Source: Candidatus Jordarchaeia archaeon
GTDB taxonomy: Archaea; Asgardarchaeota; Jordiarchaeia; Jordiarchaeales; Jordiarchaeaceae
DNA length: 35,482 nt
NCBI GenBank assembly: GCA_029856435.1
Contig: JAHQXB010000165.1
Span: 1 to 35,482 of the forward strand
Direction of reading: 5' to 3'
Part shown: positions 1 through 35,482 of the stretch, in pieces
How the letters are laid out: each line of letters begins with the position of its first letter
Position numbering within the stretch: position 1 is the first letter of the stretch
Position numbers and translations under genes: made by a program
Notes under the pieces: model-generated
What the model was told of the DNA's origin: nothing
Databases searched by the model: none
What the model saw: the letters and a program-made list of their open reading frames with translations, nothing else

Positions 1-503
1 TGACCACCGTGTTCTCCACAACCTCTCGGGGAATGTTCGGCCCCTTTGGGCTTCCTGTTGTAATATATCTTTGCCACACGCTTGCCTGAGGCTTGGAGGG
101 CTGCATCGTAGTGGGGGAGGCTGCCGCTTACCACGATCCTGGTTTCGGGGTTCTTGGCTAGTGCATCTTCGACTAGGTTCTTAGCCGTCAGGTCGTTTCT
201 AACCCAGCTGAACGCCCGGTTCACCTCTATACGCGTCTCCGGGTTCTGGATGCTCCAGTAGTATCCCCACACTCCGTTGAGTTTTACTTGCTCGTCGACT
301 ATCAGGACCGATGAGAGGTGGGGGTTGAAGACTGTTAATAGGTCGGGGGTTCTCTCGGCGAGCTTCTGGTATTGGGGGGTGTTGAGTTTCTTCACCACGT
401 TCCAGCTTTTCCCCATCTCCTCATTTTGGGGCGTGATTTCGATTTCGTGTGTTTGGGTTGAGACAGGTCTCAGGTCTCTTTTTGGTGGTGCATAACTTGT
501 CAT
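1..503 (-). mobile_element. IS6-family-like DDE transposase, degenerate, running off the left edge
   Basis: Manual translation from ATG 503 is open to the edge: ...LIVDEQVKLNGVWGYYWSIQNPETR...RNDLTAKNLVEDALAKNPETRIVVSGSLPHYDAAL. This resembles the IS6 pattern DExxvKxNGxWxYxW...R...A...IvTDg..Y..A, but the TDG Asp is replaced (SGS). Absent from the ORF track, presumably because it has no stop in the window. Confidence 0.6.
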
Positions 504-759
504 TCATAACACCGTCACCCCTATAATCTCCAACGAAAATATTCTTTTTGGAGCACCGTCACTCGCTAACCGAAGTTGTCAATGATGTATTGATGCAACA
601 GAAAAACTTAAATTACCGAAAAATAAACACATCCTAGAAAGTAGCAATCTACTACAAGTTTCATTCCAGAAGGGGATAAAATCATTGTAAAAACTATCTT
701 TAAATCCACTACCAATCCCTAACTTTCTCTCTAATATAGTCAGTGTAAAAGTTAACGGT

Positions 760-1590
760 GTGAGTATAATGAGCCCAGTAGAAAAAGAAAAGGTATTAGA
801 CTTCATGCAAAAAATTGGTTTCACTGATTACGAGGCTAGAGTTTACATAACACTAGTAACTGAAGGCTCTCTAAACCCAACACAATTATCAAACCTCTCA
901 GGAGTGCCCCGACCAAACGTCTATGCAGTTCTAAAGAAATTAATAAGAAAAGGATACGCAGAAAGAGAAGCTGTAAAACGCGCCCCGCTTTACTCCGCAG
1001 TCCCTCCCGATATAGTTCTCGCAGATGTGGAAAAAGACCTGAAAAATAAAGAACAATATGCTCAGAACCTTAAGAAATGGTTCCAAGAAGGGCAAGTCGT
1101 AGCACCAGGAAGAGTACCTACTGCTTGGTTAATAGATGGAGAAAAGAGAATAAACGAAATAATAGAAGATATACTGCAACACGCGAAAAACAGTATACAC
1201 TCTATAATAACTCCTACATTCACGAAATCAGACAAGGAGCAGGACAGAATATTTAAAATACTGGAAGAAAAAGTCCAACAAAAAGTAGAAGTCATCGCGG
1301 GATGGAAAATTGACAAAAACACCCTAGAAATAGCCCAAAAACTAAGCCAAAACGGAACTATATATCACTGGACTCTCGGAGAAATCCCCATAGGAACATA
1401 TATAGCAGACAGCAAAGACTGCCTAGTCACCTTCATAGGGAAGTGGGAACCACTCCTAGTTTACGACCTAGGAATATGGATCCGAAACCCCACATACGTA
1501 AGACCATTTGAATACTTAACGGAAAGACTGTTATCCCTCAACACACCCGCCAAAAAAAGAATAGAAGAACTAACAAGAAATCAAAAATAA
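760..1590 (+). CDS. TrmB-family transcriptional regulator
   Basis: N-terminal TrmB HTH (GFTDYEARVYITL...LSGVPRPNVYAVLKKLIRKG) followed by an effector-binding-like C-terminal domain. Confidence 0.85.
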   Translation: MSIMSPVEKEKVLDFMQKIGFTDYEARVYITLVTEGSLNPTQLSNLSGVPRPNVYAVLKKLIRKGYAEREAVKRAPLYSAVPPDIVLADVEKDLKNKEQYAQNLKKWFQEGQVVAPGRVPTAWLIDGEKRINEIIEDILQHAKNSIHSIITPTFTKSDKEQDRIFKILEEKVQQKVEVIAGWKIDKNTLEIAQKLSQNGTIYHWTLGEIPIGTYIADSKDCLVTFIGKWEPLLVYDLGIWIRNPTYVRPFEYLTERLLSLNTPAKKRIEELTRNQK

Positions 1591-1699
1591 AACCCTTAAA
1601 AAATACCAAAACTTGGAAAAATTATTAAAAGTTTAACGATAAATAACATTACAATGAAAAATAAAATTCCTAAATAAAGAACAATTTGAGGAAGCGCCA

Positions 1700-2233
1700 A
1701 TGACTGAAGAATTCATGTACAAAGTGGTTCTGGTGGGCGATGCAAATGTGGGAAAAACCTCGATACTAATAAGATATACGGAAAGGCGATTCGTCGAAAG
1801 TTACATCCCCACACTGGGTACAGATTTTGCCGTAAAAGTTGTTGAACTCAAGGGTGACGATAATAAGCGGAAAGCCATCAAGTTGGCTTGCTGGGATTTG
1901 GGAGGACAGGAACAATATCGGACTTTACGTAGATTTTACTTGAGTGGCGCCCGCGGATGTTTCATTGTCTTCGATGTGACCAATACAGCTTCCTTCGAAC
2001 ATATTGTTAATTGGCATAATGATGTTATGAGTATTTGTGGCAACATTCCCTGTTTTCTTATCGGGAATAAGACGGATTTAAAAAATGATAGACGGATTTC
2101 TAGGGCTGTGGGGGCTGAATTGGCCTCTAAGTTAGGTTTAGAATTTTTTGAGACGTCAGCTAAGACTGGAGAAAAAGTTGATGATGTTTTTGAGCTAATG
2201 GCGAAAAGGTTGTATGAGAAGTACATGCTATAA
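1700..2233 (+). CDS. Rab-like small GTPase (eukaryotic signature protein)
   Basis: G1 GDANVGKT, G2 YIPTLG, G3 WDLGGQE, G4 NKTD, G5 ETSAK; RabF-like motifs LGTDF, KLACW, FYLSGA, IVFDVT. Confidence 0.92.
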   Translation: MTEEFMYKVVLVGDANVGKTSILIRYTERRFVESYIPTLGTDFAVKVVELKGDDNKRKAIKLACWDLGGQEQYRTLRRFYLSGARGCFIVFDVTNTASFEHIVNWHNDVMSICGNIPCFLIGNKTDLKNDRRISRAVGAELASKLGLEFFETSAKTGEKVDDVFELMAKRLYEKYML

Positions 2234-2284
2234 TTAGATTCCTCGCTTCGGTTCCTGTTTTTAGGTCAGGGCTTTTGGTTTCTA

Positions 2285-4738
2285 TTAGATTTTGAGTTGG
2301 ATTTCTTTTCCTTCAACTTGATAGGTCCTTACATTTTTTAGTTTGGGTTGATCCATGAATGTGATTTGTTTTATGTTGTGCATTTGCTTTAGGTCTTGTG
2401 CGAATGGCTCTAGTTCTTTTGGTAGATTCGCATATTCTATGGGTTGTTTTAGAGATATGTTGGCGTCTTTCTTGGCTTTCCAAATTGCGGAGTTCGTTTT
2501 CATTATTATAGACGTCGGGTCTTCGGTTAGTATTAGTCTAGGGTCGGCTTCTGGAAATTTTTGTATGTGTATGCTTTCTTTGCTGTAGATGCTTCTCCAT
2601 ATGTGATCTGTTACGAAGGGCGTAATTGGTGCAAGTAATTTCAGTATAGTTTTGAGGCACTGATGTAACGTCCATTCTGCGTTTTTTTGCTCTATTTCTG
2701 TAAAGTCGTGATTTCGGTTATAAGCCCTAGTTTTAACCATCTCTATTATATGACTTGCAAAAATGTTCCAGACATAATTATATATTTCTTCGGCTCCAAT
2801 ATGAAAGTCGAATGTTTCATAGCTTTCATTTACCCTTTGGATTAATTTGTTTAGTTCTGAGATTATCCATTTGTCTGTAGCTGAGAGTTTTATTTCGTCT
2901 TCTTTAGGCTCTGGGAATGTGGATATAAATCTAGCTATGTTGTACAGTTTGTTTATGAATCTGCTGATTCCGCCTAGACGTTTCTCATCAAATCTGATAT
3001 CGGAGCCTAATGTGCTTGCCATCGCCCCATATAGTCTTAATGCATCTGCGCCATACTTTTCGATGAGTGGTTCTGGATAGATCACATTTCCGAGGCTTTT
3101 TGATAGTTTTCTTCCTTCAGCGTCTACTACATGGCCACTTATCCATACGTGTTTAAAAGCGGGTTTTTTATAGAGTTGATATATTCGGAGTAGCGAGTAA
3201 CTGAGCCATGTCCCTATTATGTCTCTTCCCTGAGGTCGGAGGTCTGATACATACTCCCTTTTGATTTCTCTTTCGAAGAACTCAGCATCATTTGATGCGT
3301 GGGGATATTTTAATATATATAGAGGACTGATTGAGGAGTCCATCCAAGTGTCTAGTGTGCGTTCATCTCCTACGAATCCCTCTGTTGAGCCACACTTCTT
3401 ACATTTATCGAACGGCGCTTTTTCTCTCCATGGCTGATAGTATTTTCCGGGTTTTGGTAAGTGTGGCTCTCCACATAATTTACAGTACCATACGGGTATT
3501 TCTGTTCCATAGTATCTCCGACGAGATATGGGCCAGTCCATAGTGATTGAGTTCAGCCAATCAAGCCAAAGCTTCTTTGCAGTAGGCGGATGCCAGATGA
3601 TATCTTCGGTTATCTCCTTTAATGGTTCAATGAAGTCCACCTGTTTAAGATAATACTCTTTCATACCCACAAATTCTATAGGCGTTTTACTTCTCCAGCA
3701 TATCGGTTGGCTTTGCATGATTTTTTCTTCCTTCACTAATAACCCTTGTCTTTTCAAATCATTAATGATAGCCTTCCTTGCCTCTTCAACCTTCATGCCC
3801 CTGTATTTACCGGCTGCTTCAGTCATATAGCCATCTTTATCAATAGAAAATGTTGGCTTAAGGTTTAATTCTCTAAAATGTCTTAAATCGGTAATATCTC
3901 CATAAGAGCAAACCATGAGCGCCCCCGTACCAAATTCTGGTTTGGCTGAGGGATGCGGAATAATGCGTACCTCCTTATTGTAGAGGGGCGTAATTGCTGT
4001 TTTTCCATGTAACTGTTTATATCTTTCATCCTCGGGATTAACTAGAACTGCATCACAGGCACATATTAGTTCAGGTCTAGTGGTGGCTATAGGTAGATTT
4101 TCTCCGCTTTCCTTAACTTTAAAGTTGATTGTGACAAGTGTAGTAACCTGCTCTCTACGTTCTACTTCGGCATCAGCTATGACTGTTTGACAATCTGTAC
4201 ACCAGCTATTTGGCCGATCATCCTCATAGATTAGTCCTTCGTTCCACAGTTGAATAAACGTTTCCTGCGTTAGAGCTCTGTAAGTTTCATGATCCGTTTT
4301 GTAGATTTCTTCCCACTTCCAAGAATTATTGGAAAAACCAAGTTTTTTGCAAATATTCAGTATCGAGTCTCCAACCGTATCAAGGTACTGCTTACACTTG
4401 GCGATGAATTCCTCTCGTGGAGTCTCCCTCATCTTAATCCCAAACTCTTTCTCCACACTGACTTCGACAGGTAATCCATTACGATCCAAGCCAAACTTAT
4501 AGTGAACTTCGTACCCTTTCATCCTTATGAAACGTGCAATGTAATCAATCGCAGCGTAGTGAATAGCACCGCCGACATGCCATCTTCCGGAAACATATGG
4601 GGGAGGGTTATCAATAATGAAAATGGGTTTACCGCTGTTCATGTTAAACTTGTAGATTTCTTCCTTCTGCCAAAGTTCCCAAATTTCTGATTCCTTACTT
4701 AGTTCCCATCTTTTACTCCTAAGCTTAGGTTCGTTCAC
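2285..4738 (-). CDS. valS: Valyl-tRNA synthetase
   Basis: IDNPPPYVSGRWHVGG (HIGH), DWPISRRRYYGTEIP, DTWMDS, KLSKS (KMSKS), YGADALR; GTG start. Confidence 0.93.
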   Translation of the reverse strand: MNEPKLRSKRWELSKESEIWELWQKEEIYKFNMNSGKPIFIIDNPPPYVSGRWHVGGAIHYAAIDYIARFIRMKGYEVHYKFGLDRNGLPVEVSVEKEFGIKMRETPREEFIAKCKQYLDTVGDSILNICKKLGFSNNSWKWEEIYKTDHETYRALTQETFIQLWNEGLIYEDDRPNSWCTDCQTVIADAEVERREQVTTLVTINFKVKESGENLPIATTRPELICACDAVLVNPEDERYKQLHGKTAITPLYNKEVRIIPHPSAKPEFGTGALMVCSYGDITDLRHFRELNLKPTFSIDKDGYMTEAAGKYRGMKVEEARKAIINDLKRQGLLVKEEKIMQSQPICWRSKTPIEFVGMKEYYLKQVDFIEPLKEITEDIIWHPPTAKKLWLDWLNSITMDWPISRRRYYGTEIPVWYCKLCGEPHLPKPGKYYQPWREKAPFDKCKKCGSTEGFVGDERTLDTWMDSSISPLYILKYPHASNDAEFFEREIKREYVSDLRPQGRDIIGTWLSYSLLRIYQLYKKPAFKHVWISGHVVDAEGRKLSKSLGNVIYPEPLIEKYGADALRLYGAMASTLGSDIRFDEKRLGGISRFINKLYNIARFISTFPEPKEDEIKLSATDKWIISELNKLIQRVNESYETFDFHIGAEEIYNYVWNIFASHIIEMVKTRAYNRNHDFTEIEQKNAEWTLHQCLKTILKLLAPITPFVTDHIWRSIYSKESIHIQKFPEADPRLILTEDPTSIIMKTNSAIWKAKKDANISLKQPIEYANLPKELEPFAQDLKQMHNIKQITFMDQPKLKNVRTYQVEGKEIQLKI

Positions 4739-4934
4739 TTCAAAGCCCTTCTACAAAACTGTAAAACCAAATCGATTAAGGTGTCACAGGTTTTCACAAC
4801 CAAAAACCTGTTGTTCCCTCAACCTATATGCAAAAATGCTTTAAATAGTTTAGGGATGAACTATTTGAACTAGAAAAGCTAAAATATCCAAAAATCTAAA
4901 AAACTACTGCAGAAGAAAAAAAGATAACAAAAAA

Positions 4935-5035
4935 GGGCACTTAGCTCAGTGGAAGATCCCGCCAAACAAGCGGTATCCAAGAGCGCCTGGTTCGCATCCA
5001 GGAGGCCGCGAGTTCAAATCTCGCAGTGTCCACCA
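4935..5035 (+). tRNA. tRNA-Ala(CGC) with one 26-nt intron at 22/23 (4956-4981)
   Basis: Acceptor GGGCACT/AGTGTCC with G3:U70 Ala determinant; anticodon arm CCTGG-TTCGCAT-CCAGG; T arm GCGAG-TTCAAAT-CTCGC; CCA encoded. Central helix TGGA/TCCA with AG|A bulges; removal gives a 75-nt cloverleaf. Confidence 0.92.
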
Positions 5036-5483
5036 CCTCTCTTCTAAATTAAACCTACATAAGCCCAGCATTCTACTTAGGCTAACATCTCTTCTGCATT
5101 TTACATAAATATATCCGCAATTTGAAAAGAATCTCAAGATAAATTAGTGAGCTGGCTTAAATTGCAAATCTTACAAAATATGACCCCAAACCTGCATAAG
5201 GGGAAGGCAGTATTCTTATCTTTATCTATTTGAAAATTCTGTATCGCGGCCTCTTTATTCATAAGGCTTTTTTAATGTTGATCTACAATTTTAGGATGAA
5301 TGATAATTGAGATTTTAGTCTCCAATCTCTCCTCCCTACTCGTTCATAGAGTGAAGAATAACAAAGAAACCTAGGATCCAAGTAACACATAAAATATTGA
5401 AATAATAACATCACAAAAACCACTATTTTTCTCTGATATTAAGCCTCTCTGTCCTATCACTAAGACAAGTGAACTAATATTAT

Positions 5484-5608
5484 TGGTGGACCCAGCGAGA
5501 TTTGAACTCGCGGCCTCCGCGATTTTGGGATAGCTTGCCTTCGCTCTCATACCCTTGTTAGTAGGGTATGGGTAACGCGGCGCTCATACCAGGCTGAGCT
5601 ATGGGCCC
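5484..5608 (-). tRNA. tRNA-Ala(GGC) with two introns: 33/34 (5540-5573, 34 nt) and 37/38 (5523-5535, 13 nt)
   Basis: Acceptor GGGCCCA/TGGGTCC with G3:U70; anticodon stem CCGCG/CGCGG; removing both introns gives loop TT-GGC-AT and a 78-nt tRNA with CCA. Confidence 0.85.
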
Positions 5609-5666
5609 ACCCTCTAATTTTTTAATTGGCGCTCCTATTTTCCGCTATTAGAAACACTTTTTATCT

Positions 5667-5852
5667 TTATTTTAGTCTATTTCCTCTGATTTTTTTGTTT
5701 TGCCAGCTGTATCTTCTAAATCTTTTGGATCTTCCATAGCCGCAAGCTGCACAGTATTTTTTTGTGGCATGGTATGAGTGTTTTCCACATCTTCGGCATC
5801 TTATATGCGTTTTTGTGTCCCTTTTGCCTTTGCTTGGTGTTCCTTTAGTCAT
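5667..5852 (-). CDS. rpl37e: 50S ribosomal protein L37e
   Basis: [11 protein letters not shown]...[14 protein letters not shown]...CAACGYG zinc ribbon; downstream of Sm as in many archaea. Confidence 0.97.
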
Positions 5853-5882
5853 TGCGATCCCTATTATAAGTTATTTTATGTT

Positions 5883-6128
5883 TTATTCTGTTTTTATTCC
5901 AGGACTAAGGAGGATTACGTTGTCTCCTCTCACTATTACGGTTCCTACCTTTTTATTGTTGTCTTTATCTATTACTTCTTCTGCTTCATCTAAAATGAGG
6001 TTCATGTGGAGGTCGAATCCTTTGAGTTTGCCTCTAAGTTCTCGTCCTCCTTTGAGTTTAACGAGTACTCTAGCTTCGAGTGATCTGTTAAGTAGGTCAA
6101 GAGGTTTTGTTATACTTGATTCGCTCAT
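5883..6128 (-). CDS. Sm-like archaeal protein (Lsm/SmAP)
   Basis: Sm1 GKLKGFDLHMNLIL and Sm2 VIVRGDNV motifs. Confidence 0.95.
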   Translation of the reverse strand: MSESSITKPLDLLNRSLEARVLVKLKGGRELRGKLKGFDLHMNLILDEAEEVIDKDNNKKVGTVIVRGDNVILLSPGIKTE

Positions 6129-6468
6129 TACGTTTTTCTCTCCTTTAAAAAATATGTTGTGTATTTTCTGTTGGAATTAGGTTAATATTTAAGTATATCG
6201 GATTACAATCGTCATATCCAAATATGTTTCAATCTTGTTATTCGGATATTATATTCTTTTTGAGTCCAATTTTATAAACACTTGGACTAATATAATACCC
6301 ATGATAATATGCTTTTTGGGGGGGTTAATATCATTTTCCGCAACTTTGAAATATTTAGAGCTTATTATTTTAAGTAAATCATAGTATTTTAGAGAATTTC
6401 ATGTGAAAATAGTAAGTTTGTAATAAGGAGGAGAAAAAGTTTTTAATGTATATGTTGAGGCGGTATTC

Positions 6469-6948
6469 TTGAAATTGAAGAATCGTCACTTCCTACGCGA
6501 TAAAGAAATTAAAAAATTGGAAAAGGAGCTAAGAGAGCGCTTAGGAGAGAACTTTTCCATTCCCGAAAAGGTAGAGTACGGAGTATTGAAAGACGATCTT
6601 CATTTATATCTTGTAGATGGGGCTCCCTTCCTTATTCGCATGGTAGACCTACTTTTTCCCACCCTTAAAGCCATAATGAACGGAGCTATAAAACTCCCAA
6701 AAGTCACTGTAGATATGGGCGCTGTTGGCTTCATCACCAAAGGAGCTGACATCATGGTTCCCGGAATCGTTAAGGTCGACGACAACATAAAGCAATTCTC
6801 TCTAGTCGTGGTCACAGATGAAAAATATGATAAACCCCTAGCCGTAGGACTAGCACTTATGGACGCACAAACCATAAAAAGTTCCAGCAAAGGACCCGCA
6901 ATAAAGAATTTGCACCATGTTGGAGACAACATTTGGAATTTTGAATAA
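6469..6948 (+). CDS. PUA-domain RNA-binding protein (Tma20/MCT-1-like)
   Basis: VTVDMGAVGFITKGADIMVPGI...GPAIKNLHHVGDNIW; TTG start. Confidence 0.85.
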   Translation: MKLKNRHFLRDKEIKKLEKELRERLGENFSIPEKVEYGVLKDDLHLYLVDGAPFLIRMVDLLFPTLKAIMNGAIKLPKVTVDMGAVGFITKGADIMVPGIVKVDDNIKQFSLVVVTDEKYDKPLAVGLALMDAQTIKSSSKGPAIKNLHHVGDNIWNFE

Positions 6949-6985
6949 AATTTAAAAATAGATTTGAAAAACATTCCATAAGAGT

Positions 6986-7131
6986 GCTCCGGTGGTGTAG
7001 TCCGGTCAAACAAACCAAATGGACTAAGCATAAGGGGCTCAAGAAAAATCTGCCCAATCGATCCTTTGACCCGGGTTCAAATAACTAAGCTAACCTTTAA
7101 ACTTAGTTTGAGCGTCCCGGCCGGAGCACCA
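6986..7131 (+). tRNA. tRNA-Glu(CUC) with three introns: 21/22 (7010-7027, 18 nt), 34/35 (7041-7057, 17 nt), 59/60 (7082-7114, 33 nt)
   Basis: Acceptor GCTCCGG/CCGGAGC-A-CCA. Central helices GGTC/GACT, GGGC/GCCC and TTCA/TGAG each have 3-nt bulges. The spliced product is 78 nt with loop CT-CTC-GA. Confidence 0.9.
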
Positions 7132-7397
7132 TCACCCCAAAATAACTAAACGAATCTTTTATGCTGATTCCCGCTTAGTTATCCTTCGATTTTTTAACAT
7201 TAAAAATTGACACATTGGACACAGGTGATGTAGATTAGTCCTATTCTATCCCTCATTTCAAGGCTCTAAATCAGAAAAGAAGCCCTATGAAAGCTTCCTT
7301 CGAAGGCGGAATCGAACGAATCTACACCGCGTTGGACACACATAGTAAAGATTATTAATGCTTTGAACTCTTTAGTAAAACATGGAGCCTTCGGTGA

Positions 7398-7552
7398 GCC
7401 TCGGTTCCTCTGAAATAGAGGCGAGATAGCTCAGTGGCAGAGCGGCAGCCTCGTACAATCACACATTCAAAGTGCGGTCTGAGTAAGCTGAAGGTCGCGA
7501 GTTCGATAGAGCTTGCAATTTTGCTGCTCCAAAAACCTCGCCCGGGGCTCCA
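7398..7552 (+). tRNA. tRNA-Thr(CGU) with three introns: 8/9 (7406-7427, 22 nt), 37/38 (7456-7485, 30 nt), 59/60 (7508-7535, 28 nt)
   Basis: Acceptor GCCTCGG/CCGGGGC, U73, CCA; anticodon CT-CGT-A|A. The 8/9 motif is a perfect hBHBh' (CTCG/CGAG, inner CCTCT/AGAGG). Spliced length 75 nt. Confidence 0.88.
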
Positions 7553-7585
7553 GTTTCCTTTTTACCAGCTTTTTGGGTGGTTCTT

Positions 7586-8572
7586 ATGACTGTTGAAGAT
7601 GTGGGTGAGCGTGGATTAATTGAATTATTTCACACCTTAATAGATAGCTTTCCGCATGCGGTTTTGCCTTATGGTGATGATGCTGTAGGGATTCCTTTCG
7701 GAAACGATGTTCTGATAGTTAATACAGATATGCTTGTGGGTAAAACAGATGTTCCTCCCGGTATGACATATTGGCAGGTGGGGCGAAAAGCAGTTGTTAT
7801 GAATGTGAGCGATGTTGTTGCTAAGGGCGCCAAACCAATGGGTGGCGTTTTCTCCCTTGGTTTTCCGAGGGGGACAACTCGGGATGAAGCAACGGATTTG
7901 GTTAAGGGATTGAATGCGGGTTGCAGGGAGTATGGATTTTATTACTTGGGGGGTGATACCAATGAGTGCTCCGACCTTGTGGTTTCTGGAGCCGTTTTTG
8001 GAATAGTTGGACGAAATAAAGTCGTTTCGCGGAGTGGAGCGCAACCCGGAGACGTAGTAGCTGTTACTGGACATTTCGGCTTAACCACTATGGGGTTCAA
8101 AATACTGTTCGAAAAATTGAGCGCTGATCCAAAGACTAAAGAGTTAGGTTTGCGCGCCATTTATGAACCCCATGCCCGTTTGAAGGAAGGGATAGTTCTA
8201 TCTGAGCGGGGCTTTGTGTCTTCCAGCATTGACAGTAGTGATGGTCTAGCTTGGTCGCTTTACGAGATTTCACAAATGAGTAGCGTAGGGTTTATTATTG
8301 ATTCAATACCTGTCCCCAAAGAGGTGCAAATGTTTGCAAATGAACACGGACTCAACTACTTTGATCTCGCACTATATGGTGGCGAAGAATTCGAACTCAT
8401 AGTCACAATTCCTTCCGTGAAATGGAATAAAGCCGTGGATGCAGTAAAGGTCGTTGGAGGCAATTTGTATCCCATAGGAATTGTAACTGAAGAAAAAAAT
8501 ATGGTACTACGTCTACCGAACCAAACTGAAAGGAGAATATATCCAAAGGGATTCGAACACTTTAAAAGATGA
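7586..8572 (+). CDS. thiL: Thiamine-monophosphate kinase
   Basis: VGERGLIE, GDDAV, MNVSDVVAKGAKP, GGDTNE, SIDSSDGL, GGEEFEL; ATG 7586 preferred, GTG 7577 possible. Confidence 0.93.
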   Translation: MTVEDVGERGLIELFHTLIDSFPHAVLPYGDDAVGIPFGNDVLIVNTDMLVGKTDVPPGMTYWQVGRKAVVMNVSDVVAKGAKPMGGVFSLGFPRGTTRDEATDLVKGLNAGCREYGFYYLGGDTNECSDLVVSGAVFGIVGRNKVVSRSGAQPGDVVAVTGHFGLTTMGFKILFEKLSADPKTKELGLRAIYEPHARLKEGIVLSERGFVSSSIDSSDGLAWSLYEISQMSSVGFIIDSIPVPKEVQMFANEHGLNYFDLALYGGEEFELIVTIPSVKWNKAVDAVKVVGGNLYPIGIVTEEKNMVLRLPNQTERRIYPKGFEHFKR

Positions 8573-8628
8573 CCACAAAAATTTTAAACAATAATATGAA
8601 AAATAAACCACATATATAAAAGTATAGG

Positions 8629-8747
8629 CGGGCACGAGGGGACTTGAACCCCTGATAAAACCGGCTATCCTCCAGGATTTTAGAGGGCATACGCCTAACT
8701 GTCGGCGCCCTTTCAGGTTTCTGAAATCCTGGCTAGGCGACGTGCCC
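8629..8747 (-). tRNA. tRNA-Arg(UCU) with three 14-nt introns: 20a/21 (8712-8725), 29/30 (8689-8702), 37/38 (8667-8680)
   Basis: Acceptor GGGCACG/CGTGCCC-G73; helices CAGG/CCTG, GCGC/GCGT, CCTC/GAGG; spliced anticodon stem CCGGC/GCCGG with loop CC-TCT-AA. Atypical C33 and 7-nt variable region; CCA not fully encoded. Confidence 0.78.
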
Positions 8748-8813
8748 AAATCTAATTTTTGATGGGTTTATGGGTATTTGGTTTATTAGGCTTACGGGGT
8801 TTAAAATATTTTT

Positions 8814-9476
8814 CTACTCCTCCTTTAGGGAGTATAAATATTTGTATTTTCTTGTTCTGACAATGTATCCCGCTAGGTCGAAGGCTTTTTTGGCTTTTTG
8901 TAGTATGACTGTGTCGCTAGTGGCCACCACTTGTCCCCTTTTTATGACTGCAATGTCTGCCTGTTTTGCTACTTGTGCGGTGCCTTTTATGCTGTGTTCT
9001 TCCATTTTTTTTCTCGTGAATGCTGCCAGTTCTCCGCTCCTGCTTACCGGGCTGTCGAAGAATACAAGTGTTTCTTTTGGGGGGTTTTGTTTGAGTGTTT
9101 GCATTATTAGGTTGATTGCTTGGTGTGTGTTCTTTGTTATTTTATGTTTGCCAAACACTCCTGCGATATCTCTCACAAATGAGTCGTCAGCGTCAATTAA
9201 GTTTTTTTCTTCTAGCATTGTTTCGAGGACTATGATTACATTGTATGCGTCTACGGTTAGTATTTTGTCTTTGAGGTCTTTGAAGTTTACGGTTTTCTCT
9301 TTTCTTTCTTCTACTTCTTTTTGGCTGTATACTGCTCTGTATAAAATGAAGCGTTCATCTTTTTTTAGTTTATAGTGATCCCCTACAAAGTTTAATGCTC
9401 GGTCTCTGTTATAATTTCTGTTTAGGAGGTATCGCATGTCTTCTGCTGCTTCTAGGACTTTATGGTCAATAAACAT
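8814..9476 (-). CDS. DUF434-type conserved archaeal protein (putative PIN/NYN-like fold)
   Basis: EAAEDMRYLLNRNY...ALNFVGDHYKL..ERFILYR, LTVDAYNVII, FFDSPVSRSGELA, VATSDTVIL; start moved to ATG 9476 (AGAGG upstream) to avoid overlap with alaS. Confidence 0.75.
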   Translation of the reverse strand: MFIDHKVLEAAEDMRYLLNRNYNRDRALNFVGDHYKLKKDERFILYRAVYSQKEVEERKEKTVNFKDLKDKILTVDAYNVIIVLETMLEEKNLIDADDSFVRDIAGVFGKHKITKNTHQAINLIMQTLKQNPPKETLVFFDSPVSRSGELAAFTRKKMEEHSIKGTAQVAKQADIAVIKRGQVVATSDTVILQKAKKAFDLAGYIVRTRKYKYLYSLKEE

Positions 9477-9645
9477 GATGGATCCTCTGCGATTTTTTGA
9501 CCGTTTATTGGAAAACGATTTTTGTTCACATATTTTTATTTTACTAGTGGTTCTAATTAATTGTGTGTTTTCATGCATAAAGTTTTTAGAATTACTCCGC
9601 AATGTTTTAGGTACATTACTGTTGTTCAAGGAAGGTTTGAGAATA

Positions 9646-12384
9646 ATGATTTCCAAAGAGGAGCTGAGGAAAAAGTTTGGTAGAGGAAGCTACGAAGTAG
9701 AATTGTTCAAAAGAGAAGGTTTTGAGAGAAGGCAGTGTAGATCCTGTAATGAATGGTATTGGACGACCAGCAACAATGAATTTTGCGGAGATACAAAGTG
9801 TGTTGGGGGATACAAGTTTATCGGACGTAGAATGGATGGAGGCTGGGATTTTCATGAGGCTGTTAAGAATTGGTGCGACTTCTTTGAGAAGCGTGGACAT
9901 ACGAGGATAAGTGAGTATCCCGTGGTTGCAAGGTGGAGAGATGATATTCCATTCACCATCGCTTCTATTACTGATTTTCAACCATACGTGGTTGAAGGTA
10001 TCGTTGAGCCTCCGGCGAATCCTCTAGTGGTTCCTCAGCCCTGTATAAGGTTCGGTGGCAAAGGATTCAATGATATTGATAACGTTGGGAAGACTGGTAG
10101 GCATCTAAGCCTATTTGTGATGGGCGGCCAGCACGCGTTCAATTATGATGATAAGGGTTACTGGATGGATCGTTGTATTGAACTCAATTTTGAGTTTCTC
10201 ACCAAATGCCTTAAACTGAATCGCGATGAGGTGAGTTATAAGGAGGATGTGTGGGCTGGAGGTGGTAATTTTGGCCCCTGCCTTGAGGCCTTTGGTAGAG
10301 GTTTGGAGATAGTTAATAACGTATTTATGCAATATGCGTTTACTTCAAATGGGACTTGCCGAGAATTGGACATCAAGGTAATCGACGTAGGCTGGGGGGT
10401 TGAGCGAATAGGTTGGTTTACTCAAGGTTCACCTACCATATATGAGGCGGCTTTCGGACCTGTGTTGGATTGGCTAAAGAAGAGTACAGGGGTGTCTGTA
10501 GACGAAGAACTCCTAGAGCGTTATACTGTTCTATCCGGTCTTCTTAACGTGGACGAAGTAGACAATATTGATAAGGCTAGGGGAGACGTAGCCGCAAAAC
10601 TAGGCATTGAAAAGGAAGATTTGCACAAATCTTTAGGTCCTCTGGAAGCATTATATGCTATTTCTGATCACACTCGAACACTTGTTTTTGCAATTGCAGA
10701 TGGGGGAATTCCCTCAAATATTGGAGGAGGCTACAACTTACGTATTATCCTCAGACGGGCTTTAAGCCTAAACGACCTATACAGCTTTGAACTGGACTTC
10801 TTAGAACTCTTCCATAAGCATATTGAATATTTGAAAAAAACTTATAGACGGGTGGAAGCAGCTTCAGATATTATTAATGACATCTTTAATATTGAACGTG
10901 AAAGATATTATCAAACACTGGAGAAGGGCAAAAAATATGTGGAGGGGCTTCTTAAAAGGCAAAAGAAACTGGATTTAGATACTTTAATCGAGCTTTACGA
11001 GTCGAAAGGAATCTCTCCTGAAATGGTGCAAGAAATCGCAGAAAATTTCGATATAAAACTGGAAATCCCGGGAAACTTCTATGTGCAATTAGGTAGCAAA
11101 AAGGAAAAAGTTACTCTTATTACCACCAAGGATACTCTAATGGATGCGTTTAAGGATTTGCCTCCAACTAGAACTCTTTACTATGAGCAGCCCTACCAGA
11201 TGAAGTTTGAAGCTAAAGTCTTGAAGGTTCTAGACTCTATTGTGGTATTAGACCAAACCCTATTCTACCCTACAGGTGGCGGAGCGGTTCACGATACAGG
11301 AAAATTAAACGGATATAGAGTTATTAATGTTGAAAAATTGGGTAACGTAGTAGTACACAGACTGGATAGACCAGCCGAGTTAAAACCATCGCAACGGGTT
11401 AATGGAGAAATAGATTGGAGTAGGAGAATAGCCCTTATGAGACACCATACTGCTACACATATAGTAAATGGTGCCGCTAAGAAGGTTCTTGGTCCACATA
11501 TTTGGCAAGCGGGAGCGGAAAAAACTCCCGAAGGAGCAAGATTAGACATTACCCACTATAAGGCACTAAACACAGAAGAGATTAGAAAAATAGAAAGAAT
11601 CGCAAATGAAGTAGTTATGGAATGTAGACCAGTTACAGCAAAATGGATGCGTAGAGACGAAGCAGAGAAAAAATACGGTTTTCAAATCTATCAGGGAGGG
11701 GTTGTGCCAGGAGGTATAATAAGAATTATCGATATAGAAAACTGGGACACTGAGGCATGTGGAGGTGTTCACCTTAAAAACACAGGGGAAATAGGTCTAA
11801 TTAAGATAAAAGGGGCAGAAAGAATACAGGATGGCGTAGTCAGGATAGAGTTTATTGCAGGTACGCCGGCAATTGATTACTCCCAAGAAACGGATAGCCT
11901 TTTGGAAAAAACAGCAAGCATATTTCGCGTCCCCAAGACTCAATTGCCAAAAGCTGCAGAAAGATTTTTTGAAGAATGGAAACAAAGAGGCAAGGAAATC
12001 GAAAGGCTGCACAGTGAGATAGCAGAAATCGAAGCCACGGAAATTATGAACAAAATGAAGAAATTTGAAGAATACGAATTCATTATAGAAAAAACAAAGT
12101 TAGGCATAGATGAAGCAATAAAGGTCGCAAGTAAAATAACTGAAGAGAAGCCAAACTCTGTGGTGGTACTGGCAAAATCAGATGACAAAGTCGACGTCGT
12201 AGGTATGATAGGAAAATCTGTTAATCTCGACATCAGCGAAATCATTAAAGAAGCTTCAAAAGTTGTGGGAGGAAGCGGAGGTGGGAAAGGTAGACTAGCT
12301 AGGGGAGGCGGACCAAAAACTGAGAAAGTTCAAGAAATGCTAAGCAAGATAGAGAGCCTAATAAAGCAAAATAAAAGGTGGTAA
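9646..12384 (+). CDS. alaS: Alanyl-tRNA synthetase (archaeal type)
   Basis: VVARWRDDIPFTIASITDFQP, DVGWGVERIGW, editing HTATHIVNG and EACGGVH, C-terminal GGGGKG; start trimmed to ATG 9646. Confidence 0.96.
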   Translation: MISKEELRKKFGRGSYEVELFKREGFERRQCRSCNEWYWTTSNNEFCGDTKCVGGYKFIGRRMDGGWDFHEAVKNWCDFFEKRGHTRISEYPVVARWRDDIPFTIASITDFQPYVVEGIVEPPANPLVVPQPCIRFGGKGFNDIDNVGKTGRHLSLFVMGGQHAFNYDDKGYWMDRCIELNFEFLTKCLKLNRDEVSYKEDVWAGGGNFGPCLEAFGRGLEIVNNVFMQYAFTSNGTCRELDIKVIDVGWGVERIGWFTQGSPTIYEAAFGPVLDWLKKSTGVSVDEELLERYTVLSGLLNVDEVDNIDKARGDVAAKLGIEKEDLHKSLGPLEALYAISDHTRTLVFAIADGGIPSNIGGGYNLRIILRRALSLNDLYSFELDFLELFHKHIEYLKKTYRRVEAASDIINDIFNIERERYYQTLEKGKKYVEGLLKRQKKLDLDTLIELYESKGISPEMVQEIAENFDIKLEIPGNFYVQLGSKKEKVTLITTKDTLMDAFKDLPPTRTLYYEQPYQMKFEAKVLKVLDSIVVLDQTLFYPTGGGAVHDTGKLNGYRVINVEKLGNVVVHRLDRPAELKPSQRVNGEIDWSRRIALMRHHTATHIVNGAAKKVLGPHIWQAGAEKTPEGARLDITHYKALNTEEIRKIERIANEVVMECRPVTAKWMRRDEAEKKYGFQIYQGGVVPGGIIRIIDIENWDTEACGGVHLKNTGEIGLIKIKGAERIQDGVVRIEFIAGTPAIDYSQETDSLLEKTASIFRVPKTQLPKAAERFFEEWKQRGKEIERLHSEIAEIEATEIMNKMKKFEEYEFIIEKTKLGIDEAIKVASKITEEKPNSVVVLAKSDDKVDVVGMIGKSVNLDISEIIKEASKVVGGSGGGKGRLARGGGPKTEKVQEMLSKIESLIKQNKRW

Positions 12385-12489
12385 GGCTACCTTACCCAAC
12401 ATCTACGCTTATCTACTTTATTTAGAAGTGGTTAGGGAAACACTGGACAACATGATTGTCTAGTCATATTTTCCAATTTTCATTTTCCT

Positions 12490-12807
12490 CTAACCGAAGA
12501 GCGCTCCGAGACCCGTTACCTCTTCCTCTTCTTCTTTCTTCTTCTCTTCTTTCTTCTTCTCTTCTTTGGCTGGTTTTGCTTCTTTGGTTTCTGGTGTTGT
12601 GGGTACTGCTACTGCTGTTATGGGAGCTGCAGTCTTAATTGCTTCTTCAATGTCCACTTCCTCAAGAGCGGCGACTATAGACTTGACCCTAGCCATATCA
12701 ACTTTTACCTCTGCTGCTTCAAGAATCTTAGCAATGCTTTCCTCAGTTATTTTTTTCCCTGCCTTATGGAGAAGCATCGAAGCATATACGTATTCCATTA
12801 TTTTCAC
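12490..12807 (-). CDS. rpl12: Ribosomal stalk protein P1/L12p
   Basis: [11 protein letters not shown], acidic hinge, terminal GLGALFG. Confidence 0.96.
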
Positions 12808-12967
12808 CTCATATGTTTATCATAATTTTGGATTGATTTTATAAAAGCTGTTAAATATCACTCTTTATGGCAATACTTCTTATTAACCTAAAGGACGCGA
12901 ACTCACCCTTTTCCTTTTGTTTCATGTTTCTGACGCCTTTTAAGATCTTCCTAAAATTTTTGTTTTT

Positions 12968-13870
12968 TCACCTTTTTTCAGTCGATAATGATAAACTTGG
13001 ATCCTTCGCCGATAATCTCATAGCTATACTTAACGCTTGGCTTTCCGCTTTTCTTATTATGTTTGGAAGAGTCTCTGGAATAACTAACTCTGCATTCATC
13101 GCCAGATTTGAAGCTTCTGAGTAAGCTCTTCTCAACATCATAATTACTGTTTCCGGAGTTGCTATTGATGCGTGTACTGCTAGATTCAGTGCTTGAGCGT
13201 ACGCTTCTCTAATTTCCTTCAAGTACTCTTCAGGCTTCTTAGACAAGATATCACGTGTCAATATCAGACCATCATCGTAGGCTACACGGAGTTCTAACCC
13301 TACCTCAATGGGTTCTATGCCCAGCCTTTTAAGAACCAAAGCTAGTTTCTTGGGAATGAAATCTCCAGGCTTTGCTACAACGGTATCCTTCGTTATCCAG
13401 ATAGTCCCCGATTCTACACGAGTTGGGAGCCCGATTTCACCCAACTCGCTAATTATGGGGCCTGGTGGAAAACCTGTATTTCCCGCGGGCACAACAATTT
13501 CAACTGGACTTACGGTGTCTGGTTTCGCAGCAGTCCGAGTCTTACTTTTGTCAAGAATTCTACTTAATTTGAATGGATTCATATTCGTGAGTATTAGTGC
13601 TACTGATCCCTTCACATATTCTGATAGCTTATCTGCGTTTTTCTTTTTTTCTTTAATTTCCATAAGACTGCGTGCAATAAGTGTATTTTTATCCACTTTT
13701 ATGATTGCTGTGTCCTTTAATTTCTTTCTTAGACCCTGAAGTTGCCTAGCACCCATCCCTTCCATACTAGTTAGTCCAATAACTTGGTACTTTTCCAGTA
13801 ACTCTTTTATTCTTTCCTTCCTTTCGACCTTGTACTCTGGTACAGGTCTTCCTCTAGCTGTTACCGCCAT
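12968..13870 (-). CDS. rplP0: Ribosomal stalk protein P0/L10 (no acidic C-terminal tail)
   Basis: VPEYKVERK, VPAGNTGFPPGPII, LKRLGIEPIEVGL; three stalk-helix repeats. Confidence 0.95.
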   Translation of the reverse strand: MAVTARGRPVPEYKVERKERIKELLEKYQVIGLTSMEGMGARQLQGLRKKLKDTAIIKVDKNTLIARSLMEIKEKKKNADKLSEYVKGSVALILTNMNPFKLSRILDKSKTRTAAKPDTVSPVEIVVPAGNTGFPPGPIISELGEIGLPTRVESGTIWITKDTVVAKPGDFIPKKLALVLKRLGIEPIEVGLELRVAYDDGLILTRDILSKKPEEYLKEIREAYAQALNLAVHASIATPETVIMMLRRAYSEASNLAMNAELVIPETLPNIIRKAESQALSIAMRLSAKDPSLSLSTEKR

Positions 13871-13884
13871 TTTTAAAGCTTCCT

Positions 13885-14529
13885 TTACTCTATTTTTACC
13901 GCCGGGCCCATGGTAGTTTTCAGATAAACTGACTTAATATTCCTTGGACCCTTTTCAAATTTACCCTCTAAAAAGTTAATAATGCTCTGGACATTATCCG
14001 CGATCTTGTCTTCCTCCATATTTTCAGAGCCCACTTTCAAATGTACTACTGGGTTATCTTTAATTCTGAGACGCACGCTCCTCTTGTACTGATCAAGAAC
14101 TGTGCCAATATCCGCATTGGGGGGAATCGGCTTCGGCATCTTTCCCCTCGGACCAAGGACAGGACCAAGTGTTTTACCTACTTGGGGCATAAGGTCTGCA
14201 CGGGCAACAAAGAAATCATATTGCTGAGCAAGGTTTTTTACATTCTTTTTAGTACGCGCAATATCATTCAGTTCATCTTTGTCTATCACATAGACCCCTG
14301 CCTCCTTTGCCCTAACAGCAAGATCCCCTGCCGCAATAACACAAATTCTAGGGTTTTTACCAGTTTCATTTGGAAGAGTTAACTCCGTGTTCAAACGGTT
14401 TTCAGGCTTCTTCAAATCGATGTCCTTCAAGTTAACAGCCAGTTCTATTGACTGCACGAAATTTCTTTTCTTCGATTTTTCCTTGGCTTTCTTAATGGCC
14501 TCAATGATCTTCTTCCTATCTAGGGGCAT
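13885..14529 (-). CDS. rpl1: 50S ribosomal protein L1
   Basis: KRNFVQSIELAVNLKDID, LGPVLGPRGKMPKP, KTTMGPAVKI; start at ATG 14529. Confidence 0.96.
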   Translation of the reverse strand: MPLDRKKIIEAIKKAKEKSKKRNFVQSIELAVNLKDIDLKKPENRLNTELTLPNETGKNPRICVIAAGDLAVRAKEAGVYVIDKDELNDIARTKKNVKNLAQQYDFFVARADLMPQVGKTLGPVLGPRGKMPKPIPPNADIGTVLDQYKRSVRLRIKDNPVVHLKVGSENMEEDKIADNVQSIINFLEGKFEKGPRNIKSVYLKTTMGPAVKIE

Positions 14530-14627
14530 CGCACATTCCTTCCATAATTGGTAATCATAAAACAATATTTAACCTTTGAATTAACCATACGAAATCAAAA
14601 ATCGCTAACCATAATTAAGCAATAAAA

Positions 14628-15116
14628 TTATGCTTTTGATAGCAACTCCTTATATTTCCCTTCCAAAATTTCCTTCTGTATCTCCTTAGGATTCTTACCC
14701 TCAACCGTAACACCCATTGACAAACAAGTGCCCAGTATTGTACGTACAGCAGCCTCCAGACTATTTGCAAAAAGCTTCTCACTCTTCATCTTAGCGATCC
14801 TAACTATAGCATCCATACTCAGATTTCCAACTTTACTCTGCTTTGCATCCTTACTACCCTTTTCAACACCTAGCTCGCTAAGAATCAAAGCAGAAGTAGG
14901 AGGCAAACCTACTTCAATCTCGAAACTCTTATCCTCTGGGTTCACAATAATCGTTACAGGGACCTTCAAACCCTTGAACTTCGCTGTCAACTCGTTAATC
15001 TTCTGAACAACTTGATAAAGATTAACTCCAGTAGGGCCTAAAGCCGGACCAATAGGAGGCCCCGCTGAAGCTTTACCACCATCAACAAGGGCTTGAACAG
15101 TAACCTTTTGCACCAT
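14628..15116 (-). CDS. rpl11: 50S ribosomal protein L11
   Basis: LVDGGKASAGPPIGPALGPTGVN, GTCLSMGVTVEG; ATG 15116 preferred. Confidence 0.96.
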   Translation of the reverse strand: MVQKVTVQALVDGGKASAGPPIGPALGPTGVNLYQVVQKINELTAKFKGLKVPVTIIVNPEDKSFEIEVGLPPTSALILSELGVEKGSKDAKQSKVGNLSMDAIVRIAKMKSEKLFANSLEAAVRTILGTCLSMGVTVEGKNPKEIQKEILEGKYKELLSKA

Positions 15117-15512
15117 TTCAGCATCCTTCTTCAAGAACTTTGTACGATGAAATAATTAATAATGTACTATCTATCTTACAACAGCTTACTATTAATATAG
15201 AAATCCTCATTGTGATTTATGGTTTCCCTCTATATTTTAACCTTTTAAATGTAATCTACCTTCGGAAGACATCATTTTCCAAGTTTAAAAATTTTTTGCG
15301 AAAAGCCTATAGTACAATAAAAAAGGTCTACTTTTTGTTATTTGGGTTACCTAAAAATTCTGACCGACTCACAAAGTCTGAAAAATTGGGAAGACCGATT
15401 CAATTTTCCTCTTTATAAACTACCATCAAACAAGGATATACATCTCAACCGAAAAAAGGTACTTGCTATCTTCTACCAGAGTAATGTTAAGAACAACCCA
15501 CTGGGTTTTAAG

Positions 15513-16037
15513 CTACCCTTCTCCTTCAGCCTCTCCCTTCTCCACGAGCTTAACATAATCCGCATTGACTTTAACAGGAATGGGGTTAGTAGCCTCTATT
15601 AGTTCTATTACCACTTCTCCTTTGTCGGTATCTATTCTTGTCACTTTAGCCTTTTCGCCTTTAAATGGACCTCCTACTATTTCTACTATGTCTCCTTTGT
15701 TAATTCCCTCGATTGAGGGTTTAGGTATTAAGAAGTCGTCTAGTTCTTCAATGTTTATTTTCCCGACCACTTTTCCTCTTACGTGAGGTATGCCAGTGAT
15801 TATTCTATTTACCTCTCTTTGGCTGGGGGCTTCAACGAATAGGTAGCCGCTGAGAGACTCGGGTGCTAGTATGGCTTTGATGTTTGTTGAGGGGTTGCCC
15901 TCTACTCTTTTCTCAATTAATGCGGCTACGCTCTTTTCTTGAGAAATTGTGGTTCTTAAAGCAAATATGCTCGTTTTTCTGGAATCTTTTTTTTCATCCT
16001 TAGTTTCATTCTTTTTAGAACCTTTTTCCTTCATCAT
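15513..16037 (-). CDS. spt5: Transcription elongation factor Spt5/NusG
   Basis: IFALRTTISQE, GYLFVEA (NGN) and KOW motif GDIVEIVGGPFKGEKAKV. Confidence 0.95.
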   Translation of the reverse strand: MMKEKGSKKNETKDEKKDSRKTSIFALRTTISQEKSVAALIEKRVEGNPSTNIKAILAPESLSGYLFVEAPSQREVNRIITGIPHVRGKVVGKINIEELDDFLIPKPSIEGINKGDIVEIVGGPFKGEKAKVTRIDTDKGEVVIELIEATNPIPVKVNADYVKLVEKGEAEGEG

Positions 16038-16044
16038 TTTCCCC

Positions 16045-16245
16045 TCAAATGTATATTATCGTGCTGGGTCTGATTATGGGGAGGAAGGCATTTACGAAGA
16101 GCATAGTGATTACGAATGCTAGTGCCCCTATTATGATTATGCCTAATACGCAGACTCTGATTATGGCCCACATTTCTTTGCGGGTAGGATATCTGGCGAG
16201 TTTGAATAATCGTCTGGATCTCCTGATAAAACCAATTATACCCAT
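16045..16245 (-). CDS. secE: Protein translocase subunit SecE/Sec61-gamma
   Basis: RLFKLARYPTRKEMW followed by one TM helix; position between ftsZ and spt5. Confidence 0.9.
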   Translation of the reverse strand: MGIIGFIRRSRRLFKLARYPTRKEMWAIIRVCVLGIIIIGALAFVITMLFVNAFLPIIRPSTIIYI

Positions 16246-16457
16246 TTGCTGGCCTCCGATGCTTACCCATATCCTTTTTGGAGGGGTAGTGTTAGCTAAA
16301 TAGGGTGTTAACTTGGTATCTTTTAAATTTAATTGAATTTATAACTTCCCCAACTGCCTTTATATTCGCAGTAATTAAGTTTTTTAAATAAAACAAAAAT
16401 AATCCAACACGCATCCTCTACTGGCTTCCCATATACCTTTTAGATAGATTTTGTTTT

Positions 16458-17522
16458 TTAGGCTTCGGTGTCTTTGATTAGCTTCTCAACGTAGGGTAGT
16501 GATACAGCGCTGATAATTATTGTCACACGTAGAGTATCTTTTAGGTTTGGATTTATGTTAGCACCCCAAATCACTTCTGAGTTAGGGTTTACTTTTTCTG
16601 ATACCTTTCTTACTATTAATTCTGCTTCTCTGATTGTTAGATTTTGATCGCCAGTTATGTTTATTAATGCTGCTCTGGCATCTTTGGCATCAACATCTAG
16701 TAGAGGGTTTCCTAAAGCCTTTTCAACTGCTTGGCAGGCTCTATCTCCACCACTTGACTCTCCAACCCCAATAAATGCAACTCCACTATTTTTGACTACT
16801 GTTCTTATATCTGCGAGGTCGACATTTACGAGACCCGGTTTTATGATTAGTTCAGATATTGAATTCACTCCCTTTATTAGAACTTCATCTGCGAGACTAA
16901 ATGCTTCTGTAAGGGAAATTTTGTCCGCTATCCCCAATAGTTTTTCGTTGGGTATAACGACTATCGTGTCTGAAGCTCGGTGCAGTTTTTTAAGTCCCTC
17001 CACTGCACTTTGCCAGCGCTTTTTGCCCTCTATTAGGAAGGGAAGGAAGCATATTGAGATAGTGAGTGCACTCGATTTTCGGGCGACTTCAGCGATTATG
17101 GGCGCTGCTCCGGTTCCGGTTCCCCCTCCTAACCCACATGTGACAAAAACCACTTCTGCCGAAACAGCCTTCTTTATATCCTCCAAGCTTTCTTGGGCCG
17201 CCGCCATACCTATTTCCGGATTATTACCTGCTCCCAATCCTCCAGTTAGTTTTTTACCTATTAACAACTTGTAATCCGCGTTTGTATAAAGTAAATCTTG
17301 CGCATCGGTATTTACCGCAATAGTTTCAATGCCTTCAACTTTACACTTAGTCAGCCTAGTGACTGCATTATTACCCGCCCCTCCCACGCCAAAAACTTGA
17401 ACCTTTGCTTTAGCTTTGTTAAGTATAGCGGAAAGTTGCTGGTCAACAGTCTTAGAATTAAATAATTCTTTATAGCATGATCCGTCAGTATTTGCCTCAG
17501 AAACCGAGTTCATATCACTCAC
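16458..17522 (-). CDS. ftsZ: Cell division protein FtsZ
   Basis: GVGGAGNN, NTDAQDL, GLGAGNNP, GGGTGTG signature, PFLIEG, T7 loop NVDLAD. Confidence 0.95.
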   Translation of the reverse strand: MSDMNSVSEANTDGSCYKELFNSKTVDQQLSAILNKAKAKVQVFGVGGAGNNAVTRLTKCKVEGIETIAVNTDAQDLLYTNADYKLLIGKKLTGGLGAGNNPEIGMAAAQESLEDIKKAVSAEVVFVTCGLGGGTGTGAAPIIAEVARKSSALTISICFLPFLIEGKKRWQSAVEGLKKLHRASDTIVVIPNEKLLGIADKISLTEAFSLADEVLIKGVNSISELIIKPGLVNVDLADIRTVVKNSGVAFIGVGESSGGDRACQAVEKALGNPLLDVDAKDARAALINITGDQNLTIREAELIVRKVSEKVNPNSEVIWGANINPNLKDTLRVTIIISAVSLPYVEKLIKDTEA

Positions 17523-17645
17523 TCCCTACATGCTAAGAATTCATAACTCAAAAATAAAAACTTAATAATATTCAAGTATTACTAACATATTGTTCTGGCA
17601 ACCCCAACACATAATCGTGTGTGAACTTATTTGGTGGAATAACAA

Positions 17646-18482
17646 TTGATACTCATTGTTAGTTCTGTCAAAGATGTAGCGGGGATGAATATTTCTGAGA
17701 GACTGAGGGAGAGATTCGATTTTGTTGAAGTTGAAGCGGAGAATGGCGAACATAGAAGGTGGATAGGAAAAACCAGCAGGGCAAAAGTGGTTTTAGTGCA
17801 ACGTTGGGAGGAAATCCTATACTGCGAAAATTTAGAAAAAATTTATACCCCCGAACTCATAATTTTTGCAAGCAGACATACTAGTGTCACCGGAGAACCA
17901 ACATTAACTGTGCATGTCTCAGGTAACTTTGGCGAAGCTGAATATGGGGGATCGCCTAGAACATTATCGGTAGCCCCTCCTCTTCGTCTGAAATCTGCTC
18001 TTTTAAAACTCTATGAAATGAAAAGTGACTTGGGATTAGATTTTGAGGTTTCCCAAGAACAGACGCACCATGGCCCCACGGTTTTATGTCCCTCATTTTT
18101 TATCGAAATAGGGAGTTCTGAAAAACAGTGGAGAAATGAGATTGCGGGGGCGGTCGTAGCTGAAACAATAATTAGTGTTCTTCAAAGTCCGGATAGAGAT
18201 TGGAGTATAGCGGCGGGTTTTGGTGGCGGACACTACGCCCCAAAATTCTCTCAAATTAATCTCAATACTGAATTTGCCGTGGGCCACATAGCCTCAAAGT
18301 ATTATACCCATCTTCTCGATGAATATATGCTAAAACAGATAGTTGATAGAACTGTTGGGGAATTGAAATTTTTCATTATAGACTGGAAAGGCGTGAAATC
18401 AGAGGAAAGAACAAAAATAATTGAATTCGCAGAAAATAACAAAATAGAAGTCTTAAAAACAAAAGACATACCCACTATTTAG
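17646..18482 (+). CDS. dtdA: D-aminoacyl-tRNA deacylase (archaeal DTD2/GEK1 type)
   Basis: IFASRHTS..GEPTLTVHVSGN, QTHHGPT, FFIEIGSSE..W, GFGGGHYAPKF; TTG start. Confidence 0.92.
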   Translation: MILIVSSVKDVAGMNISERLRERFDFVEVEAENGEHRRWIGKTSRAKVVLVQRWEEILYCENLEKIYTPELIIFASRHTSVTGEPTLTVHVSGNFGEAEYGGSPRTLSVAPPLRLKSALLKLYEMKSDLGLDFEVSQEQTHHGPTVLCPSFFIEIGSSEKQWRNEIAGAVVAETIISVLQSPDRDWSIAAGFGGGHYAPKFSQINLNTEFAVGHIASKYYTHLLDEYMLKQIVDRTVGELKFFIIDWKGVKSEERTKIIEFAENNKIEVLKTKDIPTI

Positions 18483-18529
18483 AATGACTATTTTTGGAAG
18501 TTAAAAAATTTCTTTAACTGTGGGCTATG

Positions 18530-19408
18530 TTACCCTGCAAGTGTTAATAGTACTATCCCCAATGTTGCTAGTATTGCTCCCACAGCTATTCGCAGCGTAA
18601 TTTTTTCCCTGATGATGTAAAATGAGAACACTGTTGAGAACAGTGGAGTAACTGAAGAAATGGCTGTAGAACGTGTGGCTCCTATAAGCGAGATTCCCGC
18701 TAAAAAGGCTATTCCCCCTATTCCAATGGCTATTACTCCTGCCAATCCCAGAATCAGCCATTCTCTGAGGCTTGTTTTAGCAAGTATTTTTCCTCTCCCT
18801 GAAAAAAGAATCACTACTGCTAAAATACCTACAAGTAGAGGCAATCTGATGGCATTAGCTAAATAGTAATTAATACCCTCTAATGCTAAATCTAACAAAA
18901 TGATTCCTATCGACCAAGTTATCGCCGTTATTATCGCTAGTATAACCCCTTTTTTATCGTTTTTTGTGTTTGTGGAGTTTTGGGAATTGTTTTTGCTAAG
19001 AAGCCAAATTGCAACGACAACAATTACGACACCCATAATTGTTAATAGTTGTGGAGTTTCTTCCAAAAAAATGATGGAGAAAACTGCGGTAAAGAGTGGA
19101 TATGTGCTCGTGATAGGAACTGCGCGGCCCACCCCAATATATTTCAGAGATAGAAAATATACTCCGTCTCCGATTCCCAGACCCGTGAAGGTTCCTAAAA
19201 CTAAATAAATCAAACTCCCATAAGGAAGGTACGAGATCTTCCAGAATTCACCTATAAGCAGTACTAATACAAAAACAAATATCGCTGCTGGAATTGTTCT
19301 TATAAAATTAGCTAAAATTGCATCTACCTTCTCGAGGGATTTTTTATAAAGTATCGCTGAAATGGCCCAGCACAGCGCCGCCGACAATGATGCTATTTCA
19401 CCAATCAA
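18530..19408 (-). CDS. EamA/DMT-family transporter
   Basis: About 10 hydrophobic segments in two repeats; SLKYIGVGRAVPITSTYPLF. Confidence 0.88.
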   Translation of the reverse strand: MIGEIASLSAALCWAISAILYKKSLEKVDAILANFIRTIPAAIFVFVLVLLIGEFWKISYLPYGSLIYLVLGTFTGLGIGDGVYFLSLKYIGVGRAVPITSTYPLFTAVFSIIFLEETPQLLTIMGVVIVVVAIWLLSKNNSQNSTNTKNDKKGVILAIITAITWSIGIILLDLALEGINYYLANAIRLPLLVGILAVVILFSGRGKILAKTSLREWLILGLAGVIAIGIGGIAFLAGISLIGATRSTAISSVTPLFSTVFSFYIIREKITLRIAVGAILATLGIVLLTLAG

Positions 19409-19537
19409 GCAACACCACAGACCTTTACGGGCTTTCCTAAGTTTGGTTTATATCTTTCAGTGAGTGCCGCTTTTAAAGAATGTGTAACTTGAAATATTAA
19501 TTCATTTTGCTCCCGCTTGTTCTGTTATTCCTTATTT

Positions 19538-20449
19538 TTAAAACAGCTGAATGAAAATAGCTTTTTGTGCGTGTAGTCTGTTTTCAGCTTGGTCCCAAAC
19601 AACCGATTGTTTTCCTTCCAAGACCTCTTCTGTTATTTCTTGTCCCCTGTGTGCTGGCAGGCAGTGCATAACAATAGCGTCGGGTGAAGCGTTTTCTAGT
19701 AGTTTGGTGTTAACCTGAAAATCTGGAATGAACGTTTTCAATCTTTCTTCTCTTTCTTTTTCGTTGCCCATACTTACGAATACATCTGTGTAAACTATGT
19801 CTGCGTCCTTTACGGCCACTTGGGGCGAGTTAGTTATTTCAACTTGGGACCCAGATTTTTTGGCGTTACTTTTAGCCTTTTCAACAATCTCTTTTTTTGG
19901 CTCGTATCTTTTAGGCGATCCAACGCAAATATTTAAACCAATTTTTGTGCAGCCGATCAATAGGGAGTTGCAAACATTGTTTCCATCGCCTATATAGGCT
20001 AATTTCAATCCTTCCAATTTTCTCTTCTTTTCCTTAATGGTAAGAATATCCGCTAGTATTTGGCAAGGATGGTAAAGATTGCTTAGCGCGTTTATTACCG
20101 GTACTCCTGAATACTTTGCGAGTTCTACCAAATCGTTATGTTCGTAGACTCTTGCAACAATACCATCCACATATCTTCCTAAAACTCTAGCTGTATCTCT
20201 AACAGGTTCGCCCCTACTGAGTTGCAGTTCGTCTCCCCTCAGAAAAATGAAGTTCCCCCCAAGCTGGTTCACCGCCACCTCAAACGAAACACGTGTTCTA
20301 GTTGAAGGCTTTTCAAATATTGCAGCAATGTTTTTTCCTCTGAGAACTTGAGACTTCACCTTTCCCGACTTCACCTTTTCTGCAGTAGCTATAAGTTTAT
20401 GTATCTCGTCGGAAGAAAAGTCATCTAAAGTGAGAAAATGTCTAACCAA
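19538..20449 (-). CDS. argF: Ornithine carbamoyltransferase
   Basis: FEKPSTRTR, NALSNLYHPCQ, YTDVFVSMG, MHCLPAHRG, WDQAENRLH. Confidence 0.95.
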   Translation of the reverse strand: MVRHFLTLDDFSSDEIHKLIATAEKVKSGKVKSQVLRGKNIAAIFEKPSTRTRVSFEVAVNQLGGNFIFLRGDELQLSRGEPVRDTARVLGRYVDGIVARVYEHNDLVELAKYSGVPVINALSNLYHPCQILADILTIKEKKRKLEGLKLAYIGDGNNVCNSLLIGCTKIGLNICVGSPKRYEPKKEIVEKAKSNAKKSGSQVEITNSPQVAVKDADIVYTDVFVSMGNEKEREERLKTFIPDFQVNTKLLENASPDAIVMHCLPAHRGQEITEEVLEGKQSVVWDQAENRLHAQKAIFIQLF

Positions 20450-20463
20450 AGAATTTCCTCCTC

Positions 20464-21378
20464 CTAATTCCCTAGAATTTTATCTGTAAACCACTCTGGG
20501 TTAAATGGTTCCAAATCCTTATAATCTTGACCTACTCCCACAAAGATAATGGGTTTTTTAGTAGCATAAACAATTGAAAGGGCAACCCCCCCTTTTGTAT
20601 CTGCATCAACTTTGGCAAGTATAGACGCGTCAATTTGTATAGCTTCATTAAACTTCTCCGCTTGTTCAACTGCATCGTTTCCTGTTAAAGCGTCACCGAC
20701 AAATATTTTTAGATCTGGATTAATTACGCGAACGATCTTCTTCATCTCGTCTAAGAGGTTTACGTTGGTTTGTATTCTGCCAGCGGTGTCTATTAAAACA
20801 ACATTTATGCCTCTCGCCTCAGCGTGTTTAACAGCATCAAATGCTACTGCTGTGGCGTCTGAATGATACCTATGTTTTATCACTCTAACACCTAGATTTT
20901 TTGCGTGTTTCTCTATTTGTTCAATACTACCTGCTCTATAAGTATCTGAAGCAGCTAAAACACAACTGAACCCTTTTTTCTGAAAAGCGTAAGCCAGTTT
21001 AGCTAAAGTTGTGGTCTTTCCTGTACCGTTTATTCCCACAAAAATTATTATAAGTGGCTTTTTTTCTAATTTCTTCTCCTTTGCCATACTGAAAATATCA
21101 ATATCATGTCCTCCGCTGAGAACCTTATAGATTGCCTTTCTTAAAGCATCATTTACCTTCTCGTAGGGGTTCTCGAATCTGCCGACCCTCTCTCCCATTA
21201 ACTCCTTTTTTATGTCGTTTGCGATTAATTCTGCCACCTTTACCGATACATCGTTCTGTATAAGTGTCAGCTGTAAGTCCCATAAAACTTCGTCTAAGCT
21301 TTTCTCGCTTAACTCCTTTGTACTCAGTTTTTCAACTACTTTACCCAAACTAGTCTTTAATTTTTCGAACACTAACAA
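20464..21378 (-). CDS. ftsY: Signal recognition particle receptor FtsY/SR-alpha
   Basis: GINGTGKTTT, DTYRAG, DTAGR, AKVDADTKGG, GVGQDYKDL. Confidence 0.96.
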   Translation of the reverse strand: MLVFEKLKTSLGKVVEKLSTKELSEKSLDEVLWDLQLTLIQNDVSVKVAELIANDIKKELMGERVGRFENPYEKVNDALRKAIYKVLSGGHDIDIFSMAKEKKLEKKPLIIIFVGINGTGKTTTLAKLAYAFQKKGFSCVLAASDTYRAGSIEQIEKHAKNLGVRVIKHRYHSDATAVAFDAVKHAEARGINVVLIDTAGRIQTNVNLLDEMKKIVRVINPDLKIFVGDALTGNDAVEQAEKFNEAIQIDASILAKVDADTKGGVALSIVYATKKPIIFVGVGQDYKDLEPFNPEWFTDKILGN

Positions 21379-21447
21379 TCCACCATAGATGCATAATTAG
21401 TGAAATTTCTAAAAATTAGTTTAAAAGTATTTTTAAAATAAAAATAT

Positions 21448-21870
21448 TCAGCCTCTAATTTTAGCAACGAGAGTCTGCGCTTTTCTGTTTAACTCATTAA
21501 TTTTGTTCGCTATCTCCTGCAATTGTTGTCCTGTAGCTTGCAGCGCGTTTTGAAGAGCCATAGATCTCTGATCTAGGCTGAGCTGCGCTCCCGTGATATC
21601 CTTATCCACAGCCACCTCTGCACCGATGGTTGTTATCACTTTTTTAATATCAATTATCTTCGCCCTTACATAGACACCCGATCCTAAAGGCATAAGAACC
21701 TCGTTATCCTCAGTAACGTTTTTGAGTTCGTCTAGGGACTCTGCAGTTAAAGCTATTTCTTGCAACGAAGCATTTATTAAATCTATTCTCCTTTGCAAAA
21801 TACGTGCCTGCTGCTCATAGGCATTCAATTCTGCAATAATTCTTTCCAAATTACGTTCATCTTCTGACAT
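21448..21870 (-). CDS. pfdA: Prefoldin alpha subunit
   Basis: Coiled coils flanking EVLMPLGSGVYVRAK...IGAEVAVDK; conserved cluster position. Confidence 0.92.
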   Translation of the reverse strand: MSEDERNLERIIAELNAYEQQARILQRRIDLINASLQEIALTAESLDELKNVTEDNEVLMPLGSGVYVRAKIIDIKKVITTIGAEVAVDKDITGAQLSLDQRSMALQNALQATGQQLQEIANKINELNRKAQTLVAKIRG

Positions 21871-21874
21871 ATCT

Positions 21875-22132
21875 TCACGTCTCCAAGTTTGAAAAGTATC
21901 TTATAGTTGGGTCGCTGGCTTTGTTTGGGCTTATAACTGTTATTTCATCAAATTTAATGTGGTGCCTCTTTACTTTGTGGTTACTCCCGATTGTCGAGTA
22001 TATAATCTCTTTTGCCTCTTCCTCGTCTAATGCTCTGATTTCTCTAACAAATTTAAATTCCTCATTTTTACCCTTAAATCTTCCTTTTACTCTGAATACC
22101 TTCACGCTCACAGAATCTTTAGACATATTCAT
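21875..22132 (-). CDS. rpl18a: 50S ribosomal protein L18a/LX (eL20)
   Basis: VKVFRVKG...FVREIRAL...IYSTIGSNHKVKRHHIKFDEI. Confidence 0.92.
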   Translation of the reverse strand: MNMSKDSVSVKVFRVKGRFKGKNEEFKFVREIRALDEEEAKEIIYSTIGSNHKVKRHHIKFDEITVISPNKASDPTIRYFSNLET

Positions 22133-22142
22133 CTCTCCAACT

Positions 22143-22811
22143 CTATTCAAGATTTAGGGTCTGCCCTATCTGAAACATTTCAGGACCCGTGGTTTCTTTA
22201 CCCACTATAGCTCCCTTCGTGTTGGCTACTAGACCAACTTTTATATATGGGTTACCACAGTTAACTGTCCCTATACCCACAGGAGTTTTGAATTTATCGC
22301 TTAGCCATTCTAAATTTTTATCATCCGTTAAAGGATGCGCCAAAACTCCACTATTAGTTGCAACTGCTATGGAACCAACTAGGGGCGAGCCAGCTATACT
22401 TCCACGGTAAACATCAACTTCCAAGTTTTTCTTTATAATCTTTATGGCTTCATCACTAAACCCGGGATGAACTAAGGCGGCGTTATCATTAACAAGAACA
22501 GTGTTACCCAAGGCATTTATCTTACCAGGAACCCTATCTATGTTAATATCCAATTGACGCCTAATAATTTCAATCTCCTCATCAGTTGTAAACTCTGGAA
22601 CTATCAAACCCTTAGAATTTCCCGCAGCTAAAACCCCAATAATAAAGCTCTCACCTATACTCGCCTCCACAACCTCCACATCTAGAGTTCGCTCAATAAG
22701 ACTCTTGTTGGTCATCCTCCTAACTTTGGGTAAAATAACATAGCTTTCAGTGGCTAATATAAAAACGCCTATGTTAGAATCACCGAAAAAGCTACTCCTT
22801 ACGATAACCAA
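22143..22811 (-). CDS. eif6: Translation initiation factor 6 (aIF6)
   Basis: FGDSNIGVF, GNTVLVNDNAALVHP, GSIAVATNSGVLAHP, GTVNCG; TTG start 22811 chosen. Confidence 0.93.
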   Translation of the reverse strand: MVIVRSSFFGDSNIGVFILATESYVILPKVRRMTNKSLIERTLDVEVVEASIGESFIIGVLAAGNSKGLIVPEFTTDEEIEIIRRQLDINIDRVPGKINALGNTVLVNDNAALVHPGFSDEAIKIIKKNLEVDVYRGSIAGSPLVGSIAVATNSGVLAHPLTDDKNLEWLSDKFKTPVGIGTVNCGNPYIKVGLVANTKGAIVGKETTGPEMFQIGQTLNLE

Positions 22812-22827
22812 ATAGGGTCTACCCCAT

Positions 22828-23124
22828 TCATTCCTCAGCAGCAAGAGATACTTCAACAATCCCCTCCGAATCCTTAGAAGCCTTAACTCTAATCTTACGC
22901 GGAGGTTTTTCAATACCCCTCTCCCATATCTTTTCATTCACCTCTGGAAGAATAACAACATTATCTGACTTAAGATGCCTCATAATAAACCTTCTCAAAA
23001 TTCTTACCGCTTTAGTAGCCCTGCGATTGGGGGGAACATATCTAGCAGTTTTAAGCGGAACAGTATAAATGCGTTCCTCAACAATTTTTTTCTCCATACC
23101 CGGAGGCGCTTCTTCTTCAGACAT
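22828..23124 (-). CDS. rpl31e: 50S ribosomal protein L31e
   Basis: ERIYTVPL...RATKAVR...VNEKIWERGIEKPPRKIRV; GAGGTGA RBS before ATG 23124. Confidence 0.95.
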   Translation of the reverse strand: MSEEEAPPGMEKKIVEERIYTVPLKTARYVPPNRRATKAVRILRRFIMRHLKSDNVVILPEVNEKIWERGIEKPPRKIRVKASKDSEGIVEVSLAAEE

Positions 23125-23129
23125 ACCAT

Positions 23130-23285
23130 TCACCTCTGAAGGCGACTAGACCGCCAATGCCTACGCTTCGGATGGGTTCTCACCCTTCCCCTAGTCTTAA
23201 CAATAATCCAAGCAGGAACCGCAACATTTTGTTTGCCCGCCTTCCCCAACCTCAGCTTTTTTGGTAAGGGTTTATTTCTAGCCAT
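23130..23285 (-). CDS. rpl39e: 50S ribosomal protein L39e (below the ORF-track length cutoff)
   Basis: Manual translation: [51 protein letters not shown] (51 aa). Confidence 0.95.
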
Positions 23286-23304
23286 TCAGAGTTCTCTCCC
23301 TTGT

Positions 23305-23643
23305 CTATCTGTACTTTACTTTAATGTCCCTTCTTCTCTCCTGCAACTGCCTAAGAATATTTTTCAACTGCTCGTCAGTTAGCGGTGCAGTAATTCTACC
23401 TGCCTGTGCCAACTGAATGAGCTGAATCTCTATTTGATCAGCAAAATCTGGCTTCACAATCTTAAGATTAGTAAGTCTGCTCCTAGCTTCAGGTGTCAAT
23501 ATCTGCCTCAAAACTGCCTGCTTCTGCGTTTCATATTCCCTTTGAGCTCTCTCCTGCCTTTGTGCTTCAGCTATCTGCTGCTGAAGCTGTAACATCCTAC
23601 GCCTTCTGATTTCCTCTATTTCTTCGTCTGACAAAGATGACAC
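23305..23643 (-). CDS. PDCD5-like DNA-binding protein
   Basis: EIEEIRRRRMLQLQ...LRQILTPEARSRL..LKIVKP..ADQIEIQLIQLAQAG. Confidence 0.92.
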   Translation of the reverse strand: MSSLSDEEIEEIRRRRMLQLQQQIAEAQRQERAQREYETQKQAVLRQILTPEARSRLTNLKIVKPDFADQIEIQLIQLAQAGRITAPLTDEQLKNILRQLQERRRDIKVKYR

Positions 23644-23647
23644 ACCC

Positions 23648-24097
23648 TCAAATGAATAAAGTTGCTGCCTTCTCTAATTTAACATATACTTTATGAGCCG
23701 CCCTATCCAAGAGTGATCTTCCTTCGCTACTGATCCTCCTACCTTTTCTCTCCACCCTTTCTATCAAGCCCGCCTTTTCAAGTTGTTGGAACGCCTTCCT
23801 TATAATTGAACCACTACCCTTCACAGAGCGAGCTAACGCCACCTTCCTCCTCTTCCTTCCACCATACACCGTTCTCAGCCTTGAAACCCCTACGGGGCCA
23901 GTTAGATACACTTTCCTAAGAATCGAAGCACACCGAATATACCACCAGTCCGGCCTCTCCGGCGCTTTTTCCTTATGCACCCCAGTCTTCCAGAATTGGG
24001 AACCCGGTGGAGGTGACACCTCTGGATGATCACTTTTGAGAATTTCCGCCACCTCTTGAATGAGTTCCCATGCAGGTACATCATAGACTGTTGACAT
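23648..24097 (-). CDS. rps19e: 30S ribosomal protein S19e
   Basis: WKTGVHKE..P..PDWWYIRCASILRKVY..GPVGVSRLRTVYGG. Confidence 0.97.
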   Translation of the reverse strand: MSTVYDVPAWELIQEVAEILKSDHPEVSPPPGSQFWKTGVHKEKAPERPDWWYIRCASILRKVYLTGPVGVSRLRTVYGGRKRRKVALARSVKGSGSIIRKAFQQLEKAGLIERVERKGRRISSEGRSLLDRAAHKVYVKLEKAATLFI

Positions 24098-24192
24098 TCA
24101 AAACTCACCATTTTCTAGCTTGAGAACGGTAAAATATAACATCATCAGGTTATAAACATTTTTTCCAAAGATTATATAAATATGACGTATTA

Positions 24193-24456
24193 TTAAACAT
24201 ATTTGGCAAGCAACAAGGTATACCCCCTAGTTTCCAAAAGCTGAGACTTAGTCCTCTCCAAAATTTCCGAAGCAATCTCATCCATGCTCTTCGTACCAAG
24301 TACACTCTTCAAAACCCTAACCTTAACTATCTTTTCTCTACCTAACAGCCTCTCAAGCTCCAAAACAAACTCCTCTGTCACACCCTTCTTACCCAAATGA
24401 ATCATCGCCGCCCCACTTCTCACCTTCTTAATCTTTTCACTCCTCATCCTCTTCAT
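24193..24456 (-). CDS. YhbY/CRM-domain RNA-binding protein
   Basis: IHLGKKGVTEEFV..L..EKIVKVRVL...TRGYTLLL; usual position between rnp4 and rps19e. Confidence 0.85.
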   Translation of the reverse strand: MKRMRSEKIKKVRSGAAMIHLGKKGVTEEFVLELERLLGREKIVKVRVLKSVLGTKSMDEIASEILERTKSQLLETRGYTLLLAKYV

Positions 24457-24468
24457 AATCCATAACTC

Positions 24469-24786
24469 CTAAATGTTATAACGCATATGATGCCCACAAT
24501 TAAAACAGGTTACTACAATGTGAGACTGGCGCCTCACTCTCAACCTAACCCTACAGTTAACACCCGGCCAAAGAAAAGCCTTACAACCACGACAGATACG
24601 CCACCGCCAAGCCCTAGGAATCCTCACCCTACTCCTCATACCTAACCTCCTACATATCTCCACATAACGCTGCGCCCTCTCCCGGTCCCGCAAAAAAACA
24701 TCATCAGCCAAACGCATCAAATACTCCATCCTCTCCCTAGCAATCTTCTCAATCTCTCTCCTTTCCCTTTTCCTCGTCACCGACAT
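24469..24786 (-). CDS. rnp4: RNase P protein component 4 (Rpp21)
   Basis: IARERMEYL...RAQRYV, zinc ribbon CRGC...VVTCFNCG. Confidence 0.93.
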   Translation of the reverse strand: MSVTRKRERREIEKIARERMEYLMRLADDVFLRDRERAQRYVEICRRLGMRSRVRIPRAWRWRICRGCKAFLWPGVNCRVRLRVRRQSHIVVTCFNCGHHMRYNI

Positions 24787-24943
24787 CTAAAAAATCTCCA
24801 GCAACCACATTCCTAAAAAACATAAACCAATCAACAACAACCAATTTAAGCTCAAAATAATCAGTAACTAACAAGTCTTAACAAGAAAAAGGTCATAAAA
24901 ATAAGTTTTAAACATTACGCTCCAAAAACAAAAGGAGAGAAAA

Positions 24944-25618
24944 ATGTTAACACTAATCCTAGCAGAATCCTCACTAGAAACAATCCCCCCAAAAACCAAT
25001 AAAAATGACACCACCAAAACCCCAAATAAAAAAGGTAAAAAAACACAGCAAATACTAGACATCTCCCTACACAGCCAAATAATAAAGAAACTACCGAACC
25101 GAGAAAAAAGAGGACGCCCAGATATCATACACTTCTCACTACTCGCAGCACTAGGAACCCCCCTAAACAAACAAGGACATCTCCAAACATTCGTCCACAC
25201 CATCCAAGACAAAGTAATAACAATAAACCCCCAAACCAGACTACCCAAAAACTACAACCGCTTCATAGGACTAATGCAACAACTCTACAAACTCGGAAAA
25301 GTACCCCCAAAAGGAACACCACTACTAACCATAGAAAAAATGAACCTAGAAACCCTAATCAAAAAAATAAAACCAACCCAAACCATAATCTTCACCGAAA
25401 AAGGAACCCCCACAAAACCAAAAACAATTATGAACGAATGCGCACAACAAGAAAACCCAACAATAATAATAGGGGGCTTCCCACATGGAGAATTCTCCAC
25501 AAACACCCTAAAACTAGCTGACAAAAAAATCTCAATCTACCCCGAACCCCTAGACGCATGGATAGTAATCTCAAGAGCCCTATACTGCTACGAAGAAATA
25601 ATCCTAAACAAAAAATAA
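24944..25618 (+). CDS. nep1: 16S rRNA pseudouridine N1-methyltransferase Nep1/Emg1
   Basis: LILAESSLE, RGRPDIIHFSLL, RLPKNYNRFIGLMQQL, IGGFPHGEF. Confidence 0.93.
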   Translation: MLTLILAESSLETIPPKTNKNDTTKTPNKKGKKTQQILDISLHSQIIKKLPNREKRGRPDIIHFSLLAALGTPLNKQGHLQTFVHTIQDKVITINPQTRLPKNYNRFIGLMQQLYKLGKVPPKGTPLLTIEKMNLETLIKKIKPTQTIIFTEKGTPTKPKTIMNECAQQENPTIIIGGFPHGEFSTNTLKLADKKISIYPEPLDAWIVISRALYCYEEIILNKK

Positions 25619-25657
25619 ACACAAACAAAAAGTTATATACAAAGAAAAATATTTGAG

Positions 25658-25788
25658 TGCGGCCTCCGGGAAATTCGTGAAGGAACTAGGGGTTCCAAGT
25701 TTATTTCGAACCCGGGCCACCAGCTTCGCCCTTCTACCTAGGGATAAAGAGTGGCAGGCTGGAATCCTAGCCACTAGACTAAGGCCGC
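25658..25788 (-). tRNA. tRNA-Gly(GCC) with two introns: 38/39 (25725-25750, 26 nt) and 59/60 (25672-25704, 33 nt)
   Basis: Acceptor GCGGCCT/AGGCCGC-A73; helices TGCC/GGCG and TTCG/CGAA; spliced loop CT-GCC-AC; 72 nt without CCA. Confidence 0.9.
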
Positions 25789-25819
25789 TTGAAACTTATG
25801 AGTATGCGATTCTTACATG

Positions 25820-25832
25820 TACTTAAATTTTT
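25820..25832 (-). promoter_or_regulatory. Candidate BRE/TATA box for tRNA-Gly
   Basis: AAAAATTTAAGTA on the minus strand about 32-44 nt upstream of G1; weak because the region is AT-rich. Confidence 0.3.
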
Positions 25833-25961
25833 CTAAATCAGACTTTATAAAGTGGTTTTTGGTTGTTGTGTGTTTTTGGTGTTTTTGTGGGTTTTTCCGA
25901 AAGGTTTACTAATGTGTATTTGTTTCCGTGTTATAACATTTGCTAAGAAGGGTTTTGTGAT

Positions 25962-27590
25962 TTGGAGAAGTATTGGCATTGGATCGATGAAACAGTGGCA
26001 AACATTATTGAGTATTGGAGAGACTTGGATCGTTATGTTTGTAGTTGCGGAATGTCTGTTTCAGGGTTGCAGCATCTCGGTCGTCTTAGGGGTGAAATCA
26101 TTCTTACTAATACTGTTAAGGAAGAGTTTTTGAGGTTAGGTAAGGATGCTGAGCACTATTTGGTTCTTTATACTCAGGATCAGTGGAAGGGTAAGGTTGC
26201 TCAGCTGAAGCAATTTTCCAGCGTTGAGGCGGCTAAGCAGTATCGTGGTAGGCGTTTGATTGATGTTCCCGATCCTTTTGATTGTCATGGAAATTGGGTG
26301 GAGCATTATTGGGGGCCTTTCAGGGATTGTTTGGATAGCTTTTCGGTAGGGGTTAAACCTGTTTTTACTACGGATCTTTATAAGACAGACGGAATGAGAA
26401 ATTTGGTTAGGAAGGTGATTGAGCGTAGGGAAGAGCTTAGACAGATTATTAACAAATATCGTGGTAGAAAGCCATACCCTGAGGGGTGGATTCCTTTTGA
26501 GCCGTTATGTGGAGAGTGTCTTAACATTGGTGAACATAAAATCTTGAATGTTAATTTGGACGATTATGTGATTGAGTATGTTTGTAGTAGGTGTGGAGCC
26601 AAAGGAATTTCCCGGATGGAGGACGGGAAACTGAACTGGCGTGTTGAGTGGGCGGCTTTGTGGGCGCTTCTCGATGTGAATTTTGAGCCTTACGGTAAGG
26701 ATCATGCTACTCCTGGGGGGTCCCGTGATAGCTGTGCTGAGATAGTTGAGAAAATCTTTGAGAGGAAGCCTCCTTTTGGTTTTCCTTACGAATGGGTTGG
26801 TTGGTCTGTGAACGGTAAGGATATGGGTGATATGGGCTCCAGTGACTTTTTGGGTGTCACTCCTGCTGAATGGTTGGAAATAGCGGAACCAGAAGTTCTA
26901 AGATATCTTTACTTGAAAAACAAGCCAATGAAAAGGGTAGTTATAGACTTTTCCCGGGTTCCCGAACTGGTTGAAAATTACGATCAAGCAGAAAAGGTGT
27001 ATTATGGTGCTGAAAGGGTTCTTCAGGAAAAGGAAGAATTTGAGATGCGACGCAGTTATGAGCTTTCTCAGCTTAGAGCACCTCCTAAGATTCTACCCTT
27101 CCAGTTAAGGTACGCTCATGCGGCGACCCTAGTTCAGCTTCTCCCCAAAGAAAATCTTCTTGAAAACGCTATAAAGAAGCTCAGATCTACTGGTCTTCTT
27201 GGTGGTGAACCTTCTGAAATTGATAAAATTAGAATTGAGAGGAGACTGAAGGAAGCTGAGGCCTGGCTTAAGAAATATGCGCCTGAGAGGTTTAAGTTAA
27301 AAATTCTTGATGAAGTGCCTGTTACACTTAGGGAGCAGCTTACTGAAGGAGAAAGGAGGGCCTTGAAAATTCTTGCTGATAGATTGGGTGAGAAGAAATT
27401 TACGGAGAGCGAATTAGAGAATATTCTTTATAGGATAGCTAAGGAGGAGGCTGGTCTAGGTTCGAGAAGGTTTTTCGAATTGATTTACCAGATATTAATT
27501 GGACAAAAACAGGGTCCGAGACTCGCCTCATTTATACTTTTAATTGATAGAGGCTTACTTCTTCAAAGATTACGAGAAGCTTATCAATAA
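25962..27590 (+). CDS. lysS: Lysyl-tRNA synthetase, class I
   Basis: SVSGLQHLGRLRG, KLNWRVEWAALW, EPYGKDHATPGGS, MGSS, GPRLASF; TTG start. Confidence 0.93.
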   Translation: MEKYWHWIDETVANIIEYWRDLDRYVCSCGMSVSGLQHLGRLRGEIILTNTVKEEFLRLGKDAEHYLVLYTQDQWKGKVAQLKQFSSVEAAKQYRGRRLIDVPDPFDCHGNWVEHYWGPFRDCLDSFSVGVKPVFTTDLYKTDGMRNLVRKVIERREELRQIINKYRGRKPYPEGWIPFEPLCGECLNIGEHKILNVNLDDYVIEYVCSRCGAKGISRMEDGKLNWRVEWAALWALLDVNFEPYGKDHATPGGSRDSCAEIVEKIFERKPPFGFPYEWVGWSVNGKDMGDMGSSDFLGVTPAEWLEIAEPEVLRYLYLKNKPMKRVVIDFSRVPELVENYDQAEKVYYGAERVLQEKEEFEMRRSYELSQLRAPPKILPFQLRYAHAATLVQLLPKENLLENAIKKLRSTGLLGGEPSEIDKIRIERRLKEAEAWLKKYAPERFKLKILDEVPVTLREQLTEGERRALKILADRLGEKKFTESELENILYRIAKEEAGLGSRRFFELIYQILIGQKQGPRLASFILLIDRGLLLQRLREAYQ

Positions 27591-27641
27591 AAAAGGGGAG
27601 CTAATTATACGAAGGGTCTTTAGTTATATCCTTTAAAAATT

Positions 27642-28334
27642 ATGCGTTTTGGAGGTAATTGTTTGCTTGGAAAATTTAAGGAAATTCTTACGAAATCGTT
27701 TGCGCCAGCTGTAAATGTTGCGGTGAGGATTGGATTAACTCCCAACCGTATCACAGTCTTGGGATTCATTTTATCCATTGTGGTCAGTGTACTAATTGTA
27801 GGGAATAGAGTATACCCGGTTAACCTCATAAACGAGTGGCAGAGACTGATTTTAGCCTCTTTAACTATTTTTGCTATGGGATTCTGCGATTTACTGGATG
27901 GGCTGGTCGCTCGAAAGACAGGTAAAATAACAGTGTTTGGCGGTTTCCTCGATTCTGTGTTAGACCGCTACACAGAAGTATTCATTTTTGCTGCCTTAAT
28001 TATAGGCGGATACTGCCACCCAATTTGGGGAATCGTAACTATGGTGGGCGCCCTCTTGGTAAGTTACGCTAGAGCCCGCGCGGAGGCTGCTGGATTAAAG
28101 AATCTGGGAATCGGAATAGCTGAAAGACCAGAAAGACTTGCAGTATTGGGCGTTGCAATACTTGCTCAGGGCATATTTCTGACATCCTGGTTCCCCACTC
28201 AAAATCAAATCATATATTGGACCATAATCCTTCTAGCCTTTCTAACACATTTCACAGTCATCCAGAGGTTTTACTACGCCTACAAAAGACTGCCAAAAAC
28301 ACCAACAGTGGAAAAACCAGACGGCAAAACATAA
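27642..28334 (+). CDS. CDP-alcohol phosphatidyltransferase (archaetidylinositol-phosphate synthase-like)
   Basis: TPNRIT and signature DLLDGLVARKTGKITVFGGFLDSVLDRY, SYARARAE, GIAERPER. Confidence 0.9.
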   Translation: MRFGGNCLLGKFKEILTKSFAPAVNVAVRIGLTPNRITVLGFILSIVVSVLIVGNRVYPVNLINEWQRLILASLTIFAMGFCDLLDGLVARKTGKITVFGGFLDSVLDRYTEVFIFAALIIGGYCHPIWGIVTMVGALLVSYARARAEAAGLKNLGIGIAERPERLAVLGVAILAQGIFLTSWFPTQNQIIYWTIILLAFLTHFTVIQRFYYAYKRLPKTPTVEKPDGKT

Positions 28335-28490
28335 TTAGGTCACCAAAAAATTCTACTTTTACCCAAAAACTATCTTCCCATTAAAGGATCCTAGTGAGAA
28401 CCAGTACTGTGAGGGGTTTGCACCTAGAGAAAAAATAATAACTTTCGGCTAACCCATTATTAGTAGTAAAAATAAGTCAAGTGGGGAAAA

Positions 28491-29657
28491 ATGGCGGAAA
28501 AATTATTTAAATATGCTACCCAAATAGCTCAAGAAGCAATAGAACACGATAATCGTGGAAATTACAAACAGGCTTATGAGCAATATTTGAGAGCCGCAGA
28601 TATACTGCTCAAGTGTATGCAGTTCACCGACAATCCAGAACTGAGACAAATTTACTACGAACGGGCAGAAAAATATGTAAAGCGTTGTAAACAAATTAAA
28701 GCGGCTGTGGTTTCGCCTCGGAGAGCTCCCACCATAAAGTCAAGCATAGCCACAGGAGAGGAAAGCGGGGTCGGAGACGATGAGCTGTCAAAAGCAATAT
28801 CTGACACAATAATTGCAGAAAAACCAGACATCAAATGGAGCGATGTAGCAGACCTCAACTCTGCAAAACAGGCTTTAAGAGAGGCTATTATTCTCCCAAT
28901 GATGCGTCCAGACCTCTTTGAGGGGGCGAGAAAGCCTTGGAAGGGGATACTCCTATTTGGTCCTCCTGGTTGTGGGAAGACATTGATTGCTAAGGCGGTT
29001 GCATCTGAAGTTAAAGCCACATTCTTCAATGTGTCCGCAGCTACATTGGTGAGCAAGTGGTTGGGCGAATCGGAGAAGCTTGTTAGGGAACTTTTTGTTG
29101 CAGCCCGTAATAAGCAGCCTGCAATAATTTTCATAGATGAAGTTGACAGTATAGCGACGAGACGCGAAGGAGACGAGGTGGGTGGGGAACGGAGGTTGAA
29201 GACTCAGCTTATGCAGGAGATGGAGGGAGTTACTTCAAACAAGAAGGATCAAATCGTTGTTCTGGGTGCGACAAATGTTCCTTGGGAGCTCGACCCTGCG
29301 CTCCGTCGGCGATTCGAAAAAAGAATCTACATTAGTATGCCAGAAGAAGAGGCAAGGGAGGAGATCTTTAAAATTCATACGCGAGGCGTTGATCTAGAGA
29401 AGGATGTAGACTTTAAAGAGCTTGCGAAGCTAACGGAGGGTTATGTTGGTTCAGATATTGCTATGATATGTAGGGAGGCCTTGATGATGCCTATAAGGGA
29501 ACTGGATGCGGTCGGTGCATTAAATGATAAAAATGTGAAGGTGCGACCTGTTTCTAGGAATGATTTTTTGGAGGCTCTGCGTGGAGTAAAGCCTGTTGTT
29601 TCACCTTCTGAGTTGGTTAAGTTCAAACAGTGGGCTGAGGAGTTTGCTGTAGAATAA
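28491..29657 (+). CDS. vps4: Vps4-like AAA+ ATPase with N-terminal MIT domain
   Basis: MIT (AQEAIEHDNRGNYKQAYEQY...YYERAEKYVKR), GPPGCGKT, FIDEVD, pore loops VSKWLGESEKL and RRLKTQL, ATNVPWELDPALRRRFEKR. Confidence 0.92.
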   Translation: MAEKLFKYATQIAQEAIEHDNRGNYKQAYEQYLRAADILLKCMQFTDNPELRQIYYERAEKYVKRCKQIKAAVVSPRRAPTIKSSIATGEESGVGDDELSKAISDTIIAEKPDIKWSDVADLNSAKQALREAIILPMMRPDLFEGARKPWKGILLFGPPGCGKTLIAKAVASEVKATFFNVSAATLVSKWLGESEKLVRELFVAARNKQPAIIFIDEVDSIATRREGDEVGGERRLKTQLMQEMEGVTSNKKDQIVVLGATNVPWELDPALRRRFEKRIYISMPEEEAREEIFKIHTRGVDLEKDVDFKELAKLTEGYVGSDIAMICREALMMPIRELDAVGALNDKNVKVRPVSRNDFLEALRGVKPVVSPSELVKFKQWAEEFAVE

Positions 29658-29671
29658 TTTTAATAATAGGG

Positions 29672-30406
29672 ATGAAAATGGCGGAAAAACAGAAAGAAAA
29701 GAAAATTGAAAAACGGGGCGAAAAGCAATCGAATGCTTTGGAGGAAATCGAAGAAGATAAAGTGCTTGAAGGAGCAGATTCGCTCGAGCTTAAAATTGAG
29801 ATTCTCAGAGAAGATATTGAAAGACTGAAAGCTGAGCTTCAACTGATAAAACAGGGGAAAGAAGCTTCCGCCGGCATATCCCAAGATTTCGTTACAGAAG
29901 CACCTAAAGTGGTTGAAAGAATCGCTCCTCTGCCTGATTGGGTGGATAAACCTTGGATGTACATTAAACCTGAAAAACCCGAATTTTTAGAGTCTTGGAG
30001 AAGGGATTGGTCTGACTATACGTTAAAATGGGCAAAATTTTTGGTCATACATCTGATAAGTGTAACTGAATTGATGGAGAAAAACCCCTTCGACAAACTA
30101 TCCGAGGTGGCTCTTAGGGATATACTGGAGTACATGAATTCAAAGAATAGTATTAAGTGGTGGGACAAAAATAAAACTTTGGTAAGAATTTATTGGCGGT
30201 CGCTGGAAGAATGGTGCGAAATAATTTATCGATGGGCCCTAAGAACCGGTCGCCTCGACTTCACACTTTTTGAGATAATGGATGAAAAAGAAGAATTCAG
30301 CACTCTACCTCCTGAAGACATAAAAGAGATTTTTAGGCTTATGGTTGAAAAACGTTTCGCTGAATGGATGGGGAAAAAACACGAAATGATAAAAATCAAT
30401 TATTAA
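29672..30406 (+). CDS. vps25: ESCRT-II Vps25-like tandem winged-helix protein with an N-terminal coiled-coil extension
   Basis: WWDKNKTLVRIYWRSLEEWCEIIYRWAL..G...FTLFEI...EEFSTLP matches the Vps25 pattern EWxD..k..xIYWRxPEEWA..IYxW..TLYEL..EF..L; 14 bp after vps4. Confidence 0.82.
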   Translation: MKMAEKQKEKKIEKRGEKQSNALEEIEEDKVLEGADSLELKIEILREDIERLKAELQLIKQGKEASAGISQDFVTEAPKVVERIAPLPDWVDKPWMYIKPEKPEFLESWRRDWSDYTLKWAKFLVIHLISVTELMEKNPFDKLSEVALRDILEYMNSKNSIKWWDKNKTLVRIYWRSLEEWCEIIYRWALRTGRLDFTLFEIMDEKEEFSTLPPEDIKEIFRLMVEKRFAEWMGKKHEMIKINY

Positions 30407-30537
30407 TTTCGGTCTTCTAAACGTAATATAAACCCTTTTAGGTGTGTACGCCATAAATAAATCAAAAACACATTTAGTCGGCTTTCCCATTCTTCAAAGC
30501 ATCATTTATTCATTATATAAGAGGTTGGTGCGCGAAA

Positions 30538-30957
30538 ATGGAATTCCTGAAAAAATTTTCAGGTAAAAAGGAAGAGAATTTATGCTTGGATAAAGAAAAC
30601 AATGCTGCAATGGGAACAGAGGAATATTTATCAAAACTTGGGGTTTTCGAGGAGGAAACCGAATCTAAAGAAGTTGCCCAAGAAATAGTTGATTCTGGAG
30701 TTGTGTATATTAAATCAATCCCCCTTTTAACACTGGCAGATGTTCCTAGAATAGCTGAAGAGCTGAAATCAGGAAACATAGTCATTATACATGCTAAGCC
30801 CTTTATACAAAGAGTACAGTCAAACAGTGAACTTAAAAGAGCCGTTGACCAATTACGAGGTGTTTGCCGACAAATAGATGGAGATATAGCCCAATTGGGA
30901 AACGAGTACATAATTGTTACACCCGGTCCTTACATAAGAATCTACCATAGAGACTAG
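30538..30957 (+). CDS. sepF: Archaeal cell division protein SepF
   Basis: N-terminal amphipathic MEFLKKFSGKK; core IAEELKSGNIVII...ELKRAVDQLRGVCRQIDGDIAQLG.EYIIVTP. Confidence 0.87.
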   Translation: MEFLKKFSGKKEENLCLDKENNAAMGTEEYLSKLGVFEEETESKEVAQEIVDSGVVYIKSIPLLTLADVPRIAEELKSGNIVIIHAKPFIQRVQSNSELKRAVDQLRGVCRQIDGDIAQLGNEYIIVTPGPYIRIYHRD

Positions 30958-31407
30958 AAAAATATCAAAAATTACTACATTATTTATCTCAGAATTAAAA
31001 TAACACCCACGCAAAACAATAATAATAAAAATTATCATACACACCTACTTCCTGTGGGCGAAAAATGGTTAAATGATCCCTATGCTTTGAAGGAGGTTTC
31101 ATTTATTTTGCCTTCTTTTGGCAAGTTAATCGCTGGGTAAAAGAGACCTTGTTACCAATCCTCTTTTCCAGTAAAGTAAAGAAGGTATAAAGCGTTAGAT
31201 AGACTTCCATAATTTAAATCCATATCAAAAACTAATATTTTTAGAAAGCTATAATGGTGAAGTGTTGCCAACTTTTTTAAGACCTTAAGGCTTGGTTGCA
31301 GTTTTTCGCGGAGAACTTATTAGGCTTCTAGCTTTAGTCAAATCGTGGACTACTCGAACGCTAAAATCTTCTTTAAAGAAATATAAAATGAGTTGAGGTA
31401 GAACAAT

Positions 31408-32208
31408 ATGAGTTCTGAAGTGGTATTATTCGAAAAGCGTGATGGAATTGGAAAAATAACTTTGAATAGACCTGATGCCCTAAACGCGCTCACAATCGAA
31501 GTGTTTGAAAAACTACGTGAATATTTCGCTATGATCCGCGAAGATGACGATGTGAAACTTATGGTGATAACAGGCGCGGGAAGAGCCTTCTCGGCGGGTT
31601 TGGATCTATCTCTGCTAGGCGGCTCCCTCTTACAAAATGTCTCCAAACTCAGAATCTTTCTTAGGAGGTTACAAGACACTCTCAGTATGCCGGAGAGTAT
31701 TGAGAAGCCTTCTATAGCTGCAGTAAACGGTTTAGCTCTTGGAGGAGGTACAGAGTTAGCCTTGGCCTGCGACATAAGAATAGCTTCTGAAAATGCAATA
31801 TTTGGTCTACCAGAAGTTTGTTATGGGATAATACCTGATATTGGAGGAGCTCAGAGACTACCCCGCATAGTGGGCTTAGGCAGAGCAAAAGAGTTAATCC
31901 TCACGGGGGAACCAATCGACGCGCAAGAAGCTTGGCGTATAGGACTAGTAAATAAAGTTGTTCCTCAAAACCAACTAGAAGTTGCAGTCAAAACAATGGC
32001 AAGTAAAATAATGGATAATGGACCAATTGCGGTAGGACTAGGAAAAATGGTTGCTGACAAATCATTTGACATCGATCTTAAAACCCTTATGGAATACACC
32101 GTTTTAGCACAAGATACCTGCATTAGGACACAGGACTTAGTAAGTCTCTATAAGAAAAAAATGGAAAAAATAAAAAGCAAAACAACAAAACCGCAACCCG
32201 AGAAATAA
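31408..32208 (+). CDS. Enoyl-CoA hydratase/isomerase (crotonase family)
   Basis: ITLNRPDALNAL, FSAGLDL, IAAVNGLALGGGTELALACDIR, GLPEVCYGIIPDIGG. Confidence 0.92.
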   Translation: MSSEVVLFEKRDGIGKITLNRPDALNALTIEVFEKLREYFAMIREDDDVKLMVITGAGRAFSAGLDLSLLGGSLLQNVSKLRIFLRRLQDTLSMPESIEKPSIAAVNGLALGGGTELALACDIRIASENAIFGLPEVCYGIIPDIGGAQRLPRIVGLGRAKELILTGEPIDAQEAWRIGLVNKVVPQNQLEVAVKTMASKIMDNGPIAVGLGKMVADKSFDIDLKTLMEYTVLAQDTCIRTQDLVSLYKKKMEKIKSKTTKPQPEK

Positions 32209-32316
32209 TTATTACTATACTTAATTACAAAAAAGGAATGAGCAGAATAAAAAACAATGGGTGTTTACGGAGACACTAACGCAAAAAGCTGTTTGTTTTG
32301 ATATCTGACCAAATTT

Positions 32317-32631
32317 TTAAAACTGTACCTTTAACTCCTTCAATTTATTTTTTAAAGCGTCAAACCTTTTCTGGCGGTCAGGAAATTCTTCCCATGTAGA
32401 GTAGGGCATGACCTCTTCGTGGCGGATTTCATTTAACATTTTTTTAAGTTCCAAACTACTGAGTTCCTTTTTAGAGATGGCCGTTTTAACTGCACCAGAA
32501 ACAATATCAATAGTTAACTCCTTGCCATCCTTAGTTTTGGCCTTTTCACCTTTTCCAACCCAATCCTTGAGCAAATTTTTCAAATCCCTTTGTTTTTCCT
32601 TGGCGGAAGACAAAGCTCTTTCACTCTCCAA
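32317..32631 (-). CDS. Hypothetical protein (104 aa, basic, helical)
   Basis: Only plausible ORF in the gap; globular-looking composition; no motif recognised. Confidence 0.55.
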   Translation of the reverse strand: MESERALSSAKEKQRDLKNLLKDWVGKGEKAKTKDGKELTIDIVSGAVKTAISKKELSSLELKKMLNEIRHEEVMPYSTWEEFPDRQKRFDALKNKLKELKVQF

Positions 32632-33066
32632 AATTATTTTCTTTGACCTTCGTTAATTTCTTAAATTAACGGATTACTTTTATGTCAATTAACAAATTTA
32701 TGATTTTCCCATCAAGATTGAGAGGATCAAATGGAAAAGGAAGCTAAAAACTAATCGGCAACTAAATTCAGAATAAGTATCAACAGTTGATATTTATAGA
32801 ATATACAAAAAGAAATAAGTGATAATACCAATTATTACCATTAGAAAAAAGGAAGTCAAGCTAATGTTATGGGAGTTACTTGTTGTAAGCGAAGCTATAA
32901 GAAAATTGCTGGACAAAATCCAAAACAGAGAAAAAAAGAAGAAAAATGGAAAAAGTTACCAGAAAAAATTTGATTACAATCATCAAAACTCCCCATTTGA
33001 TTCCTTTAAAAAGTAAGGCAAAACTAATTCATCGAACTAACCTGATATATTAGTGGGTGAATTCTT

Positions 33067-33324
33067 ATGATTGAAAAGAAAGTTGGAACTGTATTCACAT
33101 ATTTCAAAAATATTGGAGTTGCGGGGGTAAAAGTTGAAGCAGAGTTATCCGTAGGAGACACCATTCGTATAGTAGGGGCCACCACAGATTTCCAGCAAAA
33201 GGTTGAAAGTATGCAGATTGAAAAGGTTTCCATTCAAAAGGCAAAAGCAGGAGATTCTATAGGCATTAAAGTAAAGGAACGCGTAAGACCAAATGACGTA
33301 GTATATAAAATAAGTGAAAACTGA
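33067..33324 (+). CDS. Small translation-factor-like beta-barrel protein (EF-Tu domain II / U32 peptidase C-terminal-like)
   Basis: VGTVFTYFKNIGVAGV...LSVGDTIRIVG..TDFQQKVESMQI...AKAGDSIGIKV..RVRPNDVVY. Confidence 0.75.
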   Translation: MIEKKVGTVFTYFKNIGVAGVKVEAELSVGDTIRIVGATTDFQQKVESMQIEKVSIQKAKAGDSIGIKVKERVRPNDVVYKISEN

Positions 33325-33354
33325 AAAAGGCGGTATCCCCTTCTCAATACTCTT

Positions 33355-33379
33355 TGGAAACACTGGAAATACTGGAAAT
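33355..33379. repeat. Three copies of TGGAAA at 9-bp period (TGGAAACAC TGGAAATAC TGGAAAT)
   Basis: Read directly at 33355, 33364 and 33373; followed by an AT-rich tract at about 33380-33425. Confidence 0.7.
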
Positions 33380-33438
33380 GATAGTTACATATGTTATTAT
33401 TAATTAACTAAATAATAAAAAATTATGTCACTCTGTGA

Positions 33439-33642
33439 AGAGAGGACGTTAACGAAGATGATGCGGTTCAGAGAAGAGGTTTATAAAATGGCCACCCCCA
33501 AAAAGACCCTAAAATTGAGACTTACAATAATACCTCCTCTGAACGCAGAAACATTACACTTGAAGGTGGACGCTACACGCGTAATCCCACACTTCAGCCG
33601 CTTTTCTTGCCCGCTCGAAAAAACAACTTAAACGTCCTCTCT
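33439..33642. repeat. Nested inverted repeats forming a ~200-nt multi-stem element
   Basis: Perfect 12-bp AGAGAGGACGTT (33439-50)/AACGTCCTCTCT (33631-42); inner imperfect arms 33462-80/33532-47; hairpin 33561-33596. Confidence 0.65.
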
Positions 33643-33673
33643 CACCCCCAAATTCAAAATGCATAATTGGAGA

Positions 33674-34630
33674 ATGAACCTATTGAGTGGTGTACTATCC
33701 TTAGAAGATCTGCCCGGAATAGGCCCTGCCATATCCAAAAAGTTAAGTGAGAGTGGCTATAGAACTCCTGAAGCTGTAGCAGTTGCTACACCAAAAGAAC
33801 TAGCAGCGGCGGCAGATATTGGAGAATCAACTGCTGCAAGAATCATTGAAGCAGCCAGAGAGAAATTGAATATCGGATTTATATCCGCCGAGGAATATCT
33901 AGGCCAAAGAAAAAGTATATCACAGATCACCACAGGAACCAAAAATTTGGATCAACTGTTAGGCGGGGGTGTCGAGACCAAAGGAATCACGGAACTATTC
34001 GGAGAATTCCGAACCGGCAAAACTCAGCTATGTCATCAGCTTGCCGTAACAGTCCAATTACCTGAAGAATTAGGAGGACTGGGTGGAGAAGCAATTTACA
34101 TCGACACCGAAGGAACCTTCAGACCCGAACGCCTCATTTCCATCTCTGAAAGATTCACATTAGAACCTAAAGAAGTTTTAAAAAACGTTACTTTCGCTAG
34201 AGCCTACAACTCAGATCACCAACTCTACCTATCCCAAAGTATAGAAGAGCTAATCGAAAAAGGAAAAAACATCAAACTAATTATAGTAGACAGCATCGTA
34301 GGCTACTTTAGAGCAGAGTACATAGGACGCGGTATGCTTGCAGAACGCCAACAGAAACTAAACAAGCACCTTCATACACTATTAAAGCTCTCAGAACTAT
34401 ACAACTTAGCCGTAATAGTCACAAATCAAGTTATGGCAAAGCCAGACACCTTTTTCGGCGATCCCACATCACCAGTCGGCGGACACATTGTCGCTCATAA
34501 CTGCACCACCAGAGTCTACCTGCGAAAAAGCAGAGGTAATCAGAGAATAGCTCGTCTCGTAGACAGCCCATACTTACCCGAAGCTGAGGTAGTCTTCAGT
34601 ATCGAAGAAGACGGGGTAAAAGACGCATAA
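33674..34630 (+). CDS. radA: DNA repair and recombination protein RadA
   Basis: [10 protein letters not shown] Hh[45 protein letters not shown]; no intein; ATG 33674 preferred. Confidence 0.96.
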
Positions 34631-34729
34631 GCCAAAACTTCACGAATTAATATTTATCAAAAAGAAACTATTGCAAATAGATATCAGGAGCAAGTATAAA
34701 AAGCAAATGAACTTCTGCTTTATGTTTCT

Positions 34730-35420
34730 CACCACCTCGGCCCTCGGGGGGAGCCTCAAGACTTGGTGGAGGCGTTCTTCCTTACCCGGAAGAGGGGTTT
34801 CACGCCCCGGTTCGCTGCACTGGTTAAAACAGTCTCGGGTGTCGCTGGCCCCCCATCCCCTAGGACTGCTTCCACCTCGGCTTTTGACTGGGATTGGCAG
34901 AGGAGTTCGGGGAACGCTCGGGCGTCTGGCATCTCCTCGCTGGTGGCCTTGAATCCTAGGATCTTCCGGGTTTCCACATCCACGATGAGGTGAAGTTTGA
35001 GGAAGCCTCTCCTTCTCTTCCACTTGTGTCTCATCCACTCACTATATAGTTGCCCACCTTGAGTCCGGTGGAGTCGACGGCCACGGTGACTGCCTCTCCA
35101 GGCTTCAGCCGTAGGTCGGGGAGCCTCCTCTCTTCCACGAGCCTTTTTATTCTTCGATAGGCTGTCGAGGGGCGATGGTGAGCCTACCACCCAGGAGGCG
35201 GGAGAATCTCCTGGTGAAGCCAGCCAGTTGGCAGTAGGGGAGCTTGAGGCGGATCCGGAGCACTGCCAAGGTTCAGATGAGGCTGTGGATGTAGGTGAAG
35301 GGGCGCCCTACCATACCTTCATTCATCTTCTTAGGCTCCTCTTCGGGGTCTTCCTCCTGGCCGATTAGCAGGATCAGTTCCCCCCTTTAACCAGCTTATC
35401 TTCTGACATTCATGCAACCT
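34730..35420 (-). pseudogene. IS5-family transposase, frameshifted remnant
   Basis: Fragments in different frames: LVK-GELIL, KMNEGMVGRPFTY, LPYCQLAGF, AVDSTGL, SEWMRHKWKRRRGFLKLHLIVDVET, VLGDGG; internal stop and frameshifts; boundaries approximate. Confidence 0.8.
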
Positions 35421-35482
35421 CACGAAACTTCTTCACAAAGGGGGAACTAATATAGGAGGGGGAGAAAAATAAGTTTTACGCC

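Follow-up and report, generated by a model that had tools for sequence, protein, structure and literature searches.

The window, 35,482 nt of contig JAHQXB010000165.1 (assembly GCA_029856435.1), carries six tRNA genes, for Ala(CGC), Ala(GGC), Glu(CUC), Thr(CGU), Arg(UCU) and Gly(GCC). A scan anchored on the T-arm and acceptor stem revealed none beyond these six. All six genes are interrupted, by 14 inserts at 10 positions, given here as Sprinzl numbers (e.g. 22/23), or 2.33 per gene. An earlier note on this DNA had described every tRNA gene in the window as split, with 14 introns at 10 named positions, and all of these were reproduced in the same places. Excision at the bulge-helix-bulge (BHB) sites yielded tRNA-like cloverleaves from 6/6 genes, and ARAGORN recognised every one of them with the anticodon that had been predicted; their length is 72–77 nt, close to the 72–78 nt proposed before. 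All the identity elements that had been named are present: the G3:U70 pair in each of the two Ala genes, U73 in the Thr gene and G73 in the Arg gene.

The genome is a MAG of 181 contigs, 97.8% complete with an estimated contamination of 5.7%. The Asgard origin suspected from the sequence is borne out by the alanyl-tRNA synthetase (AlaRS) encoded in the window, which is 94–95% identical to those of the Ca. Jordarchaeia QZM_A3 and Freyarchaeota SQRJ_82 MAGs, and by window genes for a Ras-family GTPase, Vps4 and an ESCRT-II subunit. This genome and the closed SRVP Freyarchaeia genome are of one genus. Relative G005 corresponds to that genome (SRVP_Freyarchaeota_curated_circular), as judged by agreeing coordinates at four tRNA loci.

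The six split genes

tRNA-Ala(CGC) (4935–5032, forward strand, with an encoded CCA to 5035) has one intron of 26 nt in the D-stem at 22/23 (4956–4981). The site is of the HBh' type, with a complete central helix (4/4) and no exon outer helix; only h' is present, with one mismatch. Unspliced, the gene gives an Rfam tRNA match that scores 60.2 bits and has an insert of 28 nt, and when spliced it is called by ARAGORN as a 72-nt tRNA-Ala(cgc).

tRNA-Ala(GGC) (5487–5608, reverse strand, with an encoded CCA from 5484) was solved by hand and then scored. Its two introns, at 33/34 (5540–5573, 34 nt, central helix 3/4) and 37/38 (5523–5535, 13 nt), enclose a 4-nt micro-exon (5536–5539) that holds the anticodon. 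The central helix at 37/38 has 2/4 pairs in the precursor; without the 33/34 intron it becomes a 4/4 BHB helix with a 5-bp outer helix. A single intron of 47 nt, the solution behind a Phe-AAA call by ARAGORN, was rejected, as G3:U70 is present and the sister family has the anticodon exon fused to the 3' half.

Three introns each interrupt tRNA-Glu(CUC) (6986–7128, forward strand, with an encoded CCA to 7131) and tRNA-Thr(CGU) (7398–7549, forward strand, with an encoded CCA to 7552). Those of the Glu gene, which was recovered by automated excision, lie at 21/22 (7010–7027, 18 nt), within the anticodon at 34/35 (7041–7057, 17 nt) and at 59/60 (7082–7114, 33 nt), all with a 4/4 central helix. In the Thr gene the central helix is 4/4 at 8/9 (7406–7427, 22 nt) and 37/38 (7456–7485, 30 nt) and 3/4 at 59/60 (7508–7535, 28 nt).

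tRNA-Arg(UCU) (8629–8747, reverse strand, CCA not encoded) contains three mini-introns of 14 nt, at 20a/21 (8712–8725), 29/30 (8689–8702) and 37/38 (8667–8680), each with a 4/4 central helix; at 20a/21 the outer helix has 1+1 bp. It too was solved by hand and scored, and ARAGORN calls the product Arg(tct). In the predicted mature molecule, base 33 is C and the variable loop measures 7 nt; both features are unusual. Solutions that restore U33, with anticodon CUA or AAA, have no matching 3' stem strand, and the orthologues favour UCU. Last, tRNA-Gly(GCC) (25658–25788, reverse strand) has introns at 38/39 (25725–25750, 26 nt) and 59/60 (25672–25704, 33 nt), again with 4/4 central helices.

No introns were seen in protein genes; BHB inserts that would fuse ORFs, sought on both strands of the window, occur only at the borders of neighbouring genes. 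The window also gives weak snoRNA-like Rfam matches, far below threshold.

Splice-site motifs

A full 4-bp central helix is present at 12 of the 14 sites, the other two being the 3/4 helices of Ala-GGC 33/34 and Thr 59/60, and ten sites combine a 4/4 central helix with an outer helix of at least 2 bp. Among 252 shifted placements, 1.2% had a 4/4 central helix and 0.4% had the outer helix as well. The motif agreement of the 14 sites exceeds chance. Excise-and-scan controls produced no tRNA from 24 shuffled genes or from 40 random genomic 140-mers. Ala-CGC, Ala-GGC and Arg-UCU escaped the strict automated rule and emerged only after its relaxation or a solution by hand. Two of its solutions were false, Phe-GAA for the Arg-UCU gene and Trp for the Glu orthologue in G005; since the automated search was wrong at two loci, genome-wide counts of anticodons and introns are rough.

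Four sites depart from the strict combination of a 4/4 central helix with an outer helix. At Ala-CGC 22/23 and at Arg 20a/21 the outer helix is shorter than 2 bp; the other two are the 3/4 sites. Inserts at these sites might not be spliced at the predicted nucleotides. They could be cut one or two bases away or removed by another route, and those in the D-arm could be retained as expansions. Canonical motifs were in fact found at only 33–35% of D-arm or annotator-missed inserts in Asgard archaea (Goswami et al., 2026, bioRxiv 10.64898/2026.10.13.758758). Yet the standard D-stem and the Ala anticodon result only from the predicted cuts. The loop region of Ala-GGC has no other xGC triplet, and the 33/34 helix of that gene is a perfect 4/4 in the sister family. 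In addition, APE-type EndA with a loop lysine cleaves HBh' and hBH substrates. Splicing elsewhere than at the predicted nucleotides is thus unlikely, although cleavage at the four relaxed sites would depend on a range of the enzyme that has been measured only in Aeropyrum.

Annotation and the genome-wide tRNA set

The earlier note held that standard annotation may miss or mis-assign such genes, and it does both. Given the unspliced window genes, ARAGORN found 0/6 and Rfam 2/6 above threshold, and when introns were allowed ARAGORN called the unspliced Ala-GGC gene Phe-AAA. Applied to the whole genome, ARAGORN reported two tRNA genes, both of 95–96 nt, and Rfam seven, while an anchor scan gave about 35 tRNA-like loci of 92–205 nt, for which per-gene intron counts beyond the window are rough. 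No compact tRNA gene was found genome-wide by any of the three. Because standard tools find none of the window genes or a third of them, estimates of decoding capacity and completeness for such genomes are unreliable unless curation takes introns into account.

The earlier note had also raised the possibility that intact intron-less copies exist elsewhere; in the 97.8%-complete assembly none of the six mature sequences occurs uninterrupted. This bears on the reading of the loci as decaying pseudogenes or relics of mobile elements, with the working tRNAs supplied by genes at other places, perhaps within the 2% of the genome that is missing from the assembly. The draft state of this 181-contig MAG, with its estimated contamination, and the odd features of Arg-UCU would suit such a reading. 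It is nevertheless very improbable given an assembly with neither an intron-less copy of the six genes nor a compact tRNA, exons that are conserved while introns drift over at least six assemblies, a closed genome among them, and splice geometry that is kept at 14/14 sites. That the inserts are artefacts of assembly or binning is scarcely credible, as the same genes and inserts occur in independently assembled genomes, one of them closed with long reads; nothing but the draft state of the genome speaks for it. We consider it highly probable that all six loci are functional genes for tRNA, in an Asgard archaeon of the Freyarchaeia/Jordarchaeia, and that the transcript of each carries one to three BHB introns spliced by proteins.

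Comparison with relatives

Intron-less alleles in relatives match the predicted junctions exactly at Thr 37/38, Thr 8/9, Arg 37/38 and Ala-GGC 37/38. The Thr-CGU gene of G002 has no 37/38 intron and that of G009 has no 8/9 intron, and both read as the predicted junctions. In the sister family the Ala-GGC gene keeps the 33/34 intron and has no intron at 37/38, where its sequence equals the predicted junction, and the Arg-UCU gene has no 37/38 intron. Glu-CUC has the same three intron positions in G002 and G005, and the T-arm intron of the sister family is at another position. In G005 the Gly-GCC gene has a third intron, in the variable loop, and its excised sequence is that of the window gene. 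About nine in ten of the differences from the two relatives with 94–95% AlaRS identity fall within predicted introns; the four that fall in exons lie at position 26, at position 44 and within a variable loop. The central helix at Arg 37/38 is kept by a double change, C33:G in most genomes and U33:A in G002.

Lineage-specific gain, which had been proposed before as an independent burst, agrees with which close relatives have or lack individual introns. Introns appear, however, to have been gained and lost repeatedly rather than in one burst, the conclusion also reached in the preprint of Goswami et al. (2026).

Splicing enzymes and proposed mechanism

The genome encodes two EndA paralogues and RtcB. 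The alpha paralogue (the C104 ORF, 192 aa) retains the catalytic Tyr/His/Lys triad, whereas the beta paralogue (the C64 ORF, 197 aa) has Thr in place of the catalytic His of the Methanocaldococcus jannaschii enzyme. The former is closest to the alpha subunit of Aeropyrum pernix, with a phmmer match to 3P1Z chain B at E=3e-45. In that alignment its loop Lys lies opposite K44 of the N-terminal, Crenarchaea-specific (L1) loop, a residue that broadens specificity and whose role in A. pernix EndA was described by Kaneta et al. (2018). The resemblance to the (alpha-beta)2 enzyme of A. pernix (PDB 3P1Z/3AJV) thus includes the same triad and loop Lys in the Asgard alpha paralogue and a second paralogue which, like a structural beta subunit, has no His. 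The presence of two paralogues, the catalytic one with a lysine aligned to K44, suggests that the endonuclease for relaxed motifs which the earlier note had called for exists in this genome.

We propose that the precursor folds locally into two 3-nt bulges around a 4-bp helix, that a heterotetrameric (alpha-beta)2 EndA cuts each strand just past the second nucleotide of its bulge and that RtcB ligates the exons. As some sites form only once an adjacent intron is gone, splicing would have to be ordered: the helix of Ala-GGC 37/38 and the anticodon-stem helix of Arg-UCU 37/38 would form after removal of the neighbouring intron.

Relation to published systems

The earlier note took dense multi-intron tRNAs to be known mainly from Thermoproteales. 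That statement is outdated, because the genus of the window was described in 2024: in Freyarchaeia and Atabeyarchaeia introns occur in 92–95% of tRNA genes, and more than half of the genes have more than one; non-canonical introns are numerous (Valentin-Alvarado et al., 2024, Nat Commun, PMC11291895). The intron tables of that study (Supplementary Data 4) give, for the closed genome of the same genus, four introns in Arg-UCU, three in Thr-CGU and three in Gly-GCC. A recent Asgard census reported about 2.2–2.4 inserts per tRNA gene in Freyrarchaeaceae and Jordiarchaeaceae (Goswami, Ghosh and Sinha, 2026, bioRxiv 10.64898/2026.10.13.758758), a range for Jordiarchaeia that includes the value for the window (14/6). 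It further found that D-arm inserts escape annotators, that introns are enriched at BHB boundaries, that gains recur, often on terminal branches, and that most genomes have two EndA paralogues. This census starts from genes detected by tRNAscan-SE, so that a gene missed outright, such as the micro-exon Ala-GGC, would not enter it.

Thermoproteales are reported to share the trait of up to three BHB introns per gene at non-canonical positions, and likewise to process them with an (alpha-beta)2 EndA bearing the Crenarchaea-specific loop (Sugahara et al., 2008; Marck and Grosjean, 2003). They belong, however, to a different phylum and carry a lower load, 1.54 per gene in Pyrobaculum calidifontis, where all are detected by tRNAscan-SE; in the genome of the window no tRNA gene is intact.

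With introns of the same genus tabulated in 2024 and the clade analysed in 2026, the phenomenon was already known, and the window therefore adds little of principle. It is a clean, checkable case of extreme tRNA-gene fragmentation in Freyarchaeia/Jordarchaeia, and the practical gain lies in exact BHB-based boundaries backed by intron-less alleles in relatives and in likely corrections to the published table. On balance we favour the view that errors persist at these loci in the published tRNA catalogues for the genus, owing to introns that lie inside or beside the anticodon. The Met-CAT entry in the 2024 table appears to be the orthologue of tRNA-Glu(CUC) with its 34/35 intron, for which the candidate locus in the closed genome is 1545581–1545739, and the table has no Glu gene otherwise. 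Nor does it have an Ala-GGC gene, whose micro-exon form would be spliced at 33/34 before 37/38; the candidate locus lies near 1547141. The entry 'Ala TGC' of G005 was rejected as the orthologue of the window Ala-GGC gene, being a separate Ala-UGC gene. In Arg-UCU, the change of base 33 from the near-universal U to C, together with the pairing partner in the intron, suggests an influence of the splice motif on the mature tRNA. Ordered splicing and intron-exon co-evolution can be tested on the 4-nt micro-exon and on C33. Compared with the closed genome, which is of the same genus and a different species, the window tRNA loci are 84–89% identical, and the Arg and Gly genes of the window are without the variable-loop intron.

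Intron-split tRNA genes in the window

ARAGORN called no tRNAs in the unspliced window, and the Rfam tRNA model scored above threshold at just 4935-5032(+) and 5487-5608(-), with a large insert in each; a weak match lay at 7420-7526. Candidate bulge-helix-bulge (BHB) motifs, consisting of a 4-bp helix between two 3-nt bulges with the cut after the second bulge base, were removed recursively and the spliced products were submitted to ARAGORN. The genes for Ala-CGC (one intron), Glu-CUC (three), Thr-CGU (three) and Gly-GCC (two) were found by this automated search, which sometimes yields wrong solutions, so that genome-wide counts are rough. Ala-GGC and Arg-UCU were worked out by hand from the sequence and then scored with the same code.

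The final table for the window contains 14 introns of 13-34 nt in six tRNA genes. After excision and scoring they fall at Sprinzl positions 8/9, 20a/21, 21/22, 22/23, 29/30, 33/34, 34/35, 37/38, 38/39 and 59/60, identical to the ten positions proposed in the earlier note, and the identity elements it listed (G3:U70 in both Ala, U73 in Thr, G73 in Arg) are all seen. The spliced products are 72-77 nt long, ARAGORN assigns each of the six its predicted anticodon, and CCA is encoded by four of the six genes. All four central pairs are formed at 12 of 14 sites, 10 of the 14 having in addition an outer helix of at least 2 bp; among placements shifted by 4-12 nt (n = 252), 1.2% had a full central helix and 0.4% an outer helix as well. 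The complete excise-and-scan procedure produced no tRNA from 24 shuffled gene copies or from 40 random genomic 140-mers. The relaxed motifs claimed at several sites number four: a good outer helix is missing at Ala-CGC 22/23 and Arg 20a/21, and three of four central pairs form at Ala-GGC 33/34 and Thr 59/60. The observation of 14 introns in six genes is real.

The rest of the genome

The whole 3.54-Mb assembly, 97.8% complete, yielded just seven Rfam tRNA matches at E ≤ 0.001 and two ARAGORN calls, of 95-96 nt. Scanning it for an intact T-loop start, a T-stem and a 7-bp acceptor stem gave 43 candidates, including all six window genes; about 35 were tRNA-like, with lengths of 92-205 nt. By a rough count, two thirds of these carry a T-loop gap or insert of 26-39 nt, apparently at 59/60, which would be by far the most frequent intron position in the genome. 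Intron-less copies elsewhere, named in the earlier note as evidence that would count against it, were sought across this 97.8%-complete assembly, and no contiguous copy of the six mature sequences was found. The window genes are therefore the working copies. No tRNA gene of the genome appears to be intact.

Splicing enzymes and proposed order of splicing

No gene for the splicing endonuclease EndA lies in the window, as claimed; two paralogues are present elsewhere in the genome. On contig C104, a 192-aa ORF resembles the catalytic subunit (alpha) of Aeropyrum pernix EndA (E = 3e-45) and retains the Tyr/His/Lys triad. Bearing on the specificity-broadening loop suggested earlier, a lysine of this ORF aligns with K44 in the Crenarchaea-specific loop. 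According to Kaneta et al. (2018), that lysine enables the enzyme to cut relaxed motifs, and Asgard archaea have an (alpha-beta)2 EndA with the loop. In the second ORF (197 aa, contig C64) Thr replaces the catalytic His, a loss as expected of a putative structural beta subunit. A gene for the ligase RtcB was also found.

The sequence itself reveals splice motifs, cloverleaves restored by excision, no further copies of the genes, and the enzymes; cleavage and ligation, and the order in which they proceed, are inferred. The Ala-GGC 37/38 motif has two of four central pairs in the precursor, and all four plus a 5-bp outer helix once the 33/34 intron is gone. Since it is complete only after that removal, the introns flanking the 4-nt exon would leave in order, 33/34 first and then 37/38. 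The outer helix of the Arg-UCU 37/38 site is the anticodon stem, which is complete only once the 29/30 intron is removed.

The sole RtcB gene has a 30-nt insert of its own with an in-frame TGA (G000:C93:1547-1576(-), outside the window), between the conserved LPD and HQGYG residues. Its geometry is that of a BHB (central helix 4/4, outer helices h 2 bp and h' 4 bp), and its removal restores the conserved motif.

Relation to published work

Introns have been reported in 92-95% of the tRNA genes of closed Atabeyarchaeia and Freyarchaeia genomes, and several introns in more than half (Valentin-Alvarado et al., 2024, PMC11291895). Across 90 Asgard genomes, a preprint counted 2.2-2.4 inserts per tRNA gene for this clade; inserts were enriched at BHB boundaries, those in the D-arm escaped tRNAscan-SE, gains had occurred repeatedly, and most genomes had two EndA paralogues (Goswami et al., 2026, bioRxiv 10.64898/2026.10.13.758758). 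The 2.33 introns per gene in the window are consistent with the figure for the clade. The multi-intron tRNA genes are therefore real but already known.

Genome G005, of the same genus and a single contig of 3,576,204 bp, fits the published table at Arg-TCT, Thr-CGT, Gly-GCC and Ala-CGC within a few bases, and from these coordinates we infer that it is the closed Freyarchaeia genome. The gene listed there as Met CAT (1545739-1545581) is orthologous to Glu-CUC of the window (locus L052, G005:C1:1545581-1545739); the BHB rule reads it as CUC, with a central helix of 4/4 versus 1/4 under the CAT reading, and the window's own orthologue cannot yield CAT. Genes for Glu, Phe, His and Cys are missing from the table, as is Ala-GGC, and several tRNA genes of that genome therefore appear to be still undetected. 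G005 does have an Ala-GGC orthologue, in which both introns and the micro-exon recur (locus L077, G005:C1:about 1547141-1547300). The typing of Glu-CUC as Met-CAT, the unlisted Ala-GGC and the Arg-UCU C33 described below may be new in detail.

Introns among relatives

The window's AlaRS is 94-95% identical to those of the MAGs Candidatus Jordarchaeia QZM_A3 and Candidatus Freyarchaeota SQRJ_82. In two of these close relatives five of the six genes were found, with the same inserts; about nine in ten differences lie inside predicted introns, and exon changes are few, affecting positions 26 and 44 and a variable loop.

In more distant relatives single introns are absent, and each time the contiguous sequence equals the predicted junction: Thr 37/38 in G002 (same genus), Thr 8/9 in G009 (sister family), and Arg 37/38 and Ala-GGC 37/38 in the sister family. 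In G005, Arg and Gly carry additional variable-loop introns; excising these reproduces the sequence seen in the window. The window and the sister family have the Ala-GGC 33/34 intron in common, and in that family all four of its central pairs form. For Glu and Arg, the T-arm intron occupies different positions in the two families. This distribution suggests repeated gain and loss, as the 2026 preprint describes.

In tRNA-Thr(CGU), positions 26 and 44 (window 7443 and 7492), a tertiary pair, vary together among close relatives, being G26/A44 in the window and A26/C44 and A26/A44 in two relatives; bases 27 and 43 form a G-A mismatch. Mature tRNA-Arg(UCU) would have C33 (window 8667-8690(-)) in place of the near-universal U33, as in G003, G004 and G005. 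This C33 pairs with a G in the 37/38 central helix, and the U33 of G002 with an A in the intron, a compensatory double change. The Arg-UCU variable loop (window 8648-8654(-)) has 7 nt. That of G002 has 5 nt, and in G005 a 24-nt intron accompanies a 5-nt loop; the longer loop of the window could be a scar left when an intron was lost imprecisely, or the result of a short insertion.

Other features of the window

Both contig ends are G+C-rich (35-415 and 34640-35482; 0.57-0.69 versus 0.40 window-wide), and a DDE transposase fragment (PF01609, E = 5e-10) lies at the 3' end; the assembly was probably broken here by an insertion sequence. Eukaryote-like genes for a Ras-family small GTPase (1700-2233), Vps4 with a MIT domain (28491-29657) and an ESCRT-II subunit (29672-30406) share the window with FtsZ (16458-17522).

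Follow-up and report, generated by a model that had tools for sequence, protein, structure and literature searches.

The stretch of DNA analyzed here (35,482 nt in full length; referred to as the window) contains a genuine tRNA-Ala gene from an Asgard archaeon of the genus Freyarchaeum. The gene is 125 nt long and is read on the minus strand from position 5608 to position 5484. We consider it likely that this is a single functional tRNA-Ala(GGC) gene with two protein-spliced bulge-helix-bulge (BHB) introns in its anticodon loop and a 4-nt exon between them, and that its transcript matures in two rounds. Splicing in the order 33/34 first and then 37/38 is well supported in silico, and the predicted folds indicate that one intron very probably must go and its ends be rejoined before the other can be cut. 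The gene anatomy, its conservation, the mature sequence as read from homologs, the fold energetics, and the presence of the enzymes are documented below; the order and efficiency of splicing in the cell are inferred.

Exon 1 (5574 to 5608, minus strand) corresponds to tRNA positions 1 to 33 and comprises the acceptor 5' strand (GGGCCCA, followed by UA at positions 8 and 9), the D arm (GCUC-AGCCUGGUAU-GAGC), G26, the 5' strand of the anticodon stem (CCGCG, positions 27 to 31), U32, and U33. Intron 1 (5540 to 5573, minus strand) is 34 nt long and lies at position 33/34. Exon 2 (5536 to 5539, minus strand) is a 4-nt mini-exon consisting of G34, G35, C36, and A37, i.e., the anticodon plus A37, and is followed by the 13-nt intron 2 (5523 to 5535, minus strand) at the canonical position 37/38. 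Exon 3 (5484 to 5522, minus strand) supplies U38, the 3' strand of the anticodon stem (CGCGG, positions 39 to 43), the variable loop (AGGCC), the T arm (GCGAG-UUCAAAU-CUCGC), the acceptor 3' strand (UGGGUCC), A73, and an encoded CCA (5486 to 5484). The anticodon loop is split into U32-U33, the 34-nt intron, GGCA, the 13-nt intron, and U38. The Rfam tRNA model RF00005 matched positions 5608 to 5487 with 50.9 bits (E 3e-8) and placed a 52-nt insertion within the anticodon loop. The acceptor stem begins with G1-C72, G2-C71, and G3·U70, and the discriminator base is A73. G3:U70 together with A73 places the gene among those for tRNA-Ala, and G3·U70 is retained in every ortholog examined. The coordinates and helices of the initial annotation all match the sequence as read on the minus strand. 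Specifically, the proposed GGCA mini-exon at 5536 to 5539 between a 34-nt intron at 33/34 and a 13-nt intron at 37/38 was confirmed in the sequence and in homologs; the CGCG/AGCG helix is present with its mismatch (G31·A), as are the 8-bp hairpin CAUACCCU/AGGGUAUG and, at 37/38, the UUGG/CCAA helix followed by the bulge AA|U.

ARAGORN in its default mode called zero tRNAs in the window, and with introns allowed it read the unspliced gene as tRNA-Phe(aaa) with a 47-nt intron. After removal of both introns in silico, the same program returned a tRNA-Ala(ggc) of 78 nt; it also called Ala(ggc) for both partly spliced forms, reporting a 13-nt intron when only intron 1 was taken out and a 34-nt intron at 33/34 when only intron 2 was. 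GGC is the sole alanine anticodon in the 54 nt separating the two strands of the anticodon stem, and an alanine anticodon in a 7-nt loop with U33 is obtained only once both introns are out (loop UUGGCAU). Because the base 5' of GGC is A and not U, there must be an intron at 33/34; with UUGGCAU as the mature loop, the boundaries of intron 1 are unique, and the sequence allows no others. Position 38 is U because the bulge rule and all homologs examined agree on this base. The 38/39 boundary chosen by ARAGORN for intron 2, with A38, was rejected on the same two grounds. The predicted junctions are GCCGCGTTGGCAAGC with intron 1 out and intron 2 kept, GCGAAGGCATCGCGG with intron 2 out and intron 1 kept, and GCCGCGTTGGCATCGCGG in the mature tRNA.

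The mature loop can also be read from relatives that have fewer introns. Both introns are present around GGCA in all six species of the genus, with lengths of 32 to 34 nt and 13 to 14 nt, respectively. In the sister family (three genomes), the 33/34 intron (22 to 23 nt) is the only one and is directly followed by GGCAU-CGCGG, and in other Asgard families, the arm is uninterrupted and reads CGCG-UUGGCAU-CGCG. The relatives with one or zero introns share the loop, and the mature loop is therefore UUGGCAU; the GGCA exon is constant in all nine orthologs of the order. It is extremely unlikely that the gene instead has a single 47-nt intron, the removal of which would leave either the loop UUAAAAU, with the anticodon AAA as in the ARAGORN call for the unspliced gene, or the anticodon ACC by way of a canonical 37/38 cut. 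Beyond that call, which speaks for this reading, neither the AAA nor the ACC version has a BHB motif (ACC forms two of the four central pairs), alanine is specified by G3:U70 and A73, and the homologs with one or zero introns and the loop UUGGCAU contradict it. A34 tRNAs are not normally used in archaea, which bears against AAA as well as ACC. The initial annotation had given ACC as the naive anticodon, which differs from the Phe(AAA) that ARAGORN reads in the unspliced gene; its assignment of the gene to alanine with a hidden GGC is upheld by G3:U70, A73, splicing in silico, and the homologs with the same mature loop.

Two lines of evidence bear on whether this tRNA-Ala(GGC) gene is functional. 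First, a scan of the whole assembly for G3:U70 acceptors identified exactly three alanine tRNA genes, with the anticodons UGC (contig C27), CGC (window positions 4935 to 5035), and GGC, and a second GGC anticodon arm in a tRNA-like context was not found in this assembly, which is 97.8% complete. Seven long ORFs of the window contain 241 alanine codons, of which 115 are GCU or GCC. Second, when six orthologs were aligned, all 42 exon columns were invariant, compared to about 22 variable columns among the 47 of the introns. Among the intron positions that define the splice motifs, 1 of 14 varied, and the varying one is the mismatch position. Differences among species in the acceptor and T stems preserve pairing, with A-U, C-G, or G·U at 7:66 and A-U or G-C at 52:62. 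A decaying or non-functional tRNA pseudogene with insertions that are never correctly removed would fit with the mismatch in the intron-1 central helix, with a strict intron-1 motif that is not the predicted minimum-energy fold (see below), and with a gene that ARAGORN misses in its default mode. We consider such a pseudogene very unlikely, given that this is the sole GGC isoacceptor in a nearly complete genome in which about half of the alanine codons need a GGC tRNA, that the exons are constant over six species while the introns diverge and the motif-defining bases are conserved, and that the acceptor and T-stem differences keep pairing.

The tRNA-Ala(CGC) gene (4935 to 5035, plus strand; Rfam 60.2 bits) is convergent with the GGC gene. 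Its acceptor stem has G3:U70, its anticodon loop reads UUCGCAU, and its D loop contains an insert of ~28 nt. An ORF for alanyl-tRNA synthetase (AlaRS) extends from 9436 to 12384 on the plus strand and matches the Pfam domains tRNA-synt_2c (E 1.6e-108), tRNA_SAD, and DHHA1. The catalytic domain begins at residue 143 of the 982-aa ORF and is preceded by 142 residues; the true start is probably downstream of 9436, e.g., near 9646, as the initial annotation assumed. The AlaRS gene, ~4 kb downstream, forms a small alanine-decoding neighborhood with the CGC and GGC tRNA genes. Elsewhere in the genome, the tRNA-Ala(UGC) gene (G000:C27:15123-15246, minus strand) has a D-loop insertion and a T-loop insertion at about 59/60. 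At G000:C64:10421-10527 (minus strand), where ARAGORN called a tRNA-Leu(taa) with an intron, the loop CUGAUAA is that of a tRNA-Ile(GAU), and the anticodon arm is followed by an insertion. From the entire 3.5-Mb genome, ARAGORN returned only three tRNAs, of which at least one is wrong, and the program is therefore useless for a survey here.

The case for ordered splicing of tRNA-Ala(GGC) starts with the motif for intron 2. Its central helix has the 3' strand CCAA (5525 to 5528, minus strand), which pairs with U32, U33, G34, and G35; the bulge AA|U38 comes next. Once intron 1 has been taken out, the 5-bp anticodon stem extends into UUGG/CCAA with the bulges CA|A on the 5' side and AA|U on the 3' side, and an inner helix of at most 1 bp closes a small loop; this layout is that of a canonical archaeal BHB motif. 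In the primary transcript, the same central helix is split by the 34 nt of intron 1, and when the last two bases of intron 1 substitute for UU, two of the four central pairs form. In four orthologs, the calculated cost of the motif is 9 to 12 kcal/mol in the primary transcript versus 0.3 to 0.9 kcal/mol in the intron-1-less intermediate, of which it is the minimum-energy fold with a probability of 0.25 to 0.58. Computationally, the intron-2 motif is not formable until intron 1 has been removed. In agreement with this, a scan of the precursor with a simple motif scanner returned no motif having the boundaries of intron 2; this scanner produced many false strict matches within the tRNA and missed the true, mismatched intron-1 motif, and it was used solely for this boundary check. 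Within intron 2, CCAAAA is constant in six species, and the remainder is variable.

In the motif for intron 1, the 5' strand of the central helix is C28-G31 (5576 to 5579, minus strand), which belongs to the anticodon stem after maturation. Its partner is AGCG (5542 to 5545, minus strand), which is followed by the 3' bulge AA|G34 (5541 to 5539). Three of the four pairs are formed (C28-G, G29-C, and C30-G, with G31·A as the fourth position), and the bulges UU|A and AA|G34 are correctly placed. The outer helix has 2 bp (C27-G35 and G26-C36), and the inner helix consists of one C-G pair, a C·A mismatch, and then 8 bp, which belong to a hairpin predicted by folding at 5548 to 5570 on the minus strand (CAUACCCU at 5570 to 5563, a loop, and AGGGUAUG at 5555 to 5548). 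[quoted passage not shown] Across the genus, G31 faces A in five species and G in the sixth, and never C, and GCGAA at the 3' end of intron 1, followed by GGCA, is constant in all six.

The strict fold of the intron-1 motif lies 6 to 7 kcal/mol above a slipped register, in which C30-G31-U32-U33 pairs with AGCG (CGUU/AGCG) and the 5' splice site is buried. We regard this predicted slipped pairing as the main weakness of the splicing model. In the sister family, the intron-1 central helix is a perfect CGCG/CGCG in the same register, which validates the register, at a cost of 0.9 to 2 kcal/mol, and the homologs of this family have a complete BHB motif at 33/34. The energetics of the intron-1 motif are unchanged when intron 2 is removed first. 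In the inner stem h' (alignment columns 28 to 37 with 45 to 54, extending two columns past the hairpin), three pairs change on both sides among the six orthologs, two of them within the hairpin. In a register control for the intron-1 stem, 85% of the cells were paired compared to ≤51% with the partners slid. Covariation in the intron-1 helices is weak, as 67 of 500 shuffles did as well; six orthologs are underpowered for this measure, and the register control alone is informative.

The motifs for intron 1 and intron 2 both use bases 27 to 35 and are therefore mutually exclusive, and the order 33/34 before 37/38 would follow because only the intron-1 motif can form in the precursor. In the pathway that we propose, C28-G31 in the primary transcript would bind the 3' end of intron 1 instead of positions 39 to 43, giving a relaxed BHB at 33/34 with the bulges UU|A and AA|G, 3 bp plus G·A, the inner hairpin, and the 2-bp outer helix G26-C36/C27-G35. 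EndA would cleave both intron-1 sites, and RtcB would ligate U33 to G34. The anticodon stem would then form, U32-U33-G34-G35 would pair with CCAA to generate the canonical BHB, and the 13-nt intron at 37/38 would be excised in a second round. Ligation would have to precede the second cut because a free 4-nt GGCA has almost nothing holding it. The split helix and the fold energies in four orthologs support, in silico, the earlier suggestion of ordered splicing with 33/34 before 37/38. A metagenome scan using a pattern for genomic, half-spliced, and spliced copies of the 3' half recovered a single genomic contig only, identical to a known member of the genus.

The genome has two EndA paralogs, each with both Pfam domains, encoded on contig C104 at 1178 to 1756 and on contig C64 at 5764 to 6357. 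One of these is nearest to the catalytic alpha subunit of Aeropyrum pernix. It has a lysine opposite K44 in the specificity loop and agrees with A. pernix in the GIDHAP and SVRKKF motifs; 3ajv_B has Ala in place of the GIDHAP His. We take the His and Lys in GIDHAP and SVRKKF of the A. pernix-like paralog to be the catalytic residues, and the presumed catalytic Tyr is present. The RtcB ligase is present as well (579 bits). The sole RtcB match, at G000:C93:302-1636 (minus strand), contains one in-frame TGA. Judged by sequence, the host has an EndA for relaxed or non-canonical motifs together with RtcB. The EndA specificity loop is conserved in Asgard archaea, confers broad substrate specificity, and permits cleavage of relaxed motifs without one bulge (PMC5829648).

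With an EndA of the relaxed-motif type, a strict order is not deducible from folding alone, and the order in vivo could be less sharp if EndA has relaxed specificity or if the nicked intermediate is cut before it is ligated. Thus, both introns might be real and the order preferred rather than obligatory, with the relaxed EndA cutting the intron-2 site or sites in the precursor or in a nicked intermediate and some molecules losing the 4-nt exon or maturing otherwise. Such flexibility would be in line with a catalytic EndA paralog of the crenarchaeal type that has the specificity-loop lysine, the loop being what allows cleavage of motifs without one bulge (PMC5829648), and with a suboptimal intron-1 motif, such that intron 1 may leave slowly. 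However, the intron-2 helix is split by 34 nt in the precursor at the cost of 9 to 12 kcal/mol, replacement of UU by the last two bases of intron 1 restores two of the four central pairs only, and simultaneous cuts would be unproductive, as the 4-nt exon, anchored by two pairs at most, would come loose. We therefore consider a merely preferred order unlikely and favor removal of the 33/34 intron, and rejoining of its ends, before the 37/38 intron is cut.

The distribution of the two introns suggests how the split loop arose. The 33/34 intron is present in 9 of 11 genomes of the order, covering both families, and the two genomes without a match are 73% and 83% complete. Within the order, the 37/38 intron is limited to this genus, and the sister family is without it. 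This pattern suggests that the 37/38 intron, despite its canonical position, is the younger of the two and was added to a loop already holding the 33/34 intron, a history that is the most parsimonious by one event. Other Asgard families have tRNA-Ala(GGC) genes with canonical 37/38 introns bearing the same CCAA. An ancestral 37/38 intron that was lost in the sister family is slightly less parsimonious than one gain and is a possible alternative history.

The gene also appears to have lost introns. Neither of the T-arm introns (53/54 and 59/60) is present in the clade of four species that includes this genome; both occur in the remaining two species of the genus, and three sister-family genomes (L010, L011, and L013) have two T-arm insertions, the first of which ends in the same CGCGAA|UUC. 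These observations point to a precise loss of both T-arm introns in the four-species clade, with the anticodon-loop introns retained. The ortholog in the complete Freyarchaeum genome (1547141 to 1547326) has four introns of 34, 14, 31, and 29 nt and exons of 35, 4, 16, 6, and 17 nt, and was identified as tRNA-Ala(ggc) when spliced in silico. In this four-intron ortholog, the 59/60 motif likewise seems to depend on the 53/54 intron having been removed first. The coordinates published for the Ala-CGC and Ile-GAT genes of the complete genome delimit exact tRNA genes in the sequence used here. The same complete genome has a tRNA-Ile(GAT) gene (G005:C1:1729004-1729139) with an intron within the anticodon stem at about 30/31, the ends of which (ACCG...CGAA|G) resemble those of intron 1 in the Ala(GGC) gene (ACCC...GCGAA|G). 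The introns may be related, or the demands of the splice motif may have made their ends converge.

Closely spaced multiple introns in crenarchaeal (Thermoproteales) tRNA genes were reportedly described by Sugahara in 2007 and 2008, and ordered splicing was probably first proposed in the 2007 work. The tRNAscan-SE 2.0 paper (PMC8450103) sets out the principle that the next motif forms only after one intron has left. The multi-intron tRNAs of Thermoproteales (PMC8450103) are likewise associated with a broad-specificity endonuclease of the heterotetramer type; Thermoproteales belong to a different phylum, and the gene described here has both of its introns within the 7-nt anticodon loop, with exactly the anticodon and A37 set apart between them.

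Closer relatives provide the nearest precedents. For the complete Freyarchaeum genome (3.58 Mbp), Valentin-Alvarado et al. 2024 (PMC11291895) give 92 to 95% of tRNA genes with introns, which are often non-canonical and often multiple. The preprint by Goswami et al. 2026 (10.64898/2026.10.13.758758) gives 97% of tRNA genes with introns and up to five introns per gene for Freyrarchaeaceae, Jordiarchaeaceae, and Atabeyarchaeaceae. Our gene comes from the same lineage as the interrupted tRNAs of Freyarchaeia/Jordiarchaeia and Atabeyarchaeia, which, in the two sources (PMC11291895; 10.64898/2026.10.13.758758), are 92 to 97% intron-bearing, mostly non-canonical, with up to four or five introns per gene. 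tRNA-Ala(GGC) is absent from the 38 tRNAs of the complete Freyarchaeum genome in Supplementary Data 4 of PMC11291895, and no internal exon that could be derived from that table is shorter than 7 nt, compared to the 4-nt anticodon exon here. In the searchable text of PMC11291895 and of the Goswami 2026 preprint, we found no discussion of splicing order or of the Ala(GGC) gene.

Two more distant systems resemble the Ala(GGC) gene in part. In Cyanidioschyzon merolae, intermediates of pre-tRNA splicing detected by RT-PCR appear in a fixed order, and the anticodon-arm 37/38 motif is always the last to be processed (Soma et al. 2013, PMC3728597). In this eukaryote, however, the motifs fold independently and the order correlates with motif stability, whereas here the second motif would be absent until intron 1 is out and the ends are joined. 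The tri-split tRNA-Gly of Caldivirga maquilingensis has its anticodon on a separate middle piece covering positions 26 to 37, which is joined by BHB motifs (Fujishima 2009, via PMC4090602). The likeness lies in an anticodon carried on a small separate middle piece; in C. maquilingensis, separate genes are joined in trans and the middle piece is ~12 nt, whereas the piece here is 4 nt and is joined in cis. The class of interrupted tRNAs and the principle of ordered splicing have already been published, and neither the kind of gene nor the principle is therefore new. The Ala(GGC) gene is a further example of a published class, and its mechanism is not new.

The analysis provides a correct interpretation of an essential tRNA gene that is overlooked or misread by standard finders, with ARAGORN reporting Phe(AAA). 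The gene is also a clean substrate, supplied by nature, on which dependent two-round splicing of a tRNA could be studied in a close relative of eukaryotes, and it leaves unchanged what is known about how such introns are removed. We consider it improbable that the 4-nt anticodon exon is more than an accident of two adjacent insertions, i.e., that it reflects either a built-in checkpoint or intron gain at the RNA level. If the exon did act as a checkpoint, decoding of approximately half of the alanine codons would hinge on RtcB joining the ends faster than EndA makes the second cut; the gene for RtcB itself appears to be interrupted in this genome. As for gain at the RNA level, CCAA in the younger 37/38 intron complements a UUGG that is not contiguous in the DNA, and a partly spliced intermediate could therefore be where the intron was gained, e.g., by reverse splicing followed by reverse transcription. 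If true, this would bear on how archaeal tRNA introns arrive.

Follow-up and report, generated by a model that had tools for sequence, protein, structure and literature searches.

An intron between positions 8 and 9 of a Jordarchaeial tRNA-Thr(CGU) gene and its invariant, exon-1-like 5′ leader

The tRNA-Thr(CGU) gene of a Candidatus Jordarchaeia archaeon is interrupted by three introns, located at tRNA positions 8/9, 37/38 and 59/60. The first of them lies in a strict hBHBh′ motif that recruits bases from the 5′ leader, and very probably is a genuine intron spliced at 8/9, as judged from its geometry and from orthologous genes. What is new here is the leader itself: it is invariant, resembles exon 1 and pairs more strongly with the 3′ strand of the tRNA than exon 1 does, and it was previously undescribed. 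Taken as a whole, we consider it likely that the locus is a three-intron gene whose 8/9 intron is excised from an hBHBh′ motif before RNase P acts.

The gene was dissected by hand into four exons and three introns and occupies positions 7398-7552 of the plus strand of the window, that is, of the entire stretch of 35,482 nucleotides analysed (Table 1). ARAGORN called no tRNA anywhere in the unspliced window, and the Rfam tRNA model, which rises above its threshold for only two of the window's tRNA genes, gave the unspliced tRNA-Thr locus a misaligned, sub-threshold score of only 25.6 bits. After removal of the three introns, ARAGORN called a 75-nt tRNA-Thr(cgt), and its cloverleaf displays an acceptor stem of 7 bp, U73 as the discriminator and a CCA encoded in the gene. 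Archaeal tRNA-Thr typically carries U73 and starts with G1-C72/C2-G71/C3-G70. The invariant bases U8, A14, G18G19, U33, GUUC, A58 and C61 are all present, and a G27-A43 mismatch in the anticodon stem is the sole blemish. In its cloverleaf, invariant bases, anticodon CGU and U73, the spliced 75-mer has the features of a functional elongator tRNA-Thr. No second Thr(CGU) gene was found in the assembly of the window (3.54 Mb in 181 contigs), which belongs to the same genus as a complete genome of 3.58 Mb (G005).

Table 1. Features of the tRNA-Thr(CGU) locus in window coordinates
Feature	Position	Strand	Description
Promoter block, BRE/TATA-like	7341-7361 (core about 7345-7358)	+	conserved in six genus members, flanks diverge
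5′ leader	7383-7397	+	TGGAGCCTTCGGTGA, 15 nt
hBHBh′ motif of intron 1	7395-7433	+	MFE fold, pair check
Exon 1	7398-7405	+	tRNA positions 1-8, GCCTCGGT; G1 = 7398; identical to positions 1-8 of the compact orthologue L025
Intron 1	7406-7427	+	22 nt, at 8/9; assigned from BHB geometry and orthologue comparison
Exon 2	7428-7455	+	positions 9-37; A9 = 7428; D arm, 5′ anticodon stem, anticodon CGU at 7452-7454
Intron 2	7456-7485	+	30 nt, canonical 37/38; central helix CUCG/UGAG with one G-U
Exon 3	7486-7507	+	positions 38-59
Intron 3	7508-7535	+	28 nt, at 59/60 in the T loop
Exon 4	7536-7552	+	positions 60-76, including encoded CCA 7550-7552

The motif of intron 1 coincides exactly, in coordinates and in the reading of its sequence, with that proposed by a first-pass annotation of this DNA. 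Its outer helix (7395-7399/7429-7433) comprises five Watson-Crick pairs, in which U-3, G-2 and A-1 of the leader (7395-7397) together with G1 and C2 face A14 to G10; a pairing check confirmed the earlier statement that three of these five pairs draw on leader bases -3 to -1. The central helix (7400-7403/7422-7425) has exactly 4 bp, C3-G, U4-A, C5-G and G6-C, all of them Watson-Crick, and is bordered by two 3-nt bulges on opposite strands, GU|U (7404-7406) and AU|A (7426-7428). Five Watson-Crick pairs and one G-U build the inner helix (7407-7412/7416-7421, CCUCUG/UAGAGG), and the whole motif thus contains 14 Watson-Crick pairs and one G-U. The MFE fold of the motif is exactly hBHBh′ (5 bp, 3-nt bulge, 4 bp, 3-nt bulge, 6 bp) at -15.0 kcal/mol (z = -2.69; 2 of 200 shuffles were equally stable). 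When the intron was permuted with the exons and leader left unchanged, 161 of 200,000 shuffled introns offered all four central pairs plus an inner helix of at least three pairs at the exact register. Both flanking helices reach at least 2 bp: h has 5 bp, and h′ has 6 bp in the window and 4 bp in the orthologues of G005 and a second genome of the genus, G002. Cutting after the second bulge base on both strands yields a canonical tRNA with U8 joined to A9. As the first-pass annotation had also pointed out, the motif requires both the acceptor and the D stem to be unfolded.

In the mechanism that we propose, C3-G6 would pair with the CGAG of the intron as the central helix, G1 and C2 and the leader bases A-1, G-2 and U-3 would pair with G10-A14, and the intron would close on itself through CCUCUG/UAGAGG. 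The archaeal splicing endonuclease would then cut after the second base of each bulge, at 7405/7406 and 7427/7428, and ligation would create the predicted junction GCCUCGGU-AGCUCAG. Intron 1 would leave a precursor that still bears its leader, and RNase P cleavage would follow afterwards.

The geometry of intron 3 likewise is that of a BHB, with the T stem as outer helix and three of four central pairs formed (register set by hand). The tetramer CUCG or CUCA recurs at 7400-7403, 7430-7433, 7450-7453 and 7537-7540 (tRNA positions 3-6, 11-14, 32-35 and 61-64), and its partner (C/U)GAG recurs in the leader, in introns 1 and 2 and in the T stem, so that many alternative pairings exist in the precursor. 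Introns 1 and 2 share the exon tetramer CUCG for their central helices.

The 8/9 intron is present in all six species of the genus, with a length of 21, 22 or 26 nt. Every substitution and every length change among the six orthologues falls in one of three places, namely base 3 of bulge 1, base 2 of bulge 2 or the loop, and 13 of 14 motif pairs, including the central helix, are invariant. The covariation that the first-pass annotation had suggested looking for is absent from the six orthologues because these 13 pairs never vary, the exon partners being fixed by tRNA constraints; conservation of the pairs is nevertheless evident, and the pattern fits the BHB structure. In G005, the exons of the orthologue are equal in length to those of the window (8, 28, 22 and 17 nt), and the position of the match, 1545248-1545424, agrees with that published for the tRNA-Thr(CGT) gene of SRVP Freyarchaeia. 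An insert at 8/9 is missing from the Thr(CGU) genes recovered in two further families of the phylum, namely from L028 (f2), in the sister family of the same order, and from L025 (f12), L026 and L027. The compact gene L025 reads GCCTCGGT-AGCTCAGTGG, which is exactly the predicted junction. Together with the MFE fold and the orthologues it bears out the 8/9 placement, central helix and bulges of the first-pass annotation. Gene structure, motif and conservation are established by these data, as is, by comparison with compact orthologues, the splice junction, from which we infer that the intron is actually removed.

Since the insert occurs in all members of the genus and is absent from the orthologues of the other families, the 8/9 intron is a gain confined to the genus among the genomes searched, as their sequences indicate. 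A blastn-short search of the genome revealed no paralogous copies of the three introns, or of the leader plus exon 1. A genome-wide screen for introns within tRNA positions 1-12, which started from 132,938 BHB-like candidates and required a GC-rich acceptor stem, NCCA, U8 and a T arm, returned the 8/9 intron only, at a low sensitivity: applied to positions 13-26, it picked up no more than four loci, which marks it as insensitive. The G002 orthologue (L024, G002:C490) has kept the 8/9 and T-loop introns and lacks the canonical 37/38 intron, so the presence of the latter is polymorphic within the genus.

Three other readings of the locus were weighed against splicing at 8/9. The least probable, which we regard as remote in the extreme, takes the upstream copy at 7387-7395 (GCCTTCGGT) as the true 5′ acceptor strand and removes a longer intron, 7396-7427. 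This copy does pair with the 3′ strand, and UUCG at -8 to -5 can pair with the CGAG of the intron (one G-U) beside a GU|G bulge; the product, however, would have an extra U in the acceptor stem, and a check by hand found one outer pair only and no inner helix at that register. Moreover, the downstream copy is identical to exon 1 of the compact orthologues, the expected mature start is GCCUCGGUAGCUC, and tRNAscan-SE chooses the downstream copy, with 66.2 bits. Hardly more credible is a splice register of 7/8. In the window, where the last intron base is U, shifting both cuts by one base in the 5′ direction gives the same product, but in the five other orthologues this base is C or A and splicing at 7/8 would replace the universal U8. 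Cleavage after the second bulge base gives 8/9, and tRNAscan-SE also puts the intron start at nucleotide 9. Just as improbable is a decaying pseudogene with an unspliced insert, for which the sub-threshold Rfam score and the G27-A43 mismatch could be adduced; it is the sole Thr(CGU) gene found, promoter, encoded CCA and invariant tRNA bases are kept in six species, and variation is limited to unpaired intron positions, all of which argues against decay.

The usual archaeal TATA-to-start spacing, applied to the conserved promoter block, would place the start of transcription near 7382-7384, and the 15-nt leader that follows is presumably removed by RNase P. All 15 leader positions are identical in the six species. 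The spacer that leads back to the promoter block is only about 50% identical between the window, G005 and G002, and the leader of the neighbouring tRNA gene (6986-7131) is variable across the same three sequences. This comparison indicates that the whole 15-nt leader is under purifying selection. The conservation of the leader upstream of -3, and its likeness to exon 1, had escaped the first-pass annotation: over 11 nt, positions -14 to -4 nearly repeat exon 1 and the two bases before it (GAGCCTTCGGT versus GAGCCT-CGGT), and their sequence is complementary to that of the 3′ acceptor strand and UCCA. For Thr(CGT), the duplex of leader and 3′ end amounts to -18.9 kcal/mol, compared with -13.2 kcal/mol for the true acceptor duplex. 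When the 20-nt leader of each of 36 G005 tRNA genes was paired with the last 14 nt of that gene, this leader was an outlier, the next best value being -9.7 and most lying between -1 and -5 kcal/mol. The helix of leader and 3′ end is predicted to be still more stable than the acceptor stem after removal of all introns, which is a serious caveat for the order of processing proposed below, as RNase P would then have to gain its substrate against this helix. It is also part of the best fold once the BHB is enforced. In this enforced fold, -14 to -4 hold the 3′ strand, -3 to +2 contribute to the outer helix and positions 3-6 to the central helix, so that all conserved leader bases are paired.

On the basis of these folding models, we tentatively suggest, at somewhat less than even confidence, that -14 to -4 act as a decoy acceptor strand that holds the 3′ strand and UCCA. 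If so, exon 1 would remain available to the intron and the D-stem strand for assembly of the 8/9 BHB, and the substrate of RNase P would be withheld until the intron has been excised. The decoy would then represent a cis-encoded device that makes an acceptor-region intron spliceable and enforces the order of processing. Two Atabeyarchaeia-2 genes, one for His interrupted at 13/14 and one for Leu-GAG interrupted at 14/15, have leaders that are AT-rich and in which inspection by eye revealed no complementarity of this kind. As the central helices of these introns do not use the acceptor strand (hand analysis), their leaders are consistent with the decoy idea, although they do not put it to the test. 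The literature, when searched for a link between leader-trailer pairing and the splicing endonuclease, yielded nothing relevant.

In the folding models, precursors with no leader or a 3-nt leader form the acceptor stem with a probability of 0.93-1.0 in three of four orthologues and of 0.08-0.44 in G005, and the central helix of the BHB has a probability of at most 0.02 in all four. AT-rich random leaders preserve the acceptor stem (median probability 0.93-0.96 in three of four orthologues), and the native leader brings its probability to 0.00 in all four; the predicted abolition of the acceptor stem by the native leader thus is robust. Folds of the growing transcript are dominated by the complete BHB over most lengths before the 3′ strand is made. 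The stronger claim that the native leader switches the precursor into the BHB was not robust and we reject it: full-length folds that include the native leader give the central helix probabilities from 0.01 to 0.90, depending on the orthologue (0.90, 0.01, 0.23 and 0.58), and composition-preserving shuffles of the leader often do as well, reaching at least 0.5 in 82, 0, 44 and 31 of 100 cases, respectively.

The first-pass annotation had argued that splicing probably precedes RNase P cleavage. Since the motif excludes the acceptor and D stems and needs leader bases, and since the leader is under purifying selection, splicing most likely takes place on the leader-bearing precursor. The invariance of the leader in six species and the leaderless folds, which favour the acceptor stem, speak for the proposed order, which remains inferential, and the models on balance incline us to place splicing before 5′ trimming by RNase P. 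The principal competing view, which we rate as rather unlikely, accepts the intron as real and leaves the order unfixed: RNase P might trim first and EndA might cut a relaxed motif with a 2-bp outer helix, or HBh′, the leader being conserved for another reason, as an initiator region, for protection of the 3′ end or as a chance relic. Broad-specificity EndA enzymes accept relaxed motifs. After trimming, G1-C11 and C2-G10 remain as a 2-bp outer helix, and with such an enzyme RNase P may, as far as the geometry goes, act first. In full-length folds, furthermore, the outer helix has a probability of merely 0.03, and the genome encodes two EndA paralogues, which suggests the two-subunit type of broad specificity (bioRxiv 10.64898/2026.10.13.758758, section 2.6). 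Against an unfixed order stand the identity of all 15 leader positions, with the adjacent spacer at about 50% and the neighbouring tRNA leader variable, and the prediction that a leaderless precursor locks exon 1 in the acceptor stem in three of four orthologues (probability 0.93-0.98; 0.08 in G005) with hardly any central helix left.

With respect to the enzymes, a profile search of the genome identified two ORFs with an EndA domain (PF01974; 108 and 80 bits), consistent with an (αβ)2 enzyme; they lie on G000 contigs C104 (near 1475-1723) and C64 (near 6070-6330). An archaeal RNase P RNA is encoded at G000:C33:9536-9922 (172.7 bits). Its match spans 387 nt compared with the 288 positions of the model, and this RNA may carry one or more insertions.

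The tRNA-Thr gene belongs to a cluster of five tRNA genes in the window between 4935 and 8747, at 4935-5032 (+), 5487-5608 (-), 6986-7131 (+), 7398-7552 (+) and 8629-8747 (-). The neighbour at 6986-7131 (GCTCCGGTGGTGTAGTCCGG ... CCGGAGCACCA) resembles a tRNA-Glu. Supplementary Data 4 of PMC11291895 gives the orthologue of this neighbour in G005 (1545739-1545581) as Met(CAT), a label that probably is mistaken and arose from an intron within the anticodon. The Rfam tRNA model has only nine matches with E < 0.01 in the whole 3.54-Mb genome, which implies that most tRNA genes are too interrupted to be detected. All 36 tRNA genes fetched from G005 (L038-L073) end in NCCA, and the 3′ CCA is thus genomically encoded throughout. 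A 982-residue protein encoded 1.9 kb downstream shows about 95% identity with proteins from MAGs of Candidatus Jordarchaeia and Freyarchaeota, and the genome itself is a MAG of the Freyarchaeia/Jordiarchaeia (Asgard).

No tRNA introns are more difficult to square with the folding of the tRNA than those within or beside the acceptor stem, given that splicing motif and acceptor stem are mutually exclusive and that RNase P, the CCA-adding enzyme and aminoacyl-tRNA synthetases need the acceptor stem. With one gene, six orthologues and a 15-nt leader, the locus provides a compact natural test case that can address the order of splicing and trimming in an archaeon and the selection of flanks that steer the folding of a pre-tRNA. 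It also bears on the question of where introns persist in Asgard lineages and how they arrive, because the intron gained here has a near-duplicate of exon 1 right next to it.

The 8/9 position, which the first-pass annotation had taken to be novel, is by itself no discovery: the catalogue search that it had asked for finds the orthologous intron in a published table, and on the annotation's own terms this removes the novelty of the position. In Valentin-Alvarado et al. (2024, Nat Commun, PMC11291895), Supplementary Data 4 lists, under 'SRVP_Freyarchaeota_curated_circular', tRNA #32 as Thr CGT at 1545409-1545248, with three tRNAscan-SE introns, the first of which begins at nucleotide 9, and an Infernal score of 66.2. 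This gene of G005 agrees with that of the window in genus, in the four exon lengths, in the introns at 8/9, 37/38 and 59/60, in the leader and in the BHB; it differs in an intron 1 of 26 nt with another loop, compared with 22 nt in the window. The main text of that paper, as searched, contains no discussion of the 8/9 position or of the leader. Among the 37 Freyarchaeia and 43 Atabeyarchaeia-2 entries of the same table, the 8/9 intron is the most 5′ one, no other starting before nucleotide 14. Reviews that name 3/4 and many other positions do not name 8/9 in their text, and the phrase 'positions 8 and 9' was encountered in modification papers only. The gene belongs to the same families as those covered by a census according to which the tRNA genes of Jordiarchaeia and Atabeyarchaeia are heavily interrupted, with about 2.2 intervening sequences per gene and preferentially canonical BHB boundaries (bioRxiv 10.64898/2026.10.13.758758); leaders, RNase P and processing order do not occur in that census. 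The 8/9 intron therefore is a rare representative of the non-canonical BHB introns that had been catalogued before, and its lineage is known to harbour introns of this class.

An even more extreme case is the intron at 3/4 in Thermoproteales (Sugahara 2008, as cited in Yoshihisa 2014, PMC4090602), and tRNAscan-SE 2.0 adds 60-nt flanks to find introns near gene ends (PMC8450103), so BHBs that reach into flanking sequence are of a known kind. The 3/4 and 8/9 introns are both of the protein-spliced kind, defined by a transplantable BHB in or beside the 5′ acceptor strand that has to draw on upstream sequence; the intron of the window differs in its Asgard lineage and its position, and for the 3/4 intron no account of a conserved, exon-like leader was found. 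In Caldiarchaeum, too, a newly acquired intron occurs together with an incomplete tRNA-Thr copy, a 5′ fragment of tRNA-Thr(GGU) (Sugahara 2012, PMC3293823). That fragment is at least 1.8 kb away and comes from a mobile element, whereas the copy in the window is 11 nt long, directly adjacent, transcribed and conserved. In the split and permuted tRNAs of Nanoarchaeum, Caldivirga, Thermofilum and Cyanidioschyzon, leader and trailer build the BHB and splicing must precede end maturation (reviews including PMC4090602). The leader of the window gene likewise helps to build a BHB; unlike in those systems, the gene is contiguous and colinear, and the contribution of its leader is limited to the outer helix and, possibly, a decoy strand.
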